A DNA stretch of 64,000 nucleotides, from positions 22,846 to 86,845 of the forward strand of contig CAZHHM010000001.1 of assembly GCA_964532225.1 (NCBI GenBank), in the 5' to 3' direction. Shown one piece after another: positions 1 to 64,000 of this stretch; positions within the stretch are counted from its first letter, which is position 1; every line of letters starts with the position of its first letter. This stretch comes from an uncultured bacterium (GTDB lineage: Bacteria; Margulisbacteria; WOR-1; JAKLHX01). The notes under the pieces are model-generated. The model was not told where the DNA came from. It did no database searches and saw only the letters and a list, made by a program, of their open reading frames with translations. A program made the position numbers and the translations under genes.

Positions 1-1066
1 CATTGTCCGACGGGTCCACCGCTATCGAGCTGTACGGATACAGCGAGGCGTCAAAAGAGGCGGTGACGGTCCAGACGCCGGATGAATTCGTGGTGTATTT
101 CACTTTGCTGTTGGTCTCGTCGAAATATGAGATATGCGCCTTGCCGACAGAGTCAACGCCGATCGACGTGTACTTGCCAACAGAACCGGTGTCGGCCGTA
201 TCCGTGACCCAGGACCCCGAGGCGTTGGTCGCGTATTTAAGGGTTTTTGCGGTGTCATCGTAATAGCTGACATGCGACGCGCCTGAATCGTCGACAGAAA
301 TGCCGCAATAACCGCCTCCGGCGCCCAGTCCGGTGTCCACCGTTGTAATGACCCAGGCCCCCGTAGCATAGGAGGCATGCTTTACCTGCTGGTTGGTCTG
401 GTCGAAGTAGGCGATCCTGGGAAGCCCTGAACCGTCTATGCCAAGTGACGAATATTTTCCCACATCGGCCGTCTGGTCGACGATCACGGGAAGCTTTACA
501 GTTATTACCTCGCTGGTCACGGGACTGTCGGAATACCCGGTCTTTGAGGACTTAGCCCGAAGAGTGGTCGTTGTCGAAATGCTTACAGGCGCAGTATAGA
601 GAACGGAAGGCACCGTTCCGTCGGTCGAATAATAGATGCTAGCCCCGGAAGTTGAGCAGGTTATCGTAACATCCTGCGTGGCGAAGTACGTGCCGGCCGC
701 GACGCTGAACCTCGGGGTCGCGGAAGCCGTGGTCACCTCGTAGGACGCCGAAACGACGGAACTGGGGATCCTTGGAGGGAAGTAGGCCCTTGCCTTTACT
801 TCTTTGCTGCCGGCGGAAGACAGCTTGAAGGCAGCCGTATATGTCGTTGAAGATACTGTCGGCTCGGACCCGTCAGTTGTGTACTTGATCGTAGCTCCGG
901 AGGTAGGGCAGGAGACGGAGATCTCCGTTTCGGTGGTAATGCTGCCGCCGGAAGGCGAGATGACCGGGGCGTCTACAACGGTGCCGAAATCAAGGGAGCC
1001 CCCCTGCCTGCCGCAGCCGGCGGCAAGAGGAAGGATAAATAGGGCAAGGACAAGCAGTTTTTTCAT
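1..1066 (-). CDS. Lipoprotein with tandem beta-rich repeats, partial (C-terminus runs off the window start). It begins MKKLLVLALFILPLAAGC, a signal peptide plus lipobox, followed by two Fn3/CHB_HEX_C-like segments (..YTTDGSEPT..) and repeated ~45-aa Y..D....KY units.
   Basis: Manual translation of the reverse strand from ATG at 1066..1064, whose start overlaps the ACP stop as ATGA. The lipobox is LAAGC. The ORF is not in the track because no stop lies inside the window. I did not check every codon for stops. Confidence 0.5.
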   Translation of the reverse strand, partial: MKKLLVLALFILPLAAGCGRQGGSLDFGTVVDAPVISPSGGSITTETEISVSCPTSGATIKYTTDGSEPTVSSTTYTAAFKLSSAGSKEVKARAYFPPRIPSSVVSASYEVTTASATPRFSVAAGTYFATQDVTITCSTSGASIYYSTDGTVPSVLYTAPVSISTTTTLRAKSSKTGYSDSPVTSEVITVKLPVIVDQTADVGKYSSLGIDGSGLPRIAYFDQTNQQVKHASYATGAWVITTVDTGLGAGGGYCGISVDDSGASHVSYYDDTAKTLKYATNASGSWVTDTADTGSVGKYTSIGVDSVGKAHISYFDETNSKVKYTTNSSGVWTVTASFDASLYPYSSIAVDPSDN

Positions 1067-1305
1067 TTTTTGGAGCGGTATTCCGCCACGACGGCTATGA
1101 TGTCGTTCAGCGTCTTAACCTTGTCCAGGCGCTTTTCGGGTATGTTCACGCCGTACTTCTTGTCGAGCGAGGCGAATATCTCGACCCCGAGCAGGGAATC
1201 AATGCCAAGGTCCTTGAACAGGTCGGCGTCAGGGCTTATCTTATCTTCGGGGACCTTGATTATCTTAGAGACGAGAGCCTTGATCTCGCTTTCAAGATTG
1301 TCCAT
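1063..1305 (-). CDS. Acyl carrier protein
   Basis: 80 aa with the DLGIDSL phosphopantetheine-attachment serine motif. It sits between an acyl-AMP ligase and a lipoprotein. Confidence 0.85.
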   Translation of the reverse strand: MDNLESEIKALVSKIIKVPEDKISPDADLFKDLGIDSLLGVEIFASLDKKYGVNIPEKRLDKVKTLNDIIAVVAEYRSKK

Positions 1306-1317
1306 GTTACCTCCGCA

Positions 1318-3006
1318 TCAGGAGTACATTTTTTTGACTGCGAAACGCTTGATCGAACGCTTCGGCGTCTTCGGGAGCTCCTCTTTGCTTATATAATATT
1401 TAGCAACTCTTTTATAGTCTGTCAAATACTTTCCGTACTTGTCCAGCTCCCCTCCGACAAGCTCCCTTACGAATTTCTCGTCCGCCTCTGCCCCTGCCTT
1501 GCCGGCGATGAAGGATATTTTCTCAATGTTCGGGAATACAGCCGCCGCGACCTCTTCCATGCCTTTCCTGGCCCCGTCCTTGATGACAGAGCCGAAAACG
1601 CAGATCTCAACTATGTACGGGCTTTTGGAAAGCGTGAACTCCACTTCATCGGGATAAACGTTCACGCCGCTTCCGAGCACTATCACGTCCTTGCTCCGTC
1701 CGGTTATCATCAGGTTACCGTTCTTATCGAACTTTCCGAGGTCCCCGGTGTGGAACCATCCGTCCCTGATGACCTCGGCCGTGGCTTCGGGGTTCCTGTA
1801 GTAACCCTTCATTACGTTAGGGCCTCTGGCTATTATCTCGCCGACGCCGTCATCGCTAATGCCGTCAAGCTTGAGCTCTATGCCGGGGAGCGCCTTTCCG
1901 ACAGTGCCCGCGACATTATCGTCGATGCGGGTGAAGGCAAGCACGGGCGATGTCTCGGTAAGACCGTATCCCTGAAGGATCTCAAATCCCATGTAACCGA
2001 AGTTCCTGATGAGCTCCCTGTCCAGCGCCGCTCCGCCGCTGACAAAATAGCGTATCTTGCCACCGAACTTCTTGTGTACTATACCGAACAGCTTCCTGCC
2101 GGGGTTGAACCCAAGGATATCGTTGCAGAACTTTGATATCCCGAACAGGGCTTTTAAAAGGACAAAGGAGACCTTGCCTTTCTCCTCGGCGCTCCTCCAT
2201 ATCCCGTCATAGAAAAGAGTGTATAACAGAGGGACCGCAGCTATCATAGTTACCCCGGTCTCCTGCATGTTGCGCAAGAGGCTGTGCGATTTGAGGCTTT
2301 CGGCATATGTGACCTTTGCCCCCAGATAAAATGCGGCGAACATCCCGACTATGCTCTCGAAAGTATGATAGGCCGGCAGTACCGAAAGGAAGTTGTCTCC
2401 CGGGCCGAGCATGTGGAATATTTTGCAGGACTCGACGCAGTTAGACATTATGTTCCTGTGGGTGAGCATCACTCCTTTGGGCTTGCCGGTCGTGCCCGAA
2501 GTGTAGATTATGACGGCAAGGTCCTCATCTTTGACTTTGTCCCTGTCAGGCAAAGACGGCGACTTTTCAGAAAGGATGGCCGCGTAATCTTTGTCTATGT
2601 TGACGACCTTAAGGCCGGGAAGCCCTTCTTTTATCGCCTCTACCTTTTCAAGCAGCTCGTTCGAGACAAAGATCATCTTCGAGCCCGAATCGAGAATGAA
2701 GTTCTTGATTTCAAGGGGCTCAAGCTTAGGGTCCAGAGGAACTACGACCCTGCCGGTATTGGCGGCGCCGTAATAGGTCATGGGCCATTCCGGCCTGTTC
2801 TCGGAAAGGAGCGCCACACGTTCCTGATATCCGACGCCCTGTTTTGCCATAAAAGCGCTGAGCTTTTGAACCGCATCGTGGAATGCTTCATAAGTGAAGC
2901 TCCTGTAGGTGCCGTCGTCGGTCCTCATCTGGCAATAGACCAGACAGCCGAACTTTTCTTTTGACCTGTCAAGCGCCTGAGGGATCGTGGGATATTTTTG
3001 TTCCAT
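1318..3006 (-). CDS. AMP-dependent synthetase/ligase (long-chain acyl-CoA / acyl-ACP synthetase family)
   Basis: AMP-binding motif IIYTSGTTGKPKGVMLTHRNI and YGLTETS; 562 aa; directly upstream of the ACP. Confidence 0.85.
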   Translation of the reverse strand: MEQKYPTIPQALDRSKEKFGCLVYCQMRTDDGTYRSFTYEAFHDAVQKLSAFMAKQGVGYQERVALLSENRPEWPMTYYGAANTGRVVVPLDPKLEPLEIKNFILDSGSKMIFVSNELLEKVEAIKEGLPGLKVVNIDKDYAAILSEKSPSLPDRDKVKDEDLAVIIYTSGTTGKPKGVMLTHRNIMSNCVESCKIFHMLGPGDNFLSVLPAYHTFESIVGMFAAFYLGAKVTYAESLKSHSLLRNMQETGVTMIAAVPLLYTLFYDGIWRSAEEKGKVSFVLLKALFGISKFCNDILGFNPGRKLFGIVHKKFGGKIRYFVSGGAALDRELIRNFGYMGFEILQGYGLTETSPVLAFTRIDDNVAGTVGKALPGIELKLDGISDDGVGEIIARGPNVMKGYYRNPEATAEVIRDGWFHTGDLGKFDKNGNLMITGRSKDVIVLGSGVNVYPDEVEFTLSKSPYIVEICVFGSVIKDGARKGMEEVAAAVFPNIEKISFIAGKAGAEADEKFVRELVGGELDKYGKYLTDYKRVAKYYISKEELPKTPKRSIKRFAVKKMYS

Positions 3007-3010
3007 TGCG

Positions 3011-4624
3011 TTACTCCTTAAAACCGTTAGTTATCGGCAGCCGCCTGTCCTTACCGAAGGCCTTCGGGGTTATCTTTATGCCCGGAGCCGACTGTCGGCG
3101 TTTATACTCGTTCTTGTCGATCAGCCTGACCGTATCATGAACGAGCTTTTTGTCAAAGCCCAGCGCGGAGATCCTGTCGGCGCTCTTATCGTTCTCCACG
3201 TATTCATGTATTATCCTGTCGAGAACGTCGTAAGGCGGAAGGCTGTCCTGATCTTTCTGATTTGGCCGGAGCTCGGCGGTGGGCGCCCTTTCGATAATAC
3301 TATCGGGGATCACTAATGAAACGGTGTTCCTGTATCTGGCAAGCTCATAGACGGTCGTTTTGGGCACATCCTTTATCACCGAAAGCCCTCCCGCCATATC
3401 GCCGTAAAGGGTCGAGTAGCCGGTTGAGACCTCGCTCTTGTTACCGGTCGCAAGGACAAGATATCCGAACTTGTTGGAAAAGGCCATCAGCAAAGTGCCT
3501 CTTATCCTTGCCTGAAGGTTCTCCTCGGCGATGTTCGCCGGGCTTCCCGAAAAATATGGAGAAAGATCGGTGAGGAAAGAACTGAAGATATTCTCGATGG
3601 ATATTTCCATAAGCTCAATGCCGAGGCTGCCGGCAAGAGCGATGGAGTCGTCCCTGCTTTGCGATGCCGAATACCTGGACGGCATGAATATCGCCTTAAC
3701 ATTTTCCTTTCCCAATGCGTCCGCGGCGATCGCGGCCGTTAGTGCCGAATCAATGCCTCCGGAAAGGCCGAGTATTACTTTCTTAAAGCCGTTCTTACGG
3801 ACGTAGTCTTTTAAGCCGAGACATAACGCAGAATAGATCTCTTTGATGGGAGAGTAGGGGGCAGTGACCAGTGACCGGTGACCAGTGACCAGTGGGGCAA
3901 CAAAATACACAATATCCTCTTCGAACTGCTTGCCGCGGGCGATGAGCTTTTTGTTCTTTCCCATAACAAAAGAATGGCCGTCAAAAACAAGCTCGTCCTG
4001 CCCTCCGACAAGGTTCAGGTAAGCGACCGCATTTGTCCTGCCGGCAAGCGCCTTGACCGCGGATTCCCTGTCCTTCCATTTGCCTGCATGGAAAGGAGAG
4101 GCGTTAATTGCAAGAAGCAGGTCCAGCCCTTTCCCTGCGAGCTTTTTTGCCGGTCCTTTATCATGCCAGATGTCCTCGCAGATGACCACCGCGAACTTCA
4201 GGCCGTTAATATTGAACACAGGGAGGCTAGTTCCCTGAGAGAAGTATCTTTTTTCATCGAATACACCGTAGTTAGGCAGGCAGACCTTGTCATAGACCCC
4301 AACTATCTTTCCTGACCGCAGAACGGCGGCGGAATTGAACAGACCGCCTTTTTTCCTGTTCACGAAACCCACGACAACCGCTGCCTTTCCTGCCGAAGCG
4401 GCTATCGTCCTGACAGCTTTGAGGTTCGCGTCGATGAAGCTTTTTTTGATCAGAAGGTCTTCCGGAGGGTAGCCGGTAAGGGCCAGTTCGGGAAAAGCGA
4501 TGATGTCCGCTCCGTTGCCTTCGGCTTCTTTTATGCGGGAGATGATCTTTGAGGCATTCCCATCAATATCGCCTACGGTGGGGTCGATCTGGCACAAGGC
4601 CACTCTTACGCCGGGCTTATCCAT
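3011..4624 (-). CDS. nadE: Glutamine-dependent NAD+ synthetase (CN-hydrolase domain + NAD synthetase domain)
   Basis: N-terminal nitrilase-like domain (VALCQIDP, AFPELALTGYPPEDL) and C-terminal GLSGGIDSALTAAIA PP-loop. The track start (TTG at 4645) is probably too long; ATG at 4624 gives MDKPGVRVAL. Confidence 0.88.
   Translation of the reverse strand: MDKPGVRVALCQIDPTVGDIDGNASKIISRIKEAEGNGADIIAFPELALTGYPPEDLLIKKSFIDANLKAVRTIAASAGKAAVVVGFVNRKKGGLFNSAAVLRSGKIVGVYDKVCLPNYGVFDEKRYFSQGTSLPVFNINGLKFAVVICEDIWHDKGPAKKLAGKGLDLLLAINASPFHAGKWKDRESAVKALAGRTNAVAYLNLVGGQDELVFDGHSFVMGKNKKLIARGKQFEEDIVYFVAPLVTGHRSLVTAPYSPIKEIYSALCLGLKDYVRKNGFKKVILGLSGGIDSALTAAIAADALGKENVKAIFMPSRYSASQSRDDSIALAGSLGIELMEISIENIFSSFLTDLSPYFSGSPANIAEENLQARIRGTLLMAFSNKFGYLVLATGNKSEVSTGYSTLYGDMAGGLSVIKDVPKTTVYELARYRNTVSLVIPDSIIERAPTAELRPNQKDQDSLPPYDVLDRIIHEYVENDKSADRISALGFDKKLVHDTVRLIDKNEYKRRQSAPGIKITPKAFGKDRRLPITNGFKE
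3862..3896. repeat. Heptanucleotide tandem repeat (GTGACCR)x~4.5 embedded in-frame in nadE, encoding PLVTGHRSLVTAP
   Basis: gcaGTGACCAGTGACCGGTGACCAGTGACCAGTGGggc read directly. A similar degenerate heptamer run is at 10226-10254 inside the amidotransferase gene. Confidence 0.7.
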
Positions 4625-4647
4625 GGTTGCTATAATGATATACAACT

Positions 4648-5595
4648 ATGACATCGAAATCAAACCTGCTTAAAGAGAAAACGGAGAAGGCAAGAGAGCT
4701 GTACAAAAGCTGCGTCCTGTGCGGGCACAGATGCGGCGCGGACAGGACGGGCGGTGCGACAGGAAAATGCGGGGCGGGGACGGATATCGTGCTGTCCTCA
4801 TATACGGCACATCACGGGGAAGAGCCGTTCATTTCAGGCAGCAAAGGATCGGGGACCGTATTCTTTTCGCACTGCAACCTGAAATGCGTTTTCTGCCAGA
4901 ATTACGAGATAAGCCACAAAAACAAAGGAAAGGCCGTTACGCCTGAGAGGCTGGCGGACATCATGCTCGAACTGCAGGCAAAGGGCTGCCACAATATCAA
5001 CCTTGTCACGCCAACGCACTTCATGCCGGGGATACTTGAAGCGCTTTATATCGCCCACGGCAAAGGGCTTGCACTCCCTATCGTTTACAACACCAACGGC
5101 TATGACAGCAAAGAGCTGCTGGACATACTCGAAGGGGTGGTGAACATTTATCTGCCAGACCTGAAATACCTAAGCAGGGAATCAGCAGCCAAATACTCTA
5201 ACGCTCCGGATTATCCGGAGACGGCAAAGAAAGCCATCAGGCAGATGCACGGCCAGGTGGGGGATATTTTGACCGACGACGACGAGATAGCCATCGAAGG
5301 GCTTGTGGTGAGGCACCTTGTCCTTCCGGGACACGCGGAGGAAAGCAGGAAAGTAGTTAAATATCTCGCGGGGATGTCCAAGGAGCTATGGGTCAGCATC
5401 ATGAGCCAGTACAGTCCGAGATTCAAAGCATGCGAGCATCCCGAGATCGACCGCAAGCTGACACCGGAAGAATACTGGAGCGTTATTGCCGTTGCCCAGG
5501 AAGAGAAGATGGAGAACTATTTCATGCAGGACATGAGCTCTAATGAAGCGTTCCTGCCGGATTTCAGCAAGGACGAGCCGTTCGGGGGTCAATAA
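4648..5595 (+). CDS. Radical SAM protein, PflX-like (pyruvate formate-lyase activating enzyme homolog family)
   Basis: CNLKCVFCQN CxxxCxxC radical-SAM cluster motif plus an upstream Cys-rich CVLCGHRCGADR; 315 aa. TATAAT at 4631-4636 lies only 11 nt upstream of the ATG. Confidence 0.7.
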   Translation: MTSKSNLLKEKTEKARELYKSCVLCGHRCGADRTGGATGKCGAGTDIVLSSYTAHHGEEPFISGSKGSGTVFFSHCNLKCVFCQNYEISHKNKGKAVTPERLADIMLELQAKGCHNINLVTPTHFMPGILEALYIAHGKGLALPIVYNTNGYDSKELLDILEGVVNIYLPDLKYLSRESAAKYSNAPDYPETAKKAIRQMHGQVGDILTDDDEIAIEGLVVRHLVLPGHAEESRKVVKYLAGMSKELWVSIMSQYSPRFKACEHPEIDRKLTPEEYWSVIAVAQEEKMENYFMQDMSSNEAFLPDFSKDEPFGGQ

Positions 5596-8267
5596 ACGAC
5601 CGTTCGGTCCTTATAGCCCAGTTCCTTCAGCGCGATTTCAAGTTCCGGATAGGCCAACCTAATGCAGGCAGCAGGACTGTTTGTCTTGTCAAGGAAGTCC
5701 CTTTTGCTGGAGATCAGCCCGTACAGTCCAGCTGCCGCGAACCATGCTTTTTGTCCCCGCTCCCCGGGCGTATTTCCTCTGTAGGCGACAACCTCTTTCA
5801 TGTAGATCTCAGCAGCTTTCTTATGGTCGCCCGCGGAGCGAGCTTCCGCGAACCCTTTTAATTTGTCAAGACTTGCAAGGATCTGACTTATCGCAGTTTC
5901 CCTGTTCCAGTAATTTCCGTACACCTCTTTGGGATGCAGAACATTAGGGTCGGTCTCGCTTATGATGCCGGGAACGGCCAGCTCTATCAACGCGCCGGCG
6001 CTGCAGACCTTGTCAAGATACGGCCTTACTTTTCCGAACAGTCCGTTAAGTCCGGCAATCTCCCGGAAGAAAGCGTTCTGTCCTCTTTTGTAATTCTTCA
6101 CTTTCTCACGGTATATAGCGGCCATTTTTTGCTTGTCGCCTTGCAGTCTGGCCTCGTAGAAACCGTCAAGGTTGGAATCAAGAGCGCGTAAGATCATTTT
6201 TACCGCGTAATCCCTGCTGTTCCACCAGCCGTGCTCAACCTCATGCGGAGCCAAAGCGTCAGGGTTGTCCTCGTCAATAAGACCGGGGAAAACCTTGCGC
6301 AAATACGCGCCGGTGCTGTTGTTCCTTTCAAGAAAGGATTTTTTTGAAAATATACCGTTCAGGTTTCCCTTGTCAATAAAATATTGATGATGTCCTCCGG
6401 GATAGTTGGAAACGTTAGAGCGGTAGAGCGCGGCCATATCCTTGATGTTGTTGGCGATCCTTGCATCTTTAAAGCCAGGGATGGCGTCCAGTGTCTCTCT
6501 GATGAAAAAGCAGACACTGTCCTCATGATTGAAAAAAGTGCGCTCCACCTCCCATGGCTTCAGTGCCCCGGGAAGGTTCAGGTCTAGGATCTCCGGGACT
6601 GCAAGCCTCAGAAGCGACAGCGGCTGGCTGGTCTTTGCCAGGTAGGTCCTTTTTACCCCCCACAATCCCTGAACGCCCATCTTTCGGAAGAAAAGGTTCT
6701 GCCCGCCGTAAGTGCCGTTATCCGGATCACGGTAGTTAATAACATGTTTTCTGTATATCTCGGCCATTGCCGCGACATCTCCTTTGCCGCGGGCCTTAAG
6801 GAATCCAGGCAAAGAATCGAGCACCGCAAGAACATAATTACGGGCTGTATTCTCGTTTTGCCAATAACCGTTAGGAACACAGTGCCTTTCCGACCTTCCC
6901 GAGATAAATAGCTGGCAAGCTTCGAGATAAGGAACTCCCATATCGGTAACCATTAATGGCATTATTCTGGGGTCAATAATTTTGAACTTGTTCTGGAACC
7001 GCACGACAAGACGAACCGTCCCGTTGATCAGGATCCGTCCCTCAATGACGCCAGAACTGAAGCGATTGCTCCAAACCGTGTTGCCTATGGCGAACTTGGC
7101 CATGTCAAAATCGACGATACTTTTTGGAAGAGGCATGCCGGAAAGAATTTCGCAGGCCTTCAGGTGTTTGCCGGGGATAAAAGGCAAGCAGCCTTTGTTG
7201 TTGTCCGTTTCATTTATCGCTACTATGGCAGGACCCCGCATAGCGAACTCGAGGGCCATTGTTTCTTGAGCGATGTTCAGATCGAATGATAGTTCTTTTC
7301 CCGAGAAATCACAGGTCACGAAACGCGCTCCGTCCCTCACAAAAAAGCCGGTCACGGTACCAATTCCGTGTTCAACGTGCTTTACAATATCAAAGACCCT
7401 GCAATCAGCTATTCTTGTGTCAGGAACTATCGCTGGCGCATCAACTACGTTCTTTGTTCCCGAGACAACAGGACCGGTTCCCGTCCGGTGCGCTGGCGTT
7501 CTCCCGGTTTTGCCGGCACTAAGGATCTTAATTGTTCTGTCGGAAAGTATCGCTTTTATCGAAAATCTCATTTCCTTTCCGTCCAAGGTCAATACGGTTA
7601 TCTTCCCGTTACTAGCCCTATCATTCAATATAGTTGCAGAAACGATATTCTTTCGCTTCCATTCAAACTCAACACCTGGGGCCAGATCTTCCGCGGTCAA
7701 GATGCGGACATCTTTGTGGTCGATAGCTTTGGCAAGAGACAGGATGTCTGACATCTCATACTTTTTGATCAGAATGCCGTCATGGTTATGGAACCCGATA
7801 TTAATAATATATCGGCTTGGCTTGCTTATTACATACCCTGAGGCCCCATCCAAAAAGTGCACAACATCATCGACATTTGTTTTTTCGAATTCCGCAGCGG
7901 CTGCTTCTTTTCCAAGAGATGCGAGCAAAGAGACCGGCCGCTCTTTCCTTGCCGCCGCCAATGCCAGCCCCCCAAGCCCGACAAGCATTCCCCAGTTGTC
8001 GCTGTTGGCAACCGAGGCCAGCGACAGGCGGTCGGTCAAAGCGTTCAGGTGAGGGAAAACCTCCGGCGCAAGCAAAGAGACCGCAGAAATAGCGCCGAAG
8101 GTAGTCAGCGATCTTCTTAAGGAAACGTCCCGCATTGAATTAATTCCAAGTTCAGGTCTTGCAAGCTCGCTTCCGGAAAAGAAGCTCCTTGTCCTTAAAG
8201 AAAGGTCTTGTATTCCCTGGCGCAAACGCGTCCCTATCGACGTTCTTGAAGAATATGCGCCGCTCAT
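5589..8267 (-). CDS. Hypothetical membrane-anchored protein with 4 C-terminal ~95-aa tandem repeats
   Basis: 892-aa ORF with one N-terminal hydrophobic segment (WGMLVGLGGLALAAA). C-terminal repeats have the pattern W..E...(Y)...L..L.G(F).EAR..GD....A.IYR..V.NY. Its stop overlaps pflX convergently by 7 nt. Confidence 0.55.
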   Translation of the reverse strand: MSGAYSSRTSIGTRLRQGIQDLSLRTRSFFSGSELARPELGINSMRDVSLRRSLTTFGAISAVSLLAPEVFPHLNALTDRLSLASVANSDNWGMLVGLGGLALAAARKERPVSLLASLGKEAAAAEFEKTNVDDVVHFLDGASGYVISKPSRYIINIGFHNHDGILIKKYEMSDILSLAKAIDHKDVRILTAEDLAPGVEFEWKRKNIVSATILNDRASNGKITVLTLDGKEMRFSIKAILSDRTIKILSAGKTGRTPAHRTGTGPVVSGTKNVVDAPAIVPDTRIADCRVFDIVKHVEHGIGTVTGFFVRDGARFVTCDFSGKELSFDLNIAQETMALEFAMRGPAIVAINETDNNKGCLPFIPGKHLKACEILSGMPLPKSIVDFDMAKFAIGNTVWSNRFSSGVIEGRILINGTVRLVVRFQNKFKIIDPRIMPLMVTDMGVPYLEACQLFISGRSERHCVPNGYWQNENTARNYVLAVLDSLPGFLKARGKGDVAAMAEIYRKHVINYRDPDNGTYGGQNLFFRKMGVQGLWGVKRTYLAKTSQPLSLLRLAVPEILDLNLPGALKPWEVERTFFNHEDSVCFFIRETLDAIPGFKDARIANNIKDMAALYRSNVSNYPGGHHQYFIDKGNLNGIFSKKSFLERNNSTGAYLRKVFPGLIDEDNPDALAPHEVEHGWWNSRDYAVKMILRALDSNLDGFYEARLQGDKQKMAAIYREKVKNYKRGQNAFFREIAGLNGLFGKVRPYLDKVCSAGALIELAVPGIISETDPNVLHPKEVYGNYWNRETAISQILASLDKLKGFAEARSAGDHKKAAEIYMKEVVAYRGNTPGERGQKAWFAAAGLYGLISSKRDFLDKTNSPAACIRLAYPELEIALKELGYKDRTVVY

Positions 8268-9739
8268 TGACCGCCCTCCGCTATGATCTCTATCCTTCCT
8301 CTGGACAAAAGGAATGAAAGGGAGAACAACTCCACATGTCCTTCAAAACTAACGTGGATATTGACCTCATCGTTCGGTTTTTTGTCAATTGACTTTATTA
8401 TGCCCGTCCTTGAACCGTCTATAAGGATCTTTTTCCCTTCGGTGAATGCATCCATCTTTGACCTGATGTCATCAGGGATCCTAAGTTTGCTGATACCGCC
8501 TGTATTGCTCCAGGCCTTTTGTTTTGTCTCTTTGGTCTTGCCGTCAGCGCCAAGCAAGGACGCAAGCAGCCTATCTGCCTCATCCCTGGAATATCTGAAA
8601 ATCTCTTTGGTGCCGGTAAGCATGCCTTTGTTCTCCGCAAGGAACTGCTGTGTCAGGACTTTAATGCAGGCGCTGTCCTTAAAATACACATACAGCTTTC
8701 CCGACAGCGTCCTCACCTTGACGCCAAGACCGAACGATCTGTGCTTAACGAAGGTCCAGTCATCAAAATCAGGAAAAGGGGATCGGCCTACACCGGCAAT
8801 GGGCGAAGCTCCCGAACTTACATGCTTTACGGGCCCGGGTGTTACCCGCACGACAGGTCCGTGCTCTTCTCCTGATGAATAGCGAATCGGGCTTTTGGGC
8901 TTTTCTTCGACCTCAGGTCCTTTTTCCGTCTCTTTCACGGCGATCTCAGGTACAGGAGCCGGATCAGGCTCTTTCACAGGCAACGGGCTTGCTTTTGCCT
9001 CCGCCTTTCCGTTCATTATGTCCGATATACGGACCAGATCAACGGGGAATGTGTTGAACGATTTCTTTAAGATCCCAGGAGAATCGTGCACAGCTTCGAC
9101 AGCGAATTTCAAGACCTTTTCAGACTTTCTAAAGAACACAACAAAAGCCCTTTCTTCGATATCGACCACATATCCAAGTCCTTCGGAAGTATTCTCAACG
9201 AACATGTTCTTGTGAATGCCGCTGTTCTTTTTGTCATAGATCAAAAGGGATGAGATCATTTCCTCTTCCGGGATCCGTTCTTCTGTTCCTTCAGGAAGCC
9301 TTATAACAAAGATCCTTGACTCTATTTGAGAGGAACTGAAGCTCCTGTCACCATTGGCATCTCCGGAGAACGAAAGACGGATATCGATTATTTCACCTTG
9401 TCTGTGTCCGGATAAAAGCACGGAATCGCCGATCTCAAGCTCGTTGCAGACCGTCCTTGAGATCTTGTCCCTGCTGGGAGTAAAAGCGGTGAGCCCGGAA
9501 GCTGCGGCAGCTCCCGCAAGACCCAGAGGAAGAAGGCCCTTTCCAAGACTAGCAAGATGCTGTGTGGACAAGACAGCATTGTTGTCAAACAACAGCGCTA
9601 TCCCGGCAACTGTAGCGGTAAGCCCAAGGCCTATTCCGGTCCTGTGCCTGTCGAGAAAAGCGACACATCTTTCGGAATACGGCCTCAGCATAGGCCTTTC
9701 CGTACGCAACTGCAATCTTTTGGATGCTCCAATACCCAT
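8264..9739 (-). CDS. Hypothetical protein (N-terminal TM segments; small beta-rich SH3/Tudor-like segments)
   Basis: 491-aa ORF. Its stop overlaps the start of the 892-aa gene by 4 nt, so the two are translationally coupled. No recognisable catalytic motif. Confidence 0.5.
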   Translation of the reverse strand: MGIGASKRLQLRTERPMLRPYSERCVAFLDRHRTGIGLGLTATVAGIALLFDNNAVLSTQHLASLGKGLLPLGLAGAAAASGLTAFTPSRDKISRTVCNELEIGDSVLLSGHRQGEIIDIRLSFSGDANGDRSFSSSQIESRIFVIRLPEGTEERIPEEEMISSLLIYDKKNSGIHKNMFVENTSEGLGYVVDIEERAFVVFFRKSEKVLKFAVEAVHDSPGILKKSFNTFPVDLVRISDIMNGKAEAKASPLPVKEPDPAPVPEIAVKETEKGPEVEEKPKSPIRYSSGEEHGPVVRVTPGPVKHVSSGASPIAGVGRSPFPDFDDWTFVKHRSFGLGVKVRTLSGKLYVYFKDSACIKVLTQQFLAENKGMLTGTKEIFRYSRDEADRLLASLLGADGKTKETKQKAWSNTGGISKLRIPDDIRSKMDAFTEGKKILIDGSRTGIIKSIDKKPNDEVNIHVSFEGHVELFSLSFLLSRGRIEIIAEGGQ

Positions 9740-9853
9740 CGGGAATTAATCGGCAGAAAAGAGGTGGGATTTCAGGAAAAAACGTATTTCAGCCTCTCTT
9801 TGGCTTTGCCACGGGAAGAGGGGGAAAGTGATGAATTCTATAGTGGGGCAGCT

Positions 9854-10630
9854 TCAGTCGCTACGCTCCTTCGCTGCGACTGCTTTGTTGGGCAGCTTCG
9901 CTCCGCTCGCAATGACCCTCGCAGCGACTGCAGATAACCAGCTTTTTATCAGATCTGTGCCAAAGGCGTTCAGAGAGCGGATATTCTTTTTTGTGTCAGA
10001 CAGGATCTTTTTGGGGTCGAGCCCTTCTTTTTTCAATTCTTCAGAATATTCTTTTATCCACTCTTTGACCATCTTTTCCGTGACCTCAAGATGGAACTGC
10101 AGGGCAAGGATATTCTTCCCGAACAAAAAGCCCTGGTTCTTGAACAATATTGAGCTCGCCAGCTTTTTAGCTCCTTTTGGCAGGGTGAATGTGTCTCCGT
10201 GCCATTGGAAAGCAGACAGGGACTTGTGACCGGTGGCCAGTGGCCGGGGTCCGGTAAAATCAACTTTATACCAGCCGATCTCCTTTTTCTTTCCTTTGAA
10301 CACTCTGCCGCCCAGGGCAGAAGCGATGAGCTGAGAGCCGAAACAAATGCCAAGCAGTGGCTTTTTCGTCTTTGTGATATTCCTTACAAGAAGCTTTTCT
10401 ATTTTTATAAAGGGGTACTTTTTATCCTCATAAACGCCCATGGGGCCGCCGAGGATCACAAAGGCGTCGTAGTTCTTCACTTTGTCCCAGGAAAGGTCCG
10501 CCTTTGAAGCATCGGCGTATTTTATCGAATAACCGGCCCGTTCAAAGACGCTTTTAAATATACCTAGCTTTTCACACGATATGTGGTAGATGGCCAGAAG
10601 CTTCTTCATTACAGGGATTTTACCACTCAA
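9854..10630 (-). CDS. Class I glutamine amidotransferase-like protein
   Basis: Catalytic Cys motif LLGICFGSQL and His/Glu motif LQFHLEV; 258 aa. Ala-rich C-terminal tail encoded by hairpin-rich DNA (9854-9935). Confidence 0.8.
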   Translation of the reverse strand: MSGKIPVMKKLLAIYHISCEKLGIFKSVFERAGYSIKYADASKADLSWDKVKNYDAFVILGGPMGVYEDKKYPFIKIEKLLVRNITKTKKPLLGICFGSQLIASALGGRVFKGKKKEIGWYKVDFTGPRPLATGHKSLSAFQWHGDTFTLPKGAKKLASSILFKNQGFLFGKNILALQFHLEVTEKMVKEWIKEYSEELKKEGLDPKKILSDTKKNIRSLNAFGTDLIKSWLSAVAARVIASGAKLPNKAVAAKERSD

Positions 10631-11348
10631 GAAGAACTGCGGGGTCGATGAGAAGCCTTTCTTTTACTGTCATCGGCAGGATCTCTGTCTCGCCGTCAGA
10701 GTAAGCGGCGACGTGGAAAAACGCATCCTTTAACTCCCATGCGGGGAGCTCCGTTCCGATTGTCCACATTATCTTTTCGGCATGGGCACGGTTCTCCCAT
10801 TTGTTGAGGTCCCAGGACATGCCTTTGACAAGGGTCTCTATGGTCACGGGCGACCGGTCAAGATCCGGCCATCTCAATAGGCCCGTATACATATCAAATG
10901 TCCGGCCGTTAAGCTCAATGAAACCTTCTATAGAGAGTTTCGCGGCAAGCTGTCTGAGGCCGGTGTCGCCGTCAAAATACCTGTCGGTCTCTTTACTGAA
11001 GTCGGAGTGAAGGAATTGCGAGAACGTGGCATCGACTATGTAGGATGCCCCTTCAGGGGTGACCGCAACATTGAAAGCATGGCTGTTTGCATGCCTTCCG
11101 AAGAGGCCCTGGGTGCTGTGCGGGCGGAGAGAGACTTCCCCTCCGGACATGAACCGGCACAGGCGGTTCATATCAAAGGCAGACAGGCCGCAAAGGTTCC
11201 TGTAGCCGAGAGAAGCCCTGTTCCTTCCGTTCTCGTCAACAATGTTGTCAAGCGCCCTTCTGTCCAGGGAAACCGCTTTTTTGAACATCGGCTCATATCT
11301 TGAGCCTGGGCCGGCAGGCCTGATCCCTCTCATGTTGTTCGGTCCCAT
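10620..11348 (-). CDS. Hypothetical protein, possibly a transglutaminase-like / papain-fold Cys-His-Asp protein
   Basis: Cys (NLCGLSAF) about 38 aa before HAFNVAV....IVDAT, a spacing typical of transglutaminase-like cores. The track start (11618) would overlap the divergent pfkA; the internal ATG at 11348 (MGPNNMRG) is more plausible. Confidence 0.4.
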   Translation of the reverse strand: MGPNNMRGIRPAGPGSRYEPMFKKAVSLDRRALDNIVDENGRNRASLGYRNLCGLSAFDMNRLCRFMSGGEVSLRPHSTQGLFGRHANSHAFNVAVTPEGASYIVDATFSQFLHSDFSKETDRYFDGDTGLRQLAAKLSIEGFIELNGRTFDMYTGLLRWPDLDRSPVTIETLVKGMSWDLNKWENRAHAEKIMWTIGTELPAWELKDAFFHVAAYSDGETEILPMTVKERLLIDPAVLLEW

Positions 11349-11401
11349 ATAATATATATCGTCATTTTGCGGCCATAATTTCAGGATTAGCTCTGGGCGG
11401 G

Positions 11402-11409
11402 TGTATAAT
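11402..11409 (+). promoter_or_regulatory. Extended -10 element TGTATAAT, 7 nt upstream of the pfkA ATG (probable leaderless transcript)
   Basis: gtgTATAATattggcATG read directly. The divergent intergenic region 11349-11415 also carries tataat at 11348-11353. Confidence 0.4.
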
Positions 11410-11415
11410 ATTGGC

Positions 11416-12384
11416 ATGAAGATAAAAAAGATAGGTGTTGTGACCACAGGCGGGGATGCTCCGGGCATGAATGCGGCGATCAGGTCTGTCGTTCGAACAG
11501 CGATCTTTAACGGGCTGGAAGTGGCCGGCATTGAAAGAGGGTGGGAAGGTCTTATAAGCGGGGACCTAAAGCCTATGGACGCCCGCTCCGTCAGCAATAT
11601 CCTTAACCGCGGAGGCACTATTTTAAAAACTCTCCGCTCCCCTGATTTCAGGGAAAAAAAGTCAAGGGAAAGGGCCTATGCCAACCTCAGGACCTACGGC
11701 GTTGACGCTCTTGTTGTAATAGGCGGCGACGGGTCTCTCGCTGCATCGTCGAACATCTTCAAGGAGAACGGGACGCCCTGTGTCGTAATACCGGCCACCA
11801 TCGACAACGATCTGGGCCTGACGGATTACACTATCGGTTTTGACACGGCGGTCAACACCGCGGTAGACGCGATAGACAAGATCCGCGACACCGCCACATC
11901 GCACGAAAGGGTCTTCATTGTGGAGATAATGGGAAGAGAGCACGGCTTTCTTGCTCTGGAGGTAGGCCTGGTATGCGGCGCCGAGATGGTGCTTATCCCC
12001 GAAAAGAAGTTCAAGGTGGGCGACGTGGTAAAAGCGCTCAAAGCCAACCACAAGAAAGGCAAGAGCAGCAGCATAATCGTAATGGCCGAAGGGGCAGGCG
12101 ACTCTTCGAAGCTTGCAAAAGAAATATCCGGAAAAACAGGGCTGGACGTCCGTGTTTCAGTGCTGGGCCATATGCAGAGGGGCGGATGCCCGTCGGCTAC
12201 GAGCAGGAACCTGGCCAGCAGGTTCGGCGAGGCCGCGGTAGAGCTGATAGTGCAGAAAAAGTTCAACAGGATGGTAGGGATAGCTTCAAACAAGATAACC
12301 TCATGGCCGATACAGGAGGTCCTTTCTTCGCATAAAAAGATCGACCTTGATGCTCTCCGTCTCGTGGACATCCTTGCGATATGA
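11416..12384 (+). CDS. pfkA: ATP-dependent 6-phosphofructokinase
   Basis: MKIKKIGVVTTGGDAPGMNAAIR and the GGDGS motif, classic PfkA. The track start at GTG 11401 was replaced by ATG 11416. Confidence 0.9.
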   Translation: MKIKKIGVVTTGGDAPGMNAAIRSVVRTAIFNGLEVAGIERGWEGLISGDLKPMDARSVSNILNRGGTILKTLRSPDFREKKSRERAYANLRTYGVDALVVIGGDGSLAASSNIFKENGTPCVVIPATIDNDLGLTDYTIGFDTAVNTAVDAIDKIRDTATSHERVFIVEIMGREHGFLALEVGLVCGAEMVLIPEKKFKVGDVVKALKANHKKGKSSSIIVMAEGAGDSSKLAKEISGKTGLDVRVSVLGHMQRGGCPSATSRNLASRFGEAAVELIVQKKFNRMVGIASNKITSWPIQEVLSSHKKIDLDALRLVDILAI

Positions 12385-12680
12385 AAGAAGAAACATTCAA
12401 CATATCAGGGAAGGCCGCCAAAGGATATACGGTATCTTTCGGCGATTTCAGCCTTGTCTTTGCAAAGACCGATAAGGGCATGGTCGGATGCGGGCTTTTT
12501 GACGTTTCTGTGTTCGACAGGTTCGGGTACCCCGCCGCCAAGGCAAAGGCAAAAGAAGGGTTGATAAGCGATATCCCTTCTCTTCTTTCCGCCGAGATCG
12601 TTGCCGCCAACTCCTCCGCGGAAAAGGCCGGAGTAAGGACCGGCATGACAGGCGCACAAGCCCTTGAACTGATGAAATGA
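12381..12680 (+). CDS. DUF1805 / YunC-like small protein
   Basis: GMVGCGLFDV ... GVRTGMTGAQALELMK closely parallels B. subtilis YunC. ATGA overlap with the pfkA stop. Confidence 0.6.
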   Translation: MKEETFNISGKAAKGYTVSFGDFSLVFAKTDKGMVGCGLFDVSVFDRFGYPAAKAKAKEGLISDIPSLLSAEIVAANSSAEKAGVRTGMTGAQALELMK

Positions 12681-13255
12681 CAAGCAGCAACAAGACCTGT
12701 CTAATACTTATTTCCATGCTCATGGCACTATCTTTACTTGTCCCCGCTTCCGATGCCGCCGTCAGAAGGACCAACACAAAAAGGACCATAGTCTCGGATT
12801 TTTACAGTCCGGCGTTCAAATACGGCCTTCCTATACCCGTAAAATACACATGCGACGGAGACAACATTTCTCCTCCTCTTGTCTGGAGACCGCTCCCGCC
12901 CAACGCGAAAAGCGCGGCTATACTCTGCTTTGACCCTGACGCTCCCGGCGGGACCTTTGTCCACTGGCTTATCTACAATATCAGACCGCAGATCAATTCC
13001 CTTCCGGCCGGGGTCCCCGACCTCGCTGCCCTGCCGAACGGGGCAAGACAATGCCTCAACGATTTTAACCAGTTCGGTTATGTAGGCCCTTGCCCGCCTA
13101 AAGGAATGCATAAATACATCTTCAAACTATTTGTCCTCAGTGAGGAGTTCTGGCCGGACCCCAGGGTCTCTCCCAGAAGCTTTTTAAATGAGATAAAGAA
13201 CTATCTCATCGATGAATATGAGCTTATAGGGACCTATGAAAAGGAATATCAATGA
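12677..13255 (+). CDS. YbhB/YbcL family Raf-kinase-inhibitor-like protein (PEBP), secreted
   Basis: Signal peptide, then CDGDNISPPLVW, DPDAP, FVHWLIYNI and GPCPPKGMHKY motifs of bacterial PEBPs. Confidence 0.85.
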   Translation: MTSSNKTCLILISMLMALSLLVPASDAAVRRTNTKRTIVSDFYSPAFKYGLPIPVKYTCDGDNISPPLVWRPLPPNAKSAAILCFDPDAPGGTFVHWLIYNIRPQINSLPAGVPDLAALPNGARQCLNDFNQFGYVGPCPPKGMHKYIFKLFVLSEEFWPDPRVSPRSFLNEIKNYLIDEYELIGTYEKEYQ

Positions 13256-13674
13256 AGCCGGACGCATTCTGGCTGGCCGTAATGACTTCGGTGATCTGGG
13301 GTTTCGTTCCCATCCTTGAAAAGATCGGACTGGCCAAGACAACGCCTTTAACAGGACTCTTCTTCAGGAGCTTCGGGGTCATCCTCGGTATGGTAGTGCT
13401 CTATTTCTTCTACCTTAAGCCTGACGAGATCAGGGCGATAGATCTCAGGTCGGCGCTGTTCGTCATGGCCGGAGGGTTCCTGGCAAGCTTTGTCGCGCAG
13501 GTCCTGTTCTATACCGCGCTAAAGACCGGAGATGTAAGCAGGATAGTCCCCATCTCCGGGAGCTATCCTCTCATAGCTTTCATATTAGGCGTGCTGATAC
13601 TTGGCGAGCAGGTGACCGTGCCGAAGATGATAGGGGCTCTGCTGATAATAGGCGGTGTCTGGCTCATTAAATGA
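13252..13674 (+). CDS. EamA-like (DMT superfamily) small membrane transporter
   Basis: 140 aa with four predicted TM helices, an EamA-type hydrophobic pattern, and a C-terminal LLIIGGVWLIK. Confidence 0.7.
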   Translation: MKPDAFWLAVMTSVIWGFVPILEKIGLAKTTPLTGLFFRSFGVILGMVVLYFFYLKPDEIRAIDLRSALFVMAGGFLASFVAQVLFYTALKTGDVSRIVPISGSYPLIAFILGVLILGEQVTVPKMIGALLIIGGVWLIK

Positions 13675-13677
13675 CCG

Positions 13678-13686
13678 TGATATAAT
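13678..13686 (+). promoter_or_regulatory. Extended -10 TGATATAAT, 9 nt upstream of the flavin reductase ATG (near-leaderless)
   Basis: ccgTGATATAATccacttatcATG. The element overlaps the EamA stop codon. Confidence 0.4.
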
Positions 13687-13695
13687 CCACTTATC

Positions 13696-14205
13696 ATGGA
13701 CCTAAAAGCACTCTTCAAACTTTCATACGGCATGTATATAGTCACGTCAGTGAACAGAGAGAAAAAATGCGGGCAGATAGCCAATACCGTGTTTCAGGTC
13801 ACTTCCGACCCTCCTCAGGTAGCGGTCTGCATTAACAAGCAGAACGAGACCCACGGCGCCATTTCCGCATCGGGCAAGTTCTGTCTTTCCGTCCTTTCGG
13901 AGACGGCCCCGATGACACTGATCGGCAGGTTCGGCTTCAAGAGCGGAAGGGACACCGACAAGTTCGGTCCGACCGAGCACACAGCAGGGGCCAACGGCTG
14001 CCCGGTAGTTACCGAGCACTCTATAGCGTGTTTCGAGGCCTCGGTTAATATGACCGCTGACTCCGGAACTCATACGCTGTTTGTCGGCGAAGTGACCGAG
14101 GCAAAGACACTTTATGAGGGGGCCCCGATGACCTACGCCTATTACCACGAGATCAAAGGCGGCAAGTCCCCTAAAACGGCCCCGACCTACATCAAAGAGA
14201 AGTAA
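13696..14205 (+). CDS. Flavin reductase-like domain protein (FMN-binding split barrel)
   Basis: 169 aa; SYGMYIVTS....ANTVFQVTSDPP and HTLFVGEV motifs typical of the Flavin_Reduct family. Sits next to the rubredoxin-type redox cluster. Confidence 0.7.
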   Translation: MDLKALFKLSYGMYIVTSVNREKKCGQIANTVFQVTSDPPQVAVCINKQNETHGAISASGKFCLSVLSETAPMTLIGRFGFKSGRDTDKFGPTEHTAGANGCPVVTEHSIACFEASVNMTADSGTHTLFVGEVTEAKTLYEGAPMTYAYYHEIKGGKSPKTAPTYIKEK

Positions 14206-14206
14206 A

Positions 14207-15136
14207 ATGATCTCCGCGGTGAGCTCCATCATACCGATAGCCGTATTGATCCTTTGCGGCGTGCTCGCAAGACATATAAAGCTGATCAAGGCCGGGGATG
14301 AGAAGGTCCTGAACAATTATGTCTACTATTTTGCCCTTCCTTCTATGTTCGTCGTAAGCCTTGCCGGGTCGGGCATGGACAGCTCCGCGATCAAGTTCAT
14401 GTCGGCCGCGGCGCTTCCCACTGTGCTCGTGATCGTCCTTGTCCTCTCCTTTTACAGGATGTTCAAAGCCGATAAGGGCAGCGCGTACTACCTGGTCATC
14501 TCATCCGTTTTCGGGAGCCTGGCATTCTTCGGCATCCCGTTCGTGCTTTTTGCTTATCCCGGGGAAGGGACCGAAAGGACAGCTGTGCTTGCTATCGCAT
14601 CGATATCCATAGTTTCGGTCATCACGTCGGTAACGCTGCTGGAGATCTACTCGGCGGAGCGCAAAGGAACGAGCCCAAGGCTCCTGTCTTTATCCGGGCG
14701 GTTCGCAAAGAACCCGCTCATAATATCCATACTCGCGGGCCTGCTTCTTTCTCTGGCAGGAATAGTTCTTCCCGCGGAGATCTCTACCGCTCTGCATATG
14801 CTGGGCGTAACGACCGCCCCAGTCGCCTTGTTCATGCTCGGAGCTTTCCTTTACGGAAAGAAGTATTCCGGACTGGCAAAAGCGGCGGCATTCTCTCTTA
14901 CAAGGGTGGTCTTGATGCCGGCCCTGGCATTGTCGGTATGCATATTCGCGGGCATAACAGGGGTAGAGAGGGATATCATCGTATTGATGAACGCAATGCC
15001 TACGGCAGTAGCCATGGTGGTGATGAGCGAAAGATACGACTTCTTCAGGCATGAGACGGCCATGCTCATCCTTCTCACTTCGGTCGGTTCGATAGTATAT
15101 CTTCCCTTATGGCTGGCGCTGCTGCGCGCCGTCTGA
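14207..15136 (+). CDS. AEC (auxin efflux carrier) family membrane transporter
   Basis: 309 aa, about 9-10 TM helices, N-terminal IPIAVLILCGVLAR pattern of the malate permease / AEC family. Confidence 0.65.
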   Translation: MISAVSSIIPIAVLILCGVLARHIKLIKAGDEKVLNNYVYYFALPSMFVVSLAGSGMDSSAIKFMSAAALPTVLVIVLVLSFYRMFKADKGSAYYLVISSVFGSLAFFGIPFVLFAYPGEGTERTAVLAIASISIVSVITSVTLLEIYSAERKGTSPRLLSLSGRFAKNPLIISILAGLLLSLAGIVLPAEISTALHMLGVTTAPVALFMLGAFLYGKKYSGLAKAAAFSLTRVVLMPALALSVCIFAGITGVERDIIVLMNAMPTAVAMVVMSERYDFFRHETAMLILLTSVGSIVYLPLWLALLRAV

Positions 15137-15146
15137 CGCCAAAGGG

Positions 15147-15152
15147 TATAAT
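15147..15152 (+). promoter_or_regulatory. -10 hexamer TATAAT upstream of fprA, followed by RBS GGAGAA
   Basis: aaagggTATAATtggaacaGGAGAAcgaacATG. Confidence 0.35.
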
Positions 15153-15170
15153 TGGAACAGGAGAACGAAC

Positions 15171-16361
15171 ATGAGCGCACGCAAGATCACTGAAGGCATA
15201 TATTCGGTCGGGGCTATCGACTGGGACAGAAGGCTTTTTGACGAGCTTATCCCTCTTCCTGACGGGACCTCTTACAATTCGTATCTCATAATAGGTAAAG
15301 ACAAGACCGCACTTCTTGACGGTGTGGACCCGACACTGTTCCATGAGCTTAAGGCAAACATAGAACAAACAGGGACAAAAAAGATCGATTATATCGTCAG
15401 CCATCATTCCGAGCAGGACCATTCAGGGATGATACCGGAACTTCTTAAGATGTTCCCGAACGCAAAGCTCGTGACCACGGAAAAATGCAAAGCAATGCTG
15501 CAGCTGCATATCGGGCTTCCGGAGGACAGATGCGTCGTCATGCAGCCCAACCAGACGCTTGACCTCGGAGGCAGGACCCTTGAGTTCATCCCCATGCCCT
15601 GGGTGCATTGGCCTGAAACTTTGGTCACATACGACAAAGAGGACAAGATATTGTTCTCTTGCGACCTCTTCGGTTCGCATATGGCGTCAAGCGACCTCTT
15701 CATAAAGAAAGAGAATGAAGGGGAGGCTTACAGGTCGGCAAAAAGATATTATGCCGAGATAATGATGCCCTTCAGAACGGCGATACAGGGGCATCTCCAG
15801 ACACTGAAGAAATATGACATTGAGATGATATGCCCGAGCCACGGATATGTCTACGATAAGCCGTCCTTTATTATTGATGCCTATGCCGACTGGACCTCCG
15901 ACAAGGTGAAAAATGAGGTCGTTCTCGCTCACGTGACCATGCACGGATCGACACAGATCCTTACTGAGCGGCTCATCAGCGCACTTATTGACAACGGTGT
16001 TAAAGTGGTCCCTTACGAGCTTTCAAGATCGGATATCGGCGACATTGCGATGTCTACCGTGGATGCAGCGACTATTGTGATCGGTTGTCCCGCTGTCCTT
16101 GCCGGTCCGCATCCTCTGGCGGCAAATATTGCCTTTCTTGCCAATGCCCTGAGGCCAAAAACAAGGTTCGTTTCTATTATCGGCTCGTTCGGCTGGGGGA
16201 GCAAAATGATCGAGTCCCTCACAGCCATGATGTCCAATCTCAAGGCAGAGGTCCTCCCTCCCGTGGTCGTCAAAGGCCTTCCTCGCGAGGAGGAGCTCAA
16301 GAAGATCGATGAGCTCGCAAAAACGATCGCCGAAAGGCATAAAACGGCAGGCTTGATGTAG
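15171..16361 (+). CDS. fprA: Flavodiiron protein (FprA / A-type flavoprotein; O2 or NO reductase)
   Basis: Metallo-beta-lactamase-like domain with the SHHSEQDHSG H-x-E-x-D-H diiron motif, plus a C-terminal flavodoxin-like domain; 396 aa. Confidence 0.88.
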   Translation: MSARKITEGIYSVGAIDWDRRLFDELIPLPDGTSYNSYLIIGKDKTALLDGVDPTLFHELKANIEQTGTKKIDYIVSHHSEQDHSGMIPELLKMFPNAKLVTTEKCKAMLQLHIGLPEDRCVVMQPNQTLDLGGRTLEFIPMPWVHWPETLVTYDKEDKILFSCDLFGSHMASSDLFIKKENEGEAYRSAKRYYAEIMMPFRTAIQGHLQTLKKYDIEMICPSHGYVYDKPSFIIDAYADWTSDKVKNEVVLAHVTMHGSTQILTERLISALIDNGVKVVPYELSRSDIGDIAMSTVDAATIVIGCPAVLAGPHPLAANIAFLANALRPKTRFVSIIGSFGWGSKMIESLTAMMSNLKAEVLPPVVVKGLPREEELKKIDELAKTIAERHKTAGLM

Positions 16362-16363
16362 TA

Positions 16364-16408
16364 TTGACATTCATTCCAATATTGTATAAAATACAAATTG
16401 TAATGAAT
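16364..16408 (+). promoter_or_regulatory. Sigma70-like promoter (TTGACA-17-TAAAAT) overlapped by a PerR/Fur-type operator palindrome TTGTATAAAATACAA, inside a longer inverted repeat ATTCATT...AATGAAT
   Basis: TTGACA 16364-16369, TAAAAT 16387-16392, perfect 6-3-6 palindrome 16382-16396. The perR ATG at 16403 lies inside the right arm, so the transcript is probably leaderless. Confidence 0.55.
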
Positions 16409-16831
16409 ACAAAACAGCGGACGGCCAAAGCCCTTCTTGAAGAAAAGGGGATAAGGCCGACCTTTCAGAGGGTGGCGATACTTGAGCATATGATGGGCAA
16501 CATGACCCACCCGACAGTTGAACAGGTCTATTCCGAACTTGCCCCCGGTGTACCGACACTTTCAAAGACCACGGTGTATAATACCCTCCAGATGTTCTCC
16601 GATAAGGACCTTGTCAGGGTGCTTAACATCGACCCCTCGGAGATCAGGTACGACGGAGAAGCGTGCGTCCATCACCATTTTTACTGCGGAACATGCGGCA
16701 GCATAATCGATATCCCGGTGAACTGTGCCACTGCTCAAAGACAGGAGGTCGATGGCCACAGGATAGACGAGGTCCACGGCTATTTTAAAGGTACGTGCAA
16801 GAAATGCATAAAGAAAGGGGGAAAGAGATGA
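16403..16831 (+). CDS. perR: Fur family transcriptional regulator, PerR-like (peroxide-responsive)
   Basis: [38 protein letters not shown].. with [10 protein letters not shown] and CxxC metal sites. Located inside the O2-detox cluster. The track start was trimmed to ATG 16403. Confidence 0.8.
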
Positions 16832-16989
16832 AAAGCTACGAATGCAGCGTCTGCGGTTACATTTACGATCCGGCAAAGGGGGACCCCGAAGGCGGGACAG
16901 CTCCAGGTACGGCTTTTGAGGATATCCCGGACAACTGGGTCTGCCCGTTGTGCGGCGCTTCAAAAGACCAGTTCACGCCGGTAAACTAA
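16828..16989 (+). CDS. rub: Rubredoxin
   Basis: [15 protein letters not shown]....[13 protein letters not shown] with two CxxCG knuckles. ATGA overlap with the perR stop; RBS GGGGGAAAGAG. Confidence 0.9.
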
Positions 16990-17000
16990 GGAGGAGAACA

Positions 17001-17384
17001 ATGAGCAACGTGAAAGAAAGGCTCCAGGTCTACAAATGTTCGGTCTGCGGGAATATCGTCGAGGTGATGCATGTAGGAGGCGGTGAGCTTGTATGCTGCG
17101 GCCAGCCGATGAACCAGCTAGTTGAGAATACAACGGACGCGGCAAAAGAAAAGCATGTCCCTGTGGTAGAAAAGAGCGGGAACAGCGTAAAGATCAAGGT
17201 CGGCTCGGTAGCGCATCCGATGGAAGACAAGCACTATATCGAATGGGTGCAGGCGATATCAGGCGACAGGGTCTGCACACAGTTCCTTAAGCCCGGACAG
17301 GCGCCTGAGTCAGTTTTTGAGGCGATCGCCGGAGCGGTTACAGCAAGAGAATACTGCAACCTGCACGGTCTGTGGAAGGCATAG
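17001..17384 (+). CDS. dfx: Desulfoferrodoxin (2Fe superoxide reductase)
   Basis: N-terminal desulforedoxin domain [20 protein letters not shown] and C-terminal SOR domain HYIEW....CNLHGLW. RBS AGGAGG. Track start trimmed to ATG 17001. Confidence 0.9.
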
Positions 17385-17387
17385 TTA

Positions 17388-17430
17388 GGGAACGGGGAAC
17401 AGGGAAGAGGGAACGGGGAATGGGGAAAGG
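17388..17430 (+). repeat. G-rich polypurine heptamer repeat (RGGGAAC)n between dfx and rbr, with G-quadruplex potential
   Basis: GGGAACGGGGAACAGGGAAGAGGGAACGGGGAATGGGGAAAGG. It shares a ~20-nt identical core (GGGAAGAGGGAACGGGGAA) with 49758-49825. Confidence 0.6.
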
Positions 17431-17450
17431 CAATAAAAGGAGGAAGAATT

Positions 17451-18029
17451 ATGGCTAAATCGATAAAAGGGACGAAGACAGAGAAGAACCTGCTGGCATC
17501 ATTTGCCGGCGAGTCGCAGGCAAGGAACAGGTATACGTATTTTGCAGGTGTCGCGAAAAAGGCGGGGTTCGAGCAGATCGCGGCGATATTCCTCGATACA
17601 GCCGACAACGAAAAGGAGCACGCGAAACGCTTCTTCAAATTCCTTGAAGGCGGAGAGGTGAAGATAGAGGCCTCGTATCCGGCCGGAGTGATAGCCGATA
17701 CGGCAGCTAACCTTCTTGCCGCCGCAGAAGGCGAGAACATGGAGTGGACCGTTCTCTATAAAGAGGCAGGGGACACTGCCGAGCAGGAAGGTTTCCCGGA
17801 AGTGGCGACAGTGTTCAGGGAGATAGCCGAAGTGGAGGCCGAGCATGAAAAAAGGTACCGCAAGCTGCTCGCAAACGTCAAAGGCGGCACCGTGTTCAAA
17901 AAGGACAAGAAAGTGAAATGGCATTGCAGGAACTGCGGCTATGTGCATGAAGGCCCGGAAGCTCCCGATGTATGCCCTGCCTGCGCGCATCCGAAGGCCT
18001 ATTACGAGATACTCGCAGAGAACTACTGA
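17451..18029 (+). CDS. rbr: Rubrerythrin
   Basis: Ferritin-like diiron domain ([10 protein letters not shown] motifs) plus C-terminal rubredoxin-like [10 protein letters not shown]....CPACAHP; RBS AAGGAGG. Confidence 0.9.
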
Positions 18030-18032
18030 TAA

Positions 18033-18659
18033 GTGCAGGACCTGATCGATAAGATCAAGGCGGTGCGAAGGTCGCCCGTAAAAAAGGAGATCGACGCCCG
18101 CCTTGAAGAGTTCAGAAAGCTCGAGGAAAGCGGTGAAAGCGCCGTTTTTTCCGAGCTTTGCTTTTGCATAATGACCGCCAACTACAGTGCCGACAGGGGC
18201 ATAAAGATACAGAAAGAGCTGGGGGACAAGATCGAAAAGCTGCCGCCCGAGAAGATGGCGAAAGAGCTGCGCCGGCTCGGCCACAGGTTCCCGAACATGA
18301 GGGCAAAGTTCATATGCGAGGCGAGGCCTCATAAGACCGCGATACACGGGATGCTCCTGGACAAGGTCCCTGACAGGAAGATAAGGGAATGGGTCGCCGG
18401 CAACGTTAAGGGACTGGGGATGAAAGAAGCAAGCCACTTTTTGAGGAACCTCGGGAAAGAGGGCTGCGCCATAATCGATTTCCACATAGTGGATATCCTG
18501 CGAGAACACGGCATAATAGGCGATTACAAAACGCTCACAAAAAAGAACTATATCGAGATCGAATCCAAACTGGAACAAATGGCCGAAAAGCTGGGGATGG
18601 GGCTGGGAGAGCTGGACCTGTATCTCTGGTACCTTGAAACAGGAAAGATATTAAAGTAA
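18033..18659 (+). CDS. ogg: 8-oxoguanine DNA glycosylase / AP lyase (Ogg, archaeal/Thermotoga-type Ogg2 family)
   Basis: HhH-GPD motif VKGLGMKEASHFLRNLG and IIDFHIVD; 208 aa; GTG start 3 nt after the rbr stop. Confidence 0.7.
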   Translation: MQDLIDKIKAVRRSPVKKEIDARLEEFRKLEESGESAVFSELCFCIMTANYSADRGIKIQKELGDKIEKLPPEKMAKELRRLGHRFPNMRAKFICEARPHKTAIHGMLLDKVPDRKIREWVAGNVKGLGMKEASHFLRNLGKEGCAIIDFHIVDILREHGIIGDYKTLTKKNYIEIESKLEQMAEKLGMGLGELDLYLWYLETGKILK

Positions 18660-18672
18660 AGTATTCCTATAA

Positions 18673-20655
18673 ATGAAAAGCAAAGACCTTTTCAAGACGG
18701 TATACCCGCCCGCATCAATTGACATCCTTAAGAATTCAAACGAGATAGGCGCCAGGATAGGGGAGCGGATCGTTCGCGCGATAAGAGAGAACCCCTACGC
18801 CATACTTATACTTCCGACCGGCTCGACGCCGATAACCGCTTACAGGTATGTCGTAAAGAAGTTCGGCGATGACAAAACGCTGGACATGTCTAAGATAATA
18901 ATCTTCAACCTTGACGAGTACATCGGATTTCCCGATGAGCACCCTCTGAGCTACTCATACTACATGAAGAAGGTCCTGTATGAGCCTCTCGACAAGATCG
19001 ACAGGAACCGTGCTCCTCACCCGAACAACAGAAGGATACCTTTTGTCAGAGAAGGAGAGCGGCCTTCGGATGTTGCCAAAAGGTACGGCGCCAGCCTTGC
19101 GGACGCGGTAAGGCGTTCCGACTCGGGTATGGTCGACCTGGCCGTGCTTGGCGTGGGAGGCGCATATCCCGTCTTTGACAAGCGAGGCCGTTTCTCAAAG
19201 ATAAAAGGCGGACACATAGGCTTCAACGAACCCGGTTCAAAGGTCACTGACGGAGCAAGGGTCGTGACCCTTACCGACAAGACAAAGCTGGATACGGCGT
19301 TCAGGTTCCTGAACCTGAAGTTCTGCGCCTCGAGCTACGGAAGGGATTTTCCGTGCAGAGTGCCCGACCAGGCAATAACTCTGGGGATAGCAGACATACT
19401 TGAGAGCAGGGAGATATGGCTTCTTGCCAACCTTGAAGAAAAGAGCCCCGTCATAGCCGAAGCGTATAAAGATATGCCCAATCCTGATTTCCCCGTCACG
19501 TTCTTAAAATGCCACAAGAACGTCCACTGGCTGCTTGATACCGACGCGGCCAGCGAGCTTCCGCACATAAAAAGGCCGTGGACGCTAACGGGCGCTTCGA
19601 CAAAATGGAGCAAGGTCCTGATGCGCAAGGCCGTTCTTGAATGCCTCAGGATACACCCCAAAAAGGAACTGGGCGATATTGACGAAAAGTATATGGCGGA
19701 TATCGGGGTCAGCGAAAAGGCGCTGGCCTCTATGGGAGGGCTCAAGAGGATAAAGGAGGACATGGTCAAGTTCCTCAGGTTCTTTGTCTGCGACAAGGAC
19801 GACAACCTGCTGCCGAAAAAAGAAAAGATAATAATATTCTCTCCGCACCCTGACGACGACGTGATCGACATGGCCGCCACTATACGCAAGCTCGTTGAAC
19901 GGGAGAACAATGTCTGGATAGTCTATATGGTGAACGGCGAGAACGCCGTGAGGATAGACCTGCCTGCTGCCAGAAAAGCTTTCAAGGATATCCACGCAAA
20001 GTACATGAAGAGCTTTCCGTCAAAAAAGCTGAGCTCGGTGGAGATCGAGGAGCTGTGGCGGAGGGCAAGGATAGCCGTAAGGAAAAAGGAATCGCAGAAC
20101 GCGGCAAAGGTGCTGGGCGTGCCGGAGAACAGGCTTATCTTCCTTGATCTGCCGTATTATTACCACAGGGGAATGGTCGATGTGCAGGCCATAGACACCG
20201 AAAAGGACGTCAGGCCGGTGAGGGACCTTCTGCTGCAGATAAGGCCGTCGCATGTTTTCTACAGCGCCGAGGCGGACCCGCACGGAGCCCACGGACTTTG
20301 CGCCGAGATAGTATCAAGGGCGCTTGAATGGCTCCTTTCTTTCTGGAACTGCTCTTTCTGGGGGTACAGGGGAGCCTATGAGGAATGGCCGCTCGAAAAA
20401 GCGGAGGACCTGATAATAGTGCCTTTCGACAGCGCTCTTATGAGAAGGAAGACGCTCGCGATAAAGGCGCATAAGTCGCAGATACACCCGATATTCCCCA
20501 GTTTCGACTGCAGGGAGTTCTGGGAAAGGGCCAGGGACAGGAACAGGCAGACCGGCAGGGTGCTAGAGCAGCTCGGTGTCGTCCGCTCGAAAGGCCGCGG
20601 CTACGCTGAGGTATTCCGCAAGATCGCCCATGCCGAGTTCATGAGGACGAAGTAG
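18673..20655 (+). CDS. Fusion protein: glucosamine-6-phosphate deaminase-like (NagB) N-domain + PIG-L/LmbE-family N-acetylglucosaminyl deacetylase C-domain
   Basis: N-terminus ILILPTGSTPITAYRYV...IIIFNLDEYIG...HIGFNEPGS (NagB signature). C-terminus IIIFSPHPDDDVIDMAATI (PIG-L HPDD motif). 660 aa. Confidence 0.7.
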   Translation: MKSKDLFKTVYPPASIDILKNSNEIGARIGERIVRAIRENPYAILILPTGSTPITAYRYVVKKFGDDKTLDMSKIIIFNLDEYIGFPDEHPLSYSYYMKKVLYEPLDKIDRNRAPHPNNRRIPFVREGERPSDVAKRYGASLADAVRRSDSGMVDLAVLGVGGAYPVFDKRGRFSKIKGGHIGFNEPGSKVTDGARVVTLTDKTKLDTAFRFLNLKFCASSYGRDFPCRVPDQAITLGIADILESREIWLLANLEEKSPVIAEAYKDMPNPDFPVTFLKCHKNVHWLLDTDAASELPHIKRPWTLTGASTKWSKVLMRKAVLECLRIHPKKELGDIDEKYMADIGVSEKALASMGGLKRIKEDMVKFLRFFVCDKDDNLLPKKEKIIIFSPHPDDDVIDMAATIRKLVERENNVWIVYMVNGENAVRIDLPAARKAFKDIHAKYMKSFPSKKLSSVEIEELWRRARIAVRKKESQNAAKVLGVPENRLIFLDLPYYYHRGMVDVQAIDTEKDVRPVRDLLLQIRPSHVFYSAEADPHGAHGLCAEIVSRALEWLLSFWNCSFWGYRGAYEEWPLEKAEDLIIVPFDSALMRRKTLAIKAHKSQIHPIFPSFDCREFWERARDRNRQTGRVLEQLGVVRSKGRGYAEVFRKIAHAEFMRTK

Positions 20656-21309
20656 CTATTCTGAGAACTTGAACAGATCCCCGGCAACGCCGACATCGAA
20701 ATTGAGCATGGGTTGCTTGATGATGCCCGGGATATTGGAGAAGCCCACATAAGCCGCTACGACGAAACCGATATTGTTCTTGCTGCGCAGAAAAAATGAA
20801 ATGCCGATGTTGTTATAAATGACGTTCTTTGAGAATACCGTGAATTCGTTCATGTCATTGGTATATGCATTAGTTCCCTGGATGAATGAGAACTTACCGT
20901 ATTTGATATTCCATTTTATGAATAACTGAGGGGCGTCGCTCCTTTCGGATAATTCGAAAGGCATATAGGACACTGCGAACATATGATGAGGGCCGACTTC
21001 TTCTCTTAAGTACGCGATCTCGCTCTCGGCTTGGCTTGGGGCTGGAAGGGAAGGGTCTCGATAGTCATATTCTAATTTAGCTATCTTGCCGTGATAAAGA
21101 TCGCCCATTATCCCGTACTCTATCCTAAACCTGCCGGACCTTAATCCTATAGTTGGTCCTACCAGCTCGCGGTCAAAATATGCGTTGCTTGGCAAGTCCC
21201 GTTCGGCTGTCTTGCCGTTCAATGCGGTGACCGTACGTGTATAGATGGCTTCATTATAGTGTTGAAGTTTTATATTTACGTTGAAACCGAGCGTTATCGC
21301 GCTTCCCAT
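20656..21309 (-). CDS. Hypothetical beta-strand-rich protein (last gene of the large minus-strand operon)
   Basis: Alternating hydrophobic pattern and a C-terminal ...NFDVGVAGDLFKFSE. The track start at 21432 would overlap the upstream gene by 120 nt, so ATG 21309 (MGSAITLG, SD GGTGAGG) is used. No signal peptide. Confidence 0.45.
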   Translation of the reverse strand: MGSAITLGFNVNIKLQHYNEAIYTRTVTALNGKTAERDLPSNAYFDRELVGPTIGLRSGRFRIEYGIMGDLYHGKIAKLEYDYRDPSLPAPSQAESEIAYLREEVGPHHMFAVSYMPFELSERSDAPQLFIKWNIKYGKFSFIQGTNAYTNDMNEFTVFSKNVIYNNIGISFFLRSKNNIGFVVAAYVGFSNIPGIIKQPMLNFDVGVAGDLFKFSE

Positions 21310-21311
21310 AT

Positions 21312-24269
21312 TTACCTCACCAGCATCATTTTTTTTGTATCTGTGACGCCGTTGGCGGTTATCCTGAGAAAATACATGCCCGGAGCATGCCCGCTGCCGT
21401 CCCATTGAGCAAAATAGCTGCCTTCGACGCACCTGCCGGAGTAAAGCTGTTTTACCTTCCTGCCCAGAGTGTCATAGACGGAAATATCCAGATCGTTTAC
21501 TGTCCGGGTAGCAGAGAATTTTACCGTGGTCGGGCCTGAGAAAGGGTTCGGGTAGTTCTGCGCGAGAACAAAAGTTGACGGGTTCTGCCGTCCCTGCGCG
21601 TCGATCGCGGTTATCGCGTCCAACGCCGGTTTTGGGGTCCCGTTACTGTTAAAGAGCCCGCGCTTCGCGTTGTAGTTTGCGATGTTGAACTTCCAGGGCT
21701 CATCGAACGCCTCGTCAAAATAGTATTTGTCGTAAGGGAAAGCCTGTCTGGCAAGACGCCTGAATTCTGTAACGAACCTTTTTTGGTATTCAGGAGTAGG
21801 GTAATTATACCTGCTAAAGTCCCCGGTGGACCAAAGTGACAGACTGGTGACCACAACCGGAATGTCCGGGTTGACCTGCATTACCTGCCGCCATTTCTGG
21901 ATGGCGTATTCAGCCGCGCCTTCGGGATCGGATAGCAGAAAATCGTCATAGATTGGGAATTCAAGGAAAGGATCAATCTTTATACCGATAAAATCGATCG
22001 ACTTGAAAAGTTCCGGAAGAACCGTCCTGGGCCATCTCTGCGTGAATATGCTTGCGTTGTCCTCTATGCCTATTGGAACTGTTGAAGAACTGCCGGCCTG
22101 TTTTAAATACTGGATATACGGGGCCGCCAGTTCAGGAGAGTACTGGAGATCGCTTTTTTTGCTCAGAAGGCCAGAACCGATCAAAAAGCCGCTCAGGTTA
22201 AGGGATGCGTTGTTCATCATCGAGACTGCGGCATTGACCGCGTCGGTGTTCTCCTGGTTATTGTCAAGATACTCCATCCAGGCAGTAGGCAGGACGCCGA
22301 AACCTTTCTCCGACGCGAAAGACGGTACTTCATGCGAGATCCCGGTTATCCCGAATGTCCTGATATCGGTGAACACGCCCGAAAGTATGTTAAGCTCGTT
22401 CTTTATCTGCCCTTCGGTCGGCTGTGCGCCCGAAGGTGATTGCCCCGGCTGTGTGAAGATACCGTAGCAGACTCCTATGCTTTCGGGCGGCTCCGTTCCC
22501 AGTATCCTTCTTGCTGACTCCTTAAGCGCCCCGTCTTTGGCGATAAGGCCTCTGCTGGCTTCATTTATCCCGTACACGGTCTTCCACGGCTCGTCGACGG
22601 CCTCGTTAAGATAGTATTCGCCGTCAGGCATCTCTTCTTTCGCAAGCCGCATGAACCTTGTGATAAAAGCGGCCTGTTGAGGACCCCCTGCGGTGTTCCC
22701 AGATTCGCTGCCGTCGGTCGGCCAGGAACCGAGGCTGGTTATTACGACCTTCTTGTCCGGGTATTTCTTCGTCACATCTATCCATGTGTCCATTGCGTAC
22801 CTTGCTGCCGCATAGGGATTGGTATTCTGCCTGTCCTTGAACGGGTCTATCTTTATGCCTATGAAATCTATGTTGTCAAAGATGCCGGGCAGACCGGGCC
22901 TGACCCAGTCGTTAAGGAAGAAGGCCGCATTGTCCTCAATACCAACGGGCAGGTTGGTCGAAAGGTTGGCGTTGACCACATACCCTATGTATCCGGCCGC
23001 GCGCGTCGGGTCGGTCTGAATTTCAGGATGGCCGCTTAAGAGGTCGCTGCCGACAATTATCTTGTCGATCTTGTTCCCCGCAGTTGCCGCCAGGGCGAGG
23101 AGCTGGTTCACTGAGGCCGTGTTCTCCGGCGTCCGGTCAAGGGAGCCGATGTAGGCCGATGCCATGGTATAGAGGTTCCTGGCCGCGGCCAGTCGCGGGA
23201 CCGCTCCCGACATGCCGATAACACCAAAGGTCCTGATATGCTGTGTAAGGCCCTGCAGCGAGGCCAGGTCCTGGTCGATCTGAGATTCCGACGGCTGTGT
23301 TCCCGAAGGGCTTTGTCCGTCCTTGGTGAAGATGCCGAAATTGAGCCCCATATATCCGCGGTCAGGAAGTCCCAGCAAAGGATTCACGGCCGGTTTTGGC
23401 CTGCCGTCAGAGTAGAAAAGGCCGTTGTATTCGGAAGAGTTGAGGACCCTCTTCTTCCACGGCTCATCAAGGACCTCGTTGATATAATACGAACGTCCCG
23501 GAAGATACTGCTCCGCCAGGCGTTTGAACTCTTCGACGAAAAGCCTCTGGCTGTGCCTTCCGGGGATGTTCCTGTCGGAAGTGCCGTCAGAAGGCCAGTT
23601 GGCGATATTCGATATGACCACCTCATTGTCAGGATACAGCCGGATAAGCATTTTCCATTTGTCCATTGTCTTTCTTGCTGCCTGTTTCGGGGTGGAGTCA
23701 GGAAAATCATGGAAAGGGTCGATAGAGACATAAAGGACCCTTCCGTTGGCAATAAGCTGCGGAAGCTTTTTCTTGATGGTATTCTCTTTGCCCCAGACCG
23801 ACCAATGGCATTCGGTGCCTACCGGAAGAGCCGAGGCGGCGTCCGCCTGGTCAAGGAACGCAAAGAAAGGGGCCGCGATGTCCTGGTTGAACTCAAGCTC
23901 TTCTATCCTGCTGTCTATTACTCCGCTTCCCACTATCAATCCGGACGTCTTGTTCAGAGGGTCGTTAGCAATAGCGATAAGGTCGCTTACCGATAGGGTG
24001 TCTTCGGGGCTTCCTGACAGCGAGCCGATCCATGCCGTGATCAGGCAGGAAATGCCTCTCTCGCCAGCAAGTCGGGGGACCAAAGCGGCCGCTCCGTTAG
24101 AACCAAAGGTTCGTATCCTGTCGGTAAGCGTCTGGACCTTTCCAAGATCGGCGCGCACCTGGGATTCGGTAACGGATGAGCTGTTCTCGGGCACCTGTCC
24201 TTCGCGGGTGAAAGGAGAATAGCAGGCTCCCCAGAACGGTTTTATGGCGGCAGTGTTTACGCTTCCCAT
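21312..24269 (-). CDS. Protein with three tandem GH17-like (beta-1,3-glucanase/transglycosylase family) TIM-barrel modules and a T9SS-type C-terminal sorting domain; no N-terminal signal peptide
   Basis: Module starts GACYSPF / GLNFGIF / IGVCYGIF, each with IRTFG, a GIED acid/base-like site and a ..DEPWK..GLF..DG.PKPA tail as in GH17. The C-terminus QNYPNPFSGPTTVKF...VYDTLGRKV...GMYFLRI matches the Por-secretion CTD consensus. In-frame TAA 12 nt upstream of the ATG prevents N-terminal extension. Confidence 0.7.
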   Translation of the reverse strand: MGSVNTAAIKPFWGACYSPFTREGQVPENSSSVTESQVRADLGKVQTLTDRIRTFGSNGAAALVPRLAGERGISCLITAWIGSLSGSPEDTLSVSDLIAIANDPLNKTSGLIVGSGVIDSRIEELEFNQDIAAPFFAFLDQADAASALPVGTECHWSVWGKENTIKKKLPQLIANGRVLYVSIDPFHDFPDSTPKQAARKTMDKWKMLIRLYPDNEVVISNIANWPSDGTSDRNIPGRHSQRLFVEEFKRLAEQYLPGRSYYINEVLDEPWKKRVLNSSEYNGLFYSDGRPKPAVNPLLGLPDRGYMGLNFGIFTKDGQSPSGTQPSESQIDQDLASLQGLTQHIRTFGVIGMSGAVPRLAAARNLYTMASAYIGSLDRTPENTASVNQLLALAATAGNKIDKIIVGSDLLSGHPEIQTDPTRAAGYIGYVVNANLSTNLPVGIEDNAAFFLNDWVRPGLPGIFDNIDFIGIKIDPFKDRQNTNPYAAARYAMDTWIDVTKKYPDKKVVITSLGSWPTDGSESGNTAGGPQQAAFITRFMRLAKEEMPDGEYYLNEAVDEPWKTVYGINEASRGLIAKDGALKESARRILGTEPPESIGVCYGIFTQPGQSPSGAQPTEGQIKNELNILSGVFTDIRTFGITGISHEVPSFASEKGFGVLPTAWMEYLDNNQENTDAVNAAVSMMNNASLNLSGFLIGSGLLSKKSDLQYSPELAAPYIQYLKQAGSSSTVPIGIEDNASIFTQRWPRTVLPELFKSIDFIGIKIDPFLEFPIYDDFLLSDPEGAAEYAIQKWRQVMQVNPDIPVVVTSLSLWSTGDFSRYNYPTPEYQKRFVTEFRRLARQAFPYDKYYFDEAFDEPWKFNIANYNAKRGLFNSNGTPKPALDAITAIDAQGRQNPSTFVLAQNYPNPFSGPTTVKFSATRTVNDLDISVYDTLGRKVKQLYSGRCVEGSYFAQWDGSGHAPGMYFLRITANGVTDTKKMMLVR

Positions 24270-24329
24270 GGTATTCAGATATTAATCGACAGATAAAGGC
24301 AAAGATTTCACGCTTTGTTGTCGAGCCAA

Positions 24330-25160
24330 TTAAAAACGGCTTGCCCAGCCGAGATCAAGGATCTTGAATATAAAAGGGACATATTCTTTTACTATGTTCC
24401 GCGTATTCATTTCCATCTTATCCTTAAATATTTGGGGAACACCATAAGAGTTCCAGATATCGTATGGCCACCATGATGTGACCGATATTCTGCCCATCGC
24501 CTCTTCAGGCGCGGAACCGAAGTCTCTTATCAATGATGCCAAAGAAGCCGAAGGGACATTGATTATCGCTTCATGTTTTCCTCTGCCGGAGCCGTTCATT
24601 ATCAGGTCGGTCATTATTGACAGCTCGAACACCGAAGGATCGTCCAAATATATCCCGAATTTTGAAAGAATGATGCCTTTTTCGAACTCTTCGGCCGATA
24701 ATGTGGTCATTGTTCCCGACACTTTTGGTATCATTCCGTACCTTGCGCCATTCTCATAATTGGCGTCCAATTGAGAAAGCGGGAGCCTCTCTTCAACGGC
24801 CATCCCTTTGGTCGAAACAACTCCGGGGGTCACAGAGAGAAAACCGTGAGAAAGTCCTAACCACTTTTTGTGGAACACTACGGCATCCCTTTTATATGCC
24901 GGAGTTCTGACAATAAAGCTCTCGGCGGGGATCCCGGCTGAGTTCAATCCATTTAGCATCCACCTGGCGGCAACAAAACAATCCCAGTTATCTTTAAACC
25001 GTCCTTCCGTCTCGATCCTTGGGGTCCCTGATAACAAGGAAAGGTGAGTTCCTGACGAGACTATCCTGGAATCGGTCCTTTTTAAGTAGCTGCCATACCC
25101 GTACTCCCTCACAGGGAAGACCTGTTTTGCCTTATGCAGTATTGCTTTTACCGATGACAT
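24330..25160 (-). CDS. Hypothetical protein (276 aa), co-operonic
   Basis: ORF with a 2-nt gap to the GH16 stop; no recognisable motif and no signal peptide. Confidence 0.45.
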   Translation of the reverse strand: MSSVKAILHKAKQVFPVREYGYGSYLKRTDSRIVSSGTHLSLLSGTPRIETEGRFKDNWDCFVAARWMLNGLNSAGIPAESFIVRTPAYKRDAVVFHKKWLGLSHGFLSVTPGVVSTKGMAVEERLPLSQLDANYENGARYGMIPKVSGTMTTLSAEEFEKGIILSKFGIYLDDPSVFELSIMTDLIMNGSGRGKHEAIINVPSASLASLIRDFGSAPEEAMGRISVTSWWPYDIWNSYGVPQIFKDKMEMNTRNIVKEYVPFIFKILDLGWASRF

Positions 25161-25162
25161 GG

Positions 25163-26398
25163 CTATCTTTTCGCCAGGAATCTAATGCTGCTGAGGTCAA
25201 GGTCGGCATTGCACTGGCCGATACCCATGATGTTTATCTTGTTCACGCCGTTGACATCTATGGTCAGGGTCTTTTTCTCTTTCGATGGCTTATAGCTCTT
25301 TTCTATAAGGACATTGTCGGAGCCGTCAAAATCGATGGCCAGTACGGTGAAAGAGCCGTTCCTCCAGCCGCCAGAGAAAGTGCCCGAATAATCTATCTCA
25401 AGCCTGCCGGAGTATTTTCTGCCGAGGTCGACAGTGATGCCGGCGTCGTTCTTATTGCTTATCTTCAGCGACAAGGCTCCGGAGGAGGCATTGACCACTG
25501 CCCCGTTAAAGCCGTTCCATCTGTATTTGCCGCTTAACAGGTCAAGGACAGGTCCTGCAGGCTTTGCGTCATGCGTCTTTACCTCAGGAGCGCTGTTGTC
25601 AGGGACGTTCGTCTTGGCTGTTTGAGGCGATACCGGCTTTTCGGTGCCCTGGGCCTTTTCTTCAGACGCCCCGATAACATTGGCTTGGGGGATAAATTCC
25701 ACATAATCGAACTTCACGGTGCCGCCGCTGCCTTTATAGACCCCGCCAAGCCAGCCCGTTACTTCCTGCGTGCCTGCCCAGTAGTTCATCATCAGCTGTC
25801 CAGGCCTGGTCGGGATGTCCTTGGTCGCCTTGTGCACCGGCTTGCCGTCGACATACCATTCGATATAATCCTTGGTCCACATGAACCCGTAAGAATGGAA
25901 GCCTTCTGTGGGGTCAAAAGGAAGCTCGATGATCTTTTCGTGTCCGCCCTTACCTTTTGTATAGTAGTTGAGCTGCAGCTGCGCCGAAGGCCCGATGAAC
26001 TCGATATCGATCTCATCGTGTGATTCAGTGCCCCATGAGCCGGTGTACGTGAAGAAAGTTCCTCCGACTATCCCGGGCCCTTTTGCCGCGACCATGCTGG
26101 TCTCATAGTAGCCGTACGAGAAATATTTGTCCGAGCGGTATTCGCCCGAAGCGTAAGGGAACCCGTCGCAGCCGGAAGGACAGCCCTTCGTGTCCAGTGT
26201 TATTACCATTTTGCCGCCTGAAAAACTGACGTTGTCAGGCTGAAAGTCGCAGTTAAAGACCCCTTTGTTCGACCAGTCGGCTTTTTGGAAATCCGGCCTG
26301 GCCGAGTCCATCGGGTCGGAGAGAGCGGGCTTGCCTTTTTTGCCTTTGCTAAGATTTTCAGGTCCGTCAGCCGCAGGCATAAATAATGAAATAAACAC
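25163..26398 (-). CDS. GH16 glycoside hydrolase (lichenase/laminarinase-type beta-glucanase) with extra C-terminal ~150-aa domain; no signal peptide
   Basis: Catalytic motif ESHDEIDIEFIG (E-I-D-I-E, Bacillus lichenase-type, no beta-bulge) and WTKDYIEWYVDG. GTG start 6 nt after AGGAGA; alternative ATG at 26380. Confidence 0.82.
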   Translation of the reverse strand: MFISLFMPAADGPENLSKGKKGKPALSDPMDSARPDFQKADWSNKGVFNCDFQPDNVSFSGGKMVITLDTKGCPSGCDGFPYASGEYRSDKYFSYGYYETSMVAAKGPGIVGGTFFTYTGSWGTESHDEIDIEFIGPSAQLQLNYYTKGKGGHEKIIELPFDPTEGFHSYGFMWTKDYIEWYVDGKPVHKATKDIPTRPGQLMMNYWAGTQEVTGWLGGVYKGSGGTVKFDYVEFIPQANVIGASEEKAQGTEKPVSPQTAKTNVPDNSAPEVKTHDAKPAGPVLDLLSGKYRWNGFNGAVVNASSGALSLKISNKNDAGITVDLGRKYSGRLEIDYSGTFSGGWRNGSFTVLAIDFDGSDNVLIEKSYKPSKEKKTLTIDVNGVNKINIMGIGQCNADLDLSSIRFLAKR

Positions 26399-26476
26399 AA
26401 TTAATCTCCTTAAATATATATCGGGAGATATTTCCTGTGATTTCAGCTAAAGTCAGGCCCGGTTTTCAGTAAGTGC

Positions 26477-29400
26477 CTAGTTGATAGGTATACCGAAGTT
26501 CAGGCTGGCTTTAAACCCACCCATTCTTTGATCGTATGGCAGAAAGTCCCAATTGAGTTTCTTGTCGGTGAATGATTCACCATTATTCCACATCCATGAA
26601 GCATCTAAATATACGTTGAATCTGCTGGCGCCATATCCTAATCTTCCGCCTACTTCAGTATAAATATACATGTTTCCGAAGTCGAGCAACCATGGTTTAC
26701 CCATATTGCCGTATTCCGCCCGGTATAGAACAGTATTTTGTGAATCGATCCTTCCTGACAGGAAAGAAGCACTCCCGAATAGTGAAGCGTAAGTCGATCT
26801 TGGCAGCCAAGATGACGGGACTCTCCATTCAGCAGAGAATGTGCCTCCGAAAGCTCCTTGAGCTTTGTCCGGCATCTCATCAGGGTTATCACCCAACAGG
26901 AACATAGATGAACCGAGCCTTTGATAGTTCTTGTAGAACAAGCTCAACGCCAGGTTGAAATTGGAGTCCTCATACTTCAGGGAGCCGGAAATGTCAGTAG
27001 ATATGTCCGTCTGAAGATTCCTTCTTAAGGCCTTTTGTGTGCCGCCGGCAGAGATGACCCTTTCGTCTTCTCCTTTATTAAGGTCCTTGAAATATATTGT
27101 CTTTTTAACTAGCCCCTGTTCGTCCCTTTCATATACAGTACGAATATAATACAATGGAAACGGATCTTCATTACTATTTTTCCCGATCACCGTGACCTTG
27201 GTTTCCCAGCTATTTGCCGTTATCGAGATCTCAGGCGCATTTGTATCTTCTATATACAAATCATCCGTGGCCTCGATCGGGGTCATTTGTGACAGATCTA
27301 TCGATGACAAGAGCGAAGCCTCCGGGAATGTGTCAAGAGGTGTTTCTACGGAGAAAGCATCGCTTGAATAGATGACACCACCGGAAGGGCCTAGTTTAGC
27401 GTAGGTTGCTTTACGCATGGTCTTCAGATTGATCTGCGTTGTTATGTCTTCATTTACTTCCGGTGGATGAGCGATAGGAATATCAACGGTTTTAATATTT
27501 GTTGTTATTGTAGCACCCAGATGCCAAATAAGATTTTCTCCTGTCCCGGTGGATTTCTTTTCGGGAATAAAATAAAACTTATTCCAGAATGTTTGAGGGT
27601 CTTCATTAGGTCTGTCCCATTTTGGAACCGAAACATCCTGAGTGAAGTACACAGGATATTGAGAAGGTGCCTGCCCCAAAATATTCCTCACCCATATTCC
27701 ATCATCCTTAGGTGGTATATAATCTTCCTGGTGAGTTACCACCCAATAGTAATACGGAATGCTGTTGTCGTGTCTGCCGACCGAGACCTTGCCTTTAAGC
27801 GTCCCGGAGAAGTAATCATTAAATCTTTGAGCGCCAGTAAAACCGAGCGACAGATTATAGGGCTGTGAATGTAACAGCGTTTCACCGTACATCGCTTTCG
27901 CTTGGGCGCCGAACTCCGCGTTGACGCTCATGTTCTTGCTGAACCTGTATTGTCCGTTGATCTGCAGCCGTTCCTCATCATTTTTCGGATTGTAGCCGTC
28001 CACTGTTCTTGAATATCCGCCGCCGACAGTGAACTTGCCGAAATCAAAGGTCGAACCAAAACCTTCATGCTTAACGGTTATCGGGTTGCCGGGTATCTGT
28101 ATGTTCATTCTGTCCAATGAATATGAAGGCTGCCAGTTAAGGTCCACGCCGCCGACAGAAAGATCTATATTTCCTGCCAAGTTCAGTTTAAGCGAATTTG
28201 TTGTCGGAGAACCTGCCGTTTTCCAAATATCGGAATTGCTTGCGGTCTGTACGCCGGCAGACAAGTAGGGCAGCGACAGCTTTGCGTCAACAAGGTTCCC
28301 GCTCGGCAGGTAAGAGATCCTTAAAGGCGTTGTCGCCCTTATCTGGCTGTCAAGCCACCAGTTGGCACCGTACTTGCGCAGCGACATATAGTCCTTGTAC
28401 GCTTCGAACGTCCTGCCGCTAGCCAGATTGAAGAGGCCCGAATCATACGCCCTCATGAAGAAGATGTACGGATCGGCCAGTTCCTCGGCCCTGGTCAGCT
28501 CTTTGTATCTAGCGTCAAGCGCGGCAGCCTCTTTTCTCGCGCGCAGGAGGTTGCCTTCCTCGAAGGCTTTCTTCGCCCTGTATTCTATCTCCGCAAGCTT
28601 GCGCAGATTGTCCTTCAGCTTTCCTCTCGTTTCCGGATCGCTGAGAATAGAGGCGTATATGGCCTCGGCCTTTTCGAAATTATCGTCCTCGGCATAATCC
28701 CTTGCCTGGTCGATATCAAGCTCGAAGCTGTCGAACGGTATGTTGTGGCGCCTGAACATATCAAGGAGAAGCTTGACATTGTCCCTTATCTGTATGGCCT
28801 TGCTCTTTTTCCTGTCGATGGACTGTATCCTTGCCGCGGAATTGAGCAGCTTGACCACGGTGATATAGTTGGTGTTGCCTATACCTGCCAGCGAAAGATA
28901 GGAATAGATGTCCTTTCTTTCGGAAGAGAATTCATCCGACAGCTTAAGGTCGGCAGGGGAGGACAGAGAAAAGAACTTCCTGGTGACCCTGCCGCTGCCG
29001 TCAAGATATCCGTTATCCTTAAGGTCAAGAGAAAGTTTTATCGCCGAGGCCGCGGGGTCATTGCTGAACAGCGGCTCGAACGTTTCCGGGCCTACCTTGG
29101 CCCCGACAGAGAAGAGCTTGTCCATTTCTGACTGGGCCTTTTCGATGTCCCCGGAATTGATCAGCGTTACGATGACCTTGGCTTTTATGTCATTGACCTT
29201 CTGATGGTCTTCAGGCATGCAGAGAAGCGCTGACTCGAACAGCCTGCCTGCCTGAGCGTTGCTTGATTCCGGGGAATCAATATCCTCAAGTCCCGCCACG
29301 GTCACGTTGTGGTCGTAAAAGTACGGGGCGAATATCAGGTAGATATCACCGAGAGCCTCATAGGCAAGCGCCCTGGTCGCGTCCTTTATCGAAGCGGCAG

Positions 29401-32400
29401 AGAGCACCCTGTTCAGGTTGGAGATGTATGTTGAAAGAGCGTCAAAATCGGAAGATACCTGCTCTTCCTTTATTATCCTTTTTTGCACATAGGACGTGTA
29501 TGACTTTGCCTGGTCGATAAGAATGCCGGCCCACTGGTCATAGCCGATCTTTGAGAAGATCTCCGCCTGACCGTAGGTGGCGACGGCCTCAAAATTTGTC
29601 GCTACGGTTTCAAAGCCCTCGGTTATCCTGGCCTTTAATGACAAAGCTTCCGCCATATCATAGTTGAGCAGATAACCTGCGCCGGTCACCGGGCCGATGT
29701 CGCTGAGTATGGAGTTGAACTCCTCGAACCTTCTGTCCAGGTTGACCAGCTCCAGGGAGCTGAAGTATCTTGTCCTGCAGTCGTGCAGGCCGGCCCTGGA
29801 GATCACCTCGCCGTAAGCCCTGGGATAAGCCCTGTCGGTAAGGAGCTTTGTTATCCCGCCTTCCGGCAGGGCGTTAAGATTGAACATGTTCTTGGTAATG
29901 GTGTCGAATTCGGTCCTGGCCATGCCGAGATACTGTTTTGACAGCTCGAGCTGCCTGTCAGCGTCCGCCCTTCTGGAAAATATGTTCTTGTCCATCAGCC
30001 AGATGTCAGCCGAGACCTGTGAGGACAGCAGGAAAGAATCGCTCCTCATCAGCTGCATGAACAGGTACTGCTTCTTGTCGTCATTCCTGAGATAGTGGCC
30101 GACAGATCCGAGCTTCGCGTCGAGCAAAGCGCCAAAAGCGTTGTTCGCTTTAAGGGTCTCGTTCAGGACCGTCCTTCTCCTGGTCTCGGAGGTCTCCTGG
30201 GAAGCGGCCACTGATCCCATCTTCAACAGATGCATGCAGATCTCGGCCGTCGCGGTCGCTTCGGCCGGTATGGTGGTTGCCGCCATGTTGCCCGCGACCT
30301 TTGATACCGTAGCCGTAAGGTCATTCTCCCTGCCGCCGAAGAACCTGGTGTAATGGTCGGCAGCGCTGGCATAAAGCTTTGTGTATCCCGGGTCGTTGGC
30401 CTCGGCCGCGCTGTACATGTCCATCTCAAAAGCCTGCCCGATGCCCTTATACGCCTTTATGACGAACAGTCTTTCATTGTCATCCGAGAGCGATGACACA
30501 GAATTCAGCTGGTCAACTATCCTGCCGGGATCGATCCCCGAAGGCATCGCTTCTTTCAGCGGGGAGACGTCGGACACTATGCCGATCTCAGTTGTTATGT
30601 CCGCATCGCGGCCTTTTAGCAGGGACGCGAATATTGACCTGCCCAGACCGTAAAGAGAAGGTTCTTTGCTGCGCGTAAGGGCTTCGGCCAGGCCGAACGC
30701 GGCATATTTCTTAATGGTCCTGTTATGAGGATCGAAGGTCTCGGGAAGCGGGCCGGATATGACCTCGATAAATGACCTGGCCGCAAGGAGTATCTCCCTG
30801 TCGTCGATCTCTTCCCTTGAAACGTAGTAGTTGCCTTTGCCAAGCACGGCCTGGAAATACATGTCGCTGTCGGTCCGCTTAATGTACGGGGTCTTTTCGA
30901 TGAGCTCCACAAAATCGAAAGCCCCCGCAAGCGACTCCACCGGCTGGCCGATGACATTATTAAGCATGGTCCTGTCGCTGTCGGAAAGAGAGACCTTCTC
31001 GCCTAAAAGCTTCATGTATATCTTTCCGGCGAGCTCGGACGTCGCCGAGTTCCTGGAAAGGATGTTGGCCAGTATCAGACATGATTTTTTCTTAAGATAA
31101 AGTTTTGTCTTGTCATTTTCGGGCACATTGTCAAGGAGCCTGACCGCCTCTTTAAGTGTAGAAAGAGCGTCCGCCGCTTTTTGTTTTGAGGCGTCATAGT
31201 CGTTATAGTTGAAGCTTGAAGAGGCCAGCGCCAGCTGTGCTTCGGATACGGACAGCATTGTCTCTGCTATGGACGCTTCAATATAGGACCTGCGCGGCAG
31301 CCGGAGGCTTTCAAACAGGCTTCTTGCTTTTCTCAGGTCTGCGATGGCGCTGTTCAGGTCTTCCGTGTCATATGACGCGAGGTTCTTTTCAAGGACTATC
31401 TGTCCTTTAAGCTTGTAAACTGCCGCGACATCAGGTATGACGAATTTCTTGTCTTTGACCTTCTGCGGGAGCCTGCCGAAATAGCTCTCCGATTCCTCTG
31501 CCAGGGCCAGGTCGTGGTTCCTTAAAATGAGCTTGAGCACAAGGATGTCGTCGCTTGTGCCGAGGCCGGTCCCGAAGAAGCTCTCGCCGAACGGGATGCT
31601 GTTCCCAAGCCTTTGATAGAACTTATCGGTCACTTTTCCGAAGCTGTCGATAAACCCTTCCCTGACCAGTCCGGCCCATACTGCCTTCTTGTCATCCCCG
31701 AGATCGTCAAGGTCTTTCAGCGTGATATTCACCTTTCCCGCAAGCAGACCGCCGAAAAAGGAGAGCGAGCCGTTCTCGAGCGATGCCTTAAGTTCGTACG
31801 GCTTGCACAAGGAGACAAGATTGGCAAGCCATATCCTGGCCCTTGCTTCCACAAGGGTCTTTTTGTTCACTAGAGATTCAGGGGCCGTGATTATGACCTG
31901 AGAAGAATATTCAAGCGACATGCTGATGTGCTTTAACGCGTCCCCAAGTATCTCCGGCTTCCTCTGGCTTTCCGGGGTAGGGTTGGAGTCTATCCATTCC
32001 TTAGATTCGAATATGCCCATGTTCAGATAAACATCCGAAAGGACCTGCATCATCTTTTGGTTTATACGGGCATATTCGGCCGCTATCAGGGAAGTAAGGC
32101 CTTTTGCCTTGTCGATGTTGTCCTTTGAGGCAAGCAGGGCCTTGAGATACACTTCGCTTGGGACGGGAGGCTTCTTGCCCTCGGCTTCAGCCTCTCTCGC
32201 GATCATATAGAGCTGAGCGTTTGACTGCATCATCTCGAACTCAATGCTCATATAGAGGTTCGCGAGCGATTTCTGTGCCTTCTGGTCGGCGGAAAGCGAA
32301 GCAAATATCTCTGACAGTGTCTGGAAAGATATCTGCCTGTTACCCGCCGCGACCGCGAGCCTGGACATCTTCCCGTTCTTGCCGATATCAGAGCCGTACG

Positions 32401-34219
32401 TTTCTGACAGCATCCCGAATAGCCGGTCAAATTCCGGTTCCTCCAGGAAATATCTTGTTCCGCTGGCCTGGATCTTTTTAAGGTACGCGAAAATGTCACG
32501 CACTTCTTTCATTACCTCGTCCTCATCTTGCAGGAAAACATCTCCGATGGTGCCGGTGGGCGTTCGTTTGTACATGTTCCTGAAAGACCTGACGGAGCTT
32601 TCGGAAAGGTCCGCTATCAGACCGCTGTTGTCGATAGCCCTTGAAAGAATAAGACTTGACCATACGTGGTCCCTAAGACCGTCATCACACGGCAGCTCGT
32701 CTTTGCTCGCGGTCCTCAGCAGTGCCCTGAGATGGTCTTTTTTTGTTTCAAATCCTGACAGCACCTTGTTCTTTTCGTCCAGAATCCCCGCGGCTTTAAG
32801 GTACCTGAAAAATGTGTAGCGGTTGTAATAGTCATACAGTATCTCTTTGCCAAGGGATTCCACTTGAGCGTCGGAGAAATATCCGGCAGGCTGATAATAA
32901 GAGAACAGATATGTTTCGGCGTCAACGCAGTGCCCGACCGCCGTGGTCAGAGCGGAGACCTTTCCTTTGGTGTCCAGCGCGTCATTGCCCGAATAGTTGA
33001 AGTTCGCCCTTGCAAGGTCAAGGTAGAGGCTGGCCTTGAGCCAAGGGTTCGTTGTAAGCATCTTGTCATGTTTCTGGTCGAAGAAAGACGTAACTTTTAT
33101 CCCGTCTATGACAGGGGATTCCTTGTCGTTCAATAGTTTGGTGAAGAAAGTCTTGGCTTCCGTTGCCTGGGCCGGCGACGGATCGTCAACATCGAGCAGG
33201 TCAAGCTCTTTCTCAAAGCCCTCTATCCCGATCAATTCCGCCTCCAGGAGAAGGAATGTTTTCGGGAGGTCCATTTTGACCCTCAGATCAGCGAAAAGCG
33301 GCTTGCAATGGGCAACAAAGGCGTTTATCAGCTTCGCGCGCTTGAACGGGTCGTTATGCTCCTTAGAATACAGCGCCGCAAGGTCTCTCTCTTTTTTGTC
33401 TTTTTGGTCCATCGTCAGGCCCCTCAACTCATCGTTGCCGGCGTAATACCTGCCGACCATGGACCGGGACTTTGAGAAAGCCTGCGCCCTGTTGTCGTTG
33501 CCCGACATTTCCGAATAGATCCTGAAAAGCATTGTCTCGGCCAGCAGAAGAGCGTCCTTTGCTTCGGCAAGAAGCTGCTTTATCCTTTTTTTGTTGTCCG
33601 GGTCGGATAGCTGGACATATCTGGCGTATCCCTTGCACGCTCTGGCCAGATGTATATACATGCTTACGGGGAACCAGGGAGAGGCGCTTTGATACTTGGT
33701 ATAAGGCCCGAAATCAGCGGGCTTATTCCTCTCCTTGTTCTTCGGTACTGTCATCTCTATAGTTTCGAAAGCGCAGTCCATTATCCTTACGCCAAAACGC
33801 TCGGCCCTGACAGAGAGCATCCTCTTCACGTTCTCATAAGCCAGTTCGAACATTTTCGGGTCGTCCTCGGCGGCCGTTAGGAGGTCCTGTATCTGTTGGT
33901 TAGGGCCGGACTTTGAAGGGGTCGATACGCCAAGAGGCCTTGCGACCAGATGGTCCTGTAACGCGAACTGTGAAATGATGGCCTGGAAATCAAGCCTTTG
34001 TTCGTACTTCCTCGGGTTAGAAAGGTCGATCCCGTAGGCCGTGCTGACATCCCCTTCATAGAAATCTTTTTCTATCGCGTTGATCTCATTTAGAAGGCTG
34101 TATGCCCGCGCAAAGACACGGCTGCCGTTCTCTGCCGGTTTCGGGTCATTTCCTTTTCCCGGCTTTTCCTGCGGGAAAGCCTGGAAGTCGGCCCCGACCT
34201 TTCTAATAATATTGAACAT
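26477..34219 (-). CDS. Giant hypothetical protein (2580 aa): long alpha-helical N-terminal ~2000 aa plus beta-strand-rich C-terminal ~500 aa; no signal peptide
   Basis: Single uninterrupted ORF. C-terminal alternating-hydrophobic strands (ITVKHEGFGSTFDFGKFTVGGGYSRTV, LQINGQYRFSKNMSVNAEFGAQA). Carries one copy of the shared NGYLDGSGRVTRKF module. Confidence 0.65.
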   Translation of the reverse strand: MFNIIRKVGADFQAFPQEKPGKGNDPKPAENGSRVFARAYSLLNEINAIEKDFYEGDVSTAYGIDLSNPRKYEQRLDFQAIISQFALQDHLVARPLGVSTPSKSGPNQQIQDLLTAAEDDPKMFELAYENVKRMLSVRAERFGVRIMDCAFETIEMTVPKNKERNKPADFGPYTKYQSASPWFPVSMYIHLARACKGYARYVQLSDPDNKKRIKQLLAEAKDALLLAETMLFRIYSEMSGNDNRAQAFSKSRSMVGRYYAGNDELRGLTMDQKDKKERDLAALYSKEHNDPFKRAKLINAFVAHCKPLFADLRVKMDLPKTFLLLEAELIGIEGFEKELDLLDVDDPSPAQATEAKTFFTKLLNDKESPVIDGIKVTSFFDQKHDKMLTTNPWLKASLYLDLARANFNYSGNDALDTKGKVSALTTAVGHCVDAETYLFSYYQPAGYFSDAQVESLGKEILYDYYNRYTFFRYLKAAGILDEKNKVLSGFETKKDHLRALLRTASKDELPCDDGLRDHVWSSLILSRAIDNSGLIADLSESSVRSFRNMYKRTPTGTIGDVFLQDEDEVMKEVRDIFAYLKKIQASGTRYFLEEPEFDRLFGMLSETYGSDIGKNGKMSRLAVAAGNRQISFQTLSEIFASLSADQKAQKSLANLYMSIEFEMMQSNAQLYMIAREAEAEGKKPPVPSEVYLKALLASKDNIDKAKGLTSLIAAEYARINQKMMQVLSDVYLNMGIFESKEWIDSNPTPESQRKPEILGDALKHISMSLEYSSQVIITAPESLVNKKTLVEARARIWLANLVSLCKPYELKASLENGSLSFFGGLLAGKVNITLKDLDDLGDDKKAVWAGLVREGFIDSFGKVTDKFYQRLGNSIPFGESFFGTGLGTSDDILVLKLILRNHDLALAEESESYFGRLPQKVKDKKFVIPDVAAVYKLKGQIVLEKNLASYDTEDLNSAIADLRKARSLFESLRLPRRSYIEASIAETMLSVSEAQLALASSSFNYNDYDASKQKAADALSTLKEAVRLLDNVPENDKTKLYLKKKSCLILANILSRNSATSELAGKIYMKLLGEKVSLSDSDRTMLNNVIGQPVESLAGAFDFVELIEKTPYIKRTDSDMYFQAVLGKGNYYVSREEIDDREILLAARSFIEVISGPLPETFDPHNRTIKKYAAFGLAEALTRSKEPSLYGLGRSIFASLLKGRDADITTEIGIVSDVSPLKEAMPSGIDPGRIVDQLNSVSSLSDDNERLFVIKAYKGIGQAFEMDMYSAAEANDPGYTKLYASAADHYTRFFGGRENDLTATVSKVAGNMAATTIPAEATATAEICMHLLKMGSVAASQETSETRRRTVLNETLKANNAFGALLDAKLGSVGHYLRNDDKKQYLFMQLMRSDSFLLSSQVSADIWLMDKNIFSRRADADRQLELSKQYLGMARTEFDTITKNMFNLNALPEGGITKLLTDRAYPRAYGEVISRAGLHDCRTRYFSSLELVNLDRRFEEFNSILSDIGPVTGAGYLLNYDMAEALSLKARITEGFETVATNFEAVATYGQAEIFSKIGYDQWAGILIDQAKSYTSYVQKRIIKEEQVSSDFDALSTYISNLNRVLSAASIKDATRALAYEALGDIYLIFAPYFYDHNVTVAGLEDIDSPESSNAQAGRLFESALLCMPEDHQKVNDIKAKVIVTLINSGDIEKAQSEMDKLFSVGAKVGPETFEPLFSNDPAASAIKLSLDLKDNGYLDGSGRVTRKFFSLSSPADLKLSDEFSSERKDIYSYLSLAGIGNTNYITVVKLLNSAARIQSIDRKKSKAIQIRDNVKLLLDMFRRHNIPFDSFELDIDQARDYAEDDNFEKAEAIYASILSDPETRGKLKDNLRKLAEIEYRAKKAFEEGNLLRARKEAAALDARYKELTRAEELADPYIFFMRAYDSGLFNLASGRTFEAYKDYMSLRKYGANWWLDSQIRATTPLRISYLPSGNLVDAKLSLPYLSAGVQTASNSDIWKTAGSPTTNSLKLNLAGNIDLSVGGVDLNWQPSYSLDRMNIQIPGNPITVKHEGFGSTFDFGKFTVGGGYSRTVDGYNPKNDEERLQINGQYRFSKNMSVNAEFGAQAKAMYGETLLHSQPYNLSLGFTGAQRFNDYFSGTLKGKVSVGRHDNSIPYYYWVVTHQEDYIPPKDDGIWVRNILGQAPSQYPVYFTQDVSVPKWDRPNEDPQTFWNKFYFIPEKKSTGTGENLIWHLGATITTNIKTVDIPIAHPPEVNEDITTQINLKTMRKATYAKLGPSGGVIYSSDAFSVETPLDTFPEASLLSSIDLSQMTPIEATDDLYIEDTNAPEISITANSWETKVTVIGKNSNEDPFPLYYIRTVYERDEQGLVKKTIYFKDLNKGEDERVISAGGTQKALRRNLQTDISTDISGSLKYEDSNFNLALSLFYKNYQRLGSSMFLLGDNPDEMPDKAQGAFGGTFSAEWRVPSSWLPRSTYASLFGSASFLSGRIDSQNTVLYRAEYGNMGKPWLLDFGNMYIYTEVGGRLGYGASRFNVYLDASWMWNNGESFTDKKLNWDFLPYDQRMGGFKASLNFGIPIN

Positions 34220-34229
34220 ATATCTCTTT

Positions 34230-36899
34230 CTATTCCATGGAGTTCAGCATGGATAATACCCCGACCCTGACCTCCATATTATCGGACTCGTTGGACAGGA
34301 CGATCACTTCCCTTATCCCCTTGATTATGTTCTTAGCCTTTATCCTGCTGCTTTCGTTGGATGACTCGTTCAGCAGAAGTCTGGCGTACTCCATGCCTAT
34401 CTGATAATAGGCAAGTCTTTCTTCCCATTTGCCGCCGCTGTAGAAATCCGCCTCGGAGTCCACTTTTATCTGTATTATAGTATCGTAAGCCTTCTCCATC
34501 GATTTCATTGCTTCGCGGACCGCGCTGTTCCTGTTTTCCGTGGAATTCAAAAGGCTTGCGGTCGCGAGCTTTAGTTGTGCCTCAAGCTGATATGATTGTG
34601 CCTGGAACAGCCAGAAGTTCTTTAGCTTGAACTGCTCGCTGGAAAGACCCTGTGTCGTGTACATAACTCCCTTGGCGAAATCTTTGAGGTTCAATATACC
34701 TTGAATATCTTTTATGAGAGCAGCGACCTTTTCTCTTGTGCTGTCTATGCTCTGCTTGGCAAAGACCGGATAAGAGTTCTTTATGCCATCACTTGACCAT
34801 GAATATATCTCGATGAGCTGGAGCATATGCCTGATATACAGCACTTCGGCCCTGATGGCGTTAAAGTTATCCCTGTACTTTGGCATCCAACCTGATTCCT
34901 TGAGACCGAACCAGCTGTCAAGCTTATCATCGACAACGGAATTGGAATACCGGTTGAAACCGGACGTGCAGTTCTTCAGGAGCTGATCCATATAGTCCAT
35001 GTCCGACCTTCTGAGCATGAAGCTCCTGTCATAGGACGGGACGCTCGCGATCATGACTATTATCTTCATTATCTGCAGGCTGTACCTTACCTTATAGCCA
35101 TACTCTTTTTCCTGAAGCTGTGAGAAAGCCCTCTCGAGCATGCCTTTTGCTTTCCATAAAAGCGCCACGGCATTTTTTGTGTCCTTTTTCTGGATGAACT
35201 CATTGATCTGGGCCATCATTACGTCTGAAGCAAGAATGACGGTCTCGTCGTAAGATTCCGGCCTTGCCCCGGATGTTGCCTTTAAGTAACCATTTTTCCT
35301 GCCGACATCCTCGAGAGGGCCGAGAGCTTCTTCGGCTGTCTTTATCGCTTTTTCGTACTGTCTGTCCTGAAAATATGCGCCGACAAGCTGATACTGGCCT
35401 TTTAATTTCGGGTCCCTGAAGCGGAAGCTCATCCTCCATCCGCCAAGATGTTCTATGTCTTTGGCGATATCCTCTTTTTCTTTGAACTTCATCCTAACTA
35501 TCACAACTCGGTCAAGAATGGTGCAGGTCTTGTGTTTCTCATCTCCGGTGAGAGTTGCAAGGCTTTTGTCGGCAACAAATTCTGCCCTTTTTCCGGAAAA
35601 ATGGGACAACAATCTGCCTTTTTTGTCAATATACTCGGAACGGATCAAGGCCTCCCAGATAGCAGCGCCTCTTTTTTCACCAAAGGTCCTGATGAACAGG
35701 CCTTTATTGACATATCCGATGTTCTTTTTCATCCACTCAAGGTCCAGGTCGACCTCGGGCGCTTCTTTGGGAACAATGACCGACCTTGTGCCTGAAAGCA
35801 CGGTCTTGATGTCCGTGCTGATGGCAGGGGAGACCGCAGCGAAGGCCTCTTTCAGGGCCTTCAGTGAAGAGGCGTCCATACCGTAGTCCTTATACGCTCC
35901 GCCTTCCTGTTTTGACAGGTTGAAAATAAAGAAACCGCTCAAGCCTTGTTCCCTGAAGTAACTGACGCTTTCCTTAAGGAACCTGGGCTTGAAGCCCGCA
36001 GGATCGTTCTTCTCCCTGTCGCATGAGAACTCGCCGATATAGATAGGTTTGTTGAACTGCCTTACCCTTGATATTGTAGGACCGAACAGCTCCGATGGGG
36101 ATCTGTACCGGCCCCCGTAGTCCTTAGTGTTGTAACCGTCAACCGAAACAAAATCCACCACATCGGCGCCCGGATAAAGCGAGGCTTCATTGCCGAAGTC
36201 GATGTTCACGTTATAGCCGAAAGTGATATTGCACCCGCCGGCCTCTCTCATGACGCGGACAACATGCCTGAAAGCCTTTTTAAACACTTCCGGGTCGTTC
36301 TTAGCTTCGATCGCCCATGGATAGGTCATTCCCATATTAGCCTCGTGGAACAGGATGACCTCGACAGGAACGCCTGCCTTTGCTGCTCCGACAGCAAAGT
36401 TCCTGATAAGGTGATCGAACTTTCCTTCGGCGATATCCTTCAAAGTAAAGGACCTGTCGTTTTCTCCGCCAAAGCTCCACGGCTCAAGCTTGATGCACAG
36501 CACTCCGCCCCTTGAGGCCATCATTTTTGCCTTTTCTGCAGGGAAGTCCAGGCCCAGAGAGAAAGGCTGGAACAGCAGCAGCTTATCAAGCTTCTGGCCT
36601 GTTGCCGATTCGTACTTGCCAATCGCGGCAATGAACTGATCGGTGCTTAGCTGAATGTCGCCAAGGAAAGCTCCGTTATAAAGTCCGTTGCTCACCACCT
36701 TGCGGCATTCGACCTGGATCTTTTGGGACTCCTGGGCAGGTTTTATCTGGCCGTTGCCCTTGCCGTTCTCGTCATTCTGGTCGATAAGCTGATCGGTCTC
36801 GTAGGGTCTCCGGCCGAGATCGTCAGCGATCTGCCTTTCCTTAAGGTCCGATAAGGACAGGGAATTTACTGCTCCCGCATTCACTTTATTTATCTGCAT
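34230..36899 (-). CDS. GH26-like (clan GH-A) glycoside hydrolase domain protein with a long uncharacterised alpha-helical C-terminal region (889 aa); no signal peptide
   Basis: ILFHEANMGMTYPW (cf. GH26 HEMN acid/base motif) and PIYIGEFSC (nucleophile-like xIGE). The N-terminal DENGKGNGQIK loop resembles the N-termini of the 924- and 331-aa proteins. Confidence 0.55.
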   Translation of the reverse strand: MQINKVNAGAVNSLSLSDLKERQIADDLGRRPYETDQLIDQNDENGKGNGQIKPAQESQKIQVECRKVVSNGLYNGAFLGDIQLSTDQFIAAIGKYESATGQKLDKLLLFQPFSLGLDFPAEKAKMMASRGGVLCIKLEPWSFGGENDRSFTLKDIAEGKFDHLIRNFAVGAAKAGVPVEVILFHEANMGMTYPWAIEAKNDPEVFKKAFRHVVRVMREAGGCNITFGYNVNIDFGNEASLYPGADVVDFVSVDGYNTKDYGGRYRSPSELFGPTISRVRQFNKPIYIGEFSCDREKNDPAGFKPRFLKESVSYFREQGLSGFFIFNLSKQEGGAYKDYGMDASSLKALKEAFAAVSPAISTDIKTVLSGTRSVIVPKEAPEVDLDLEWMKKNIGYVNKGLFIRTFGEKRGAAIWEALIRSEYIDKKGRLLSHFSGKRAEFVADKSLATLTGDEKHKTCTILDRVVIVRMKFKEKEDIAKDIEHLGGWRMSFRFRDPKLKGQYQLVGAYFQDRQYEKAIKTAEEALGPLEDVGRKNGYLKATSGARPESYDETVILASDVMMAQINEFIQKKDTKNAVALLWKAKGMLERAFSQLQEKEYGYKVRYSLQIMKIIVMIASVPSYDRSFMLRRSDMDYMDQLLKNCTSGFNRYSNSVVDDKLDSWFGLKESGWMPKYRDNFNAIRAEVLYIRHMLQLIEIYSWSSDGIKNSYPVFAKQSIDSTREKVAALIKDIQGILNLKDFAKGVMYTTQGLSSEQFKLKNFWLFQAQSYQLEAQLKLATASLLNSTENRNSAVREAMKSMEKAYDTIIQIKVDSEADFYSGGKWEERLAYYQIGMEYARLLLNESSNESSRIKAKNIIKGIREVIVLSNESDNMEVRVGVLSMLNSME

Positions 36900-36909
36900 A
36901 GCGCACCTC

Positions 36910-39900
36910 TTATTCGACCTTTATATTTAACGTTTTCATCAGGTTCGAGGCCGTTTCTATCACGATATGCTCTTGCGTTTCCTGCATCAGCTTCTTTATC
37001 GCCATCCTTGCGTTCGCGTCGTTAGGCGAAGCCTTCAGCGTTTCAATGCTCCTTATGGCTATGGTCATCTCAATTTGAGTATACAGCTCCACAAGAAGGT
37101 TCGCCTCATCCCTCCAGGCGTTCTGGAGGCTAATTGACGTGGCTCCCTTTGAATTTATAGCTCCAAGCTTATATAGGGTCGCCTTAAGCGAGTCCCTCAT
37201 TTGATAAAGCCGGTCATAGCCCAGCGTGTCCCTGCCGGCGGCGAGCTCTTCTTTAACGCTCGCATAGTTTTCAAAATCTGCGGTAAGCTGCTCATCCCTC
37301 ATTAACCCGAGGAGCAGCTCATAGACCTCTCTGGTGTGAGCTGCCAGCTCTTTCGGCAGAACGAACTTCTCAGGTATCGATGAAGGTGATAGCCAAGCAC
37401 CGTTCAGGAGCGTTTCGCGGATGTTGTATTCGTGGTTCGATACCATATTCTTGAACTCTTGGGTGACAGTGAAGGCCGTCTTTTTTTCATCCAAAGGAGA
37501 AATAAGCCTTAACGTCTCCAGGCTGGACGTGATGCCTTCTACAACCGAAGAGATACCGTCTTTCAAGGCCTTTGAAGGAGCTTTTGACGGATCTTGAGCC
37601 GCGGATGATTCCACCGACCGATTGCGAACGCTTTTGTCCTCGGTAAGTTTCCTGACGGACGGCAGCTCTTCAATGAACCTGTTCTCGATCGTGCCAAGTT
37701 TCGTCGATGACCTTTGTTTGGCAACTGGCAGACCCTCTCTCTTTTGCAGTGCTTTTGTTTTCATGAGCACAGCAGACTGGTAGCCGGAGAACAGAAGGTT
37801 TATTCCCATTCCTAATCCAGCCAAAGTGCCAAGCTGGTCAAAACCTCCCAGGAGCAGCGATGCCATCGATACCCCTGAAGTTGCCAGGGTGAAGCCTAGG
37901 AGCTTGTTTACCCATTGTTTGTACTCCCTGGGAACAAGAGAGCTGGCCCCGGCGCTCGTCAGCATGAAAGTTCCCATCTGGTTCTGCTCGACATACTGCC
38001 AGTTGGCAGACTTGAAATAACCTGCAAGGAAACCGATCTCCTTCGCGGGATTATCCCATAAGCCGGTCCCCAGCACACCGAAGCCGAGAGAGTTCAATTG
38101 AAGCTTGTAATTCATTGTGGCCGAAGCTGTCTTCGCGGCCCAGGTAGGGATGAACAAAGGTATATCCACAGGGAAAGACAAAATATTCCCCATAGAACCG
38201 TTGTAAACCGGCAGGGAACCAAGTTCTATCATCTTTGCCCAGGCCCATTTGTACCAGGTACGTCCGGCAGTTATCTCCCACATCGCCTCAAGGCTGGCGA
38301 AATAGAAGGGATCAAAGCTGGCCTTAGGGTTAAGGCCTTTAACAAGGTCTTTGGCGATCAGCTTGAACGGCTGCACGAACAGCGTTTCGCTGAATATGTA
38401 CCTTACGGCGTTCTGTACCTTGTACTTGTCAAAGGTCTTTTCTGCCGCCATTATGGCGACCATCTCTTTGATCACATGCATCTTCACTCCGAGCATCCAC
38501 GCTACCATTTCCATCTGGGTGTCCTCGGAAACGCCGACGCCCCAGAACTGACCACCGTAGTTCGACATCTTCTTGAAGTTGTCGCTGTTGGTCTCCATTA
38601 TGTCGGCGAACAGAGGATTGAACAGGAACTCCGCGGACATCATGTGCGTCCTTCCGCTCTGTATGCCTCTGAAGGCCCTGATAGATTTTGCCCTGTTCAA
38701 ACCGAAGTGCTCGCCGAATGCCTTTATCGTGCTGTACATGGCGTTCACCTGCAGGCCGTAGAAGTACGGGTCCCTGGCATATTCGCCCGATATCTCGCCT
38801 ACGTTGCCGAACCTTGTCTGCGGGCCGATAACGGATTTTATTATCCCTTCGATCGCCTGAGAGAACCCGCCTTTATTCTCTTTAAGTATCGCAAAAAGAT
38901 CTCCGATCTCTTCTTCGGTGAGGTCCATCCTGTTGTTCGGGTTGTCCTTGTTCCACGTCTCGATTATCTGCTTAAGCTGGACCACGTTGACCCATTTTAT
39001 CCTTTGGGTCTCTCCAAGGTTCTTTACAAGTCCGTTAGATTCCAGCATTTCCCATACATTGGGATGAGATGACAACAATACCTCTTTGTTGATCTTCTTT
39101 TCGTTGAGCTCCTTGTAGATCTCGCGCAATCTCTCGGGGGTGAGCTCGATCCTGCTGTTCCTGTTCTCTTCTTTTTTGTTCCATTCTTTGATCCAGGTCT
39201 CAAGAGACGCGACAGAAACTACTCTGGCTTTGTCCAGCTCCCAGTGATCGTTGGTTATCTCCGACAAGTTCTTTTCTACAAGATCGCGGGTGGTCTGGTC
39301 TATCCTTGAAAGGTCAATATTGTCCGCTCCCAGGTCAAGCGCCTCTTTATTCGGGAGAGATTTTGATACGGGGACCCATTTATTGCCGATCTTAACTGCA
39401 GATGTGAACAGCTGCGGAGAGACCTTTATTTTACCTTCCGGTAGCTCGGTCCCCTGCGGAAGCTTTATCTCATAGGTGTTCACCTTGTGCACAACAAGGC
39501 AAAGTCTGCCGTTGTGATAGGTATCTATTACAGGGTTATAAGTGTCGGTCGCATCGTCCCTTATGGAGGGGTCGCTCTGATATATGTCGCTAAGCCCTTT
39601 GACGCCCATGTCCTTGTTGTCAAGAAGTGACCTGCCGAAATTATCGGTAAATAATCCCTGTCCCAGTTCAAGCTTTGCCTCCTGTCCATCGGGGACGCCT
39701 TCCGGAGCGAACCTTATGGTGACGCTCTTATCGGGATTTACCCTTACCGAGCGTATCCATCCGAGGTCCGGTATGCTTTCTATTATTTTGGCCTCGGCCT
39801 CGTTCGAGATATTATAAACATAGGCCGATCTGTCATGCTCAAGCCCGTTCTGTTCGAGCCTTCTTTCAATTACAAGCAGCCGGTCGGGAGCAGACCCTCT

Positions 39901-42900
39901 TCTCATTTCAAGAGTGGCCGACACATGTTTTGACGCGTCCAGGGTGACCACAGGGGACAGCAATGTCCCTGTTATTCCCTTGCCGGGCGCCTGTCTAAAG
40001 TAATTGCCCAGATCGATAACGGGTCCTGCGGTGCTTGATCCGTCCTCTCCGAACACTGTTACAAGGCCAAGAGCGGAGCCTTTCCGGACCTCTTTTGCCT
40101 CAGTGCTTTTTTCCGGTCTGACGGGATAGAATATTCCGCCGTCAATGAACGCTTTTCCCGAGTTGTCCACTTCGGTTATCCTGTCGCCTTCTTTGATGCC
40201 TTCGAACCAGGCAGCAGGGATAGGGATGGAAACGCCCCTGGGCAGACATACGCCGTTAATGACTATTTCCTTGCCTTCATTCCTGGTCTCGATATTGTAA
40301 TAACCTCCGCCCACTTCGACATGAGACCTTTCGTTATTGTCGTTAAGCACCTCTTTGGACCTGCCGGTCTTGTTGAACAGCATGGGCCTGTCCCTGTCCT
40401 CACACCGCACAAAACCGAGCGTTCCGTCCTCATAACGTATCCTGTACCATGAAATATCGCCTTCTCTGTCAGGGTTTTGTTTGAAAGCATTGGCCTGCAG
40501 CGTTACTTTTCCGTCCTCTCTGGGCAGTCCGAGAGTCTCAAGATATCTCGGGAAAGCGCTTTCAGGGACCTCCATCTGATAGTTTCCGACGAGCTTAAGT
40601 ACAAGATCGCCTTTAAGATAGAACTTCATCTTTGTGGTAGCGTACAGGTTCTTCCAAAGAGGGCTGTCCTTCTCCGCTTCAGGCACGGCAATTTCCACGG
40701 ACCTTGAGCCGTCGCTGACCGTCATGACCGTCTTGCCTTCATTCCATTTGACCTCGAGCTCTACCTCTTTGTCCGAAAGATTGAAGAAATAAACTATCTT
40801 TTCCCTTATCTTTCCGTACTCCGGTATCCCGAAAGTATTTATAAGGGGATTGACGACCGAGCCGGAATCATTGCCTAAGCCCTTTCCAGAAATGAACTGG
40901 GTCTCCGAAAGCTCGGAATAGTTGAGGATGAGCCTGCGCCTGACCTCTCCTGTCTGCTTGTCGGTTTCGGTGATGACATCAACATCTCTCAGCCTTGCCC
41001 AGTCAACGAGACCGTTCCTCTGGGTCACTATTGCAGACCTGTCGACCTCATATGGGATCATCCTTTGAGCTCCGCCTTCGGGAGAATAGGCAAGCTCGAT
41101 ATTGCCGTTGAGCACATCGACCGAGCTTATCGCTTTTTCGGGATACGGGTTGTTGAAGGTGTAGCGCTTGCCCACAGGGAACCTGTAAACAAGAAGGAGC
41201 GCCTTGTTCTCGCGCTCCCTTTCTAGGAGCGCCTGCTGCTTGGAATAAGTAAAGACCTGTATGTCGTTCTTGTCCATCATGACCGCAGAATAGAAATCAG
41301 GGAAGCATATCGCAAGAGGAGAGGTGATATCGATATGTTCCATCAACGCTTTGTCTGAAGTTTCCGAGCCGGCGAAAGCGAACCTCCTGCCGATCTCATC
41401 TTTGGTTGCATGGGCTTTCTCTTTTGTCGCTTTTTCAAGTATGCCGTTGACCTCGGATTCAATTCTCCTTTGCTCGGCCTCATCTTTCGATATCTCGGCT
41501 CCCAGCCTGAAGGCGTCCTTTTTTGTGTAGAACTTTGATTCGACCAGGCCGTCCTTAGTTATCCAGCCGTTGCTTACGAGGGCATTCCAGACCTTGTCGG
41601 CGTTCTCCCCGAACATGGACCGGTCCACTTTTCCTCTTGTATAGAATCCCGCTATCTCGGGCTGCTTAAGCTGGTCCTTGTCGCTCACCCAGAAATAATC
41701 GCCTGCCGCGATCTTCGTTTCCCTGCCGTTGATCACTATCCTCTTTATGCCGGTGCTGCCTTTTTCAAATCCTGTCGTCTTTGACGGGTCGTTATCTGTT
41801 CTGGCGACATAGTCAGAAGTAGAAAGATAGGCTTCGTTCTCCTTTTGAAGGTCCTGCAGCACCCTTTCCGCCTTTATCCAGATATACTTGGAGGCCTCCA
41901 TGGTGCCGGGTTTTGCTCCATACCTGAACTCAGGGTTCTGTACCCTTGTCCATGTGCCGGTCACCCAGTCCACGGTAGGATAGTTCTTGTTCTCGACCTT
42001 CCAGAGCTTATATACCGTAAGCCCCCTGAAAAGGCCTATAGTGGCCACGTTCTCGACCTTCCTTACTTTCCAGTCATCGTGGTTCATTTCTTTTCTCGCG
42101 ATGAACGGATATGTGACGAAGTCAGGATCGAACCTCTTCATGAGGTTCTCATAATCGCGGTAAAAATCCGCTTCGGCTTGAGCGGTGTATGACCCTGAGA
42201 CCGCGAAAGAGCTCCGCGCCTTATCGCGCAGGGACCTGGCTAGAGACCTGTATTCGGACACTCTGGCATCCAGCTGCTCGAAGGCGGCGTTGAAGGCTTC
42301 TTCAGTATATTCCTCATACATCACAGCGAACAGCATCTGCACATACTCTCTCTGGCGGACGTCAGAGATCTCTTTTTTGGCCAGCTCCTCAACATTAATT
42401 TTGCTCTTTGGCCTTAGTTTTCCGGAAACCACATCAAAGAATATGGCAAGCTTTTCAGGCTTATTCAGCTCGGGAGCATTCGCAAGAACGGTCTCTTTGG
42501 AGAAAAGCTTCAGCTCCGGTTTTCCTTTGAATTTTCCATGTATGTCCTCTTGCAAAAATGCCTTAAGCTCCCCGCCCATATATGAGGCAAGCGATTCAAG
42601 GTTGGCGGCAAGGGCCTCAAATTTCTCTGATACTGACATATTTGCAAGGCCCTGTATCTCAAGCTTATTTGTGAGCGCTCTTTGTATATCGCTGATCCAT
42701 CTGAGGAACATCTTTTCTATTTTCACGTTCCCAAGGTCTGCCTGCGGTATCTTGTCAAGCATGTTTACAAAGCTTACATTGGGCTTGCCCATGAGAAGGG
42801 CAGTGAAGAGAGCTCCCTTGGTATGCTCCACGTTGCCTGTGTCCGGATTGATGAGCAGGACCTTTTTATCGTCTGAATATCGCTTGGTCTCCTGCCTGCC

Positions 42901-44484
42901 TATGATGTCCCTGCTCGGTGCCCTGAGCGAAGCCAAATGGCCGAGAGATGTGTTCATCGAATGGAAGGAGCCGTGTAATTCGCTGGCGAACAGCGTTAAG
43001 AAAGACGACCAGAATGTGCCGTAAAGGAACGCAGGCATCAGCGAACCCTCGGCGGCCCCGGCCAGGAGGGACAGCCCTGCTCCTCCGGCGAACCCGAGGT
43101 AGGGAAGCCTGGTCATAAAAGCGTCCCTTGAGGTCATCTTGAACCATTTTGAGGACTGCTCTTTTTCGGACCATTTCCAGCCCGGAAGCCATGATGAGGG
43201 CATGTTCCTAAGACCTACTGTTGCGCCCAGGGCGATAACAGGTAAAGCTATCGATAGCGGCGTCAGCCAGCTCAATGCGCTGGTCCCGCTCATCGCATTT
43301 TCAAAAAGCAGCCATGAAGAACCGCCGAAAAGAGTGGCCCTAGCGGCAAGATAGGTGCTTTCGGTGAACACGGCGCGCACGGCGGAGCCGGTCATTTTCC
43401 TCATCAGCCACCGTTCTCCGGGATTGGTCTGCCCTCCGTAAGAGCGGTCAAGCTCGTTGAGCTTATCGTTCTTCAGGTGACGGTAATATGCGTACAACCC
43501 GCCCATTAGACCGAACGTCGAGAAAGGCGATATGTCCTGGAACCCGTTCTGTATGTCGAAACCGTGGGACATAAGGGTGTTCCCGAATACTACCGAACCA
43601 GCAAGGACGGCCAAAGGACGGCCGTAGGTGGACAGGTATGAAGCGAACCTCTTTGCCGAACCTTCGGGAAGACGGTCAGCGAACCTGGCCGAGACCAGGG
43701 ACAATCCGCCGAATGCTGCAACTGCAGAGGTGAACAGATCAAAATTCAGGAGCGTGTTGGTCACCGCAAGTACGCCTGCCGTGCCCAGCGTCATTGAAAG
43801 CCCGAACTTGAAAGAGGTCTTTGTAACGGTCTTTGGCGAAAGCCACGACACCCCGAAGAACTCGTGGTTCCAGAAGCCTGAGGCTTTTGCCGTAGTATAG
43901 CTCAGAGCTTTCAGCGCGGTGTATTGTCTGGTGACCGGATTGTCGGCAGGGTCAAGCTCTATCTTTAATGACGCCTTAAGCTCTTCAAGTCTGCTTGGCC
44001 TGGTAAAGAGAGAGATGTCCCCGATGGTCAGCCCCGAGGCAGCGGCATCCTTACTTACTATCCCGGCAGATGCCAGGGACCCTGAGAACAGGCCGGGTTC
44101 GAGCTCTTTCTGGTTCATGATATTCTCGAACAATATTGTCCTGTCGGCGAACCCCATGAATTTGAGCGGAGAAAGAGCGCTTGCTATCCCCGAAAGATTG
44201 AACCTTGGCAGAACGGGATTGTCTTCAGGGCTGAGGTTTATCCCTTCAGTCCTCCAAAGAAGGTCAAGGCGTCTGCCGGTGACGGTCCGTGAGATATCGC
44301 CGATCCCCATCCGGTCGATAGGGGTGAGCTCGTTGGTTATACCGAAGCGGTAAAGGGTCTCATGGGAGATATTGCTATTTCTGATATTGTCCAGCAGGCG
44401 GGTGCGGTCGGCAAAGCCCAGGCCTATGCCGTGCCTTGCAGGGCCTCTGTCAACGCCTCTGGTAAAACTGCCTGTTCCTGTCAT
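36910..44484 (-). CDS. Giant hypothetical integral membrane protein (2524 aa): N-terminal cluster of TM helices, ~1700-aa soluble middle region, C-terminal TM helix cluster
   Basis: Hydrophobic helices near the N-terminus (GLSMTLGTAGVLAVTNTLL, ALSWLTPLSIALPVIALGATVGL, LPYLGFAGGAGLSLLAGAAEG) and near the C-terminus (NSLGFGVLGTGLW, LLGFTLATSGVSMASLLLGGF). SD GAGGGGG 6 nt upstream of the ATG. First gene after a 220-bp AT-rich gap. Confidence 0.65.
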   Translation of the reverse strand: MTGTGSFTRGVDRGPARHGIGLGFADRTRLLDNIRNSNISHETLYRFGITNELTPIDRMGIGDISRTVTGRRLDLLWRTEGINLSPEDNPVLPRFNLSGIASALSPLKFMGFADRTILFENIMNQKELEPGLFSGSLASAGIVSKDAAASGLTIGDISLFTRPSRLEELKASLKIELDPADNPVTRQYTALKALSYTTAKASGFWNHEFFGVSWLSPKTVTKTSFKFGLSMTLGTAGVLAVTNTLLNFDLFTSAVAAFGGLSLVSARFADRLPEGSAKRFASYLSTYGRPLAVLAGSVVFGNTLMSHGFDIQNGFQDISPFSTFGLMGGLYAYYRHLKNDKLNELDRSYGGQTNPGERWLMRKMTGSAVRAVFTESTYLAARATLFGGSSWLLFENAMSGTSALSWLTPLSIALPVIALGATVGLRNMPSSWLPGWKWSEKEQSSKWFKMTSRDAFMTRLPYLGFAGGAGLSLLAGAAEGSLMPAFLYGTFWSSFLTLFASELHGSFHSMNTSLGHLASLRAPSRDIIGRQETKRYSDDKKVLLINPDTGNVEHTKGALFTALLMGKPNVSFVNMLDKIPQADLGNVKIEKMFLRWISDIQRALTNKLEIQGLANMSVSEKFEALAANLESLASYMGGELKAFLQEDIHGKFKGKPELKLFSKETVLANAPELNKPEKLAIFFDVVSGKLRPKSKINVEELAKKEISDVRQREYVQMLFAVMYEEYTEEAFNAAFEQLDARVSEYRSLARSLRDKARSSFAVSGSYTAQAEADFYRDYENLMKRFDPDFVTYPFIARKEMNHDDWKVRKVENVATIGLFRGLTVYKLWKVENKNYPTVDWVTGTWTRVQNPEFRYGAKPGTMEASKYIWIKAERVLQDLQKENEAYLSTSDYVARTDNDPSKTTGFEKGSTGIKRIVINGRETKIAAGDYFWVSDKDQLKQPEIAGFYTRGKVDRSMFGENADKVWNALVSNGWITKDGLVESKFYTKKDAFRLGAEISKDEAEQRRIESEVNGILEKATKEKAHATKDEIGRRFAFAGSETSDKALMEHIDITSPLAICFPDFYSAVMMDKNDIQVFTYSKQQALLERERENKALLLVYRFPVGKRYTFNNPYPEKAISSVDVLNGNIELAYSPEGGAQRMIPYEVDRSAIVTQRNGLVDWARLRDVDVITETDKQTGEVRRRLILNYSELSETQFISGKGLGNDSGSVVNPLINTFGIPEYGKIREKIVYFFNLSDKEVELEVKWNEGKTVMTVSDGSRSVEIAVPEAEKDSPLWKNLYATTKMKFYLKGDLVLKLVGNYQMEVPESAFPRYLETLGLPREDGKVTLQANAFKQNPDREGDISWYRIRYEDGTLGFVRCEDRDRPMLFNKTGRSKEVLNDNNERSHVEVGGGYYNIETRNEGKEIVINGVCLPRGVSIPIPAAWFEGIKEGDRITEVDNSGKAFIDGGIFYPVRPEKSTEAKEVRKGSALGLVTVFGEDGSSTAGPVIDLGNYFRQAPGKGITGTLLSPVVTLDASKHVSATLEMRRGSAPDRLLVIERRLEQNGLEHDRSAYVYNISNEAEAKIIESIPDLGWIRSVRVNPDKSVTIRFAPEGVPDGQEAKLELGQGLFTDNFGRSLLDNKDMGVKGLSDIYQSDPSIRDDATDTYNPVIDTYHNGRLCLVVHKVNTYEIKLPQGTELPEGKIKVSPQLFTSAVKIGNKWVPVSKSLPNKEALDLGADNIDLSRIDQTTRDLVEKNLSEITNDHWELDKARVVSVASLETWIKEWNKKEENRNSRIELTPERLREIYKELNEKKINKEVLLSSHPNVWEMLESNGLVKNLGETQRIKWVNVVQLKQIIETWNKDNPNNRMDLTEEEIGDLFAILKENKGGFSQAIEGIIKSVIGPQTRFGNVGEISGEYARDPYFYGLQVNAMYSTIKAFGEHFGLNRAKSIRAFRGIQSGRTHMMSAEFLFNPLFADIMETNSDNFKKMSNYGGQFWGVGVSEDTQMEMVAWMLGVKMHVIKEMVAIMAAEKTFDKYKVQNAVRYIFSETLFVQPFKLIAKDLVKGLNPKASFDPFYFASLEAMWEITAGRTWYKWAWAKMIELGSLPVYNGSMGNILSFPVDIPLFIPTWAAKTASATMNYKLQLNSLGFGVLGTGLWDNPAKEIGFLAGYFKSANWQYVEQNQMGTFMLTSAGASSLVPREYKQWVNKLLGFTLATSGVSMASLLLGGFDQLGTLAGLGMGINLLFSGYQSAVLMKTKALQKREGLPVAKQRSSTKLGTIENRFIEELPSVRKLTEDKSVRNRSVESSAAQDPSKAPSKALKDGISSVVEGITSSLETLRLISPLDEKKTAFTVTQEFKNMVSNHEYNIRETLLNGAWLSPSSIPEKFVLPKELAAHTREVYELLLGLMRDEQLTADFENYASVKEELAAGRDTLGYDRLYQMRDSLKATLYKLGAINSKGATSISLQNAWRDEANLLVELYTQIEMTIAIRSIETLKASPNDANARMAIKKLMQETQEHIVIETASNLMKTLNIKVE

Positions 44485-44611
44485 TGCCAGCCCCCTCTAT
44501 ATATATATCGATAAGAACCATCCGGAATCCCAGTCCCGGAAACCCCCGTTCCGTGACTTCTTATATATAACGGGTTTAACTATTAAAAACTTGCATAAGA
44601 TTTACAATTCC

Positions 44612-44644
44612 TTAATAGTCGAACCTTAACATCTCTTCGTTCAT
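44612..44644 (-). other. Possible 10-codon upstream ORF (MNEEMLRFDY) with a perfect SD GGAGGGAGG, in the 5' leader of the giant operon
   Basis: Minus-strand reading ggagggaggtATGAACGAAGAGATGTTAAGGTTCGACTATTAA, 128 nt upstream of the 2524-aa gene ATG. Confidence 0.2.
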
Positions 44645-44705
44645 ACCTCCCTCCGATTTCACGGAATATTAGGGTGTCCCGAAGATTTTTCAAGGCAAGC
44701 ACGAA

Positions 44706-45701
44706 CTATCTGTTACGAGGACCCCGTTTCCCCAGGCTTGAGCCTTCCAGCCCGTCAGCTATCACTATGGTCTGGTATGCCATAAAGGTCTTTCCGAAAG
44801 CCACGCAATAGTATGTCCCGGGCTCAGCCATCTTGCCGTTGTCGTATAGGCCGTCCCAGTATACGAACTGCTCTCCCACGGAGCGTGACACCGATTCTCC
44901 TATTGTCCTGACGATATTGCCTTCGGTATTGTTCGTCCTTAGTGCGTTATAGATCGACCGTTTTGCCGAGAGGGCCCAGTTGAACTTGAGGAAGTCCTTG
45001 GTCTCTTTGGTAAGGTCAGAGTATTCCACCAGCCTTGTAAACCCTTCTTTCGTTTCGATATCCGAGGTAGAAGAGCCGGTAAAGAGATCACCGAGCCGGT
45101 CTATCATTTCGGGGCATGAAAGAAGCAGCCTTTCTTTATCAAAAACAACGTTCCTGGCAAAGCTCACGGGGATGTTGATCTCCCTTGCATCATCGATAAG
45201 AGCGTATTTCGGGGTAACGTTCCCGTCCCTGTCGACATACCCGTTGTTCAGCATTGCCTTCCACATTTCTTCAACCTGCCCGGATACTCTTTCTTTCAGA
45301 CATCCGACATCAAGCGTCCATTTGTATATCCTGATGGTGATGGAGTCAGGCTTGATCAAATGGTAGGAGAGGACCTCGATCTCGTTCTTTGCCATTCCGC
45401 CGGGATCATCATCTTCTCCATCCATTTTCCAGCCTTTCGTGGTCCACACCGCCATTACCGGCTTCTTGATCTTAGTGTCCACGATGGAGCTCATCGTCTG
45501 GGACCTGTCGGCCAGCTCATAACCCGCGAGATACGTCTCCATTTCTTTCGCGAGCCTGACGGAGTATTTGGCACAGGCGGCTACCGCGGAGTCCCTTTCC
45601 TTTACCAGGTCCAGAACGCCGTTCCTGTTGCCGAAATGGTCTCCGTTCGTGAGGAACGTCCGGAATTCTTTGGGGGCCTCGGATATTTTTAATGATGACA
45701 T
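44706..45701 (-). CDS. Hypothetical protein (331 aa) with conserved N-terminal ISEAPK/GN-NG module and C-terminal FlgD-Ig/T9SS-CTD-like beta-sandwich
   Basis: N-terminus MSSLKISEAPKEF...FGNRNGVLD is paralogous to the 924-aa protein N-terminus. C-terminus VYWDGLYDNGKMAEPGTYYCVAF. Contains the MWKAMLNNGYVDRDGNVTPKY module. Confidence 0.55.
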   Translation of the reverse strand: MSSLKISEAPKEFRTFLTNGDHFGNRNGVLDLVKERDSAVAACAKYSVRLAKEMETYLAGYELADRSQTMSSIVDTKIKKPVMAVWTTKGWKMDGEDDDPGGMAKNEIEVLSYHLIKPDSITIRIYKWTLDVGCLKERVSGQVEEMWKAMLNNGYVDRDGNVTPKYALIDDAREINIPVSFARNVVFDKERLLLSCPEMIDRLGDLFTGSSTSDIETKEGFTRLVEYSDLTKETKDFLKFNWALSAKRSIYNALRTNNTEGNIVRTIGESVSRSVGEQFVYWDGLYDNGKMAEPGTYYCVAFGKTFMAYQTIVIADGLEGSSLGKRGPRNR

Positions 45702-45716
45702 GATATTCTCCTTTGC

Positions 45717-46703
45717 TTATTTATCGATAGAAGGGACAAACCCCCATTCGGTTCCAAAGAACGGATAGAACAACGGGTTCAGTTTTGAAGAAAACTCAGC
45801 CTTTACCCCTGCAAAAAGGGAGATCCTGACCTTTTTACTGTAAAAACCGGATACCAGGTCCGTTATGACCGCGGCTGATACAACAAGCGGGCGGATGAAG
45901 CGTTTGTCGCCGGGCTGCACCGCGGAAGTCAGCTCCAGCACGGTCTCGGGAACAGAATTATCCACGGATAAGTATTTGTAGAACGGAGTAAATCTGCCGG
46001 AGATGCCGATGTTAAAAGTCTCCTTGTTATACTCCAACAGATCGCGCGAGTTTATCTCGGCAAAGAGTCCGGCAAACAGTCCATGGCCCGAGACATTCCA
46101 GAACCTGCCGGTCAGGAACTTTACCCCGAGGAGGTTCTTAGGGGTCCTTATGAAGAAATCCACTGCCCAGGAATTTAGCAGTTCGGGCTCGTCGTCTTTC
46201 TCGGCTTTCTCGACTAATGTTGCTGCCGGAACAGAGGAATACGGGAACCCGGTGTTTTCTTCTTCGCCGATATAGGGCGCTTCCGGAAGGTCCATCACAG
46301 GAGGGCAATCACATCCTTTTTTTTCTTCTGTTCCGGTCTGCTGAGCGGCAGGTGCTCCGGCGCAGACGCCCTGTCCGGCAAAGAGCTTGCCGCCCGGGAA
46401 CATATCAGGGTCAAGGCCCGGATGCCTTTTCAGCAAAGCAGCTTTGGTGTCGCCTTTTTGGACCACAGCGCATTCACCGCTCATATCCGGTATCATAAGC
46501 AGTTGCCCGACCCGGAGCCTGTCGATATCCTTAAGAGGTATATCGCTTGATCTGGCGATATACTCCATCGGCACATTGTGCCTCCTGGCAATTTTTGCAA
46601 GAGTATCTCCTTTTTTCACCTTGTATCCGGTAAAGACATACCGGGACGGCTCAAATGAACCGTAGGCCTTTCCCATCGACCTGACATAAGGATGTTCGCT
46701 CAT
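45717..46703 (-). CDS. LysM domain protein with beta-rich C-terminal half
   Basis: YKVKKGDTLAKIARRHNVPMEYI....LRVGQLLMIP is a canonical LysM, followed by a second degenerate LysM-like stretch; 328 aa; no signal peptide. Confidence 0.7.
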   Translation of the reverse strand: MSEHPYVRSMGKAYGSFEPSRYVFTGYKVKKGDTLAKIARRHNVPMEYIARSSDIPLKDIDRLRVGQLLMIPDMSGECAVVQKGDTKAALLKRHPGLDPDMFPGGKLFAGQGVCAGAPAAQQTGTEEKKGCDCPPVMDLPEAPYIGEEENTGFPYSSVPAATLVEKAEKDDEPELLNSWAVDFFIRTPKNLLGVKFLTGRFWNVSGHGLFAGLFAEINSRDLLEYNKETFNIGISGRFTPFYKYLSVDNSVPETVLELTSAVQPGDKRFIRPLVVSAAVITDLVSGFYSKKVRISLFAGVKAEFSSKLNPLFYPFFGTEWGFVPSIDK

Positions 46704-49477
46704 TATTTTTCTCCTCCGTATACGATCTCGAACGGTGCGAAGTTCTCTTTTTCGCTGTCATATTTGATGCCCAGGAAGTAAATGCCGGGCCGAACTGTCT
46801 TCCCTGAGAAATCCCTGCAATCCCAGAATACTTCGGCCAGAGGATTTATCTTAGAGAACCTGGTCCTTGCGGTGACATCCGAGACCTCGGTATCCATGGT
46901 GGGCATATATTTCAGGAGTTTGATCACAGCCCGTTTTCTGGCAAGGTCGAATTTTTCAAGAAGATATGCTTTGGCGTTCTCGCTCATGCCGTCGTTCCTG
47001 ATCAGCGCAGGGGCATCCTCCTTAAAGGTCATTGCCGCTGTCTCGGGGTCAACAAAGAACTTGAACAACCGGTCCTTTATCTCCGGTACCCGGGCGACGA
47101 TCCTGTCCCTTTCCACACTGCCCGTTGTAACATGTTCGGCGGAAAGCTCGCTCTCGGATTCTCTCAAAAGGAAGGCAAGTTTCTTTGTGGCATTACCGTC
47201 AGCGTCTATGTAGCCTTTATCCTTCAGTTCGCTCCAGAAAGCTTCAGTATCCTTGACCAGGCCCGTGAACTGCTCCTTTTTGTAGGCCATCCTGAATATC
47301 GAAGCTCTGTAGGTTACCAGTTCCGGGTCATTAGGCGTGGCAACAAGAAGCAGGCGTATGCGGTTCTTCTCTGCCGGACCTATCGTGAACGGATCGTTGT
47401 ATGGAGGTTCGAACACAATGTCTTCATGGTCCTTCATGTAATTTGCAGGGTTCACTTTTCCCGGAACGGACAGATCGTTAGTCTTTTCAGAATATCCAGG
47501 AGCGAAGGTCACGCCGCCGGAAATACTGCCGGTAAGACCGCTCAACAAGCTATGTGAAAGGTTAACGCCGGCGGTCCAGGGGGAAAAGCTGCCGGAAGTC
47601 GCGGTCCTGACCAGGTATTCTTTAACGGAGGGCTCTTTACCGGCGAGGTCATCTGGCAGCGAGACGCCCTGTTCTTTGTCCAGGTACTCCCAGATCGCCT
47701 CTCTCAGGAACACATGCGGTATGTTTAGCACGACCTCTTCGATGTTGTCCCTGAACACCAGATCGTCGCTTGAGACATCCTTGAACAAAAGGGCTTTATA
47801 TTCTTTGTTGTAGACCTCTTCCCCGAAACCGTATCTTTTGAGCATGTTCAGAAGGTCAGCTTTTCTTATAGAGACGCTTCCTGTATTCCTGATGTCCGTG
47901 AAGCGCTCGCCGGTCCCGCCTTTTCCGGTGAGATATCCGTTGCCGATAAGATGTTCCGCTATCTTTCTCCCTTCTCCGGGGAATTCATCGTCCATCTCAT
48001 CAATTACATCCTGCCTGTCGCGCTGAAAAGTGTAAGTAAAGATCAAGCCGAAGGAAAATGGTCGCCCTTTAAAATTGATGCCGAACGGGCTTTTAACCCC
48101 AAAATAGGCGCCGCCGGCAAAACGGCTTGCTTCCGTTCCGGTCTCGATCTTTCCGGTAAGTTCGGTCAAGCGGAGGGAGTTGATGTTCACTGATGATACG
48201 GCCCTGGCCATCACACGGCCGATAACAGGGAGCTTGAAAGGATAGCTGAATACCGTCGAGAGCTCGACGGGCGGGAGACGGTACCTGCCAAGACCCGGAG
48301 CAGCATCAAGCAACGCCCCCTTCATCTCGGGGGACGAGATCAGGGAGAAAATAAGAGCTAAAGGCACCACTGACGAAGAGACCTCTGTATCCATGCTCAA
48401 ACTCTCAACAATAAAGTTATTGAATGCTCTCTCAAGAGATACCCCGGCAGAGAACAGAGGCATTGAAAACGCTCCTTGAGGAAGAACGGCCCTGTAGCCG
48501 GTGTAAGGGCCTGCGAATATTCGGGTATTACCGGTAAAGAACAATCCGCCGGCTGACATTGACCCTTTAAATCTCAAACCTAGTATCGTGTCAGAGGATG
48601 TTTCGGCTTTGATCCCTGCAACGAACGATCGCCAGAGCGTGACGGATATCCCTGCGTCTTTTAATTCAATCGAAGGCGAAAAACCGCCGAAAAGCCCAAG
48701 TTTTCCGTTATTACCCAAACGGAAAGAGGCGAGGACCGAGAACAGCGAGTTTTCCGGCGCAAGGACCTTAAAGGCAGCATCATTTATCGCGGAGTTCAGC
48801 AGCGAGAAGCCGTCGTTCTTATCGGCAAGCATGTTCAATACATGGCCAGCGCAAGTGCCTATGGCCCTCTGGCGGGCTTCCGGGCTCATTTCTTTTTCCA
48901 TAAGTATATCGGTCAAACCCTCTATGGCGGAGGGGAACTTCTCTCCGAAGAACTTCGCCCCGTCCCTGTAATCCGTAAGAAGCAGAGACGCGTTCTCCTG
49001 CCTGCTGTTCTTTGGGTCCAAAGAGGCCGTGCCTTTCCAGCCCCGGAAAAAGTCGGCCACAGTCCTGCTGTCTATGCCCAGCGAGAAGATATTGTTACCG
49101 ATATAGTCTGCCAGTTGGGCGCCGTCGCCATCGCCAAAGCTGCCAACCGGGGTTTTAAGAAAATCCATTACATAGAAGTCCTTTGAAAAATGCTCGTATC
49201 CTAGCTTTGCCGATACACCGAAGGAGAACCTGCTTTCCCGGTATCTCATGTACTGATACTGTCTGTCGGGCCATCTTTCAAGTGTGTCGAAGCCTTTTGA
49301 GAATAGATACTGCCTCATGTCCTCCATTTGAGAAACGTCCCAGGCATTGCACTCGGCAACAGCCCTTCTTGCTTCTTCAAGCGAGTCTATCTGCCCGTTG
49401 CCGTTGCCGTGGTTGTCGGCGTACGAAAGATAAAGTTCCAGCTTTTTCGGGGCTTCAGAAATATTTATACTTCCCAT
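46703..49477 (-). CDS. Hypothetical protein (924 aa), larger paralog of the 331-aa protein: same N-terminal module, beta-rich middle, two NGYxDxDG modules, FlgD-Ig/CTD-like C-terminus
   Basis: N-terminus MGSINISEAPKKLELYLSYADNHGNGNGQID. C-terminus EVFWDCRDFSGKTVRPGIYFLGIKYD. Modules FWSELKDKGYIDADGNATKKLAF and IAEHLIGNGYLTGKGGTGERF. Confidence 0.6.
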   Translation of the reverse strand: MGSINISEAPKKLELYLSYADNHGNGNGQIDSLEEARRAVAECNAWDVSQMEDMRQYLFSKGFDTLERWPDRQYQYMRYRESRFSFGVSAKLGYEHFSKDFYVMDFLKTPVGSFGDGDGAQLADYIGNNIFSLGIDSRTVADFFRGWKGTASLDPKNSRQENASLLLTDYRDGAKFFGEKFPSAIEGLTDILMEKEMSPEARQRAIGTCAGHVLNMLADKNDGFSLLNSAINDAAFKVLAPENSLFSVLASFRLGNNGKLGLFGGFSPSIELKDAGISVTLWRSFVAGIKAETSSDTILGLRFKGSMSAGGLFFTGNTRIFAGPYTGYRAVLPQGAFSMPLFSAGVSLERAFNNFIVESLSMDTEVSSSVVPLALIFSLISSPEMKGALLDAAPGLGRYRLPPVELSTVFSYPFKLPVIGRVMARAVSSVNINSLRLTELTGKIETGTEASRFAGGAYFGVKSPFGINFKGRPFSFGLIFTYTFQRDRQDVIDEMDDEFPGEGRKIAEHLIGNGYLTGKGGTGERFTDIRNTGSVSIRKADLLNMLKRYGFGEEVYNKEYKALLFKDVSSDDLVFRDNIEEVVLNIPHVFLREAIWEYLDKEQGVSLPDDLAGKEPSVKEYLVRTATSGSFSPWTAGVNLSHSLLSGLTGSISGGVTFAPGYSEKTNDLSVPGKVNPANYMKDHEDIVFEPPYNDPFTIGPAEKNRIRLLLVATPNDPELVTYRASIFRMAYKKEQFTGLVKDTEAFWSELKDKGYIDADGNATKKLAFLLRESESELSAEHVTTGSVERDRIVARVPEIKDRLFKFFVDPETAAMTFKEDAPALIRNDGMSENAKAYLLEKFDLARKRAVIKLLKYMPTMDTEVSDVTARTRFSKINPLAEVFWDCRDFSGKTVRPGIYFLGIKYDSEKENFAPFEIVYGGEK

Positions 49478-49489
49478 CTCCGGACCTCC

Positions 49490-49702
49490 TTAATTAATGT
49501 ATTCCCTTATCCCGCCGCAAAGTCCGGGGTTAAGGCGCTCAAGCTCCTGCAGGATATCATCCGCGTCCCTCTCGTACAGCTTCATGAATTCCGCCGCTGT
49601 CTCCCTGTCGTCCCCTGCGAATTTATCCAGAAGATACGCCACTGTTTTTGCTTTATTAGAGCCGCAATTAGAGGATACCGGCCTTATCGATGTTATTTTC
49701 AT
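49490..49702 (-). CDS. Small hypothetical protein (70 aa), first gene of the minus-strand operon
   Basis: Strong RBS AAGGAG 7 nt upstream of the ATG; sequence MKITSIRPVSSNCGSNKAKTVAYLLDKFAGDDRETAAEFMKLYERDADDILQELERLNPGLCGGIREYIN; 12-nt gap to the next gene. Confidence 0.4.
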   Translation of the reverse strand: MKITSIRPVSSNCGSNKAKTVAYLLDKFAGDDRETAAEFMKLYERDADDILQELERLNPGLCGGIREYIN

Positions 49703-49723
49703 TGGTCCGCTCCTTTCTTAGTT

Positions 49724-49740
49724 CCTTACTGCAGTAAAGG
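49724..49740. promoter_or_regulatory. Near-perfect palindrome CCTTACTGCAGTAAAGG in the divergent intergenic region (candidate operator)
   Basis: Read directly; centred on CTGCAG, between the small ORF / operon start and the MBL-fold gene. Confidence 0.3.
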
Positions 49741-49757
49741 AGCAATTTACCCGCCGT

Positions 49758-49825
49758 TGGGGGCGGGGAGCAGGGAAGGGGGGAAGAGGGAACGGGGAAC
49801 GGGGAACAGGGAACAGGGAACGGGC
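49758..49825 (+). repeat. G-rich polypurine heptamer repeat (RGGGAAC)n, second copy of the element at 17388-17430
   Basis: GGGGCGGGGAGCAGGGAAGGGGGGAAGAGGGAACGGGGAACGGGGAACAGGGAACAGGGAACGGG, ending 23 nt upstream of the MBL gene ATG. Confidence 0.6.
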
Positions 49826-49847
49826 AAATGAGTGATAAAATTGAAGT

Positions 49848-50603
49848 ATGGACTTCATTAAATTCCTTGGCACAGCGGGCGCGAGGATAGCAGTTGCCCG
49901 GCAGGCAAGGGCTTCCGGAGGGATATGGCTGCGTCTTGACGGAGTGAACCTTCAGATAGATCCCGGTCCTGGAGCGCTGGTGAAATGCTTTGAGTCCAGG
50001 CCGAAACTTGACCCGACCTCGCTTGACGCGATACTTCTTTCGCACAAACATCTTGACCACAGCGGCGACATAAATGCCATGATCGAGGCCATGACGCTGG
50101 GAGGTCACGCGAAAAAAGGCGAGATCTTCGTTCCGCGCGATGCCCTTAACGGCGACAGGGTGGTCCACGAGTACAACAGAGTATATTTGGAAAAAGTGAA
50201 CGTTCTTAAGGAAGGTTCTAAGTATGAGGTCGGAGGTTTGAAGTTCGAGACGCCGGTCAGGCATATACACGGGTGCGAGACCTTCGGCTTCAGGTTCAGG
50301 GGAAAGAACTGTTCGGTATCCTATATAACAGATACTGATTATTTCAATAAACTGGCGCTCAAATACAAAGCGGATGTCCTTATAATCTCCGTCCTTACGG
50401 AGAACGAGAACAGGTTCGACCACCTTTGTATAAACGAAGCCGGTTCGATAATCGAGCGTATAAGACCGAAAATCGCCATCCTTACGCATTTCGGTATAAA
50501 GATGATAGAGGCCGGTCCGGAGAGGATAGCCAGGGACCTTTCCAGAAGGACAGGGGTCCGCATCATCGCCGCGCGGGACGGACTTCGCGTGCCTTTGCGT
50601 TGA
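49848..50603 (+). CDS. MBL-fold metallo-hydrolase
   Basis: LSHKHLDHSGD (HxHxDH) motif; 251 aa. Confidence 0.8.
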   Translation: MDFIKFLGTAGARIAVARQARASGGIWLRLDGVNLQIDPGPGALVKCFESRPKLDPTSLDAILLSHKHLDHSGDINAMIEAMTLGGHAKKGEIFVPRDALNGDRVVHEYNRVYLEKVNVLKEGSKYEVGGLKFETPVRHIHGCETFGFRFRGKNCSVSYITDTDYFNKLALKYKADVLIISVLTENENRFDHLCINEAGSIIERIRPKIAILTHFGIKMIEAGPERIARDLSRRTGVRIIAARDGLRVPLR

Positions 50604-50629
50604 ACTGGTAGATGTAAATAGTATATAAT
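50600..50629 (+). promoter_or_regulatory. Sigma70-like promoter TTGAAC-18-TATAAT upstream of secD
   Basis: TTGAAC 50600-50605, TATAAT 50624-50629, ATG at 50644. Confidence 0.4.
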
Positions 50630-50643
50630 CAAAAAAGTTAATT

Positions 50644-51990
50644 ATGGGCGAGAACATCACAAAGCTGAAGGTCCTGGGAATAATCGCGCTTGTCGCAGCG
50701 AGCATAGGCGTGGTCTACAAGCTGCCTATGGTGCAGGGCCTTGATATTCAGGGCGGGACGAGGATAGTCCTTGAGGCGCAGTCAACTCCCGAGCTGAAGG
50801 TCAACGACGATTCCATGTCAGGCGTCTCGGCTGTCATCAGGAACAGGATAGACGCGCTTGGAGTGACCGAGCCGACGATACAGAGGAAAGGCGCGAACCA
50901 GATAGTAGTGGAGCTCCCCGGGATAAAAGACCCCGAGCACGCCATCAAGGTCATCGGCGAAACGGCGCTTCTTGAGTTCATCGATTCCGAGTGGTCGCCG
51001 GGGGACGAAAAAGCGCTTCCGCCATCGAAAGTGGAAGAAGTGTACGGAGCAGGCGCAAGGCTTGACCGGGTCATAGAAAAAGAAGGCGACAGGGTAGTCA
51101 GCGATCAGCCGATCATCCTCAAGGGCACGGTGCTGACGGGAGCCGACCTTAAAGGAGCATGGCCGGGCGTTGACGGGTACGGCAACCCGGTGGTGGACAT
51201 AGAGTTCAATGCCAAGGGCGCGGGCACTTTTGCCAACGCGACCGAAAGGCTTGTAGGCAAGCCGATAGCGATAATGCTCGACAAAAAGATAATATCAGCT
51301 CCCACGGTGAGGGAGCCGATCCCCAACGGAAGGGCGCAGATATCCGGCAATTTCAAGATAGAAGAGGTGCAGGACCTCGTTGTTCAGCTGCGCGGAGGCT
51401 CTCTTCCGGTACCGGTAAAGCCGCTTGAAACAAAGATCGTCGGCCCAACTCTCGGCAAGGACTCACTTGATAAAAGCAAATTCGCCGGACTGGTGGGCAT
51501 CGCTTTCATCGTGGTGTTCATGATATCCATATACAGGCTGCCGGGCTTCCTGTCGCTTGTATCGCTGTTCATATATTTCTTCCTGACGCTTGCAGGGTTG
51601 ACGCTCCTTCGCACGACGCTTACTCTGCCCGGTGTTGCAGGCTTCCTGCTCTCGATAGGCATGGCAGTTGATGCAAATATAATCATCTTTGAAAGGTTCA
51701 AAGAAGAGCTGCAGGCAGGCAAGAACCTCAGGGTGGCGGTCGACCTGTCGTTCAAGAGGGCTTTTGCCGCCATTCTCGATTCGAACGTAACAACGCTTAT
51801 CGCCGCGGCCATGCTTTTCTTTATGGGCACCGGCACCATCAAAGGATTCGCGGTCACGCTCAGCGTCGGCATACTTGCCAGCATGTTCACCGCCATCACA
51901 ATAACAAAGTTCTTCATGGACCTGCTCATCGACTGGAAGTTGGTCGATTCTGCTGAGTCAAAAATGCTGTACAGAGGATTCCGCAAATGA
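50644..51990 (+). CDS. secD: Protein translocase subunit SecD
   Basis: N-terminal TM helix, periplasmic domain with GLDIQGGTRIVLEA and TEPTIQRKGANQIVVELPG, and a C-terminal 6-TM bundle. Confidence 0.9.
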   Translation: MGENITKLKVLGIIALVAASIGVVYKLPMVQGLDIQGGTRIVLEAQSTPELKVNDDSMSGVSAVIRNRIDALGVTEPTIQRKGANQIVVELPGIKDPEHAIKVIGETALLEFIDSEWSPGDEKALPPSKVEEVYGAGARLDRVIEKEGDRVVSDQPIILKGTVLTGADLKGAWPGVDGYGNPVVDIEFNAKGAGTFANATERLVGKPIAIMLDKKIISAPTVREPIPNGRAQISGNFKIEEVQDLVVQLRGGSLPVPVKPLETKIVGPTLGKDSLDKSKFAGLVGIAFIVVFMISIYRLPGFLSLVSLFIYFFLTLAGLTLLRTTLTLPGVAGFLLSIGMAVDANIIIFERFKEELQAGKNLRVAVDLSFKRAFAAILDSNVTTLIAAAMLFFMGTGTIKGFAVTLSVGILASMFTAITITKFFMDLLIDWKLVDSAESKMLYRGFRK

Positions 51991-52889
51991 ACATTATCGG
52001 CAAATCAAAAGTATGGTTCACTCTGTCGGCAATAATGCTGGCTGTAAGTTTAGCGGGTTTCGGCTATAACCTCATGTTCCGCGGCAGCCTGATGAACTTC
52101 GGGATAGATTTTAGCGGAGGCACGATACTCACTCTCAGGTTCGACGAAAAAGCGCAGATCACCTCGAATTTCAGGCAGGTGAGGGAATCGCTTCAGAAAT
52201 TCAAGTTCAAGGACAGCGTTATCCAGACGATAGGAGAAAATGACATCACGATAAGGACCGAGCCGATAGAGAGCGAAAAAAGGACACTGGTGATACAGGA
52301 CCTGTCGGCCAAGTTCGGGAATGTTGAGCTGCTGGAGGCCGATACCATCGGGCCGGTCATCGGCAAGGAACTTAGGACCCAGGCTTTCTGGGCTCTTCTT
52401 CTGGCGTCATTGGGGATCCTTATCTATGTCACGTTCAGGTTCGAGTTCAGATACGCTCTGGCCGCGCTCCTGGCGCTGCTGCATGACGCATTTATCACGA
52501 TAGGCATCATAGCTATCCTCTGGAGGTCCGTGGACACTCCGTTCATTGCGGCCATACTTACTATACTGGGTTATTCAATAAACGACACGATAATAATATT
52601 TGACAGGATAAGGGAGAATATCCTTCATCCCAAGAAGACAAGGGAACCTTTCGAGCAGACCGTGAACGACAGCATCAACCAGACAATGGCAAGGTCCATA
52701 AATACCGTATTGACCGTGCTCTTCATGAACGTCTGCCTGCTCCTGTTCGGCGGCGTGACGCTTAAAGACTTCGCTCTGACGCTCCTCATCGGCTTCACTT
52801 TGGGCGCGTATTCCTCAATATTCATCGCAAGCCCGATACTTGTCTACCTGGAGAACAGAGTTGCCGGCCAAAAAAAACGAGGTTCGTGA
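51987..52889 (+). CDS. secF: Protein translocase subunit SecF
   Basis: 300 aa; GIDFSGGT motif and a 6-TM C-terminal domain; overlaps the secD stop by 4 nt. Confidence 0.9.
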   Translation: MNIIGKSKVWFTLSAIMLAVSLAGFGYNLMFRGSLMNFGIDFSGGTILTLRFDEKAQITSNFRQVRESLQKFKFKDSVIQTIGENDITIRTEPIESEKRTLVIQDLSAKFGNVELLEADTIGPVIGKELRTQAFWALLLASLGILIYVTFRFEFRYALAALLALLHDAFITIGIIAILWRSVDTPFIAAILTILGYSINDTIIIFDRIRENILHPKKTREPFEQTVNDSINQTMARSINTVLTVLFMNVCLLLFGGVTLKDFALTLLIGFTLGAYSSIFIASPILVYLENRVAGQKKRGS

Positions 52890-55152
52890 AACTGAAGGCC
52901 ACCGCCACACGATAGGCGGGATACTGCTCATCGCGCTCGCGATATATATCCTTTTCTGCTCGGTATCATCTTCAACGTCCACAGGCTGGATGGGGCTTCT
53001 GGGCATGTGGGGCGTAAAATGGCTGCTTGAAAAGATAGTCGGCTTCGGCGTGTTCCTCCTTCCTCTTCTCCTTACATTCATGGGCTCCATAATGCTGACC
53101 CGGCAGGAACCCAGGTCGCTAAGGATAAGGATGATCGGGTTTGCTCTGTTCTTTCTTACCTTCATCACTACATCGCAAAGGCTGTTCGAGGACTATTATG
53201 TTGACACGCCGCAGGTCTTTTTGAAGGGCGGCGGGGGCATGGTGGGATGGCTGTTCGACTATATCTTCATGAGCCTTATCGGACAGATGGGCACTTTTAT
53301 AATACTTTCTGCGATGCTCCTGATCTCGCTGATCCTCATTTTCAACATCACGTCCGTTGAGGCTTTTATGTCATTCTTCAGCAGGATGGTCCCGGAAAAA
53401 GGGCCGGAAAAGATACAGCCGAAAAAGCAGCCGAAAAAAGTGAATATTTCCGTGCCTATCATGGACGGCCTTCCGGATAAGAGCATCGCGGCACAGCTTC
53501 CGCTCATAAAGGACATAAAACCTAAAGAAGAGCCGGTCTTTGAAATGCCGGAGCCGAAGATAGAGCAGAAGATAGAGATAAGCCAGAGCGACATATCGCT
53601 TGAAATGCCGCAAAAGCCCCAAAAGAAGTACAAAAGGCATACATACAAGCTACCTTCTCTCGAGCTCTTGAACACGCTGACCGAAAAAGAAAAGCAAAAG
53701 GCCCTGAAGCTGAGAGAACTTACTCAGCAGAGGAAGAACGACCTTGAAAGAGCCCTGCAGAGCTTTGGAGTGGGGGCCCAGGTCGTTAATATCAGTATCG
53801 GCCCTGCGGTCACAAGGTTCGAAGTACAGCCGGACCCGGGCGTTAAAGTAAGCAAGATCGCCAATCTCGCGGATGATATAGCGCTCAATCTTGCTTCAGG
53901 CGGTGTCAGGATGGAGGCTCCGGTGTTCGGCAAATCGGTCGTAGGTATTGAGGTCCCGAACCCGACGGTCACCCCCGTACATCTGGGCGAGATCGCAAGG
54001 ACGGCCGAGTTCACGCAGAACGAATCAAAGCTGTATATCGGCATAGGCAAGGATATCGCAGGCACACCTATATTCGGCGATCTTTCAAAAATGCCGCACA
54101 TACTGATCGCAGGAACGACGGGTTCCGGTAAGAGCGTGGCCATCAACTCGCTCATAACGAGCATACTTCTGCGCGCAAGGCCTGACGAGGTGAAGTTCAT
54201 TATGATAGACCCTAAAATGGTCGAGCTCGCGACCTACATGGACATACCGCATCTTATGGCGCCTGTTGTCACCGACCCGAGAAAAGCATCGGCGACGCTG
54301 AGGGACTGGGTAATAAAAGAGATGGAGCGCCGCTACAAGGACTTTTTCAACCTGGGGGTCAGGAATATCGAGGCATACAACCGCAAGGCCGAAGCTCTTG
54401 AAGGAAAAAAAGACGATGATACGCTAGTCCCGGAGCGCCTGCCGTATATCGTCGTGATCATCGACGAGCTGGCAGACCTCATGATGGTCGCGGCGGCTGA
54501 GGTAGAGACCTCGATATGCCGCATTGCACAGCTGGCACGCGCAACGGGCATACATCTTGTGGTCGCTACACAAAGGCCCTCAGTGGACGTTATCACGGGA
54601 CTGATCAAGGCCAATATCCCGTCAAGGGTATCGTTCGCCGTGGCCACGCAGATAGACTCAAGGGTCATACTTGATATGAGCGGGGCAGAGAAACTTCTCG
54701 GAAGGGGCGACATGCTCTATTCGCCTATAGGCGCGATGAAGCCTACCAGGGTACAGGGAGCTTTTGTAAGCGACGATGAGATCGAAAGGATAGTCAGCTT
54801 CATAAAAGAGCAGGCATCCCCCGAATACTCCGAAGAGATACTTAACATCAAGGTCAACGGGGATAAGCCCGGCGCGCCCGGCCAGCAGGGAGGACCAGAA
54901 AGGGATGAGCTGTTCGCCGAAGCCGCAAAGATCATCATCGAGGGGGGGCAGGCATCCACATCGCATCTGCAAAGAAGGATGAGGATAGGCTACAACAGAG
55001 CGGCCAGGCTCATGGATGAGCTTACCGACGCCGGTGTGGTCTCGCAGCCCGAAGGGGAGAACAAGCCAAGAAAGATACTCAAGTCGATGTCCGACCTTGC
55101 TTCAATGGGGTATCTTGACGGCGACGGCGGCCCGGACTATCCGAAGTTCTGA
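52861..55152 (+). CDS. ftsK: DNA translocase FtsK/SpoIIIE
   Basis: N-terminal TM helices; motor domain with Walker A GTTGSGKSVAINS and Walker B IVVIIDELAD; C-terminal winged-helix gamma domain (GGQASTSHLQRRMRIGYNRAARLMDEL). Start uncertain: the track uses TTG 52840, I prefer TTG 52861. Confidence 0.85.
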   Translation: MPAKKNEVRETEGHRHTIGGILLIALAIYILFCSVSSSTSTGWMGLLGMWGVKWLLEKIVGFGVFLLPLLLTFMGSIMLTRQEPRSLRIRMIGFALFFLTFITTSQRLFEDYYVDTPQVFLKGGGGMVGWLFDYIFMSLIGQMGTFIILSAMLLISLILIFNITSVEAFMSFFSRMVPEKGPEKIQPKKQPKKVNISVPIMDGLPDKSIAAQLPLIKDIKPKEEPVFEMPEPKIEQKIEISQSDISLEMPQKPQKKYKRHTYKLPSLELLNTLTEKEKQKALKLRELTQQRKNDLERALQSFGVGAQVVNISIGPAVTRFEVQPDPGVKVSKIANLADDIALNLASGGVRMEAPVFGKSVVGIEVPNPTVTPVHLGEIARTAEFTQNESKLYIGIGKDIAGTPIFGDLSKMPHILIAGTTGSGKSVAINSLITSILLRARPDEVKFIMIDPKMVELATYMDIPHLMAPVVTDPRKASATLRDWVIKEMERRYKDFFNLGVRNIEAYNRKAEALEGKKDDDTLVPERLPYIVVIIDELADLMMVAAAEVETSICRIAQLARATGIHLVVATQRPSVDVITGLIKANIPSRVSFAVATQIDSRVILDMSGAEKLLGRGDMLYSPIGAMKPTRVQGAFVSDDEIERIVSFIKEQASPEYSEEILNIKVNGDKPGAPGQQGGPERDELFAEAAKIIIEGGQASTSHLQRRMRIGYNRAARLMDELTDAGVVSQPEGENKPRKILKSMSDLASMGYLDGDGGPDYPKF

Positions 55153-55162
55153 ACGGGAGCCA

Positions 55163-56032
55163 ATGAAAAAGACCGCTCTTACATTAATATTCCTGATACA
55201 ATTCGCGGCTTTCGCGGCCGCTTTCCCGTCCACTGTCACAGACGATGACGGCACAAGATACACGATCATCTCAAGGCCCGCGAGGATAGTGTCGACCATG
55301 CCGAGCAATACCGAGATACTATTTTCTCTGGGGCTTTCACGAGAGGTAGTGGCCGTGACCGATAAATGCAATTATCCGCCCGCAGCCCTTAAAAAAGCGC
55401 GTATCGGCTCTTATCCTCTCAACGCGGAAAAAGTGGTGTCGCTGAATCCCGATCTGGTAGTTATGCTTAAGGACGCACAAAAAGCTGATGTCGAAAGGTT
55501 CAAGGAGCTGGGGCTGCCCGTGTTCGTGATCAACCCTCACAACATCGCCGATCTTATCGGGTCGATCGCCAGGCTCGGAAGGGCAACGGGAAAACTTAAA
55601 GAAGCCGACGATCTGATAACAAGGATGAAAAGAAAGCTCAATGCCGTTGAAAAAAGAAATAGCGGAAGAACGGCCCCCGTCGTATTCGTTTCGCTTTGGC
55701 CGGACAGCCTGATCACGGCCGGACCCGGCACCTTCATATCGGATGCCGTCCGTCTTGCCGGAGGGCGGAACCTCGGGGACAGCGCAAGAACGCCGTATCC
55801 GCTGCTTAATCCTGAAGAGCTCGTGGGCCAGGACCCTGACCTTATCATAATCGCCGGAAAGAGCCTTGATGATATCAAGCGCTTCAGGCAGAATAAAAGA
55901 TGGTCGGGCATCAAAGCGATCAGGGAGAACAGGCTTCTTCTCATCGACAGCGACCTTTTGACAAGGCCCTCTCCCAGGATAGTGGATGCCGTGGACCTTA
56001 TATCGACTTACATGGACGGGAGGATAAGATGA
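55163..56032 (+). CDS. ABC transporter periplasmic substrate-binding protein (BtuF / Fe3+-siderophore cluster A-II family)
   Basis: Signal peptide MKKTALTLIFLIQFAAFAAA, then RIVSTMPSNTEILFSLGL, VVAVTDKCNYPP and LNPDLVV motifs. Track start trimmed to ATG 55163. Confidence 0.8.
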   Translation: MKKTALTLIFLIQFAAFAAAFPSTVTDDDGTRYTIISRPARIVSTMPSNTEILFSLGLSREVVAVTDKCNYPPAALKKARIGSYPLNAEKVVSLNPDLVVMLKDAQKADVERFKELGLPVFVINPHNIADLIGSIARLGRATGKLKEADDLITRMKRKLNAVEKRNSGRTAPVVFVSLWPDSLITAGPGTFISDAVRLAGGRNLGDSARTPYPLLNPEELVGQDPDLIIIAGKSLDDIKRFRQNKRWSGIKAIRENRLLLIDSDLLTRPSPRIVDAVDLISTYMDGRIR

Positions 56033-56982
56033 AAAAGGCCGCAGCGCTTTTCCTTCTCATGCTGCTGCTCCTGATAGCGGCAGCTGCAGCCAGCGGATGC
56101 ATAGGCGCGATCATGGTGGACCCTTTCAACGGCTCGTATCTTTCAAACGTAATTGTCTGGCAGATACGCATGCCGCGCGTCATAATGGCGGCGATAGCCG
56201 GAGCGATGCTCTCGATGTCGGGTGCGCTCCTGCAGTCATCTTTGCGTAACGACCTTTCCGATCCGTACATCCTTGGGGTCAGTTCAGGGGGAGGCGTCGG
56301 CGCTGCCGCGGCGATAGTATTCTCTCTTCCGTTCATCTGGGTTTCTTTTTTCGCGTTTGCCGGAGCTCTCCTTACGGTGCTGACCGTCTACAGGATATCC
56401 AGGATGGCCTGCTCCTCAAATCCTGCCGTTCTTATACTGGCGGGCGTTGCGGTCTCATCTCTTTTAGGCGCACTGCTGACGATCCTTGCGATATCATCCG
56501 ACGACCTTTATACGATCTATTTTTGGATACTTGGGACGGTCTCAGGTGCTTCCTGGCATGAGGTCTCTTTCGCATCGTTCATACTTGTCACAGGCACAGT
56601 GCTGTCAATGACGCTTTCGCGAAAGCTTAACGCAATGGCCCTTGGTGACGAGGATGCAATGTCGCTCGGGATCGATGCCGTAAAGCTCAGGCTGAACGCG
56701 CTCTCGGTCGCGTCGCTTATGTCGGGGACGGTGGTGGCGCTAACCGGAATGATAGGGTTTGTAGGGCTTATGACCCCGCATATGGTCAGGGCCGTTGTGG
56801 GCAACAACAATGTGTATGTCATACCGCTTTCGGCCGTGTCAGGGGCTTTGCTCCTTGTTCTGTCGGACCTGGCCGCGCGGATGCTGCTTGCGCCGGCGGA
56901 CCTTCCTCTGGGCATAATCACTTCATTGCTCGGTGCCCCGTTCTTCATCTGGCTGCTGGTCAAAAGAAAGGCCGGCTGCTGA
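56028..56982 (+). CDS. FecCD/BtuC family ABC transporter permease
   Basis: RMPRVIMAAIAGAMLSMSGALLQ and GVSSGGGVGAAAAIV motifs; about 9 TM helices; ATGA overlap with the binding-protein stop. Confidence 0.85.
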
Positions 56983-57710
56983 TGGCTTTCCTTGAGGTCT
57001 CCAAGGCCCATGCCGGCTATGGCGGCAGGGACATCATCAAAGGCGCCGATATCTCGGCAGAAAGAGGAGAGCTTATCTGTCTTGCCGGACCGAACGGATC
57101 GGGCAAAACCACTCTCTTAAAAGTGATATCAGGTCTTCTTCGGCCTGGCAAAGGTTCGGTAAAGATCGGTGTAAATGACATATCGGAGATCGGCCGGGAG
57201 CAAACGGCAAGGCTGGTATCTTTTGTCCCGCAGCTGATCCAGCCCGTACCGGGGATCACCGTGCGCGACCTGATCAAGCTTGGACGCACAGCATACAGGA
57301 GCGGACCTCTCTCTTCAGATCCAGGCCTGCATAAAGCCGTTTCTCTCGCTTCTGAAAGGACAGGCGTCGCAGGACTTCTGGACAGGGACATATCGCAGAT
57401 AAGCGGCGGAGAGTTCCAGAGAGCTCTTATCGCCAGGTCCATCGCTCAGGACACAGGAGTGATACTGCTTGACGAGCCGGTAGCCCATCTTGATATCAAA
57501 TTCCAGAAGGATATCATGGACCTACTGGTATCTCTCACGGACAAGCTTGTGATCGCCACGTTCCACGACCTTTCTCTTGCAGCCAGATACGCCAAACGCG
57601 TGGTCCTGATGAAGGACGGCGTTATAGTAAACGACGGCGAGATGGCGGGATTAAAAGGCAGCGGGGTTATTTCAAGCGTCTACGGTGTGGACGAAAGCCT
57701 CATCTTCTAA
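56982..57710 (+). CDS. ABC transporter ATP-binding protein (FecE/BtuD-like)
   Basis: Walker A GPNGSGKTTLLK, signature LSGGEFQRALIA, Walker B ILLDEP. Confidence 0.85.
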   Translation: MAFLEVSKAHAGYGGRDIIKGADISAERGELICLAGPNGSGKTTLLKVISGLLRPGKGSVKIGVNDISEIGREQTARLVSFVPQLIQPVPGITVRDLIKLGRTAYRSGPLSSDPGLHKAVSLASERTGVAGLLDRDISQISGGEFQRALIARSIAQDTGVILLDEPVAHLDIKFQKDIMDLLVSLTDKLVIATFHDLSLAARYAKRVVLMKDGVIVNDGEMAGLKGSGVISSVYGVDESLIF

Positions 57711-60297
57711 AACAGACAAGGTCCTGCTTGACCACATCCGAAACGATCTCGACCTCATTGTCGCCAAGGTCCCTAACCTGGACAGTGTCCGCATATTGCG
57801 AATATTCCGGCAGGAGCTTCCCGAGGATGTTGTCCCCTTTAAGCAGGGCTGTCTCGTTGAAGACAGTGTCCGGCCTTTCCCTGAAGACCGCGGAATAAAA
57901 AATATCGGTCTCGACCAGGTCCTGGAAAAAATGCGTCCCGAAAGATATTTCAGGGACCAGATTGGCGGTCTTGAACGACAGCTCTACAAGTACGCTTGCT
58001 TTGTTTATCTCCGAGAAATTCACAGGAACACCCATTGAAGGGCTTGTTGTCCCCCATCTTCCCGGACCTATAAGCATTAGAGGGGTCTTTTCCCTGTCGT
58101 CTATCATCCTGTTGAGCCTGCCGATAAGTCTGGCGATATCGTACCTTGCCGACGGTTCAAGCTTTACATAATTGGCTGGGTCGACATAGACCATCCTTTT
58201 CAGCGAAAGGGAGATGTTGCCGCCCATGAAATTACCCTTTGTTCTTATGATGAGCCTGTCAGAGGGTACGTTCTCGGGTATGTGGACCTTGATCTGCCCT
58301 CCTTTCGTCTGCAGCGGCCTGCACTGAAGCAGGTTGATGCTCATCTTGTCCTCGCTCCCGAAGTTGACAGTGAATTCGGTGTCGACAGGATGTCCGTACT
58401 GCGATTCAAGGAACTTTAGCATTTTCTGCATGGTGGCGGGGAACCCGGAGCCGGACAGGAAGCGGTCGAAGTTCATTATCCAGTATTTCCTGTCCTTAAG
58501 GCCCATTCCTGAAGCGATGCTTTCGGCCTCATGGTCCTCATCGGCGAACTTTTGCACATTGCCTGCGCCTATCTCCGCCAAAAGGTCGTTGAGCTCAACG
58601 GTGGAGTGGCAGTTGCACTTGGTGCTCAGTGCGTCGACCTTGTGCTGCGAGAACTTCCGCTCGTCCCTTATGCCGGCCAGAGGCTTGAGGAGCGGCTGGT
58701 CAAGCGCCACTATCCTGGGATAATCGTCCTCCACCCTGTTAACGGCGCGTGTTCCCAGGCCGTATACAAGTCGGAGCATGCCTGCCTTCGGGTCCATATC
58801 CGGGTTCCATACGAAAGTGTTGTAAGAGATCCCGACGCCCGCGAGGTCAGGAAGGAAGAAACCGTCCCTGTGCGAACCGGAGACCCTCTGCACGAGAAGG
58901 GCCATTTGCTCTTCCTGCTGGTCAAGGCCTTTCTGCATCCTGTAGAAGAGAGCGTCCTCGTTCATCGTGCTGGCAAATATCCTGCGTATCGCGTCCTCGA
59001 AAGCATGGTACCTTTCGTCGGGATTGCCCTGGTTGACGCAGAAGATGCTCTCATATTTGCCGGCGAAAACATTGCCGAAACTGTCCTCGAGCAGCGAGGA
59101 GGACCGGACAATGATAGGGGACTGGCCGAAATACTCTATCAGTTCCTGGAACTGCTCGCGTATCTCGTGCGGGAATTTACCGGACAAAAGCTTTTTCATG
59201 AGGTCCCCGGCCGCAGAGAAGTATTTCTCAGGCGTCTTCTGCTCCATGAGCTGCTTCCACCAGCCGTTCTGGACAATGTAGCTGTAGAAAACGTCCGATC
59301 CGATATAGAAAGAGTCGTGCTGTTCGAGCTGTTCGGCCCAGTTAACGCTCTTGTCCCTCTGGAGTATCTTCCGGGCAAGGAGCATGCCGACCGCTTTCCC
59401 TCCGATATAACCGGTGCCGATCATCTTTGACTTTATCTGCAGCAGGTCCTCGATGCTGAAGTTCTCCCGGGCCAGGGCCAGCATTTTTTCCTCCCTGCCG
59501 ATCATGATCCTGCAAAGTTGCTCGATCATTTTTGACTTTTCCTCGTCGGAGGCCCTGTCCTCGATCAGCGCCGTTGCCTTGAGGAATATCCTGTCCCAGT
59601 AATCAAGGAGCCTTTTGTTGTCTGTCGCGGTCTTTGATATATACGAAAAAAGTTTAGCGGCGTCCGCACTGTTGGTGATGGGGAAGAACTTCTCGCCCTG
59701 CATGACATGAGGGAGGAACATGGTGGGGGAATACCTGTTGAACACCTTGAGCGGGTGCACATGTATCCTGTTCTTCACGTTAAAGACATCGAGAAGGAGC
59801 TGCGTTGTCTCCCTTATCCTGGCGATGGTCTTGAACGAGTGACTGTTGCGGATAAGGCCGAAATAGGCGATAGTGTCCAGCTCGAAAAGGCGAGGGCAGG
59901 TTATCTGAAAAAAGTTGCCAATCATGAGGTCGGTGGCCCAGAATGAGAGAAGGTCGGAAAGGCAGTCAAAGACATAAAAGACGCCTTCGCCTTCTTTGTT
60001 GGCGATATTGTGTATCTGCGTGGAGAAGACCTCAAAACCGGCCTCAGGGTCGACCTTGTAGACCGTAACGCCGTCCTTTTCCGACAGGAGCGGAGGATGC
60101 GACGCGAACCTGATATACACTATCCTGCGCGACTGCTTTTTCGCGTTATTTACGTACGGAGCGACGAACTGCTCGTAATCGGAGACATTATCCACCTGCC
60201 AGACAACGTTATCCCCTATCCTGAGGCCGTGGACTATATCGTCAAGGCCCGCAAGACCGGTTGAGGCCTTCGTCGATGATATGCTCATTTTGAGCAT
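57700..60297 (-). CDS. PEP/pyruvate-binding (PPDK_N-like ATP-grasp) domain protein, 865 aa
   Basis: IGGKAVGMLLARKIL and SPIIVRSSSLLEDSFGNVFAGKYES resemble the pyruvate phosphate dikinase / PEP synthase N-terminal nucleotide-binding domain. No phospho-His swivel motif seen. Confidence 0.55.
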   Translation of the reverse strand: MLKMSISSTKASTGLAGLDDIVHGLRIGDNVVWQVDNVSDYEQFVAPYVNNAKKQSRRIVYIRFASHPPLLSEKDGVTVYKVDPEAGFEVFSTQIHNIANKEGEGVFYVFDCLSDLLSFWATDLMIGNFFQITCPRLFELDTIAYFGLIRNSHSFKTIARIRETTQLLLDVFNVKNRIHVHPLKVFNRYSPTMFLPHVMQGEKFFPITNSADAAKLFSYISKTATDNKRLLDYWDRIFLKATALIEDRASDEEKSKMIEQLCRIMIGREEKMLALARENFSIEDLLQIKSKMIGTGYIGGKAVGMLLARKILQRDKSVNWAEQLEQHDSFYIGSDVFYSYIVQNGWWKQLMEQKTPEKYFSAAGDLMKKLLSGKFPHEIREQFQELIEYFGQSPIIVRSSSLLEDSFGNVFAGKYESIFCVNQGNPDERYHAFEDAIRRIFASTMNEDALFYRMQKGLDQQEEQMALLVQRVSGSHRDGFFLPDLAGVGISYNTFVWNPDMDPKAGMLRLVYGLGTRAVNRVEDDYPRIVALDQPLLKPLAGIRDERKFSQHKVDALSTKCNCHSTVELNDLLAEIGAGNVQKFADEDHEAESIASGMGLKDRKYWIMNFDRFLSGSGFPATMQKMLKFLESQYGHPVDTEFTVNFGSEDKMSINLLQCRPLQTKGGQIKVHIPENVPSDRLIIRTKGNFMGGNISLSLKRMVYVDPANYVKLEPSARYDIARLIGRLNRMIDDREKTPLMLIGPGRWGTTSPSMGVPVNFSEINKASVLVELSFKTANLVPEISFGTHFFQDLVETDIFYSAVFRERPDTVFNETALLKGDNILGKLLPEYSQYADTVQVRDLGDNEVEIVSDVVKQDLVCFRR

Positions 60298-60314
60298 ATT
60301 ATATCACCGTGATA
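60281..60314. promoter_or_regulatory. Two adjacent palindromes in the 27-bp divergent intergenic region: ATGCTCAtttTGAGCAT, which contains the minus-strand start codon, and TATCACcGTGATA
   Basis: 7-3-7 palindrome at 60281-60297 and 6-1-6 palindrome at 60302-60314, between the PPDK_N-like gene (start 60297) and xth (start 60325). Confidence 0.35.
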
Positions 60315-60324
60315 GAATTTAAGC

Positions 60325-61098
60325 ATGAGAGCTAAAAAACTGATATCCTGGAACGTCAACGGCATCAGGGCGTCCCAGAAAAAAGGCCTTATCGAATGGG
60401 TGGAGAAGGAGTCGCCCGACGTGCTTTGCCTTCAGGAGACAAAAGCGTCTCCGGAGCAGCTCTCCCCTGAGCTTATCAACATCAAAGGCTACACATCGTA
60501 TTTTTCATCGGCCGAGAAAAAAGGCTACAGCGGGGTCGCAGTGTACACTAAGGAGCCGGCCGTAAAAGTTAAGACCGGCTTCGGCATAAAGAAGTTCGAC
60601 AGCGAAGGCCGTATGATCGCGGCAGATCTGGGAAAGTTCGTCCTTCTTAACATCTATTTCCCCAACGGGAAAGCCTCTCCCGAAAGGCTCGCCTACAAGA
60701 TGGAGTTCTATGAGGAGTTCCTCAAATATGCCGACAGCCTGACAAGGTCAGGCCGGGACCTGGTGGTATGCGGCGATGTGAACACCGCGCACAAGCCGAT
60801 AGACCTGGCAAGGCCGAAGGAGAACGAGAGCGTATCGGGCTTCCTTCCCGAAGAAAGGGCCTTTCTCGACAAACTCGTTGCACACGGATACTCGGATACA
60901 CTGCGCATGTTCGACCCGTCTCCCGGGCTCTATACCTGGTGGGACCTTAAGAGCGGCGCCAGGTCAAGGAACGTAGGCTGGAGGATAGATTATTTCTTCG
61001 TGAACGACGCCTTCAAGGATAAAGTAAGGTCCGCCTTCATACTCAAGGACGTGCAGGGCTCCGACCATTGTCCGATCGGGATAGTGCTAGAATCATAA
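60325..61098 (+). CDS. xth: Exodeoxyribonuclease III (AP endonuclease, Xth family)
   Basis: [17 protein letters not shown] and SDHCPI motifs of the EEP/ExoIII family; 257 aa. Confidence 0.9.
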
Positions 61099-61099
61099 T

Positions 61100-62122
61100 A
61101 TGAGGATAGTAATAACAGGCAATCCCGACTCGGGACAGAGAGAGCTTTTTTCGATACAGACGGGCATAGCTCTTGACGTTATCTCGCAGAAGCCCATGGA
61201 AGTGCAAAAGGGCGTCTGCGACGTAAAAGACCCGCGCATCATGAAGCTGTCCGAGATGTACAAGCCCAAAAAGACCACCTACACGAAGATAGAGTACAGC
61301 CTGCTCCCCGACTTCAATCTGCAGGGTCCGGCAAAGACACTGGTCCTTAACGAGCTGCGCAATTCGGATGAGATCTGCTGGGTGTGCCGGAGCGAAGAAG
61401 CCGATAAGGATGTCGACGCCTTCATTTCGGAGCTGTTCATCAACGACATGATGCTTGTGGAAAAAAGGCTCGAGACTCTTGAAAAGGAACTTAAGAAGAA
61501 GCAGGTCGAGTCGAAGGAAAAAGAAAGATCTCTCATACAGCGCTGCAAGCAGGCGATAGACGAGAACAGGATGATCAGGACCCTGGAATTCACTCAGGAA
61601 GAGAACGTGCTTATCAGGACGCTGCAGTTCCTGACGGCAAAGCCTATAGTCGTTGTGATCAACTCCGAAGAAGGGCAGGACGCGTCAGCGCTTGCGTCCG
61701 GCATAGAAAGCAAGTTCGGGACAGCGGCCATTTCGTTTAACGCAAAGATTGAAGAAGAGATAAGCAGGCTCTCGGACGAGGACAAAAAGACCTTCATGCA
61801 GGAGTTCGGCATAGAAGAACCCGCGCTGCAAAAGATGACGCGGGTAGTTTACCGCTCGCTTGGCCTGATATCATTCTTCACCGTAGGCGAGGACGAGGTA
61901 AGGGCCTGGCCGATCAGAGCGGGTGCTTCGGCCCAGGAAGCCGGCGGAGCGATCCATTCGGACATAGCCAAGGGCTTTGTAAGGGCGGAGCTGTTCAAGT
62001 ATGCCGATCTCCTGGAGGCCGGCTCTGAGGCAAAGCTCAAGGATACGGGCAAATACTACCTCAAAGGCCGCGACTATACCATGGAAGACGGCGACATCGC
62101 GAGCTTCAGGTTCAACGTTTAG
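61100..62122 (+). CDS. YchF-like protein with intact C-terminal TGS/YchF domain but degenerate G motifs (probable pseudo-GTPase)
   Basis: C-terminus LISFFTVGEDEVRAWPIRAGASAQEAGGAIHSDIAKGFVRAE....EDGDIASFRFNV matches the YchF C-terminal domain. The N-terminal G1 is GNPDSGQRELF instead of GLPNVGKSTLF (P-loop Lys replaced by Gln), and G4 NVNE is replaced by RSEE. Confidence 0.6.
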   Translation: MRIVITGNPDSGQRELFSIQTGIALDVISQKPMEVQKGVCDVKDPRIMKLSEMYKPKKTTYTKIEYSLLPDFNLQGPAKTLVLNELRNSDEICWVCRSEEADKDVDAFISELFINDMMLVEKRLETLEKELKKKQVESKEKERSLIQRCKQAIDENRMIRTLEFTQEENVLIRTLQFLTAKPIVVVINSEEGQDASALASGIESKFGTAAISFNAKIEEEISRLSDEDKKTFMQEFGIEEPALQKMTRVVYRSLGLISFFTVGEDEVRAWPIRAGASAQEAGGAIHSDIAKGFVRAELFKYADLLEAGSEAKLKDTGKYYLKGRDYTMEDGDIASFRFNV

Positions 62123-62131
62123 TCCTCAGCC

Positions 62132-62572
62132 CTAGAACACCTTCCAGCTTATCTTTGAGTACGGCAAAGTGTGCTCCAGCGACTGATAACAAAGATGGGA
62201 GCTGCTTGCCGGGTCCTTTCCCAAAAAACCAATGCTGTACACGCGGTCAATGCCCGCTGGCTTTATCAGCTTAAATCCGCCCTGTCCCATAAGATATATC
62301 TTCCCTTTGCACGAGTACAGCAGCTGCTTTTTGTCGTTGGCGGCGACAGGAGGGTCGGTCACGAAAGAAGGGTCCTTGACCAGAGCGGATTTTGCCGTCT
62401 CGATGCCGGATTCGGACAGATAAAAGACACATTCGCCCAGATAGGCATCACGGCTTTGTTTGAGCCTGGCGACAGAAAGAACGGACATTATCACGATGCC
62501 TGACAGCAGGACGAACAAAATGAACAGGCTGGAGGCAAGCACAAACCCACTGCGCGCTCTCATGACCTGCAA
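62132..62572 (-). CDS. Pseudopilin-like protein (GspK/PilX-like N-terminal hydrophobic segment)
   Basis: RARSGFVLASSLFILFVLLSGIVIMSV; 146 aa; last of four tandem minor-pilin-like genes. Confidence 0.45.
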   Translation of the reverse strand: MQVMRARSGFVLASSLFILFVLLSGIVIMSVLSVARLKQSRDAYLGECVFYLSESGIETAKSALVKDPSFVTDPPVAANDKKQLLYSCKGKIYLMGQGGFKLIKPAGIDRVYSIGFLGKDPASSSHLCYQSLEHTLPYSKISWKVF

Positions 62573-62988
62573 AAGGCCTCTACCGTTAACGGTGCCCCTG
62601 AAAGCTCCGGAACTATCGTGGTCGTCACCAGCTTTCCCGACAGGAAAAACGAAAGGCCTTTGATCGTATCCTCGTCGGTGATATACATTACCGATGTCCC
62701 TTTGGTCCGTTTAAGGCGCCCCAGGCTGAGCTCAAATGAGATCTGATACCCCGGCTGATCAAGGACGAGCTTTGACGGGCCAGAGAGAGGCGATATGCCC
62801 GACGATGACCTCACCTCATTCCTTATCAGCCAGCCGGCATGGCCGCACTGGGCTGTGTTGATGCAATAGGATGAAAATGTGCCGCAAAAGGCCGATTGCC
62901 TGAGGCAAAGTGTCGAGACCGAAAGAAGGAATACGGCCGATACGGACACAGCTATCATCATTTCTATCAGAGTAAAACCTTTAATCAT
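62560..62988 (-). CDS. Prepilin-type N-terminal cleavage/methylation domain protein (type IV pilin-like / T2SS pseudopilin)
   Basis: MIKGFTLIEMMIAV class III signal motif; 142 aa. Confidence 0.7.
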   Translation of the reverse strand: MIKGFTLIEMMIAVSVSAVFLLSVSTLCLRQSAFCGTFSSYCINTAQCGHAGWLIRNEVRSSSGISPLSGPSKLVLDQPGYQISFELSLGRLKRTKGTSVMYITDEDTIKGLSFFLSGKLVTTTIVPELSGAPLTVEAFCRS

Positions 62989-63277
62989 ATCGGGACCTTA
63001 CCAGGTACAATGGCCGCGCGCCCGATGACGTTACAATAAGCTTTGTGTCGGCATCTATGGCAGATACCGAATATGACGCAGTTGACGACAGGGCGTCGAA
63101 CGACTGAGACCTTGTGCCCTCAAGGCAGTTGGATGAGGCCCGAGTCTCCCTGTCGTTGCCGGCCGCCTTTTCAACTGCTGTAACAGAAGCTCTCAAGGCT
63201 CCGTTATATGACACCGCAAAGACAGTGAACAGTAATATCGCGACCGTCAGCTCTATCAAAGTAAAACCTTTGTTCAT
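62981..63277 (-). CDS. Prepilin-type N-terminal cleavage/methylation domain protein
   Basis: MNKGFTLIELTVAIL; 98 aa. Confidence 0.7.
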   Translation of the reverse strand: MNKGFTLIELTVAILLFTVFAVSYNGALRASVTAVEKAAGNDRETRASSNCLEGTRSQSFDALSSTASYSVSAIDADTKLIVTSSGARPLYLVRSRYD

Positions 63278-63696
63278 TCCATCCTTATCCTTCCGGCAGA
63301 GGAAATTACTATCTTCCTTTGTCCGCTGACAGTTATGGTCCCGAACTTTCCGGGCACGGGATATCCGGAAGGGGAGAACTCGATGTTCAGTGCCCCGGTG
63401 AGCTTCGCGGGTAAGAATCGCCTTTCAAGGACGACGGGAGGAAGTCCTCCAGAAAAAGAAGCAACACTAAGTGTGTATTTTGCCGGGCCGATGGACAGAA
63501 CAGTATTGGCTCCACGCATGGCGGCAAGCTGCCGCGCGGCGATGACATCGTTGAAAAGCGTAACTGCAATGTTGCGTGTATTTACCGCTTTCAGATGGAA
63601 AGTGTAGGCCTTGACCGGAAAAAGAGAGAACGTCAGGGCTATAGCAAGTACGGTGATGAGCTCGATGAGAGTGAAAGCGTTCTTCATAAGGGGCAA
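63274..63696 (-). CDS. Prepilin-type N-terminal cleavage/methylation domain protein (GspH-like size)
   Basis: KNAFTLIELITVLAI; 140 aa. Confidence 0.65.
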   Translation of the reverse strand: MPLMKNAFTLIELITVLAIALTFSLFPVKAYTFHLKAVNTRNIAVTLFNDVIAARQLAAMRGANTVLSIGPAKYTLSVASFSGGLPPVVLERRFLPAKLTGALNIEFSPSGYPVPGKFGTITVSGQRKIVISSAGRIRME

Positions 63697-63704
63697 TGAG
63701 CAAT

Positions 63705-64000
63705 TTAGCCGCCGTTGACCACAGTATTATCGATAAGACGGGTCTTCCCGATGAAGACAGCAAGGGCGATCAAAGTGGGGCCTTTTATTACCGGCTTTTC
63801 CGCAAAGGTCTCCGGATCGGATATCGAGATGTAGTCTATACTGGCGGTCTTTTCGGATAATATCGTCCTTTTAACGGCGCCAAGAACGGCGCTTCTTTTT
63901 CTTGTGCCTTTCCGCACAAGTTCCCGTGCGACGGCAAGAGATCTTGAAAGGACCAGGGCGGCCTTTCTTTCTTCTTTTGACAAATAAGCGTTCCTTGAGC
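63705..64000 (-). CDS. panC: Pantoate--beta-alanine ligase, C-terminal part (gene continues beyond the window end)
   Basis: ..SRNAYLSKEERKAAL......AVFIGKTRLIDN parallels E. coli PanC C-terminus SSRNGYLTAEQRK...AARLGSTRLIDN. The ORF is open through position 64000. Confidence 0.65.
   Translation of the reverse strand, partial: SRNAYLSKEERKAALVLSRSLAVARELVRKGTRKRSAVLGAVKRTILSEKTASIDYISISDPETFAEKPVIKGPTLIALAVFIGKTRLIDNTVVNGG

What the first reader, a model, noticed from the sequence alone, without database searches (positions are those of the whole stretch)
21312..24269. Triple GH17-like protein with a T9SS-type C-terminal domain but no signal peptide, and apparently missing the catalytic nucleophile
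Three consecutive modules carry GH17 hallmarks ([GV]CY[GS], IRTFG, GIED, ..NE..DEPWK, GLF..DG.PKP). At the position of the GH17 nucleophile motif (vsEtGWPS) the modules read SNIANWPSDG, TSLGSWPTDG and SLSLWSTGD, so the Glu is replaced by Ile/Leu in all three. This suggests non-hydrolytic glucan-binding or transglycosylase-like roles.

The C-terminus is a strong match to the Por-secretion CTD (QNYPNPFS...YDTLGRKV...GMYFLRI). The N-terminus MGSVNTAAIKPFWGACYSPF has no signal peptide, and an in-frame TAA 12 nt upstream excludes N-terminal extension. This is contradictory for a T9SS cargo.
Basis: partly seen in the sequence, partly recalled or inferred. Interest (0 to 1): 0.6.

Follow-up and report, generated by a model that had tools for sequence, protein, structure and literature searches.

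The report
Triple dead GH17-like protein, sorting tail
A 985-residue protein from a Saganbacteria-like (Margulisbacteria) genome carries three copies of a beta-1,3-glucanase-type barrel that have all lost both catalytic glutamates, plus a type-IX-style C-terminal sorting domain but no export signal peptide, so it most likely binds glucan rather than cutting it and does not fit the classic type IX cargo model.

Summary
ORF 21312-24269 (minus strand, 985 aa) has three 291-305-aa modules, 35-41% identical to one another, that are homologous to GH17. A profile of them matches the RmBgt17A GH17 glucanosyltransferase (E=3e-12), and the module 3 model (pLDDT 90.5) has GH17 structures as its best fold matches.

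The nucleophile Glu is absent (N221/S512/S809). Residues of the -1/+1 subsites are lost; those of the -2/-3 sugar platform are kept.

The C-terminal domain passes the Por_Secre_tail and TIGR04183 thresholds. There is no signal peptide, and an in-frame TAA ends 12 nt upstream of the ATG.

The genome is Saganbacteria/Margulisbacteria-like, outside the phyla known to have T9SS. All ten genes of the surrounding 29-kb cluster lack signal peptides, including a lichenase-type GH16, a GH26-like protein and a LysM protein. So does a tail-bearing protein in the closest relative.

Only one comparable protein (P0014) turned up, from a search of 1.84 billion representative sequences.

Best reading: a non-catalytic, multivalent beta-glucan-binding pseudoenzyme, not a transglycosylase. 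How or whether it is exported is unresolved.

The parts
21312..24269 (-). Whole ORF, 985 aa plus stop: three GH17-like modules followed by a C-terminal sorting-type domain.
23355..24269 (-). Module 1 (aa 1-305). The first barrel strand starts at about residue 13 (GACYSPF). The acid/base position is G116 (23922-23924) and the nucleophile position is N221 (23607-23609).
22482..23354 (-). Module 2 (aa 306-596). The acid/base position is D409 (23043-23045) and the nucleophile position is S512 (22734-22736).
21597..22481 (-). Module 3 (aa 597-891). The acid/base position is G700 (22170-22172) and the nucleophile position is S809 (21843-21845). Modelled as a (beta/alpha)8 barrel with pLDDT 90.5.
21315..21560 (-). 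C-terminal Por_Secre_tail / TIGR04183 (type A) beta-sandwich domain, aa 904-985 (QNYPNPFS...GMYFLRI...KKMMLVR).
24282..24284 (-). In-frame TAA ending 12 nt upstream of the ATG; it rules out an N-terminal extension. No Shine-Dalgarno-like motif lies upstream.
20656..21309 (-). 217-aa ORF that starts 2 nt after the target's stop codon, with GGTGAGG inside the target's 3' end. A likely co-translated partner. No family, PDB or usable structure-model evidence.
24330..25160 (-). 276-aa upstream ORF of unknown function with no signal peptide. It is in the same reading frame as the target, separated by two TAA codons.
25163..26398 (-). GH16 of the lichenase (1,3-1,4-beta-glucanase) type, with the EIDIE catalytic motif. 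AAGGAG lies upstream of its GTG start. No signal peptide.
34230..36899 (-). 889-aa GH26-like protein. It is the counterpart of the GH26-like gene next to P0014 in locus L084.
20656..49477 (-). Co-directional array of ten genes (924, 328 LysM, 331, 2524, 889, 2580, 411, 276, 985 and 217 aa). None has a signal peptide. G+C content matches the flanks. Absent from the syntenic SecD-side neighbourhood of five related contigs.

Best explanation
The gene encodes a non-catalytic, GH17-derived pseudoenzyme: three tandem (beta/alpha)8 modules that keep the GH17 cleft scaffold but have lost the catalytic centre.

Shown: GH17 homology and fold, loss of both catalytic glutamates in all three modules, and the same losses in the only comparable protein found.

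Inferred: each module still holds a beta-1,3 or mixed-linkage glucan chain on its retained glycone-side platform. The platform residues are the equivalents of RmBgt17A Phe38, Trp65 and Arg238 and the Trp of DEPWK, plus Glu242 in two of the three modules. Three such modules would make a multivalent glucan-binding or tethering protein. It would work together with the adjacent active lichenase-type GH16 and the GH26-like protein of the same operon-like cluster.

The C-terminal domain is a bona fide Por_Secre_tail-type beta-sandwich. Because the protein has no Sec signal and sits in a Saganbacteria-like genome, this domain most likely does not act as a classic Sec-plus-T9SS signal. It may serve as an Ig-like attachment or assembly module, or as the handle for a route not yet described. 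Where the protein ends up (cytoplasm or surface) is not established.
For: GH17 homology and fold.
- The three-module profile matches RmBgt17A at E=3e-12.
- The AF2 model of module 3 has pLDDT 90.5 and pTM 0.89.
- Its best Foldseek hits are the GH17 structures 4WTR/4WTP (TM 0.75/0.83), 6FCG and 8AKP.

Loss of the catalytic centre.
Only this protein, P0014, P0041 and P0108 lack both glutamates.
- P0014 is the best non-self hit and also carries a sorting tail. It shows the same substitutions: GSG and IESG at the acid/base site, SSIGW and SHLYGW at the nucleophile site, and IDPF/IDAY in place of HxHPYW.

Selective retention, mapped with the residue numbering of PMC11005184.
- Kept: Phe38, Trp65, Ser98, Glu158, Arg/Lys238.
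- Lost: Glu99, Tyr102, Asn152, Phe154, Trp157, Glu189.

Evidence of long-term constraint.
- The modules have diverged to 35-41% identity yet keep 68 invariant columns inside an intact 2958-nt ORF.

Context.
- An active lichenase-type GH16 lies two genes upstream (3WVJ, E=2.6e-55).
- The pairing with a GH26-like gene is repeated next to P0014 in a genome of 35% G+C.

Tail and signal peptide.
-.

Lineage.
- SecD is 72-78% identical to Saganbacteria/Margulisiibacteriota proteins, and the SecD-SecF-FtsK-PBP-FecCD-ABC gene order is shared.
Against: - No binding data exist.
- The retained-platform argument rests on sequence alignment to one fungal structure at about 20% identity. I could not obtain model coordinates.
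- Several cleft aromatic residues are lost (Tyr102, Trp157, and the Trp of WGL), which could abolish glycan binding as well.
- New family-specific invariant acidic residues could mean a relocated active site: a Glu on beta-5 (E153/E445/E736) and the Asp of IDPF on beta-6 (D184/D475/D766).
- If the protein stays in the cytoplasm, a role in binding extracellular glucan makes little sense.
- With only two family members, conservation statistics are thin.
Confidence: 0.55

Rival explanations
1. Scaffold or structural component. The GH17-like barrels have been recruited for protein-protein contacts within a cluster-encoded envelope or surface assembly (giant helical proteins, a LysM protein, proteins with sorting-tail-like ends), and sugar binding plays no part.
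For: The gene sits in a ten-gene array dominated by 2524-aa and 2580-aa proteins without family matches, a LysM protein, and two paralogs that end in degenerate FlgD_ig/tail-like motifs. The P0014 locus also contains a giant helical protein and beta-rich proteins. Many residues of the -1/+1 subsites are lost.
Against: The glycone-platform residues and the DEPWK motif are selectively kept. Active GH16 and GH26-like neighbours point to glycan chemistry. The giant proteins of the two loci are not detectably homologous.
Confidence: 0.18
2. Neo-functionalised enzyme. The catalytic residues have migrated, for example to the invariant Glu on beta-5 and the Asp of IDPF on beta-6, and the modules catalyse a different glycan reaction.
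For: E153/E445/E736 and D184/D475/D766 are invariant in all five pseudo-modules, including both modules of P0014. They replace Ala and His in active GH17 relatives. Migration of catalytic residues in apparent pseudoenzymes is documented (PMC10211241, abstract).
Against: From general knowledge, clan GH-A enzymes place the acid/base on beta-4 and the nucleophile on beta-7; I know of no exception. Module 2 of P0014 has IDAY. Trp157, reported to stabilise the transition state, is lost. No geometry could be checked.
Confidence: 0.12
3. Decaying relic. A formerly secreted GH17-plus-tail enzyme, acquired from an FCB-type bacterium, lost its signal peptide and active site and is now functionless.
For: The architecture signal peptide + GH17 + sorting tail is seen among the active relatives, for example P0018, P0027 and P0035. 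There is no Shine-Dalgarno motif upstream of the target. The cluster is absent from related Saganbacteria contigs.
Against: The 985-codon ORF is intact, and the three modules have diverged to 35-41% identity with 68 invariant positions. The same substitutions occur in P0014 from a very different genome. G+C and GC3 match the host genome. The downstream gene is tightly coupled.
Confidence: 0.08
4. Ordinary T9SS cargo whose signal peptide is hidden by a sequencing, assembly or start-site error.
For: The tail is canonical.
Against: An in-frame stop ends 12 nt upstream, and an independent assembly is identical across the start region. Barrel strand 1 begins at about residue 13, leaving no room for a signal peptide. 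The intergenic gap is only 60 nt, and the upstream ORF also lacks a signal peptide. No T9SS component was found among the window's proteins. The lineage lies outside Bacteroidota/FCB (PMC5445135, PMC12398890).
Confidence: 0.03

Closest known systems
GH17 beta-1,3-glucanosyltransferase RmBgt17A (PDB 4WTP/4WTR/4WTS) and bacterial GH17 enzymes such as MlGH17B and the Formosa laminarinase 6FCG
   Same: Same (beta/alpha)8 fold; these are the best sequence and structure matches. Shared motifs: RT[FY]G, GxW, VGS, DEPWK, PKP.
   Different: Both catalytic glutamates are lost, as are the residues equivalent to Tyr102, Asn152, Phe154 and Trp157. Pfam PF00332 does not match. Three modules occur in tandem. 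About 20% identity to the solved structures.
P0014 (778 aa, GCA_964633925.1 contig CAZWKB010000040.1)
   Same: The only comparable protein found: tandem GH17-like modules lacking both glutamates, with IDPF-type substitutions, a C-terminal Por_Secre_tail-like domain and a GH26-like neighbour.
   Different: Two modules rather than three. About 24-30% identity. Genome of 35% G+C. Its N-terminus is interrupted by a scaffold gap, so whether it has a signal peptide is unknown.
Non-catalytic glycoside-hydrolase-derived glucan binders and pseudoenzyme partners: insect GH16-like beta-1,3-glucan recognition proteins and GH18 chi-lectins (from general knowledge), the barley GH81-type beta-glucan-binding protein (bioRxiv 10.1101/2023.04.12.536646), and the pseudo-beta-amylase BAM9 that activates AMY3 (PMC12046210)
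   Same: A glycosidase fold is kept and the catalytic carboxylates are lost, with a proposed role in binding or assisting a partner enzyme.
   Different: Different GH families and organisms. None is a bacterial GH17 derivative, none is a triple tandem, and none carries a sorting-type tail.
[quoted passage not shown]
   Same: A C-terminal beta-sandwich that matches TIGR04183/PF18962 above threshold, including the PNPF, D..G..V and G.Y motifs and the basic C-terminal end.
   Different: No Sec signal peptide. Saganbacteria-like host. No T9SS gene seen in the window.

Membership tests
Glycoside hydrolase family 17 (CAZy GH17 / Pfam PF00332) | (beta/alpha)8 barrel whose nearest structural relatives are GH17 enzymes | tested here: met
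   AF2 model of module 3 has pLDDT 90.5. Top Foldseek hits are 4WTR/4WTP, 6FCG and 8AKP.
Glycoside hydrolase family 17 (CAZy GH17 / Pfam PF00332) | Match to the curated family model above its gathering score | tested here: not met
   PF00332 is absent for the whole protein (listing to E=1) and for single modules (listing to E=10). Homology shows only with a custom three-module profile: E=3e-12 to 4WTP and 2081 hits.
Glycoside hydrolase family 17 (CAZy GH17 / Pfam PF00332) | Acid/base Glu after strand beta-4 (GNE/GSE) | tested here: not met
   G116, D409 and G700. 146 of the 159 aligned reference domain matches have Glu at this column.
Glycoside hydrolase family 17 (CAZy GH17 / Pfam PF00332) | Nucleophile Glu at the C-terminal end of strand beta-7 (ETGWP) | tested here: not met
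   N221, S512 and S809. No acidic residue occurs in the eight residues before the conserved Trp.
Glycoside hydrolase family 17 (CAZy GH17 / Pfam PF00332) | Hydrolysis or transfer of beta-1,3-glucan | not testable with these tools
   Needs an enzyme assay.
T9SS type A cargo | C-terminal sorting domain (TIGR04183 / PF18962) at the extreme C-terminus | tested here: met
   39.2 bits (cut-off 23) for TIGR04183; 38.2 bits (whole protein) and 44.0 bits (isolated tail) for PF18962 (cut-off 27); aa 906-982 of 985.
T9SS type A cargo | N-terminal Sec signal peptide for entry into the periplasm | tested here: not met
   N-terminal sequence is MGSVNTAAIKPFWGACYSPF. Highest hydrophobic-window score is 0.84, against 2.1-3.6 for controls. 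An in-frame stop lies upstream. No SignalP run was possible.
T9SS type A cargo | T9SS machinery (SprA/Sov, PorK/L/M/N, PorU/V) in the same genome | not testable with these tools
   Only 64 kb of the genome was available, and no T9SS family was found among the proteins scanned. The genome was not recovered in the species-representative scan. The lineage is Saganbacteria-like.
Pseudoenzyme / non-catalytic glycan-binding derivative of a glycosidase | Enzyme fold retained with the catalytic residues lost, under continued constraint | tested here: met
   The same losses occur in P0014.
Pseudoenzyme / non-catalytic glycan-binding derivative of a glycosidase | Demonstrated ligand binding | not testable with these tools
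   Only inferred, from retention of the Phe38, Trp65, Arg238 and DEPW platform equivalents.
Bacteroidota-type polysaccharide utilisation locus | SusC/SusD pair next to the glycan-active genes | tested here: not met
   No SusC or SusD family hit was found in any cluster protein scanned.

The most novel reading that the evidence does not exclude
In Saganbacteria-type bacteria, Por_Secre_tail-type C-terminal domains sit on proteins that never carry Sec signal peptides. Two of two examples seen here follow this rule, and two further proteins of the same cluster have degenerate tail-like ends. That would mean the domain marks cargo for an undescribed, Sec-independent export or surface-assembly route encoded by, or serving, the 29-kb cluster. 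In that system the triple dead-GH17 protein would be the glucan-grasping surface component.
Probability: 0.15. Interest if true: 0.8.

Novelty: new variant of a known kind. Interest (0 to 1): 0.5.

Why it matters
I found no report of a bacterial GH17-derived pseudoenzyme in the papers searched. A tandem triple version would add a new type of beta-glucan-binding module alongside the classical carbohydrate-binding modules, and its partnership with a lichenase can be tested directly.

The second point is separate. A canonical sorting tail on a protein with no signal peptide, in a sister lineage of the Cyanobacteria, inside a cluster where no gene has a signal peptide, challenges a routine annotation rule: that a TIGR04183 match means T9SS cargo. 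It may also point to a different use of this domain.

Tried and rejected
- Pfam and NCBIfam scans of the whole protein and of single modules gave no GH17 family hit.
- The word-indexed homolog search with the full protein returned itself, one distant GH17 (P0002) and two matches confined to the sorting tail. The same search with P0014 returned only P0014.
- The exact-sequence look-up of the target's contig found nothing on record.
- The species-representative genome scan did not recover the source genome; the best match was 27-30% identical.
- Two metagenome scans, one with the module profile and one with the 2580-aa neighbour, found no relatives.
- A paper search for the run accessions found nothing. 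No paper links Margulisbacteria with type IX secretion.
- A single-sequence AF2 model of the 217-aa downstream protein was unusable (pLDDT 30.7).
- PDB sequence searches with the 276-aa and 217-aa neighbours were empty.
- Rejected, N-terminal extension or frameshift rescue: the upstream ORF is in the same frame but is separated by two TAA codons, and it has no signal peptide either.
- Rejected, recent horizontal transfer: G+C and GC3 match the flanks.
- Rejected, recent module duplication: DNA similarity survives only at the conserved motifs.
- Rejected, a downstream start at the GTG of residue 26: it would delete barrel strand 1.
Full report
**1. What is at the coordinates**

The window holds a minus-strand ORF at 21312-24269 that encodes 985 aa. 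On the coding strand the start region reads GAT TAA TAT CTG AAT ACC ATG GGA AGC. An in-frame TAA (24282-24284) therefore ends 12 nt before the ATG, and the N-terminus cannot be extended.

Three contigs assembled independently by Logan from runs SRR10083294 and SRR10083292 cover the start region and the rest of the gene. They are 99.99-100% identical to the window, so the start is not an artefact of one assembler.

**2. The three modules**

Splitting the protein at aa 305/306 and 596/597 gives three modules that align end to end. They are 35-41% identical to one another, with 68 invariant columns. At the DNA level, similarity survives only at the most conserved motifs, spaced 873 and 891 nt apart. 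The triplication is therefore old.

**3. GH17 relationship**

Pfam's GH17 model (PF00332) matches neither the whole protein nor any single module (listings to E=1 and E=10). A profile built from the three modules is much more sensitive:

- It matches the solved GH17 beta-1,3-glucanosyltransferase of Rhizomucor miehei (4WTP/4WTR) at E=3e-12.
- It finds 2081 proteins at E<=1e-3 among 1.84 billion representatives.

An AlphaFold2 model of module 3, built with a 23-row alignment, is confident (pLDDT 90.5, pTM 0.89) and is a (beta/alpha)8 barrel. Its best Foldseek matches in the PDB are GH17 structures: 4WTR/4WTP (TM 0.75/0.83), the Formosa laminarinase 6FCG, and 8AKP.

**4. Catalytic residues**

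- Acid/base position: 146 of the 159 aligned domain matches have Glu here (GNE or GSE). The three modules have G116, D409 and G700.
- Nucleophile position: the motif (G/S)E(T/F)GWP is replaced by SNIANWP, TSLGSWP and TSLSLWS. The aligned residues are N221, S512 and S809, and no acidic residue occurs anywhere in these stretches.

I then mapped the substrate-contact residues using the numbering in PMC11005184. The offset between chain numbering and paper numbering is 34, checked on Trp65, Ser98, Tyr102, Asn152, Trp157, Arg238 and Glu242.

| RmBgt17A residue | Region | State in modules 1/2/3 |
|---|---|---|
| Phe38 | glycone platform | kept (the F of RTF) |
| Trp65 | glycone platform | kept (W/Y/W) |
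| Ser98 | next to acid/base | kept |
| Arg238 | glycone side | kept as the Lys of DEPWK; the Trp of DEPWK is also kept |
| Glu242 | glycone side | E/E/N (kept in modules 1 and 2) |
| Glu158 | +2 subsite | kept as D/D/E |
| Glu99 | acid/base | lost (G/D/G) |
| Tyr102 | +1 platform | lost |
| Asn152 | aglycone side | lost (S/K/K) |
| Phe154 | aglycone side | replaced by Asp (IDPF) |
| Trp157 | -1/+1, transition state | lost (H/K/L) |
| Glu189 | nucleophile | lost (N/S/S) |

This selective pattern is what a domain that still holds a glucan chain but cannot cut or transfer it would show. It is an inference from alignment, because I could not obtain model coordinates.

GH17 transglycosylases use the same two glutamates.

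**5. How rare this is**

The best non-self hit scores 174 bits, against about 510 bits per module for the self match. The second-best non-self hit, P0014 (778 aa), has these features:

- two GH17-like modules with the same losses (IGSG and IESG; SSIGW and SHLYGW);
- the same His-to-Asp change (IDPF/IDAY);
- a canonical C-terminal tail.

Word-indexed searches of 5.8 billion clusters with either protein found no further relatives of this kind. Two metagenome scans found none.

Two other representatives, P0041 and P0108, also lack both glutamates but otherwise look like ordinary GH17 proteins. Loss of the catalytic pair therefore recurs sporadically.

**6. The tail**

Residues 906-982 match Por_Secre_tail at 38.2 bits on the whole protein and 44.0 bits on the isolated tail (cut-off 27). 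They match TIGR04183 at 39.2 bits (cut-off 23). The QNYPNPF, YDTLGRKV and GMYFLRI...KKMMLVR motifs are all present. By sequence it is a type A sorting domain.

**7. No signal peptide, and not only here**

The N-terminus runs straight into barrel strand 1. Its highest hydrophobic-window score is 0.84. Seven controls with clear signal peptides score 2.1-3.6; they include a periplasmic binding protein and a FecCD-family protein from this window and several active GH17 proteins.

The same holds for all ten co-directional genes from 49477 down to 20656, which score -0.17 to 1.89:

- a 924-aa protein and a 331-aa protein, which are paralogs with degenerate FlgD_ig/tail-like ends;
- a 328-aa LysM protein;
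- a 2524-aa protein;
- an 889-aa GH26-like protein;
- a 2580-aa protein with a weak porin-like match;
- a GH16 with the EIDIE motif, closest to lichenases (3WVJ, E=2.6e-55);
- a 276-aa protein;
- the target;
- a 217-aa protein.

In the P0014 locus most neighbouring genes also lack signal peptides. P0014's own N-terminus is cut by a run of N.

**8. Whose genome this is**

SecD from the window is 72-78% identical to proteins named Candidatus Saganbacteria or Margulisiibacteriota. The gene order SecD-SecF-FtsK-binding protein-FecCD-ABC is shared with those contigs.

Five related contigs lack the cluster in the neighbourhood upstream of SecD. Its G+C (0.508, against 0.519 and 0.528 in the flanks) and its GC3 are native-like. 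It therefore looks like an accessory island that has been resident for a long time.

In the closest relative (locus L087, SecD 78% identical), the region next to SecD encodes a 794-aa protein with DUF4116 repeats and a canonical tail (LSQNYPNPF...GIYICTMEL...KMIVQQ). It has no signal peptide, and only 7 codons of open frame lie upstream of its start.

T9SS is described only for Bacteroidota and the FCB group (PMC5445135, PMC12398890). No paper in the library links it to Margulisbacteria. No T9SS family appeared among the window's proteins. The rest of the genome could not be examined.

**9. Interpretation**

The best-supported reading is a non-catalytic, multivalent glucan-binding pseudoenzyme that works with the neighbouring lichenase-type GH16 and the GH26-like protein. 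The tail most likely has a role other than classic Sec-plus-T9SS sorting (confidence about 0.55).

The rivals are:

- a purely structural or scaffold role (0.18);
- an enzyme with a relocated active site, using the family-specific invariant Glu on beta-5 and the Asp of IDPF (0.12);
- a functionless relic (0.08);
- a hidden signal peptide (0.03).

**10. Verdict**

This is a new variant of a known kind: a glycosidase-derived pseudoenzyme carrying a sorting-type tail. It is very rare and sits in an unexplained context. I score interest at 0.5.

The open question with the most upside is whether tail-bearing proteins in this lineage systematically lack signal peptides.

Noticed in passing
window 20656-49477 (minus strand): An array of ten co-directional genes with gaps of 2-221 nt or a 1-nt overlap. 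Most have no family match and none has a signal peptide, although the set includes LysM, GH16, GH26-like and porin-like features that normally belong outside the cytoplasm. G+C matches the flanks. The cluster is absent from the syntenic SecD-side neighbourhood of related Saganbacteria contigs.
   Followed up: partly
window 44706-45701 and 46703-49477 (minus strand): The 331-aa and 924-aa proteins are paralogs (N-termini 38% identical, C-termini 26%). Both start M(G/S)S.(K/N)ISEAPK and end in a degenerate FlgD_ig/sorting-tail-like motif (W.DG...G..v.PG.Y).
   Followed up: partly
L087 6373-8757 (minus strand): In the closest relative (SecD 78% identical), a 794-aa protein with DUF4116 repeats and a canonical Por_Secre_tail domain lies near SecD. 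It has no signal peptide and only 7 codons of open frame upstream of its start.
   Followed up: partly
window 25163-26398 (minus strand): The GH16 neighbour is of the lichenase (1,3-1,4-beta-glucanase) type (3WVJ, E=2.6e-55), with an extra C-terminal region of about 170 aa. It has a good Shine-Dalgarno motif before its GTG start and no signal peptide.
   Followed up: partly
window 26477-34219 and 36910-44484 (minus strand): Two giant proteins (2580 and 2524 aa) with no family match apart from a weak Porin_4 hit at aa 2047-2104 of the first. They are not detectably similar to each other or to the 1882-aa protein in the P0014 locus.
   Followed up: partly
window 24270-25160 (minus strand): The 276-aa upstream ORF is in the same reading frame as the target, separated only by two TAA codons and 60 nt. 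This is probably coincidence (a one-in-three chance).
   Followed up: partly
window 20656-21309 (minus strand): The 217-aa ORF starts 2 nt after the target's stop codon and, like the target, begins MGS (ATGGGAAGCG is shared). It looks beta-rich, but nothing matched and the single-sequence AF2 model was unusable.
   Followed up: partly
L084 2475-2630, around 6380 and around 2480: The contig that carries P0014 contains short runs of N (scaffold gaps). One lies just upstream of the called start, so the true N-terminus and first module of P0014 are incomplete.
   Followed up: yes
P0041 and P0108: Two otherwise ordinary single-domain GH17 representatives also lack both glutamates (GDD + SNTGW; GSD + GAAGW). 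These look like independent losses of the catalytic pair.
   Followed up: no
window 18673-20655 (plus strand): A 660-aa fusion of a glucosamine-6-phosphate isomerase/6-phosphogluconolactonase-type domain with a PIG-L-type de-N-acetylase domain lies immediately next to the cluster, on the convergent strand.
   Followed up: no

What the first reader, a model, noticed from the sequence alone, without database searches (positions are those of the whole stretch)
26477..49477. Short conserved module (W..L...NGY[IVL]D.DG..T.K[FYL]) recurring in six different proteins of the operon
I found near-identical ~25-aa stretches in six otherwise dissimilar proteins:
- 331-aa protein: MWKAMLNNGYVDRDGNVTPKYAL;
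- 924-aa protein: FWSELKDKGYIDADGNATKKLAF and IAEHLIGNGYLTGKGGTGERF;
- 2524-aa protein: VWNALVSNGWITKDGLVESKFY;
- 2580-aa protein: LDLKDNGYLDGSGRVTRKFF;
- 889-aa protein (degenerate): IWEALIRSEYIDKKGRLLSHF.

A shared peptide module across six co-operonic proteins argues for a common interaction, docking or assembly function. It also supports the view that the locus is one coherent system. I do not recognise it as a named domain.
Basis: seen in the sequence. Interest (0 to 1): 0.7.

Follow-up and report, generated by a model that had tools for sequence, protein, structure and literature searches.

The report
Uncatalogued 60-residue insertion domain
The short peptide motif shared by neighbouring proteins is real: it is the conserved core of a small, mostly helical protein domain absent from the two domain libraries I searched (Pfam-A, NCBIfam), which has been inserted repeatedly into many unrelated proteins of uncultivated bacteria and is unusually concentrated in this one cell-envelope operon.

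Summary
All six quoted peptides exist, but they lie in five proteins, not six (p924 has two; LysM protein p328 has none). I found one more strong copy (p2580 aa 835-899) and one degenerate copy (p2524 aa ~1804-1870). The copies are not near-identical: the 25-aa core is 16-44% identical. They are far beyond chance. In leave-one-protein-out HMM tests, 0 of 2000 shuffles reached the real score. A profile built only from foreign sequences hits seven operon sites (E 6e-13 to 2e-6) and nothing else in the 64 kb.

Orthologues of p2524 lack the domain or carry it at a different site, so it is an insertion-prone accessory module. A docking or adaptor role is plausible but unproven.

The parts
28880..29074 (-). 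Domain copy p2580b (p2580 aa ~1716-1780). It is the most canonical copy in its second half, but the conserved Trp is replaced by Ser.
   Evidence: Foreign-only HMM E 6e-13, 44.1 bits. It was the AF2 target, with pLDDT 90.7.
31523..31717 (-). Domain copy p2580a (p2580 aa ~835-899).
   Evidence: Regex scan. Seed-3 HMM E 0.0011. Foreign-only HMM E 2.4e-6.
35499..35696 (-). Domain copy in p889 (aa ~402-467). It lies at the junction between the GH26-like domain (aa 78-353) and the TPR-like helical domain (aa 474-843).
   Evidence: Foreign-only HMM E 6.7e-8. BLASTP to the L001 module gives 37.7% identity over 61 aa, E 3e-6. The orthologue P0022 has two copies at the same junction.
41428..41625 (-). 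Domain copy p2524a (p2524 aa ~954-1019). It is an insertion relative to four orthologues.
   Evidence: Foreign-only HMM E 2.3e-10. In the multiple alignment all of L001-L004 are gapped across this segment.
38875..39075 (-). Possible degenerate copy p2524b (p2524 aa ~1804-1870). It lies inside a 149-aa lineage-specific insertion (aa 1724-1872) that contains a tandem duplication.
   Evidence: hhalign against the foreign profile aligns 53 columns with P 1e-4, on a pre-selected segment. It is not significant with hmmsearch. The insertion relative to the orthologues is shown.
45120..45311 (-). Domain copy in p331 (aa ~131-194), upstream of the FlgD_ig-like C-terminus.
   Evidence: Leave-one-out HMM 20.6 bits. 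Foreign-only HMM E 1.7e-9.
47093..47272 (-). Domain copy p924a (p924 aa ~736-795). It is paralogous to the p331 copy.
   Evidence: Leave-one-out HMM 19.5 bits. Foreign-only HMM E 2.5e-8. The p331/p924 paralogy is shown.
47831..48001 (-). Probable divergent copy p924b (p924 aa ~493-549). The conserved Trp is replaced by Ala.
   Evidence: Foreign-only HMM E 0.013. hhalign P 3.5e-5 over 36 columns.
26477..49477 (-). The carrier operon, in gene order: p924, p328 (LysM, no module), p331, p2524 (multi-TM giant, which is two genes in L001-L004 and a single 2668-aa gene call in L012), p889 (GH26-like + TPR-like) and p2580 (helical region + weak porin-like C-terminus).
   Evidence: ORFs. Pfam. Synteny with L002-L004 and L012 and their polysaccharide-type neighbours.

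Best explanation
What it is (well supported): the W..L...GY[IVL]D..G..T.KF motif is the conserved centre (helix, tight hairpin, short helix) of an autonomous, non-catalytic domain of about 61-66 residues. Its family consensus is 'VsKsdFsgl....aiWnaLi.nGYIDe.GniqpKFkgl.dafeL.Ls.eFe.eKd.IfdiLkk'. The domain belongs to a family that is in neither Pfam-A nor NCBIfam. The family is spread through uncultivated bacteria; sources name Omnitrophota, Margulisiibacteriota and Saganbacteria.

How it behaves (shown):
- It is insertion-prone. It forms tandem arrays with 67-84-aa spacing in TpsA exoproteins and in giant proteins.
- It sits as single copies at domain junctions or in loops of unrelated enzymes.
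- In orthologues of p2524 it is absent or present at a different site.
- In this window it occurs 7-8 times in five of six proteins of an envelope-associated, polysaccharide-type operon.

How it most likely works (inferred, about 40% on its own): it is a binding or adaptor module that tethers its carriers to a common partner. The most economical partner is other copies of the same domain, through SAM-like self-association. That would co-localise the inner-membrane giant p2524, the GH26-TPR protein p889, the TPR/beta-barrel protein p2580 and the FlgD-Ig proteins p331 and p924. It is an accessory layer added to the machinery, not part of its conserved core.
For: Real and significant.

Domain extent: columns 15-75 of the family model are conserved, and the next repeat starts about 70 aa later. 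BLASTP alignments between window proteins extend 58-87 aa.

Fold: AF2 with a 56-row alignment gives pLDDT 90.7 and pTM 0.79. The five models score 88-90.7. Helices span residues 4-10, 15-28, 40-43 and 55-74, with a bridge at 32/38.

Family size: 81 proteins at E<=1e-3 in 1.84e9 representatives, 76 of them foreign. Of these, 69 have at least one near-full copy, 128 near-full copies in all.

Not catalogued.

Architectures: TPS domain + 7 copies; TPR + module + POTRA + Omp85; GH26 + 2 copies + TPR; 3 copies + TM + Peptidase_S26. 7TM histidine kinases with copies near or after the HisKA match and before HATPase_c; DnaE; radical SAM; RseP next to its PDZ (positions).

Taxa.

Insertion behaviour: (p2524 versus L001-L004). 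One search shows P0018 modules C-terminal and p2580 modules N-terminal of the shared helical/barrel junction.

Link to this system: the syntenic operon L012 has modules in at least 2 proteins. The p889 orthologue P0022 keeps them.

Non-catalytic: the best-conserved columns are nearly all hydrophobic, aromatic or Gly (V15, F20, W30, L33, G37, Y38, I39, G43, F49, I71, L75). Only D40, K48 and K68 are polar and moderately conserved.

Weak SAM/HhH-like fold similarity.
Against: No interaction was tested. AlphaFold-Multimer was not available.

Loci L002-L004 run the same p2524-pair and p889-like genes without the module.

In L007/L008, L009, L010 and L011 only one gene carries it, so no same-module partner is nearby.

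Carriers are predicted on both sides of the membrane: the cytoplasmic histidine-kinase core and DnaE versus TpsA and RseP's PDZ-bearing region (the periplasmic location of that region and the cytoplasmic location of the kinase core are taken from the known topology of these families, not tested here). This argues against one single common partner.

Only 64 kb of the source genome is visible, so genome-wide enrichment is unknown.
Confidence: 0.6

Rival explanations
1. The domain binds a shared non-protein ligand, such as a glycan or exopolysaccharide, peptidoglycan, nucleic acid or a small molecule, rather than other proteins. In this operon it would anchor the components to the polymer the system makes or degrades.
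Against: No single ligand fits both the cytoplasmic carriers (histidine-kinase core, DnaE, radical SAM) and the exported ones. There is no match to any known carbohydrate-, PG- or DNA-binding family. The conserved positions are mainly core-type hydrophobics.
Confidence: 0.2
2. The domain is a functionally neutral or 'selfish' insertion, or merely a rigid spacer. A compact, stable mini-domain spreads by duplication and insertion into tolerant sites of large proteins in these lineages. Its concentration in the operon would then reflect the size and tolerance of those proteins, not a shared function.
For: There are independent insertions at different sites of orthologues, and the domain is absent from others. 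It is inserted in loops of essential enzymes such as DnaE. Copy number varies between orthologues: p889 has 1 and P0022 has 2. The machinery exists without it (L002-L004).
Against: Strong protein-level conservation with saturated third codon positions (0.33 identity at position 3 versus 0.48 and 0.53 at positions 1 and 2) shows long-term purifying selection on the fold. Carrying it in 5 of 6 adjacent proteins, while about 45 other genes in the window have none, is hard to get by neutral spread. It recurs in the syntenic L012 system.
Confidence: 0.18
3. It is a diverged member of an already named domain: PG_binding_1, winged helix DUF2582, SAP/HeH/Rho_N, a choline-binding repeat, or a SAM domain.
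Confidence: 0.05
4. It is a chance or compositional similarity, or a recent DNA-level repeat or gene conversion within the operon.
For: The motif is short. One reader-listed copy (p924b) and p2524b are weak. A 14-column look-alike occurs in the FtsK tail.
Against: 0 of 2000 shuffles reach the real scores. The foreign-only profile recovers exactly the operon sites. 76 foreign proteins match. Third-codon identity is about 0.33, so there is no DNA repeat.
Confidence: 0.01

Closest known systems
SAM (sterile alpha motif) domains / SCOP 'SAM domain-like' fold, including (HhH)2 domains
Dockerin/cohesin-type docking modules of multi-protein extracellular complexes
   Same: It also occurs in giant Omnitrophota proteins (10.1101/2023.11.21.568195).
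   Different: The module has no duplicated Ca-binding EF-hand loop and no cognate cohesin-like partner was identified. It also occurs in cytoplasmic enzymes. Separately, the N-termini of p331, p924 and p889 carry a different motif, 'NGNGQID'-like, which looks more EF-hand/dockerin-like.
DUF2582 winged-helix domain (PF10771)
   Same: The 'G....VW..L...G' start resembles helix 1 of DUF2582. One instance scored E 0.0097-0.016.
In-frame mobile insertions such as Rickettsia palindromic elements or inteins
   Same: The module appears at different positions in orthologous proteins and inside conserved enzymes.
   Different: There is no DNA-level repeat signature and no splicing motifs. The module folds as a conserved protein domain under purifying selection. 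In P0040 a true intein is present separately, at aa 964-1044.

Membership tests
Any Pfam-A (2025) or NCBIfam (r20) family | Score at or above the curated threshold over the module | tested here: not met
   Window proteins. Foreign carriers: 20 for Pfam; 10, 4 of them among those 20, for NCBIfam. 56 isolated instances (Pfam): no family in more than 2 members, best E 0.0097.
SAM domain | Sequence match to SAM_1/SAM_2/SAM_PNT profiles | tested here: not met
   No SAM family among the Pfam hits for 56 instances at E<=1.
SAM domain | Five-helix SAM fold with strong structural superposition | tested here: inconclusive
SAM domain | Homo- or hetero-oligomerisation through defined surfaces | not testable with these tools
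   No multimer prediction or experiment was available.
Helix-hairpin-helix / (HhH)2 | hxxhxGhGxxxAxxhh hairpin motif and DNA-backbone binding | tested here: not met
PG_binding_1 (PF01471) | Profile match, and a three-helix PG-binding fold | tested here: not met
DUF2582 winged helix (PF10771) | Profile match at or above 24.2 bits, and a winged-helix topology | tested here: not met
   15.8 bits in one instance only. The predicted secondary structure lacks a wing sheet.
Dockerin | Duplicated Ca-binding loop-helix segment and a cognate cohesin | tested here: not met
   No Dockerin Pfam hit. The consensus lacks a DxDxDG-type loop.
DNA-level in-frame repeat element (RPE-like) | Nucleotide-level similarity between copies, independent of codon position | tested here: not met
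   Identity is 0.48, 0.53 and 0.33 at codon positions 1, 2 and 3.
The new family itself (working definition) | Near-full match (at least 45 of 66 columns and at least 15 bits) to the profile built from foreign instances | tested here: met
   Only p2580b meets the length and score criterion strictly (45 columns, 44.1 bits). The other five solid window copies score 22.9-35.8 bits but their local alignments cover only 28-41 of the 66 columns; p924b reaches 10.9 bits over 34 columns. Against the extended profile built from the window copies plus L001 (so partly circular) the alignments span 60-66 residues. 69 foreign proteins meet the criterion.

The most novel reading that the evidence does not exclude
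The domain is a self-associating 'Velcro' module. Margulisiibacteriota, Saganbacteria and Omnitrophota lineages would have inserted it again and again into components of a previously undescribed envelope-spanning machine (multi-TM giant protein, glycoside hydrolase-TPR protein, TPR/beta-barrel giant) and into other enzymes. That would create a lineage-specific protein-networking system analogous to eukaryotic SAM-domain scaffolding.
Probability: 0.2. Interest if true: 0.7.

Novelty: new variant of a known kind. Interest (0 to 1): 0.5.

Why it matters
Neither Pfam-A nor NCBIfam recognises this ~60-residue domain, and source names were retrieved for only 20 of the 76 foreign carrier proteins: nine carry a name, eight of them 'hypothetical protein' and one 'BamA/TamA family outer membrane protein', and eleven carry none. 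Defining it gives a handle on unannotated sequence in giant proteins and envelope systems of uncultivated phyla (Omnitrophota, Margulisiibacteriota, Saganbacteria).

Orthologues show independent insertions at different sites. That makes it a clean natural example of domain insertion into existing proteins. If it mediates association, it would mark which proteins of these poorly understood organisms are wired together.

It also flags a conserved but uncharacterised gene set (p2524-like membrane giant + TPR protein + TPR/barrel giant) in polysaccharide-type loci.

Tried and rejected
Database searches that gave little or nothing:
- The search for homologous proteins with p924 and with p2524 returned only the query itself.
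- The same tool with a module alignment returned nothing, not even the window's own proteins. I treat this as a limit of the word index, not as evidence of absence.
- The look-up of encoding contigs did not hold p331 or p924.

Structure and family ideas rejected:
- The PG_binding_1, choline-binding-repeat and SAP look-alike ideas came from reading the motif. None was supported.

Other checks:
- Rfam found nothing in the window.
- The FtsK C-terminal look-alike (SDLASMGYLDGDG) covers only 13-14 columns and I judge it chance.
- Possible extra degenerate copies in p2580 (aa ~481-515 and 525-544) and in L001 (aa ~705) stay unproven.
- P0011, P0029 and P0034 from the big search are other repeats that share only the short motif.
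- Two papers on Omnitrophota giant proteins do not describe this domain.
Full report
THE OBSERVATION

The region 26477-49477 holds six consecutive minus-strand ORFs:
- p924 (46703-49477)
- p328 (45717-46703)
- p331 (44706-45701)
- p2524 (36910-44484)
- p889 (34230-36899)
- p2580 (26477-34219)

They lie in five proteins, not six: p924 holds two and the LysM protein p328 holds none. A loose pattern scan found two more. One is strong, in p2580 at aa ~845-870. One is weak, in p2524 at aa ~1811.

The copies are not near-identical. Over the ungapped 25-residue core, pairwise identity averages 30% (range 16-44%). p331 and p924 are paralogues over their N-terminal 68 and C-terminal ~212 residues. So 'otherwise dissimilar' does not hold for that pair.

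IS IT MORE THAN CHANCE?

Yes, on three independent tests.
- An HMM built from three copies, run over the six-frame translation of the whole window, ranked the two p2580 copies next (E 0.0011 and 0.0047). The p889 copy followed, just above noise.
- Leave-one-protein-out profiles scored 20.6, 19.5, 13.5, 11.8 and 5.7 bits for p331, p924, p2580, p2524 and p889. No shuffle out of 2000 reached the real score for any protein.
- A profile built only from 162 instances found in other organisms recovered seven window sites with E from 6e-13 to 2e-6. p924b scored 0.013. Nothing else in the 64 kb scored below E=8.

BLASTP between the operon proteins aligns them essentially only at these sites, over 23-87 residues. 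The exceptions are the p331/p924 paralogy, the shared N-terminal motif of p889 and p924, a weak p328/p924 match and one 23-residue p2524/p2580 match at E about 1. That already suggested a unit longer than 25 aa.

WHAT THE UNIT IS

A profile of seven window segments was searched with HMMER against 1.84 billion representative proteins. It returned 81 proteins at E<=1e-3; five are the window's own.

Of the 76 foreign proteins, 69 contain at least one near-full-length copy, 128 such copies in all. Three (P0011, P0029, P0034) are other repeats that share only the short motif.

The family alignment shows conservation over about 61 columns, from a 'V.K.dF' start to a 'K..I[YF].[IV]L' end. In tandem arrays the next unit starts about 70 residues later, with spacings of 67-84 aa.

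AlphaFold2 on p2580 aa 1708-1788 with a 56-row alignment gave mean pLDDT 90.7 and pTM 0.79. All five models scored between 88 and 90.7. The model has helices at residues 4-10, 15-28, 40-43 and 55-74, and a two-residue bridge across the GYLDGSG turn. An earlier run with only the eight window copies was much weaker (pLDDT 73).

The best-conserved positions are hydrophobic, aromatic or glycine. That fits a structural core rather than a catalytic site.

IS IT KNOWN?

- Pfam-A and NCBIfam do not recognise it in the window proteins.
- They do not recognise it in foreign carriers either: 20 scanned against Pfam and 10, 4 of them among those 20, against NCBIfam.
- Among 56 isolated instances scanned against Pfam, no family matched more than two, all sub-threshold.
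- A profile search of all PDB sequences found nothing below E 0.07.
- Foldseek found no match at E<=0.001.
- Two papers on giant proteins of Omnitrophota analyse Pfam content and some predicted folds but do not describe this domain.

I therefore treat it as an uncatalogued family. At best its fold resembles the generic 'SAM domain-like' small helical bundle.

WHERE IT OCCURS

Source names exist for a minority of carriers. They say Candidatus Omnitrophota (P0012, P0019), Margulisbacteria/Margulisiibacteriota (P0035, P0015) and Saganbacteria (P0017, and locus L001). All are labelled 'hypothetical' except one 'BamA/TamA family' protein.

Architectures are very diverse:
- A TPS secretion domain followed by seven tandem copies (P0009). 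A close relative, P0010, has eight copies and lies directly downstream of a ShlB/POTRA TpsB gene.
- TPR + module + POTRA + Omp85 (P0035).
- GH26 + two modules + TPR (P0022).
- Three modules + a TM segment + signal peptidase S26 (P0028).
- RseP-type M50 protease with copies beside its PDZ (P0061).
- 7TM histidine kinases with copies after or overlapping the end of the HisKA match and before HATPase_c (P0045, P0074).
- A DnaE polymerase with two inserted copies and a separate intein (P0040).
- A radical SAM enzyme (P0079).
- Probable type III restriction Res fragments (P0043, P0057, P0084).

Carriers are thus predicted on both sides of the cytoplasmic membrane.

IT BEHAVES AS AN INSERTION

Relatives of p2524 were found in one genome contig and three metagenome contigs (L001-L004). 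In all four the protein is split into two genes. In the syntenic locus L012, by contrast, the homologue is called as a single 2668-aa gene, so the fused form is not unique to the window.

In a multiple alignment, p2524 has a ~73-residue segment (aa ~950-1022) that is exactly the module, and all four relatives are gapped there. L001 carries its own ~65-residue module about 110 residues further on, where p2524 and L002-L004 are gapped. L002-L004 have no copy at all.

The second, degenerate site in p2524 lies within a 149-residue segment that is also absent from the relatives.

In p889 the module sits at the junction of a GH26-like domain and a TPR-like domain. These are separate genes in L003 and L004. 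The full-length orthologue P0022 has two copies at that junction.

P0018 shares with p2580 a weak but specific match at the helical-to-barrel junction (E 7e-6 for the pair). It carries its three copies C-terminal of that point, whereas p2580 carries its copies N-terminal of it.

The copies are old. Third codon positions are about random (0.33 identity), while positions 1 and 2 are conserved (0.48 and 0.53). So this is protein-level conservation, not a DNA repeat or gene conversion.

THE HOST SYSTEM

Domain content of the window operon:
- p2524 is a multi-TM giant with no Pfam match.
- p889 is GH26-like plus TPR-like.
- p2580 is largely helical with a weak porin-like C-terminus (Porin_4, 20.1 bits, below threshold).
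- p328 has LysM.
- p331 has a sub-threshold FlgD_ig-like match near its C-terminus (25.6 bits against a cut-off of 27). Pfam finds nothing in p924, whose C-terminal ~212 residues are paralogous to p331.
- A GH16 enzyme and a T9SS-tailed protein follow.

In relatives, the p2524-like genes are followed by a p889C-like TPR protein, fused to GH8 in L004. They are surrounded by glycosyltransferases, UDP-sugar enzymes, an epimerase and a TPR giant.

I infer an envelope-associated, polysaccharide-related machine. This is context-based and not proven.

L012 is syntenic: p2524-like of 2668 aa at 40% identity, then a TPR protein, then an ankyrin protein, then P0018. There the module is present in the TPR protein (E 1e-4) and three times in P0018.

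By contrast, the loci around P0017, P0010, P0039 and P0015 have a single carrier gene.

HOW IT MOST LIKELY WORKS

Shown:
- It is a folded, non-enzymatic, insertion-prone domain.
- It is under purifying selection.
- It is enriched in this operon.
- It was recruited independently to components of the same kind of system in at least two lineages.

Inferred: it is a binding or adaptor module. My preferred reading is self-association between copies, by analogy with SAM-like modules. That would tether the inner-membrane, soluble and outer-membrane components together. I put this at about 40%.

The main rivals are:
- Binding of a common non-protein ligand (about 20%).
- A neutral or selfish insertion, or a structural spacer (about 18%).
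- A diverged known domain (about 5%).
- Chance (about 1%).

Three facts argue that, whatever it binds, it is an accessory layer rather than the assembly principle of the machine. Orthologous systems lack it. Many carriers stand alone in their loci. Carriers occur in both the cytoplasm and the envelope.

VERDICT

There are five proteins, seven to nine copies and about 30% core identity, and the true unit is a ~60-residue domain.

It is an unnamed module enriched in the locus. The docking role is plausible but untested, and sharing the module does not by itself prove the locus is one system.

Novelty: this is a new, uncatalogued domain family of a familiar kind, a small promiscuous adaptor-like module, with an unusually clear record of independent insertions.

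Interest is moderate, 0.5.

Noticed in passing
window 49477-49280 (p924 aa 1-66), 45701-45504 (p331 aa 1-66), 36821-36705 (p889 aa 27-65), minus strand: A second shared element. The N-termini of p924 and p331 (ISEAPK...NGNGQID / NRNGVLD) and a segment of p889 (DENGKGNGQIK) resemble each other (p331/p924 E 1e-9; p889/p924 E 0.014). They look like an EF-hand/dockerin-type loop. None of these proteins has an obvious signal peptide.
   Followed up: partly
window 36910-44484 (p2524); L001-L004, L012: p2524 is one 2524-aa ORF. Its homologues in L001-L004 are two adjacent genes (~1000-1400 aa plus ~850-950 aa), but L012 again has a single gene call of 2668 aa. The family has no Pfam match. It is conserved next to a TPR protein in polysaccharide-type loci (GT2, GT5/UDPGP, epimerase, GH8, radical SAM).
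   Followed up: partly
window 38869-39315 (p2524 aa 1724-1872), minus strand: A 149-aa segment absent from all four relatives. It contains an internal tandem duplication (…WIKEWNKKEENRNSRIELTPERLREIYKELNEKK… / …IIETWNKDNPNNRMDLTEEEIGDLFAILKENK…). The second unit may be a degenerate copy of the domain.
   Followed up: partly
window ~44420-44040 (p2524 aa ~22-150), minus strand: An N-terminal internal repeat in p2524 (GLGFADRTRLLDNIRN… and FMGFADRTILFENIMNQ…). It is echoed in the L001 homologue (LGFANRSSLAAKIKNL). Its function is unknown.
   Followed up: no
window 21312-24269 (p985) and 25163-26398 (p411), minus strand: Directly downstream of the operon are a GH16 enzyme and a 985-aa protein. 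The latter reads, by eye, as three similar ~290-aa repeats and ends in a T9SS Por_Secre_tail sorting domain.
   Followed up: partly
P0040 (foreign DnaE, 1736 aa): A DNA polymerase III alpha subunit carries two copies of the domain: one inside the palm region (aa ~605-675) and one after the HhH domain (aa ~1295-1350). It also has a separate intein at aa 964-1044. This is a striking example of insertion into an essential enzyme.
   Followed up: partly
P0043, P0057, P0084 (foreign): Three short carriers look like fragments of type III restriction Res subunits. P0043 matches PRK15483 positions 614-803 (E 4.6e-6). P0057 contains a helicase motif VI-like 'EGWDNPNVFQICSL'. The domain follows the helicase core.
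   Followed up: partly
window 46040-46204 (p328 aa 167-221) vs 48656-48826 (p924 aa 218-274), minus strand: Weak similarity between the C-terminal part of the LysM protein p328 and the middle of p924 (35% over 57 aa, E 0.048). It may be a shared beta-rich or membrane-associated segment.
   Followed up: no
window 55090-55128 (+ strand, C-terminal tail of FtsK ORF 52840-55152): 'SDLASMGYLDGDG' mimics the hairpin of the motif, but only 13-14 columns align (E 0.7-9). I judge it a chance match.
   Followed up: yes
L012 1-18451 (Ga0247854_1000012, 403-kb contig): A syntenic operon in another organism: p2524-like 2668 aa, TPR 1085 aa (one module), ankyrin-repeat protein 1341 aa, then P0018 2816 aa (three modules, a distant p2580 homologue). 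The upstream part could not be fetched.
   Followed up: partly

What the first reader, a model, noticed from the sequence alone, without database searches (positions are those of the whole stretch)
36910..44484. 2524-aa polytopic membrane protein with N- and C-terminal TM bundles flanking a ~1700-aa soluble region
The topology is two clusters of hydrophobic helices separated by a very large hydrophilic domain. This is reminiscent of large processive polysaccharide synthases/translocases (for example the FKS-type glucan synthase architecture) or of giant envelope-spanning scaffolds. It sits with GH16/GH17/GH26-like hydrolases.

I could not find canonical GT2 (D,D,D,QxxRW) or other glycosyltransferase motifs, so the function is open. 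It is the first gene after the only long leader in the operon (44485-44705), which suggests it is a major regulated entry point.
Basis: inference. Interest (0 to 1): 0.65.

Follow-up and report, generated by a model that had tools for sequence, protein, structure and literature searches.

The report
Giant divergent cellulose-synthase-like glucan synthase
This 2524-residue membrane protein belongs to an unannotated family from uncultivated bacteria whose conserved C-terminal core looks like a very divergent cellulose-synthase-type sugar-polymerising and exporting machine, sitting in a gene cluster of beta-1,3-glucan-modifying enzymes.

Summary
The ORF (36910-44484, minus strand, 2524 aa) is real. 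It has about eight N-terminal and two to four C-terminal membrane helices around a roughly 1560-aa hydrophilic region.

Pfam, NCBIfam, PHROGs and PDB sequence searches find nothing. An exhaustive HMMER search finds 53 relatives. They are either fused (1.9-2.7 kaa) or split into two adjacent genes, and they keep the same gene neighbourhood.

Neighbouring genes encode GH16, GH17 and GH26-lichenase domains. Related loci also carry UDP-glucose-supply genes.

Best reading: a giant, highly divergent GT2-like processive beta-glucan synthase/translocase.

Caveats: profile-profile statistics are not significant, and the nucleotide-binding (DxD) half is only tentatively located, about 1300 residues upstream.

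The FKS, scaffold and tape-measure readings are not.

The parts
36910..44484 (-). Whole ORF, 2524 aa (P0001)
   Evidence: 53 relatives in the exhaustive HMMER search.
44485..44705 (-). 221-nt upstream intergenic region. It holds a sigma-70-like site (TTGAAA-16-TAATAT, 44693..44666), a terminator-like hairpin (44540..44521) and the RBS.
   Evidence: No Rfam family and fold z=-1.45.
43807..44484 (-). Residues 1-226: N-terminal cytoplasmic region with two copies of the family motif G-F/Y-A-D/N-R-x-x-L (residues 23-36 and 110-123).
   Evidence: There is no signal peptide. The motif is shared with the N-termini of downstream partner proteins in other loci.
42982..43806 (-). Residues 227-501: N-terminal membrane bundle, about 8 helices arranged as four hairpins.
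   Evidence: Hydropathy. Loop charge pattern: outer loops 1-8 aa with 0 K/R, inner loops with 4-8 K/R.
42730..42981 (-). Residues 502-585: invariant motifs ELHGxxHSxNT, D526xxG, NPxTGxxEH and D577. This is the tentative nucleotide-binding half of a GT-A domain (DDG / HAKAGN / DxD equivalents).
   Evidence: hhalign against BcsA 268-375 gives P=0.016, with 0 of 40 column shuffles reaching the score. Pfam and the PDB profile search do not support it.
40300..42729 (-). Residues 586-1395: conserved cytoplasmic region of unknown fold. Motifs include VRKVENVAT, GTWTRVxNP, LSTSxxVDNxP and MMDKNDI. In split-gene relatives the N-module protein ends at about residue 1372-1395.
   Evidence: Split point.
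39358..40230 (-). Residues 1419-1709: beta-rich conserved domain, which is the start of the C-module.
   Evidence: AF2 model 1 gives pLDDT 70-90 here. Foldseek finds no PDB match.
38860..39342 (-). Residues 1715-1875: helical, charged, lineage-specific insertion that is absent from the closest relatives.
   Evidence: Comparison with P0007 and the family consensus. AF2 confidence is low here.
38335..38832 (-). Residues 1885-2050: GT2-like catalytic half. Motifs: PQ1889xR, R1904-D1905xxFYG, NRAK1933, SGR1945, K1972, S-E1987-D1988, AE2015K and Q2024NxxR2028-Y2029.
37735..38292 (-). Residues 2065-2250: interface and transmembrane helices, with invariant W2077-Y2078, P-V-D2107 and a gating-loop-like Q2169xxxF2173xxT2176. 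They occupy the positions of BcsA TM5-8, IF3 and FxVTxK.
   Evidence: AF2 model 2 gives pLDDT 83-97 here.
36913..37734 (-). Residues 2251-2524: C-terminal helical cytoplasmic domain, in the position that the PilZ domain occupies in BcsA. It is conserved in the family.
34230..36899 (-). 889-aa partner gene: an N-terminal GH26 lichenase-like domain plus a C-terminal domain (450-880). A protein with this C-terminal domain follows the giant gene in most of the related loci read.
26477..34219 (-). 2580-aa downstream gene. A large protein (1000-2700 aa) occupies this position in related loci, but no sequence similarity to this one was detected.
25163..26398 (-). GH16 protein (411 aa) without a signal peptide.
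   Evidence: GH16 recurs in L002, L004 and L013.
21312..24269 (-). 985-aa protein with a GH17 beta-1,3-glucanosyltransferase-like domain (residues 614-883) and a C-terminal T9SS-type/FlgD-Ig beta-sandwich.

Best explanation
The gene encodes a giant, extremely divergent relative of the membrane-embedded processive family-2 glycosyltransferases (the cellulose-synthase superfamily). It is the core of a conserved beta-glucan synthesis and remodelling cluster.

Proposed topology (inferred from hydropathy and loop charge):
- The protein is anchored by about eight N-terminal helices and four C-terminal helices.
- The N-terminus, the roughly 1560-aa central region and the C-terminal helical domain all face the cytoplasm.

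Proposed mechanism (inferred by analogy with BcsA):
- At the cytoplasmic mouth of the C-terminal helix bundle sits a GT2-like pocket.
- D1988 of the invariant S-E-D motif is the candidate catalytic base.
- Q2024, R2028 and Y2029 lie on an interface helix and would hold the acceptor end of the polymer.
- F2173/T2176 lie on a loop equivalent to the BcsA gating loop.
- The enzyme would add sugar from a nucleotide sugar, probably UDP-glucose, to a growing beta-glucan and push it through its own channel.

The co-encoded GH17 transglycosylase, GH16 and GH26-lichenase-like enzymes would branch, trim or cyclise a beta-1,3- (or beta-1,3/1,4-) glucan.

What is shown and what is inferred:
- Shown: the family, its fused and split forms, its synteny, the invariant residues, the fold match and the glucan-related context.
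- Inferred: catalysis, the substrate, the linkage, and the location of the nucleotide-binding half. That half is tentatively residues 502-585, about 1300 residues upstream, and sits on a separate polypeptide in the split-gene lineages.

For: (2) Pfam. Among 24,736 Pfam families scanned at E<=10 with 15 core segments, the only family hit by more than one member is a GT2 family. Glyco_tranf_2_3 is hit twice and Glyco_trans_2_3 once. The hits map to the SED-to-Q stretch and to the profile regions that hold the ED and QxxRW motifs.

(3) Motif order. The hhalign path against PDB-verified BcsA sequences is colinear:
- RDxYFYG with FYG
- FGLNRAK with FFCGS..RR
- SED with TED
- GxK with GWK
- AEK (AQP in divergent members) with (L)QPE
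- QNxxRY with QRxRW
- FxLT with the FxVTxK gating loop
The model's secondary structure fits BcsA: ED at a helix N-terminus, then a strand, then the Q..RY helix, then the helix order IF, TM, TM, IF, loop, TM, TM.

(4) Conservation. E1987, D1988, R2028, Y2029, K1933, K1972, D1905, W2077 and Y2078 are invariant, and D2107, F2173 and T2176 are nearly so, in 36-41 sequences that are only 21-54% identical.

(5) Context.
- GH16, GH17 and GH26-lichenase domains are in the operon.
- Related loci carry a Glyco_transf_5-plus-UDPGP fusion protein (the UDPGP match is below Pfam's cut-off), an NTP_transferase, epimerases, a GT2 and GH16.
- GT2 plus GH17 is the known design of the NdvB-type bacterial beta-1,3-glucan synthases (PMC10237404).

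(6) Topology. The positive-inside pattern puts the catalytic region in the cytoplasm, as in BcsA.
Against: - Sequence statistics do not establish homology. hhalign of the C-half against BcsA gives P=0.08-0.35 and z=0.4-2.5 against column shuffles, and the reversed template scores as high.
- The Pfam GT2 hits are far below gathering thresholds (12-13 bits against 27).
- Foldseek E-values are above 1.
- No canonical DxD and no Rossmann-like half adjoins the core. The candidate N-half rests on a single hhalign result (P=0.016). It gets no support from Pfam or the PDB profile search, and no structure model was available for it.
- QxxRW is one residue longer here and ends in Y.
- The GH16, GH17, GH26 and LysM proteins lack signal peptides. 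This sits awkwardly with extracellular remodelling of an exported polymer.
- Several related loci encode GT-B-type enzymes that could be the true polymerase.
Confidence: 0.55

Rival explanations
1. GT2-derived pseudo-enzyme or translocon. The C-module keeps the cellulose-synthase channel architecture but has lost nucleotide-sugar binding. It only exports or scaffolds a glucan that is polymerised in the cytoplasm by soluble GT-B-type enzymes, and cytoplasmic GH16 and GH17 enzymes process it before export. This would resemble cyclic-glucan systems.
For: - No DxD or Rossmann half lies next to the core.
- Related loci encode Glyco_transf_5-containing and Epimerase_2-containing large proteins, which have a GT-B-type fold, together with UDPGP.
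- The accessory hydrolases lack signal peptides and may act in the cytoplasm.
Against: - The residues equivalent to the catalytic base (ED) and the acceptor-binding Q..R(W/Y) motif are invariant across the whole family. A mere channel would not be expected to keep them.
- The window's own operon contains no recognisable GT-B gene.
Confidence: 0.2
2. A new membrane machine unrelated to glycosyltransferases. It could be, for example, the platform of a dedicated secretion or assembly system for the signal-peptide-less operon proteins. On this reading the BcsA resemblance is a generic helical-bundle artefact of a medium-confidence model.
For: - hhalign and Foldseek are not significant.
- Operon proteins lack Sec signals, and three of them share an N-terminal motif (ISEAPK...GNGNGQID) that could be a targeting signal.
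- The giant protein and its downstream partner share an N-terminal GFANR motif in other loci.
- Most of the protein (about 1900 aa) has no detectable similarity to anything.
Against: - The genomic context is consistently polysaccharide-related.
Confidence: 0.17
3. An FKS-type (GT48) beta-1,3-glucan synthase homologue, as the first reader suggested by analogy.
For: - The overall layout is TM cluster, large cytoplasmic region, TM cluster.
- The Q-x3-R spacing resembles my recollection of the GT48 'QxLSR' motif. This is from memory and was not tested.
- The context is beta-1,3-glucan-related.
Against: - No Pfam Glucan_synthase hit appears even at E<=10.
Confidence: 0.04
4. A phage tape-measure or other mobile-element structural protein.
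For: Only its great length and the absence of annotation.
Against: - No PHROG hit.
- No relative in 2.9 million viral contigs.
- The flanks are chromosomal housekeeping genes: SecDF, FtsK, NadE and YchF.
- Synteny with glycan genes is conserved across lineages.
Confidence: 0.01

Closest known systems
Bacterial cellulose synthase BcsA (GT2; PDB 4p00, 9fmv) and plant CesA/CslF6
   Same: - Best structural matches of the conserved core.
- Same order of elements: FYG, (S/T)ED at a helix start, G-x-K, Q..R-aromatic on an interface helix, two TM helices, an amphipathic helix, an F-x-x-T loop, two TM helices, then a cytoplasmic C-terminal domain.
- The catalytic side is predicted to be cytoplasmic.
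   Different: - About three times larger.
- No significant sequence similarity.
- QxxRW is replaced by QNxxRY.
- No adjacent DDG/DxD half. If that half exists, it lies about 1300 residues upstream, or on another polypeptide in split lineages.
- Eight rather than four N-terminal TM helices.
- No PilZ domain and no BcsB partner.
NdvB-type bacterial beta-1,3-glucan synthases (BcsA-like GT2 fused to GH17; PMC10237404), curdlan synthase CrdS, and bacterial mixed-linkage glucan synthases (PMC10374906)
   Same: They pair a BcsA-like synthase with beta-1,3-glucan-acting GH17 chemistry. The likely UDP-glucose substrate is also the same.
   Different: Those enzymes are ordinary-sized canonical GT2 proteins that Pfam recognises. 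Here the GH17, GH16 and GH26 domains are on separate proteins, and the synthase candidate is unrecognisable by sequence.
Fungal FKS1 / plant callose synthase (GT48)
   Same: A large polytopic protein with a big cytoplasmic region between TM clusters, and a beta-1,3-glucan context.
   Different: No Pfam or structural match to GT48. The soluble region here is much larger and mostly of unknown fold.
Cyclic beta-1,2-glucan synthase Cgs/ChvB (about 2800 aa; GT84 plus GH94; from my own knowledge)
   Same: A giant membrane-anchored, mostly cytoplasmic glucan factory that combines synthase and glycoside-hydrolase-like activities. Its accessory chemistry takes place in the cytoplasm.
   Different: No sequence similarity was detected to any Pfam family. 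The domain order is different.

Membership tests
GT2 membrane-embedded processive synthases (cellulose-synthase superfamily) | Fold of the catalytic C-half plus the channel-forming helices | tested here: met
GT2 membrane-embedded processive synthases (cellulose-synthase superfamily) | (T)ED catalytic-base motif at the N-terminus of a helix | tested here: met
   V-S-E1987-D1988 has E and D invariant in 40 of 40 sequences. The AF2 helix 1987-1997 starts at ED. hhalign aligns it to BcsA TED.
GT2 membrane-embedded processive synthases (cellulose-synthase superfamily) | QxxRW motif on the interface helix | tested here: inconclusive
   The literal motif is absent. Q2024-N-x-x-R2028-Y2029 is present, with Q in 39 of 40 and RY in 40 of 40 sequences. 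It is one residue longer and has Y in place of W. It lies on helix 2018-2032, in the expected place.
GT2 membrane-embedded processive synthases (cellulose-synthase superfamily) | Nucleotide-binding half of the GT-A domain with D (DDG) and DxD motifs | tested here: inconclusive
   It does not adjoin the core. The candidate is residues 502-585 (D526, EH553-554, D577). hhalign against BcsA 268-375 gives P=0.016 and 0 of 40 shuffles reach the score. There is only a single Asp at the DxD position, and no Pfam or PDB-profile support.
GT2 membrane-embedded processive synthases (cellulose-synthase superfamily) | Significant sequence match to a GT2 profile (Pfam gathering score) | tested here: not met
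   The window protein has no hit. Three relatives score 12-13 bits (E=0.08-0.18) against a cut-off of 27. hhalign is not significant.
GT2 membrane-embedded processive synthases (cellulose-synthase superfamily) | Gating loop FxVTxK before the last two TM helices | tested here: inconclusive
   An F2173-x-x-T2176 loop (each conserved in 40 of 41 sequences) sits between the amphipathic helix and the last TM pair. hhalign aligns it to FNVTAK. The K is not conserved.
GT2 membrane-embedded processive synthases (cellulose-synthase superfamily) | Nucleotide-sugar-dependent polymerisation coupled to translocation | not testable with these tools
   Needs biochemistry.
GT48 (FKS / callose synthase) | Match to the Glucan_synthase domain, or to the FKS1 structure | tested here: not met
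Phage tape-measure proteins | PHROG or Pfam TMP family match, and a phage genomic context | tested here: not met
   No PHROG hit. No relatives in viral contigs. The context is chromosomal.
RND/MMPL and YhgE/Pip membrane proteins | Pfam family match | tested here: not met
   No hit for the window protein or for 13 long relatives.

The most novel reading that the evidence does not exclude
This would be a previously unrecognised class of processive glycan synthase in which the GT-A catalytic domain is broken in two.
- The nucleotide-binding half sits directly after the N-terminal membrane bundle.
- The acceptor and catalytic half sits in front of the C-terminal channel helices.
- The two halves are separated by about 1300 residues of conserved domains of unknown fold.
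- In many lineages the halves are encoded as two separate proteins that must assemble to form one active site.

Together with an obligatory partner protein and signal-peptide-less GH16, GH17 and GH26 enzymes, it would build a beta-1,3-glucan-type envelope or storage polymer in uncultivated bacteria such as Saganbacteria. Bacterial cell biology has not described such a polymer in these lineages.
Probability: 0.3. Interest if true: 0.85.

Novelty: new variant of a known kind. Interest (0 to 1): 0.72.

Why it matters
If correct, this is a family of about 2000-2700-residue proteins with no Pfam, NCBIfam or PDB sequence match and, in two targeted full-text searches, no publication that mentions it. 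It would extend the cellulose-synthase superfamily to a radically different architecture: fused or two-gene forms, a giant insertion and altered signature motifs.

It points to an undescribed beta-glucan biosynthetic system in uncultivated bacterial lineages. It also shows that sequence-profile annotation misses whole branches of polysaccharide synthases.

It gives concrete, testable residues (D1988, R2028/Y2029, F2173/T2176, D526/D577). The natural split-gene variant allows a test of whether a GT-A site can be assembled from two polypeptides.

The roughly 1300 residues of conserved domains of unknown fold, and the obligatory partner protein, are further unknowns.

Tried and rejected
- **Direct annotation.** Pfam, NCBIfam and PHROGs on the protein gave nothing. 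phmmer and profile searches against PDB sequences gave nothing relevant.
- **Word-indexed homologue search.** It returned essentially only the query itself in all three tries. The exhaustive representative search was what revealed the family.
- **First structure model.** The model of residues 1390-2524 from a 16-sequence alignment was poor in the core (pLDDT 58). Its Foldseek search was uninformative.
- **Profile-profile comparison.** hhalign against BcsA, with and without the divergent subfamily and with N and C halves concatenated, never reached significance for the C half.
- **Pfam at E<=10.** It gave no GT2 signal on the N-half segments or on whole long relatives.
- **Leader RNA.** No Rfam family and no unusual stability.
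- **Internal repeats and paralogy.** BLAST found no paralogy with the other giant gene. The 2580-aa neighbour has no detectable counterpart in related loci.
- **Organism.** The window's organism could not be identified. Its genome is not among the species representatives scanned, and the exact-protein look-up failed for the giant protein. The only named relative is a Ca. Saganbacteria MAG.
- **Rejected readings.** Tape-measure protein, RND/MMPL, YhgE/Pip, FKS/GT48 and envelope-spanning scaffold.
Full report
**Observation**

The ORF at 36910-44484 on the minus strand is real: an ATG start, 2524 codons and a GAGGGGG ribosome-binding site 7 nt upstream.

Hydropathy and charge-free-stretch analysis gives:
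- Eight hydrophobic segments between residues 227 and 501.
- Two clearly hydrophobic segments at 2195-2241.
- Two further weaker helices at about 2080-2132, seen in the AlphaFold model.

The N-terminal segments form four hairpins. Their outer loops are 1-8 residues long with no Lys or Arg. Their inner loops carry 4-8 Lys/Arg. By the positive-inside rule, the N-terminus and the roughly 1560-residue central region face the cytoplasm. There is no signal peptide.

- A GH16 protein.
- An 889-aa protein whose N-terminal domain matches the C. thermocellum GH26 lichenase at E=5e-24.
- A 985-aa protein with a GH17 beta-1,3-glucanosyltransferase-like domain.

The window is chromosomal. SecD/SecF, FtsK, an iron ABC transporter, NadE, rubrerythrin and YchF flank the operon.

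**No annotation, but a real family**

Pfam, NCBIfam, PHROGs and PDB sequence searches find nothing in the protein. The word-indexed protein search returned only the query itself.

A scan of species-representative genomes found one relative, on a 7-kb contig of a Candidatus Saganbacteria MAG. It is colinear over residues 257-2259 at 26-40% identity. There the gene is split into two ORFs with a stop codon, an AAGAGGA ribosome-binding site and a new ATG at the position of residue about 1395.

The exhaustive HMMER search with residues 1326-2524 found 53 representative proteins, 32 of them below E=1e-30. Two architectures appear:
- Fused proteins of 1869-2708 aa.
- C-module proteins of about 820-930 aa.

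Context look-ups and a metagenome scan show three things:
- The C-module gene is preceded directly by an N-module gene wherever the upstream sequence is available (six distinct loci).
- In most of the loci read, the fused or split gene is followed by a protein whose C-terminal domain resembles residues 450-880 of the 889-aa neighbour. For L003/L008 and L019 that similarity was not detected.
- One or more large proteins of 1000-2700 aa come next.

None of 13 long relatives has a Pfam hit at E<=0.01, apart from one marginal coiled-coil (Leu_zip) match at E=0.006. No relative occurs in 2.9 million viral contigs.

**The conserved core**

The best-conserved stretch is residues about 1880-2260. Across 36-41 sequences that are only 21-54% identical to the query, the following are invariant or nearly so:
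- Q1889
- R1904-D1905-x-x-F-Y-G
- K1933
- G1944
- K1972
- V-S-E1987-D1988
- E2015
- Q2024-N-x-x-R2028-Y2029
- W2077-Y2078
- P-V-D2107
- Q2169-x3-F2173-x2-T2176

This is the signature of an active site, not of a scaffold.

**Structure**

A first AlphaFold model of residues 1390-2524 from 16 sequences was poor in the core, and its Foldseek search was uninformative. It did give a confident beta-rich domain at 1419-1709.

A second model of residues 1860-2300, from a 42-sequence alignment, reached pLDDT 72 and pTM 0.74, with pLDDT 83-97 over most of the membrane helices.

Foldseek was not significant (E>1). Even so, CesA8, BcsA, CesA7 and CesA3 had the highest query-normalised TM-scores (0.26-0.29), with probabilities up to 0.77.

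**Independent sequence hints**

I verified E. coli and R. sphaeroides BcsA segments against the PDB and ran hhalign locally. The scores are not significant for the C half (P=0.08-0.35, z=0.4-2.5 against column shuffles, reversed template as high).

The alignment path is nonetheless colinear over about 225 columns:
- R-D-x-Y-F-Y-G with (L/M)FYG
- FGLNRAKxxR with FFCGSxAVxRR
- GVSED with TVTED
- G-x-K with G-W/Y-K/T
- AEK with (Q)PE. The divergent subfamily has A-Q-P-N here.
- QNxxRY with QRxRW
- F-x-L-T with the gating loop F-x-V-T-x-K

The model's secondary structure fits. ED starts a helix. A strand follows. Q..RY lies on the next helix. After that the order is two helices, an amphipathic pair, the F..T loop and two long hydrophobic helices. 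This matches the BcsA order TED, IF2, TM5-6, IF3, gating loop, TM7-8 (the BcsA order is from my own knowledge of 4HG6/4P00).

**The missing half**

A GT-A domain also needs a nucleotide-binding half with the DDG and DxD motifs. None adjoins the core. The domain directly upstream is beta-rich.

The stretch right after the last N-terminal TM helix (residues 502-585) carries invariant E502, H504, N511, D526, G529, N546-P547, T549-G550 and D577. hhalign aligns it to BcsA residues 268-375 with P=0.016, and none of 40 column shuffles reaches the score (z about 4.5). The alignment places:
- D526-x-x-G on DDGG
- E553-H554 on the EH of EHAKAGN
- D577 on the first Asp of DxD

I therefore treat as a hypothesis, not a finding, the idea of a GT-A domain split by about 1300 residues, and split between two polypeptides in many lineages.

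**Context and likely product**

All three hydrolase-type domains in the operon belong to families that act on beta-1,3- or beta-1,3/1,4-glucans (GH16, GH17, GH26 lichenase type).

Related loci carry:
- GH16 and GH26-like genes.
- A Glyco_transf_5 protein fused to a UDP-glucose pyrophosphorylase-like domain (UDPGP match below Pfam's cut-off).
- A sugar-nucleotidyl transferase.
- An NAD epimerase.
- A GT2.
- Radical-SAM proteins.
- Epimerase_2-containing proteins of about 805 aa.

A BcsA-like GT2 combined with GH17 is the known design of NdvB-type bacterial beta-1,3-glucan synthases (PMC10237404). A beta-glucan made from UDP-glucose is thus the most economical product. It is inferred, not shown.

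**Puzzles**

- None of the operon's GH16, GH17, GH26 or LysM proteins has a signal peptide. Either they act in the cytoplasm, as in cyclic-glucan synthesis, or they leave the cell by an unknown route.
- Three of them share an N-terminal motif.
- In other loci the partner protein shares the giant protein's N-terminal G-F-A-N-R motif and has 1-3 TM segments or a lipoprotein signal.
- About 1900 of the 2524 residues remain of unknown fold.

**Leader**

The 221-nt gap upstream is the longest among the well-supported operon genes. It has a sigma-70-like match and a terminator-like hairpin. No Rfam family matches it and its predicted stability is ordinary.

**Verdict**

The interpretation as a processive polysaccharide synthase/translocase is partly supported. 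The protein looks GT2/BcsA-like, not FKS-like, and it is not an envelope-spanning scaffold or a tape-measure protein.

I estimate these probabilities:
- About 0.75 that the core is a true remote homologue of GT2 synthases.
- About 0.55 for the full statement that it is an active beta-glucan synthase/translocase.
- About 0.3 for the split-GT-A reading.

It is best classed as a new variant of a known kind: an unannotated, giant and architecturally unusual branch of the cellulose-synthase superfamily.

Noticed in passing
window 21312-26398, 34230-36899, 44706-49477 (minus strand): None of the operon's GH16, GH17-like, GH26-like, LysM or FlgD-Ig proteins has a recognisable Sec signal peptide or TM anchor. 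The 985-aa protein nevertheless ends in a T9SS-type sorting-domain-like beta-sandwich.
   Followed up: partly
window 49270-49477, 45500-45701, 36700-36899 (N-termini of the 924-, 331- and 889-aa proteins): The 924- and 331-aa proteins share an N-terminal sequence (M-x-S-x-x-ISEAPK...GNGNGQID; 38% identity over 68 aa). The 889-aa protein has a similar GKGNGQI element. This could be a shared targeting or docking module. The 924- and 331-aa proteins also share a C-terminal domain of about 200 aa.
   Followed up: partly
window 26477-34219 (-): A second giant ORF (2580 aa) lies directly downstream. It has no Pfam, NCBIfam, PHROG or PDB match apart from a sub-threshold Porin_4 hit, no TM segments, and no detectable similarity to the large proteins in the same position in related loci.
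   Followed up: partly
L001 4599-4607; L004 8332-8336; L009, L010, L011, L015, L016, L019: In many lineages the giant gene is two adjacent genes (an N-module of about 1000-1400 aa and a C-module of about 820-930 aa). The break falls at the equivalent of window residue about 1395. This is a natural fission/fusion polymorphism.
   Followed up: yes
window 44376-44418 and 44115-44157 (residues 23-36 and 110-123); L011 11792, L013 11775, L015 11560, L017 8429, L019 11584: An N-terminal motif (SPRLTxxYxxLGF-A-N/D-R-xxL) occurs twice in the window protein. In other loci it also opens the downstream partner protein, which there has 1-3 TM segments. In L010 the partner has a lipoprotein signal instead.
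   Followed up: partly
window 38860-39342 (residues about 1715-1875): A lineage-specific, highly charged helical insertion appears to contain two similar units of about 60 aa (…ETWIKEWNKKEENRNSRIELTPERLREIYKELNEKK… and …IIETWNKDNPNNRMDLTEEEIGDLFAILKENK…). It is absent from the closest relatives.
   Followed up: no
window 44521-44540 (-): A terminator-like hairpin (7-bp stem followed by a T-rich tail) lies between the promoter-like site and the start codon of the giant gene. It could be an attenuator. No known riboswitch matched.
   Followed up: partly
window 49668-50705 (-): The 345-aa ORF upstream of the operon is proline/serine-rich and of low complexity, has no family hit, and overlaps a plus-strand ORF. 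It is probably not a gene. If so, the 924-aa gene heads the operon, divergent from secD.
   Followed up: no
window 5589-9739 (-): Two further adjacent ORFs (892 and 491 aa) have no Pfam hit. They lie next to a radical-SAM gene at 4648-5595. Radical-SAM genes also recur next to the giant-gene cluster in L002 and L010.
   Followed up: no
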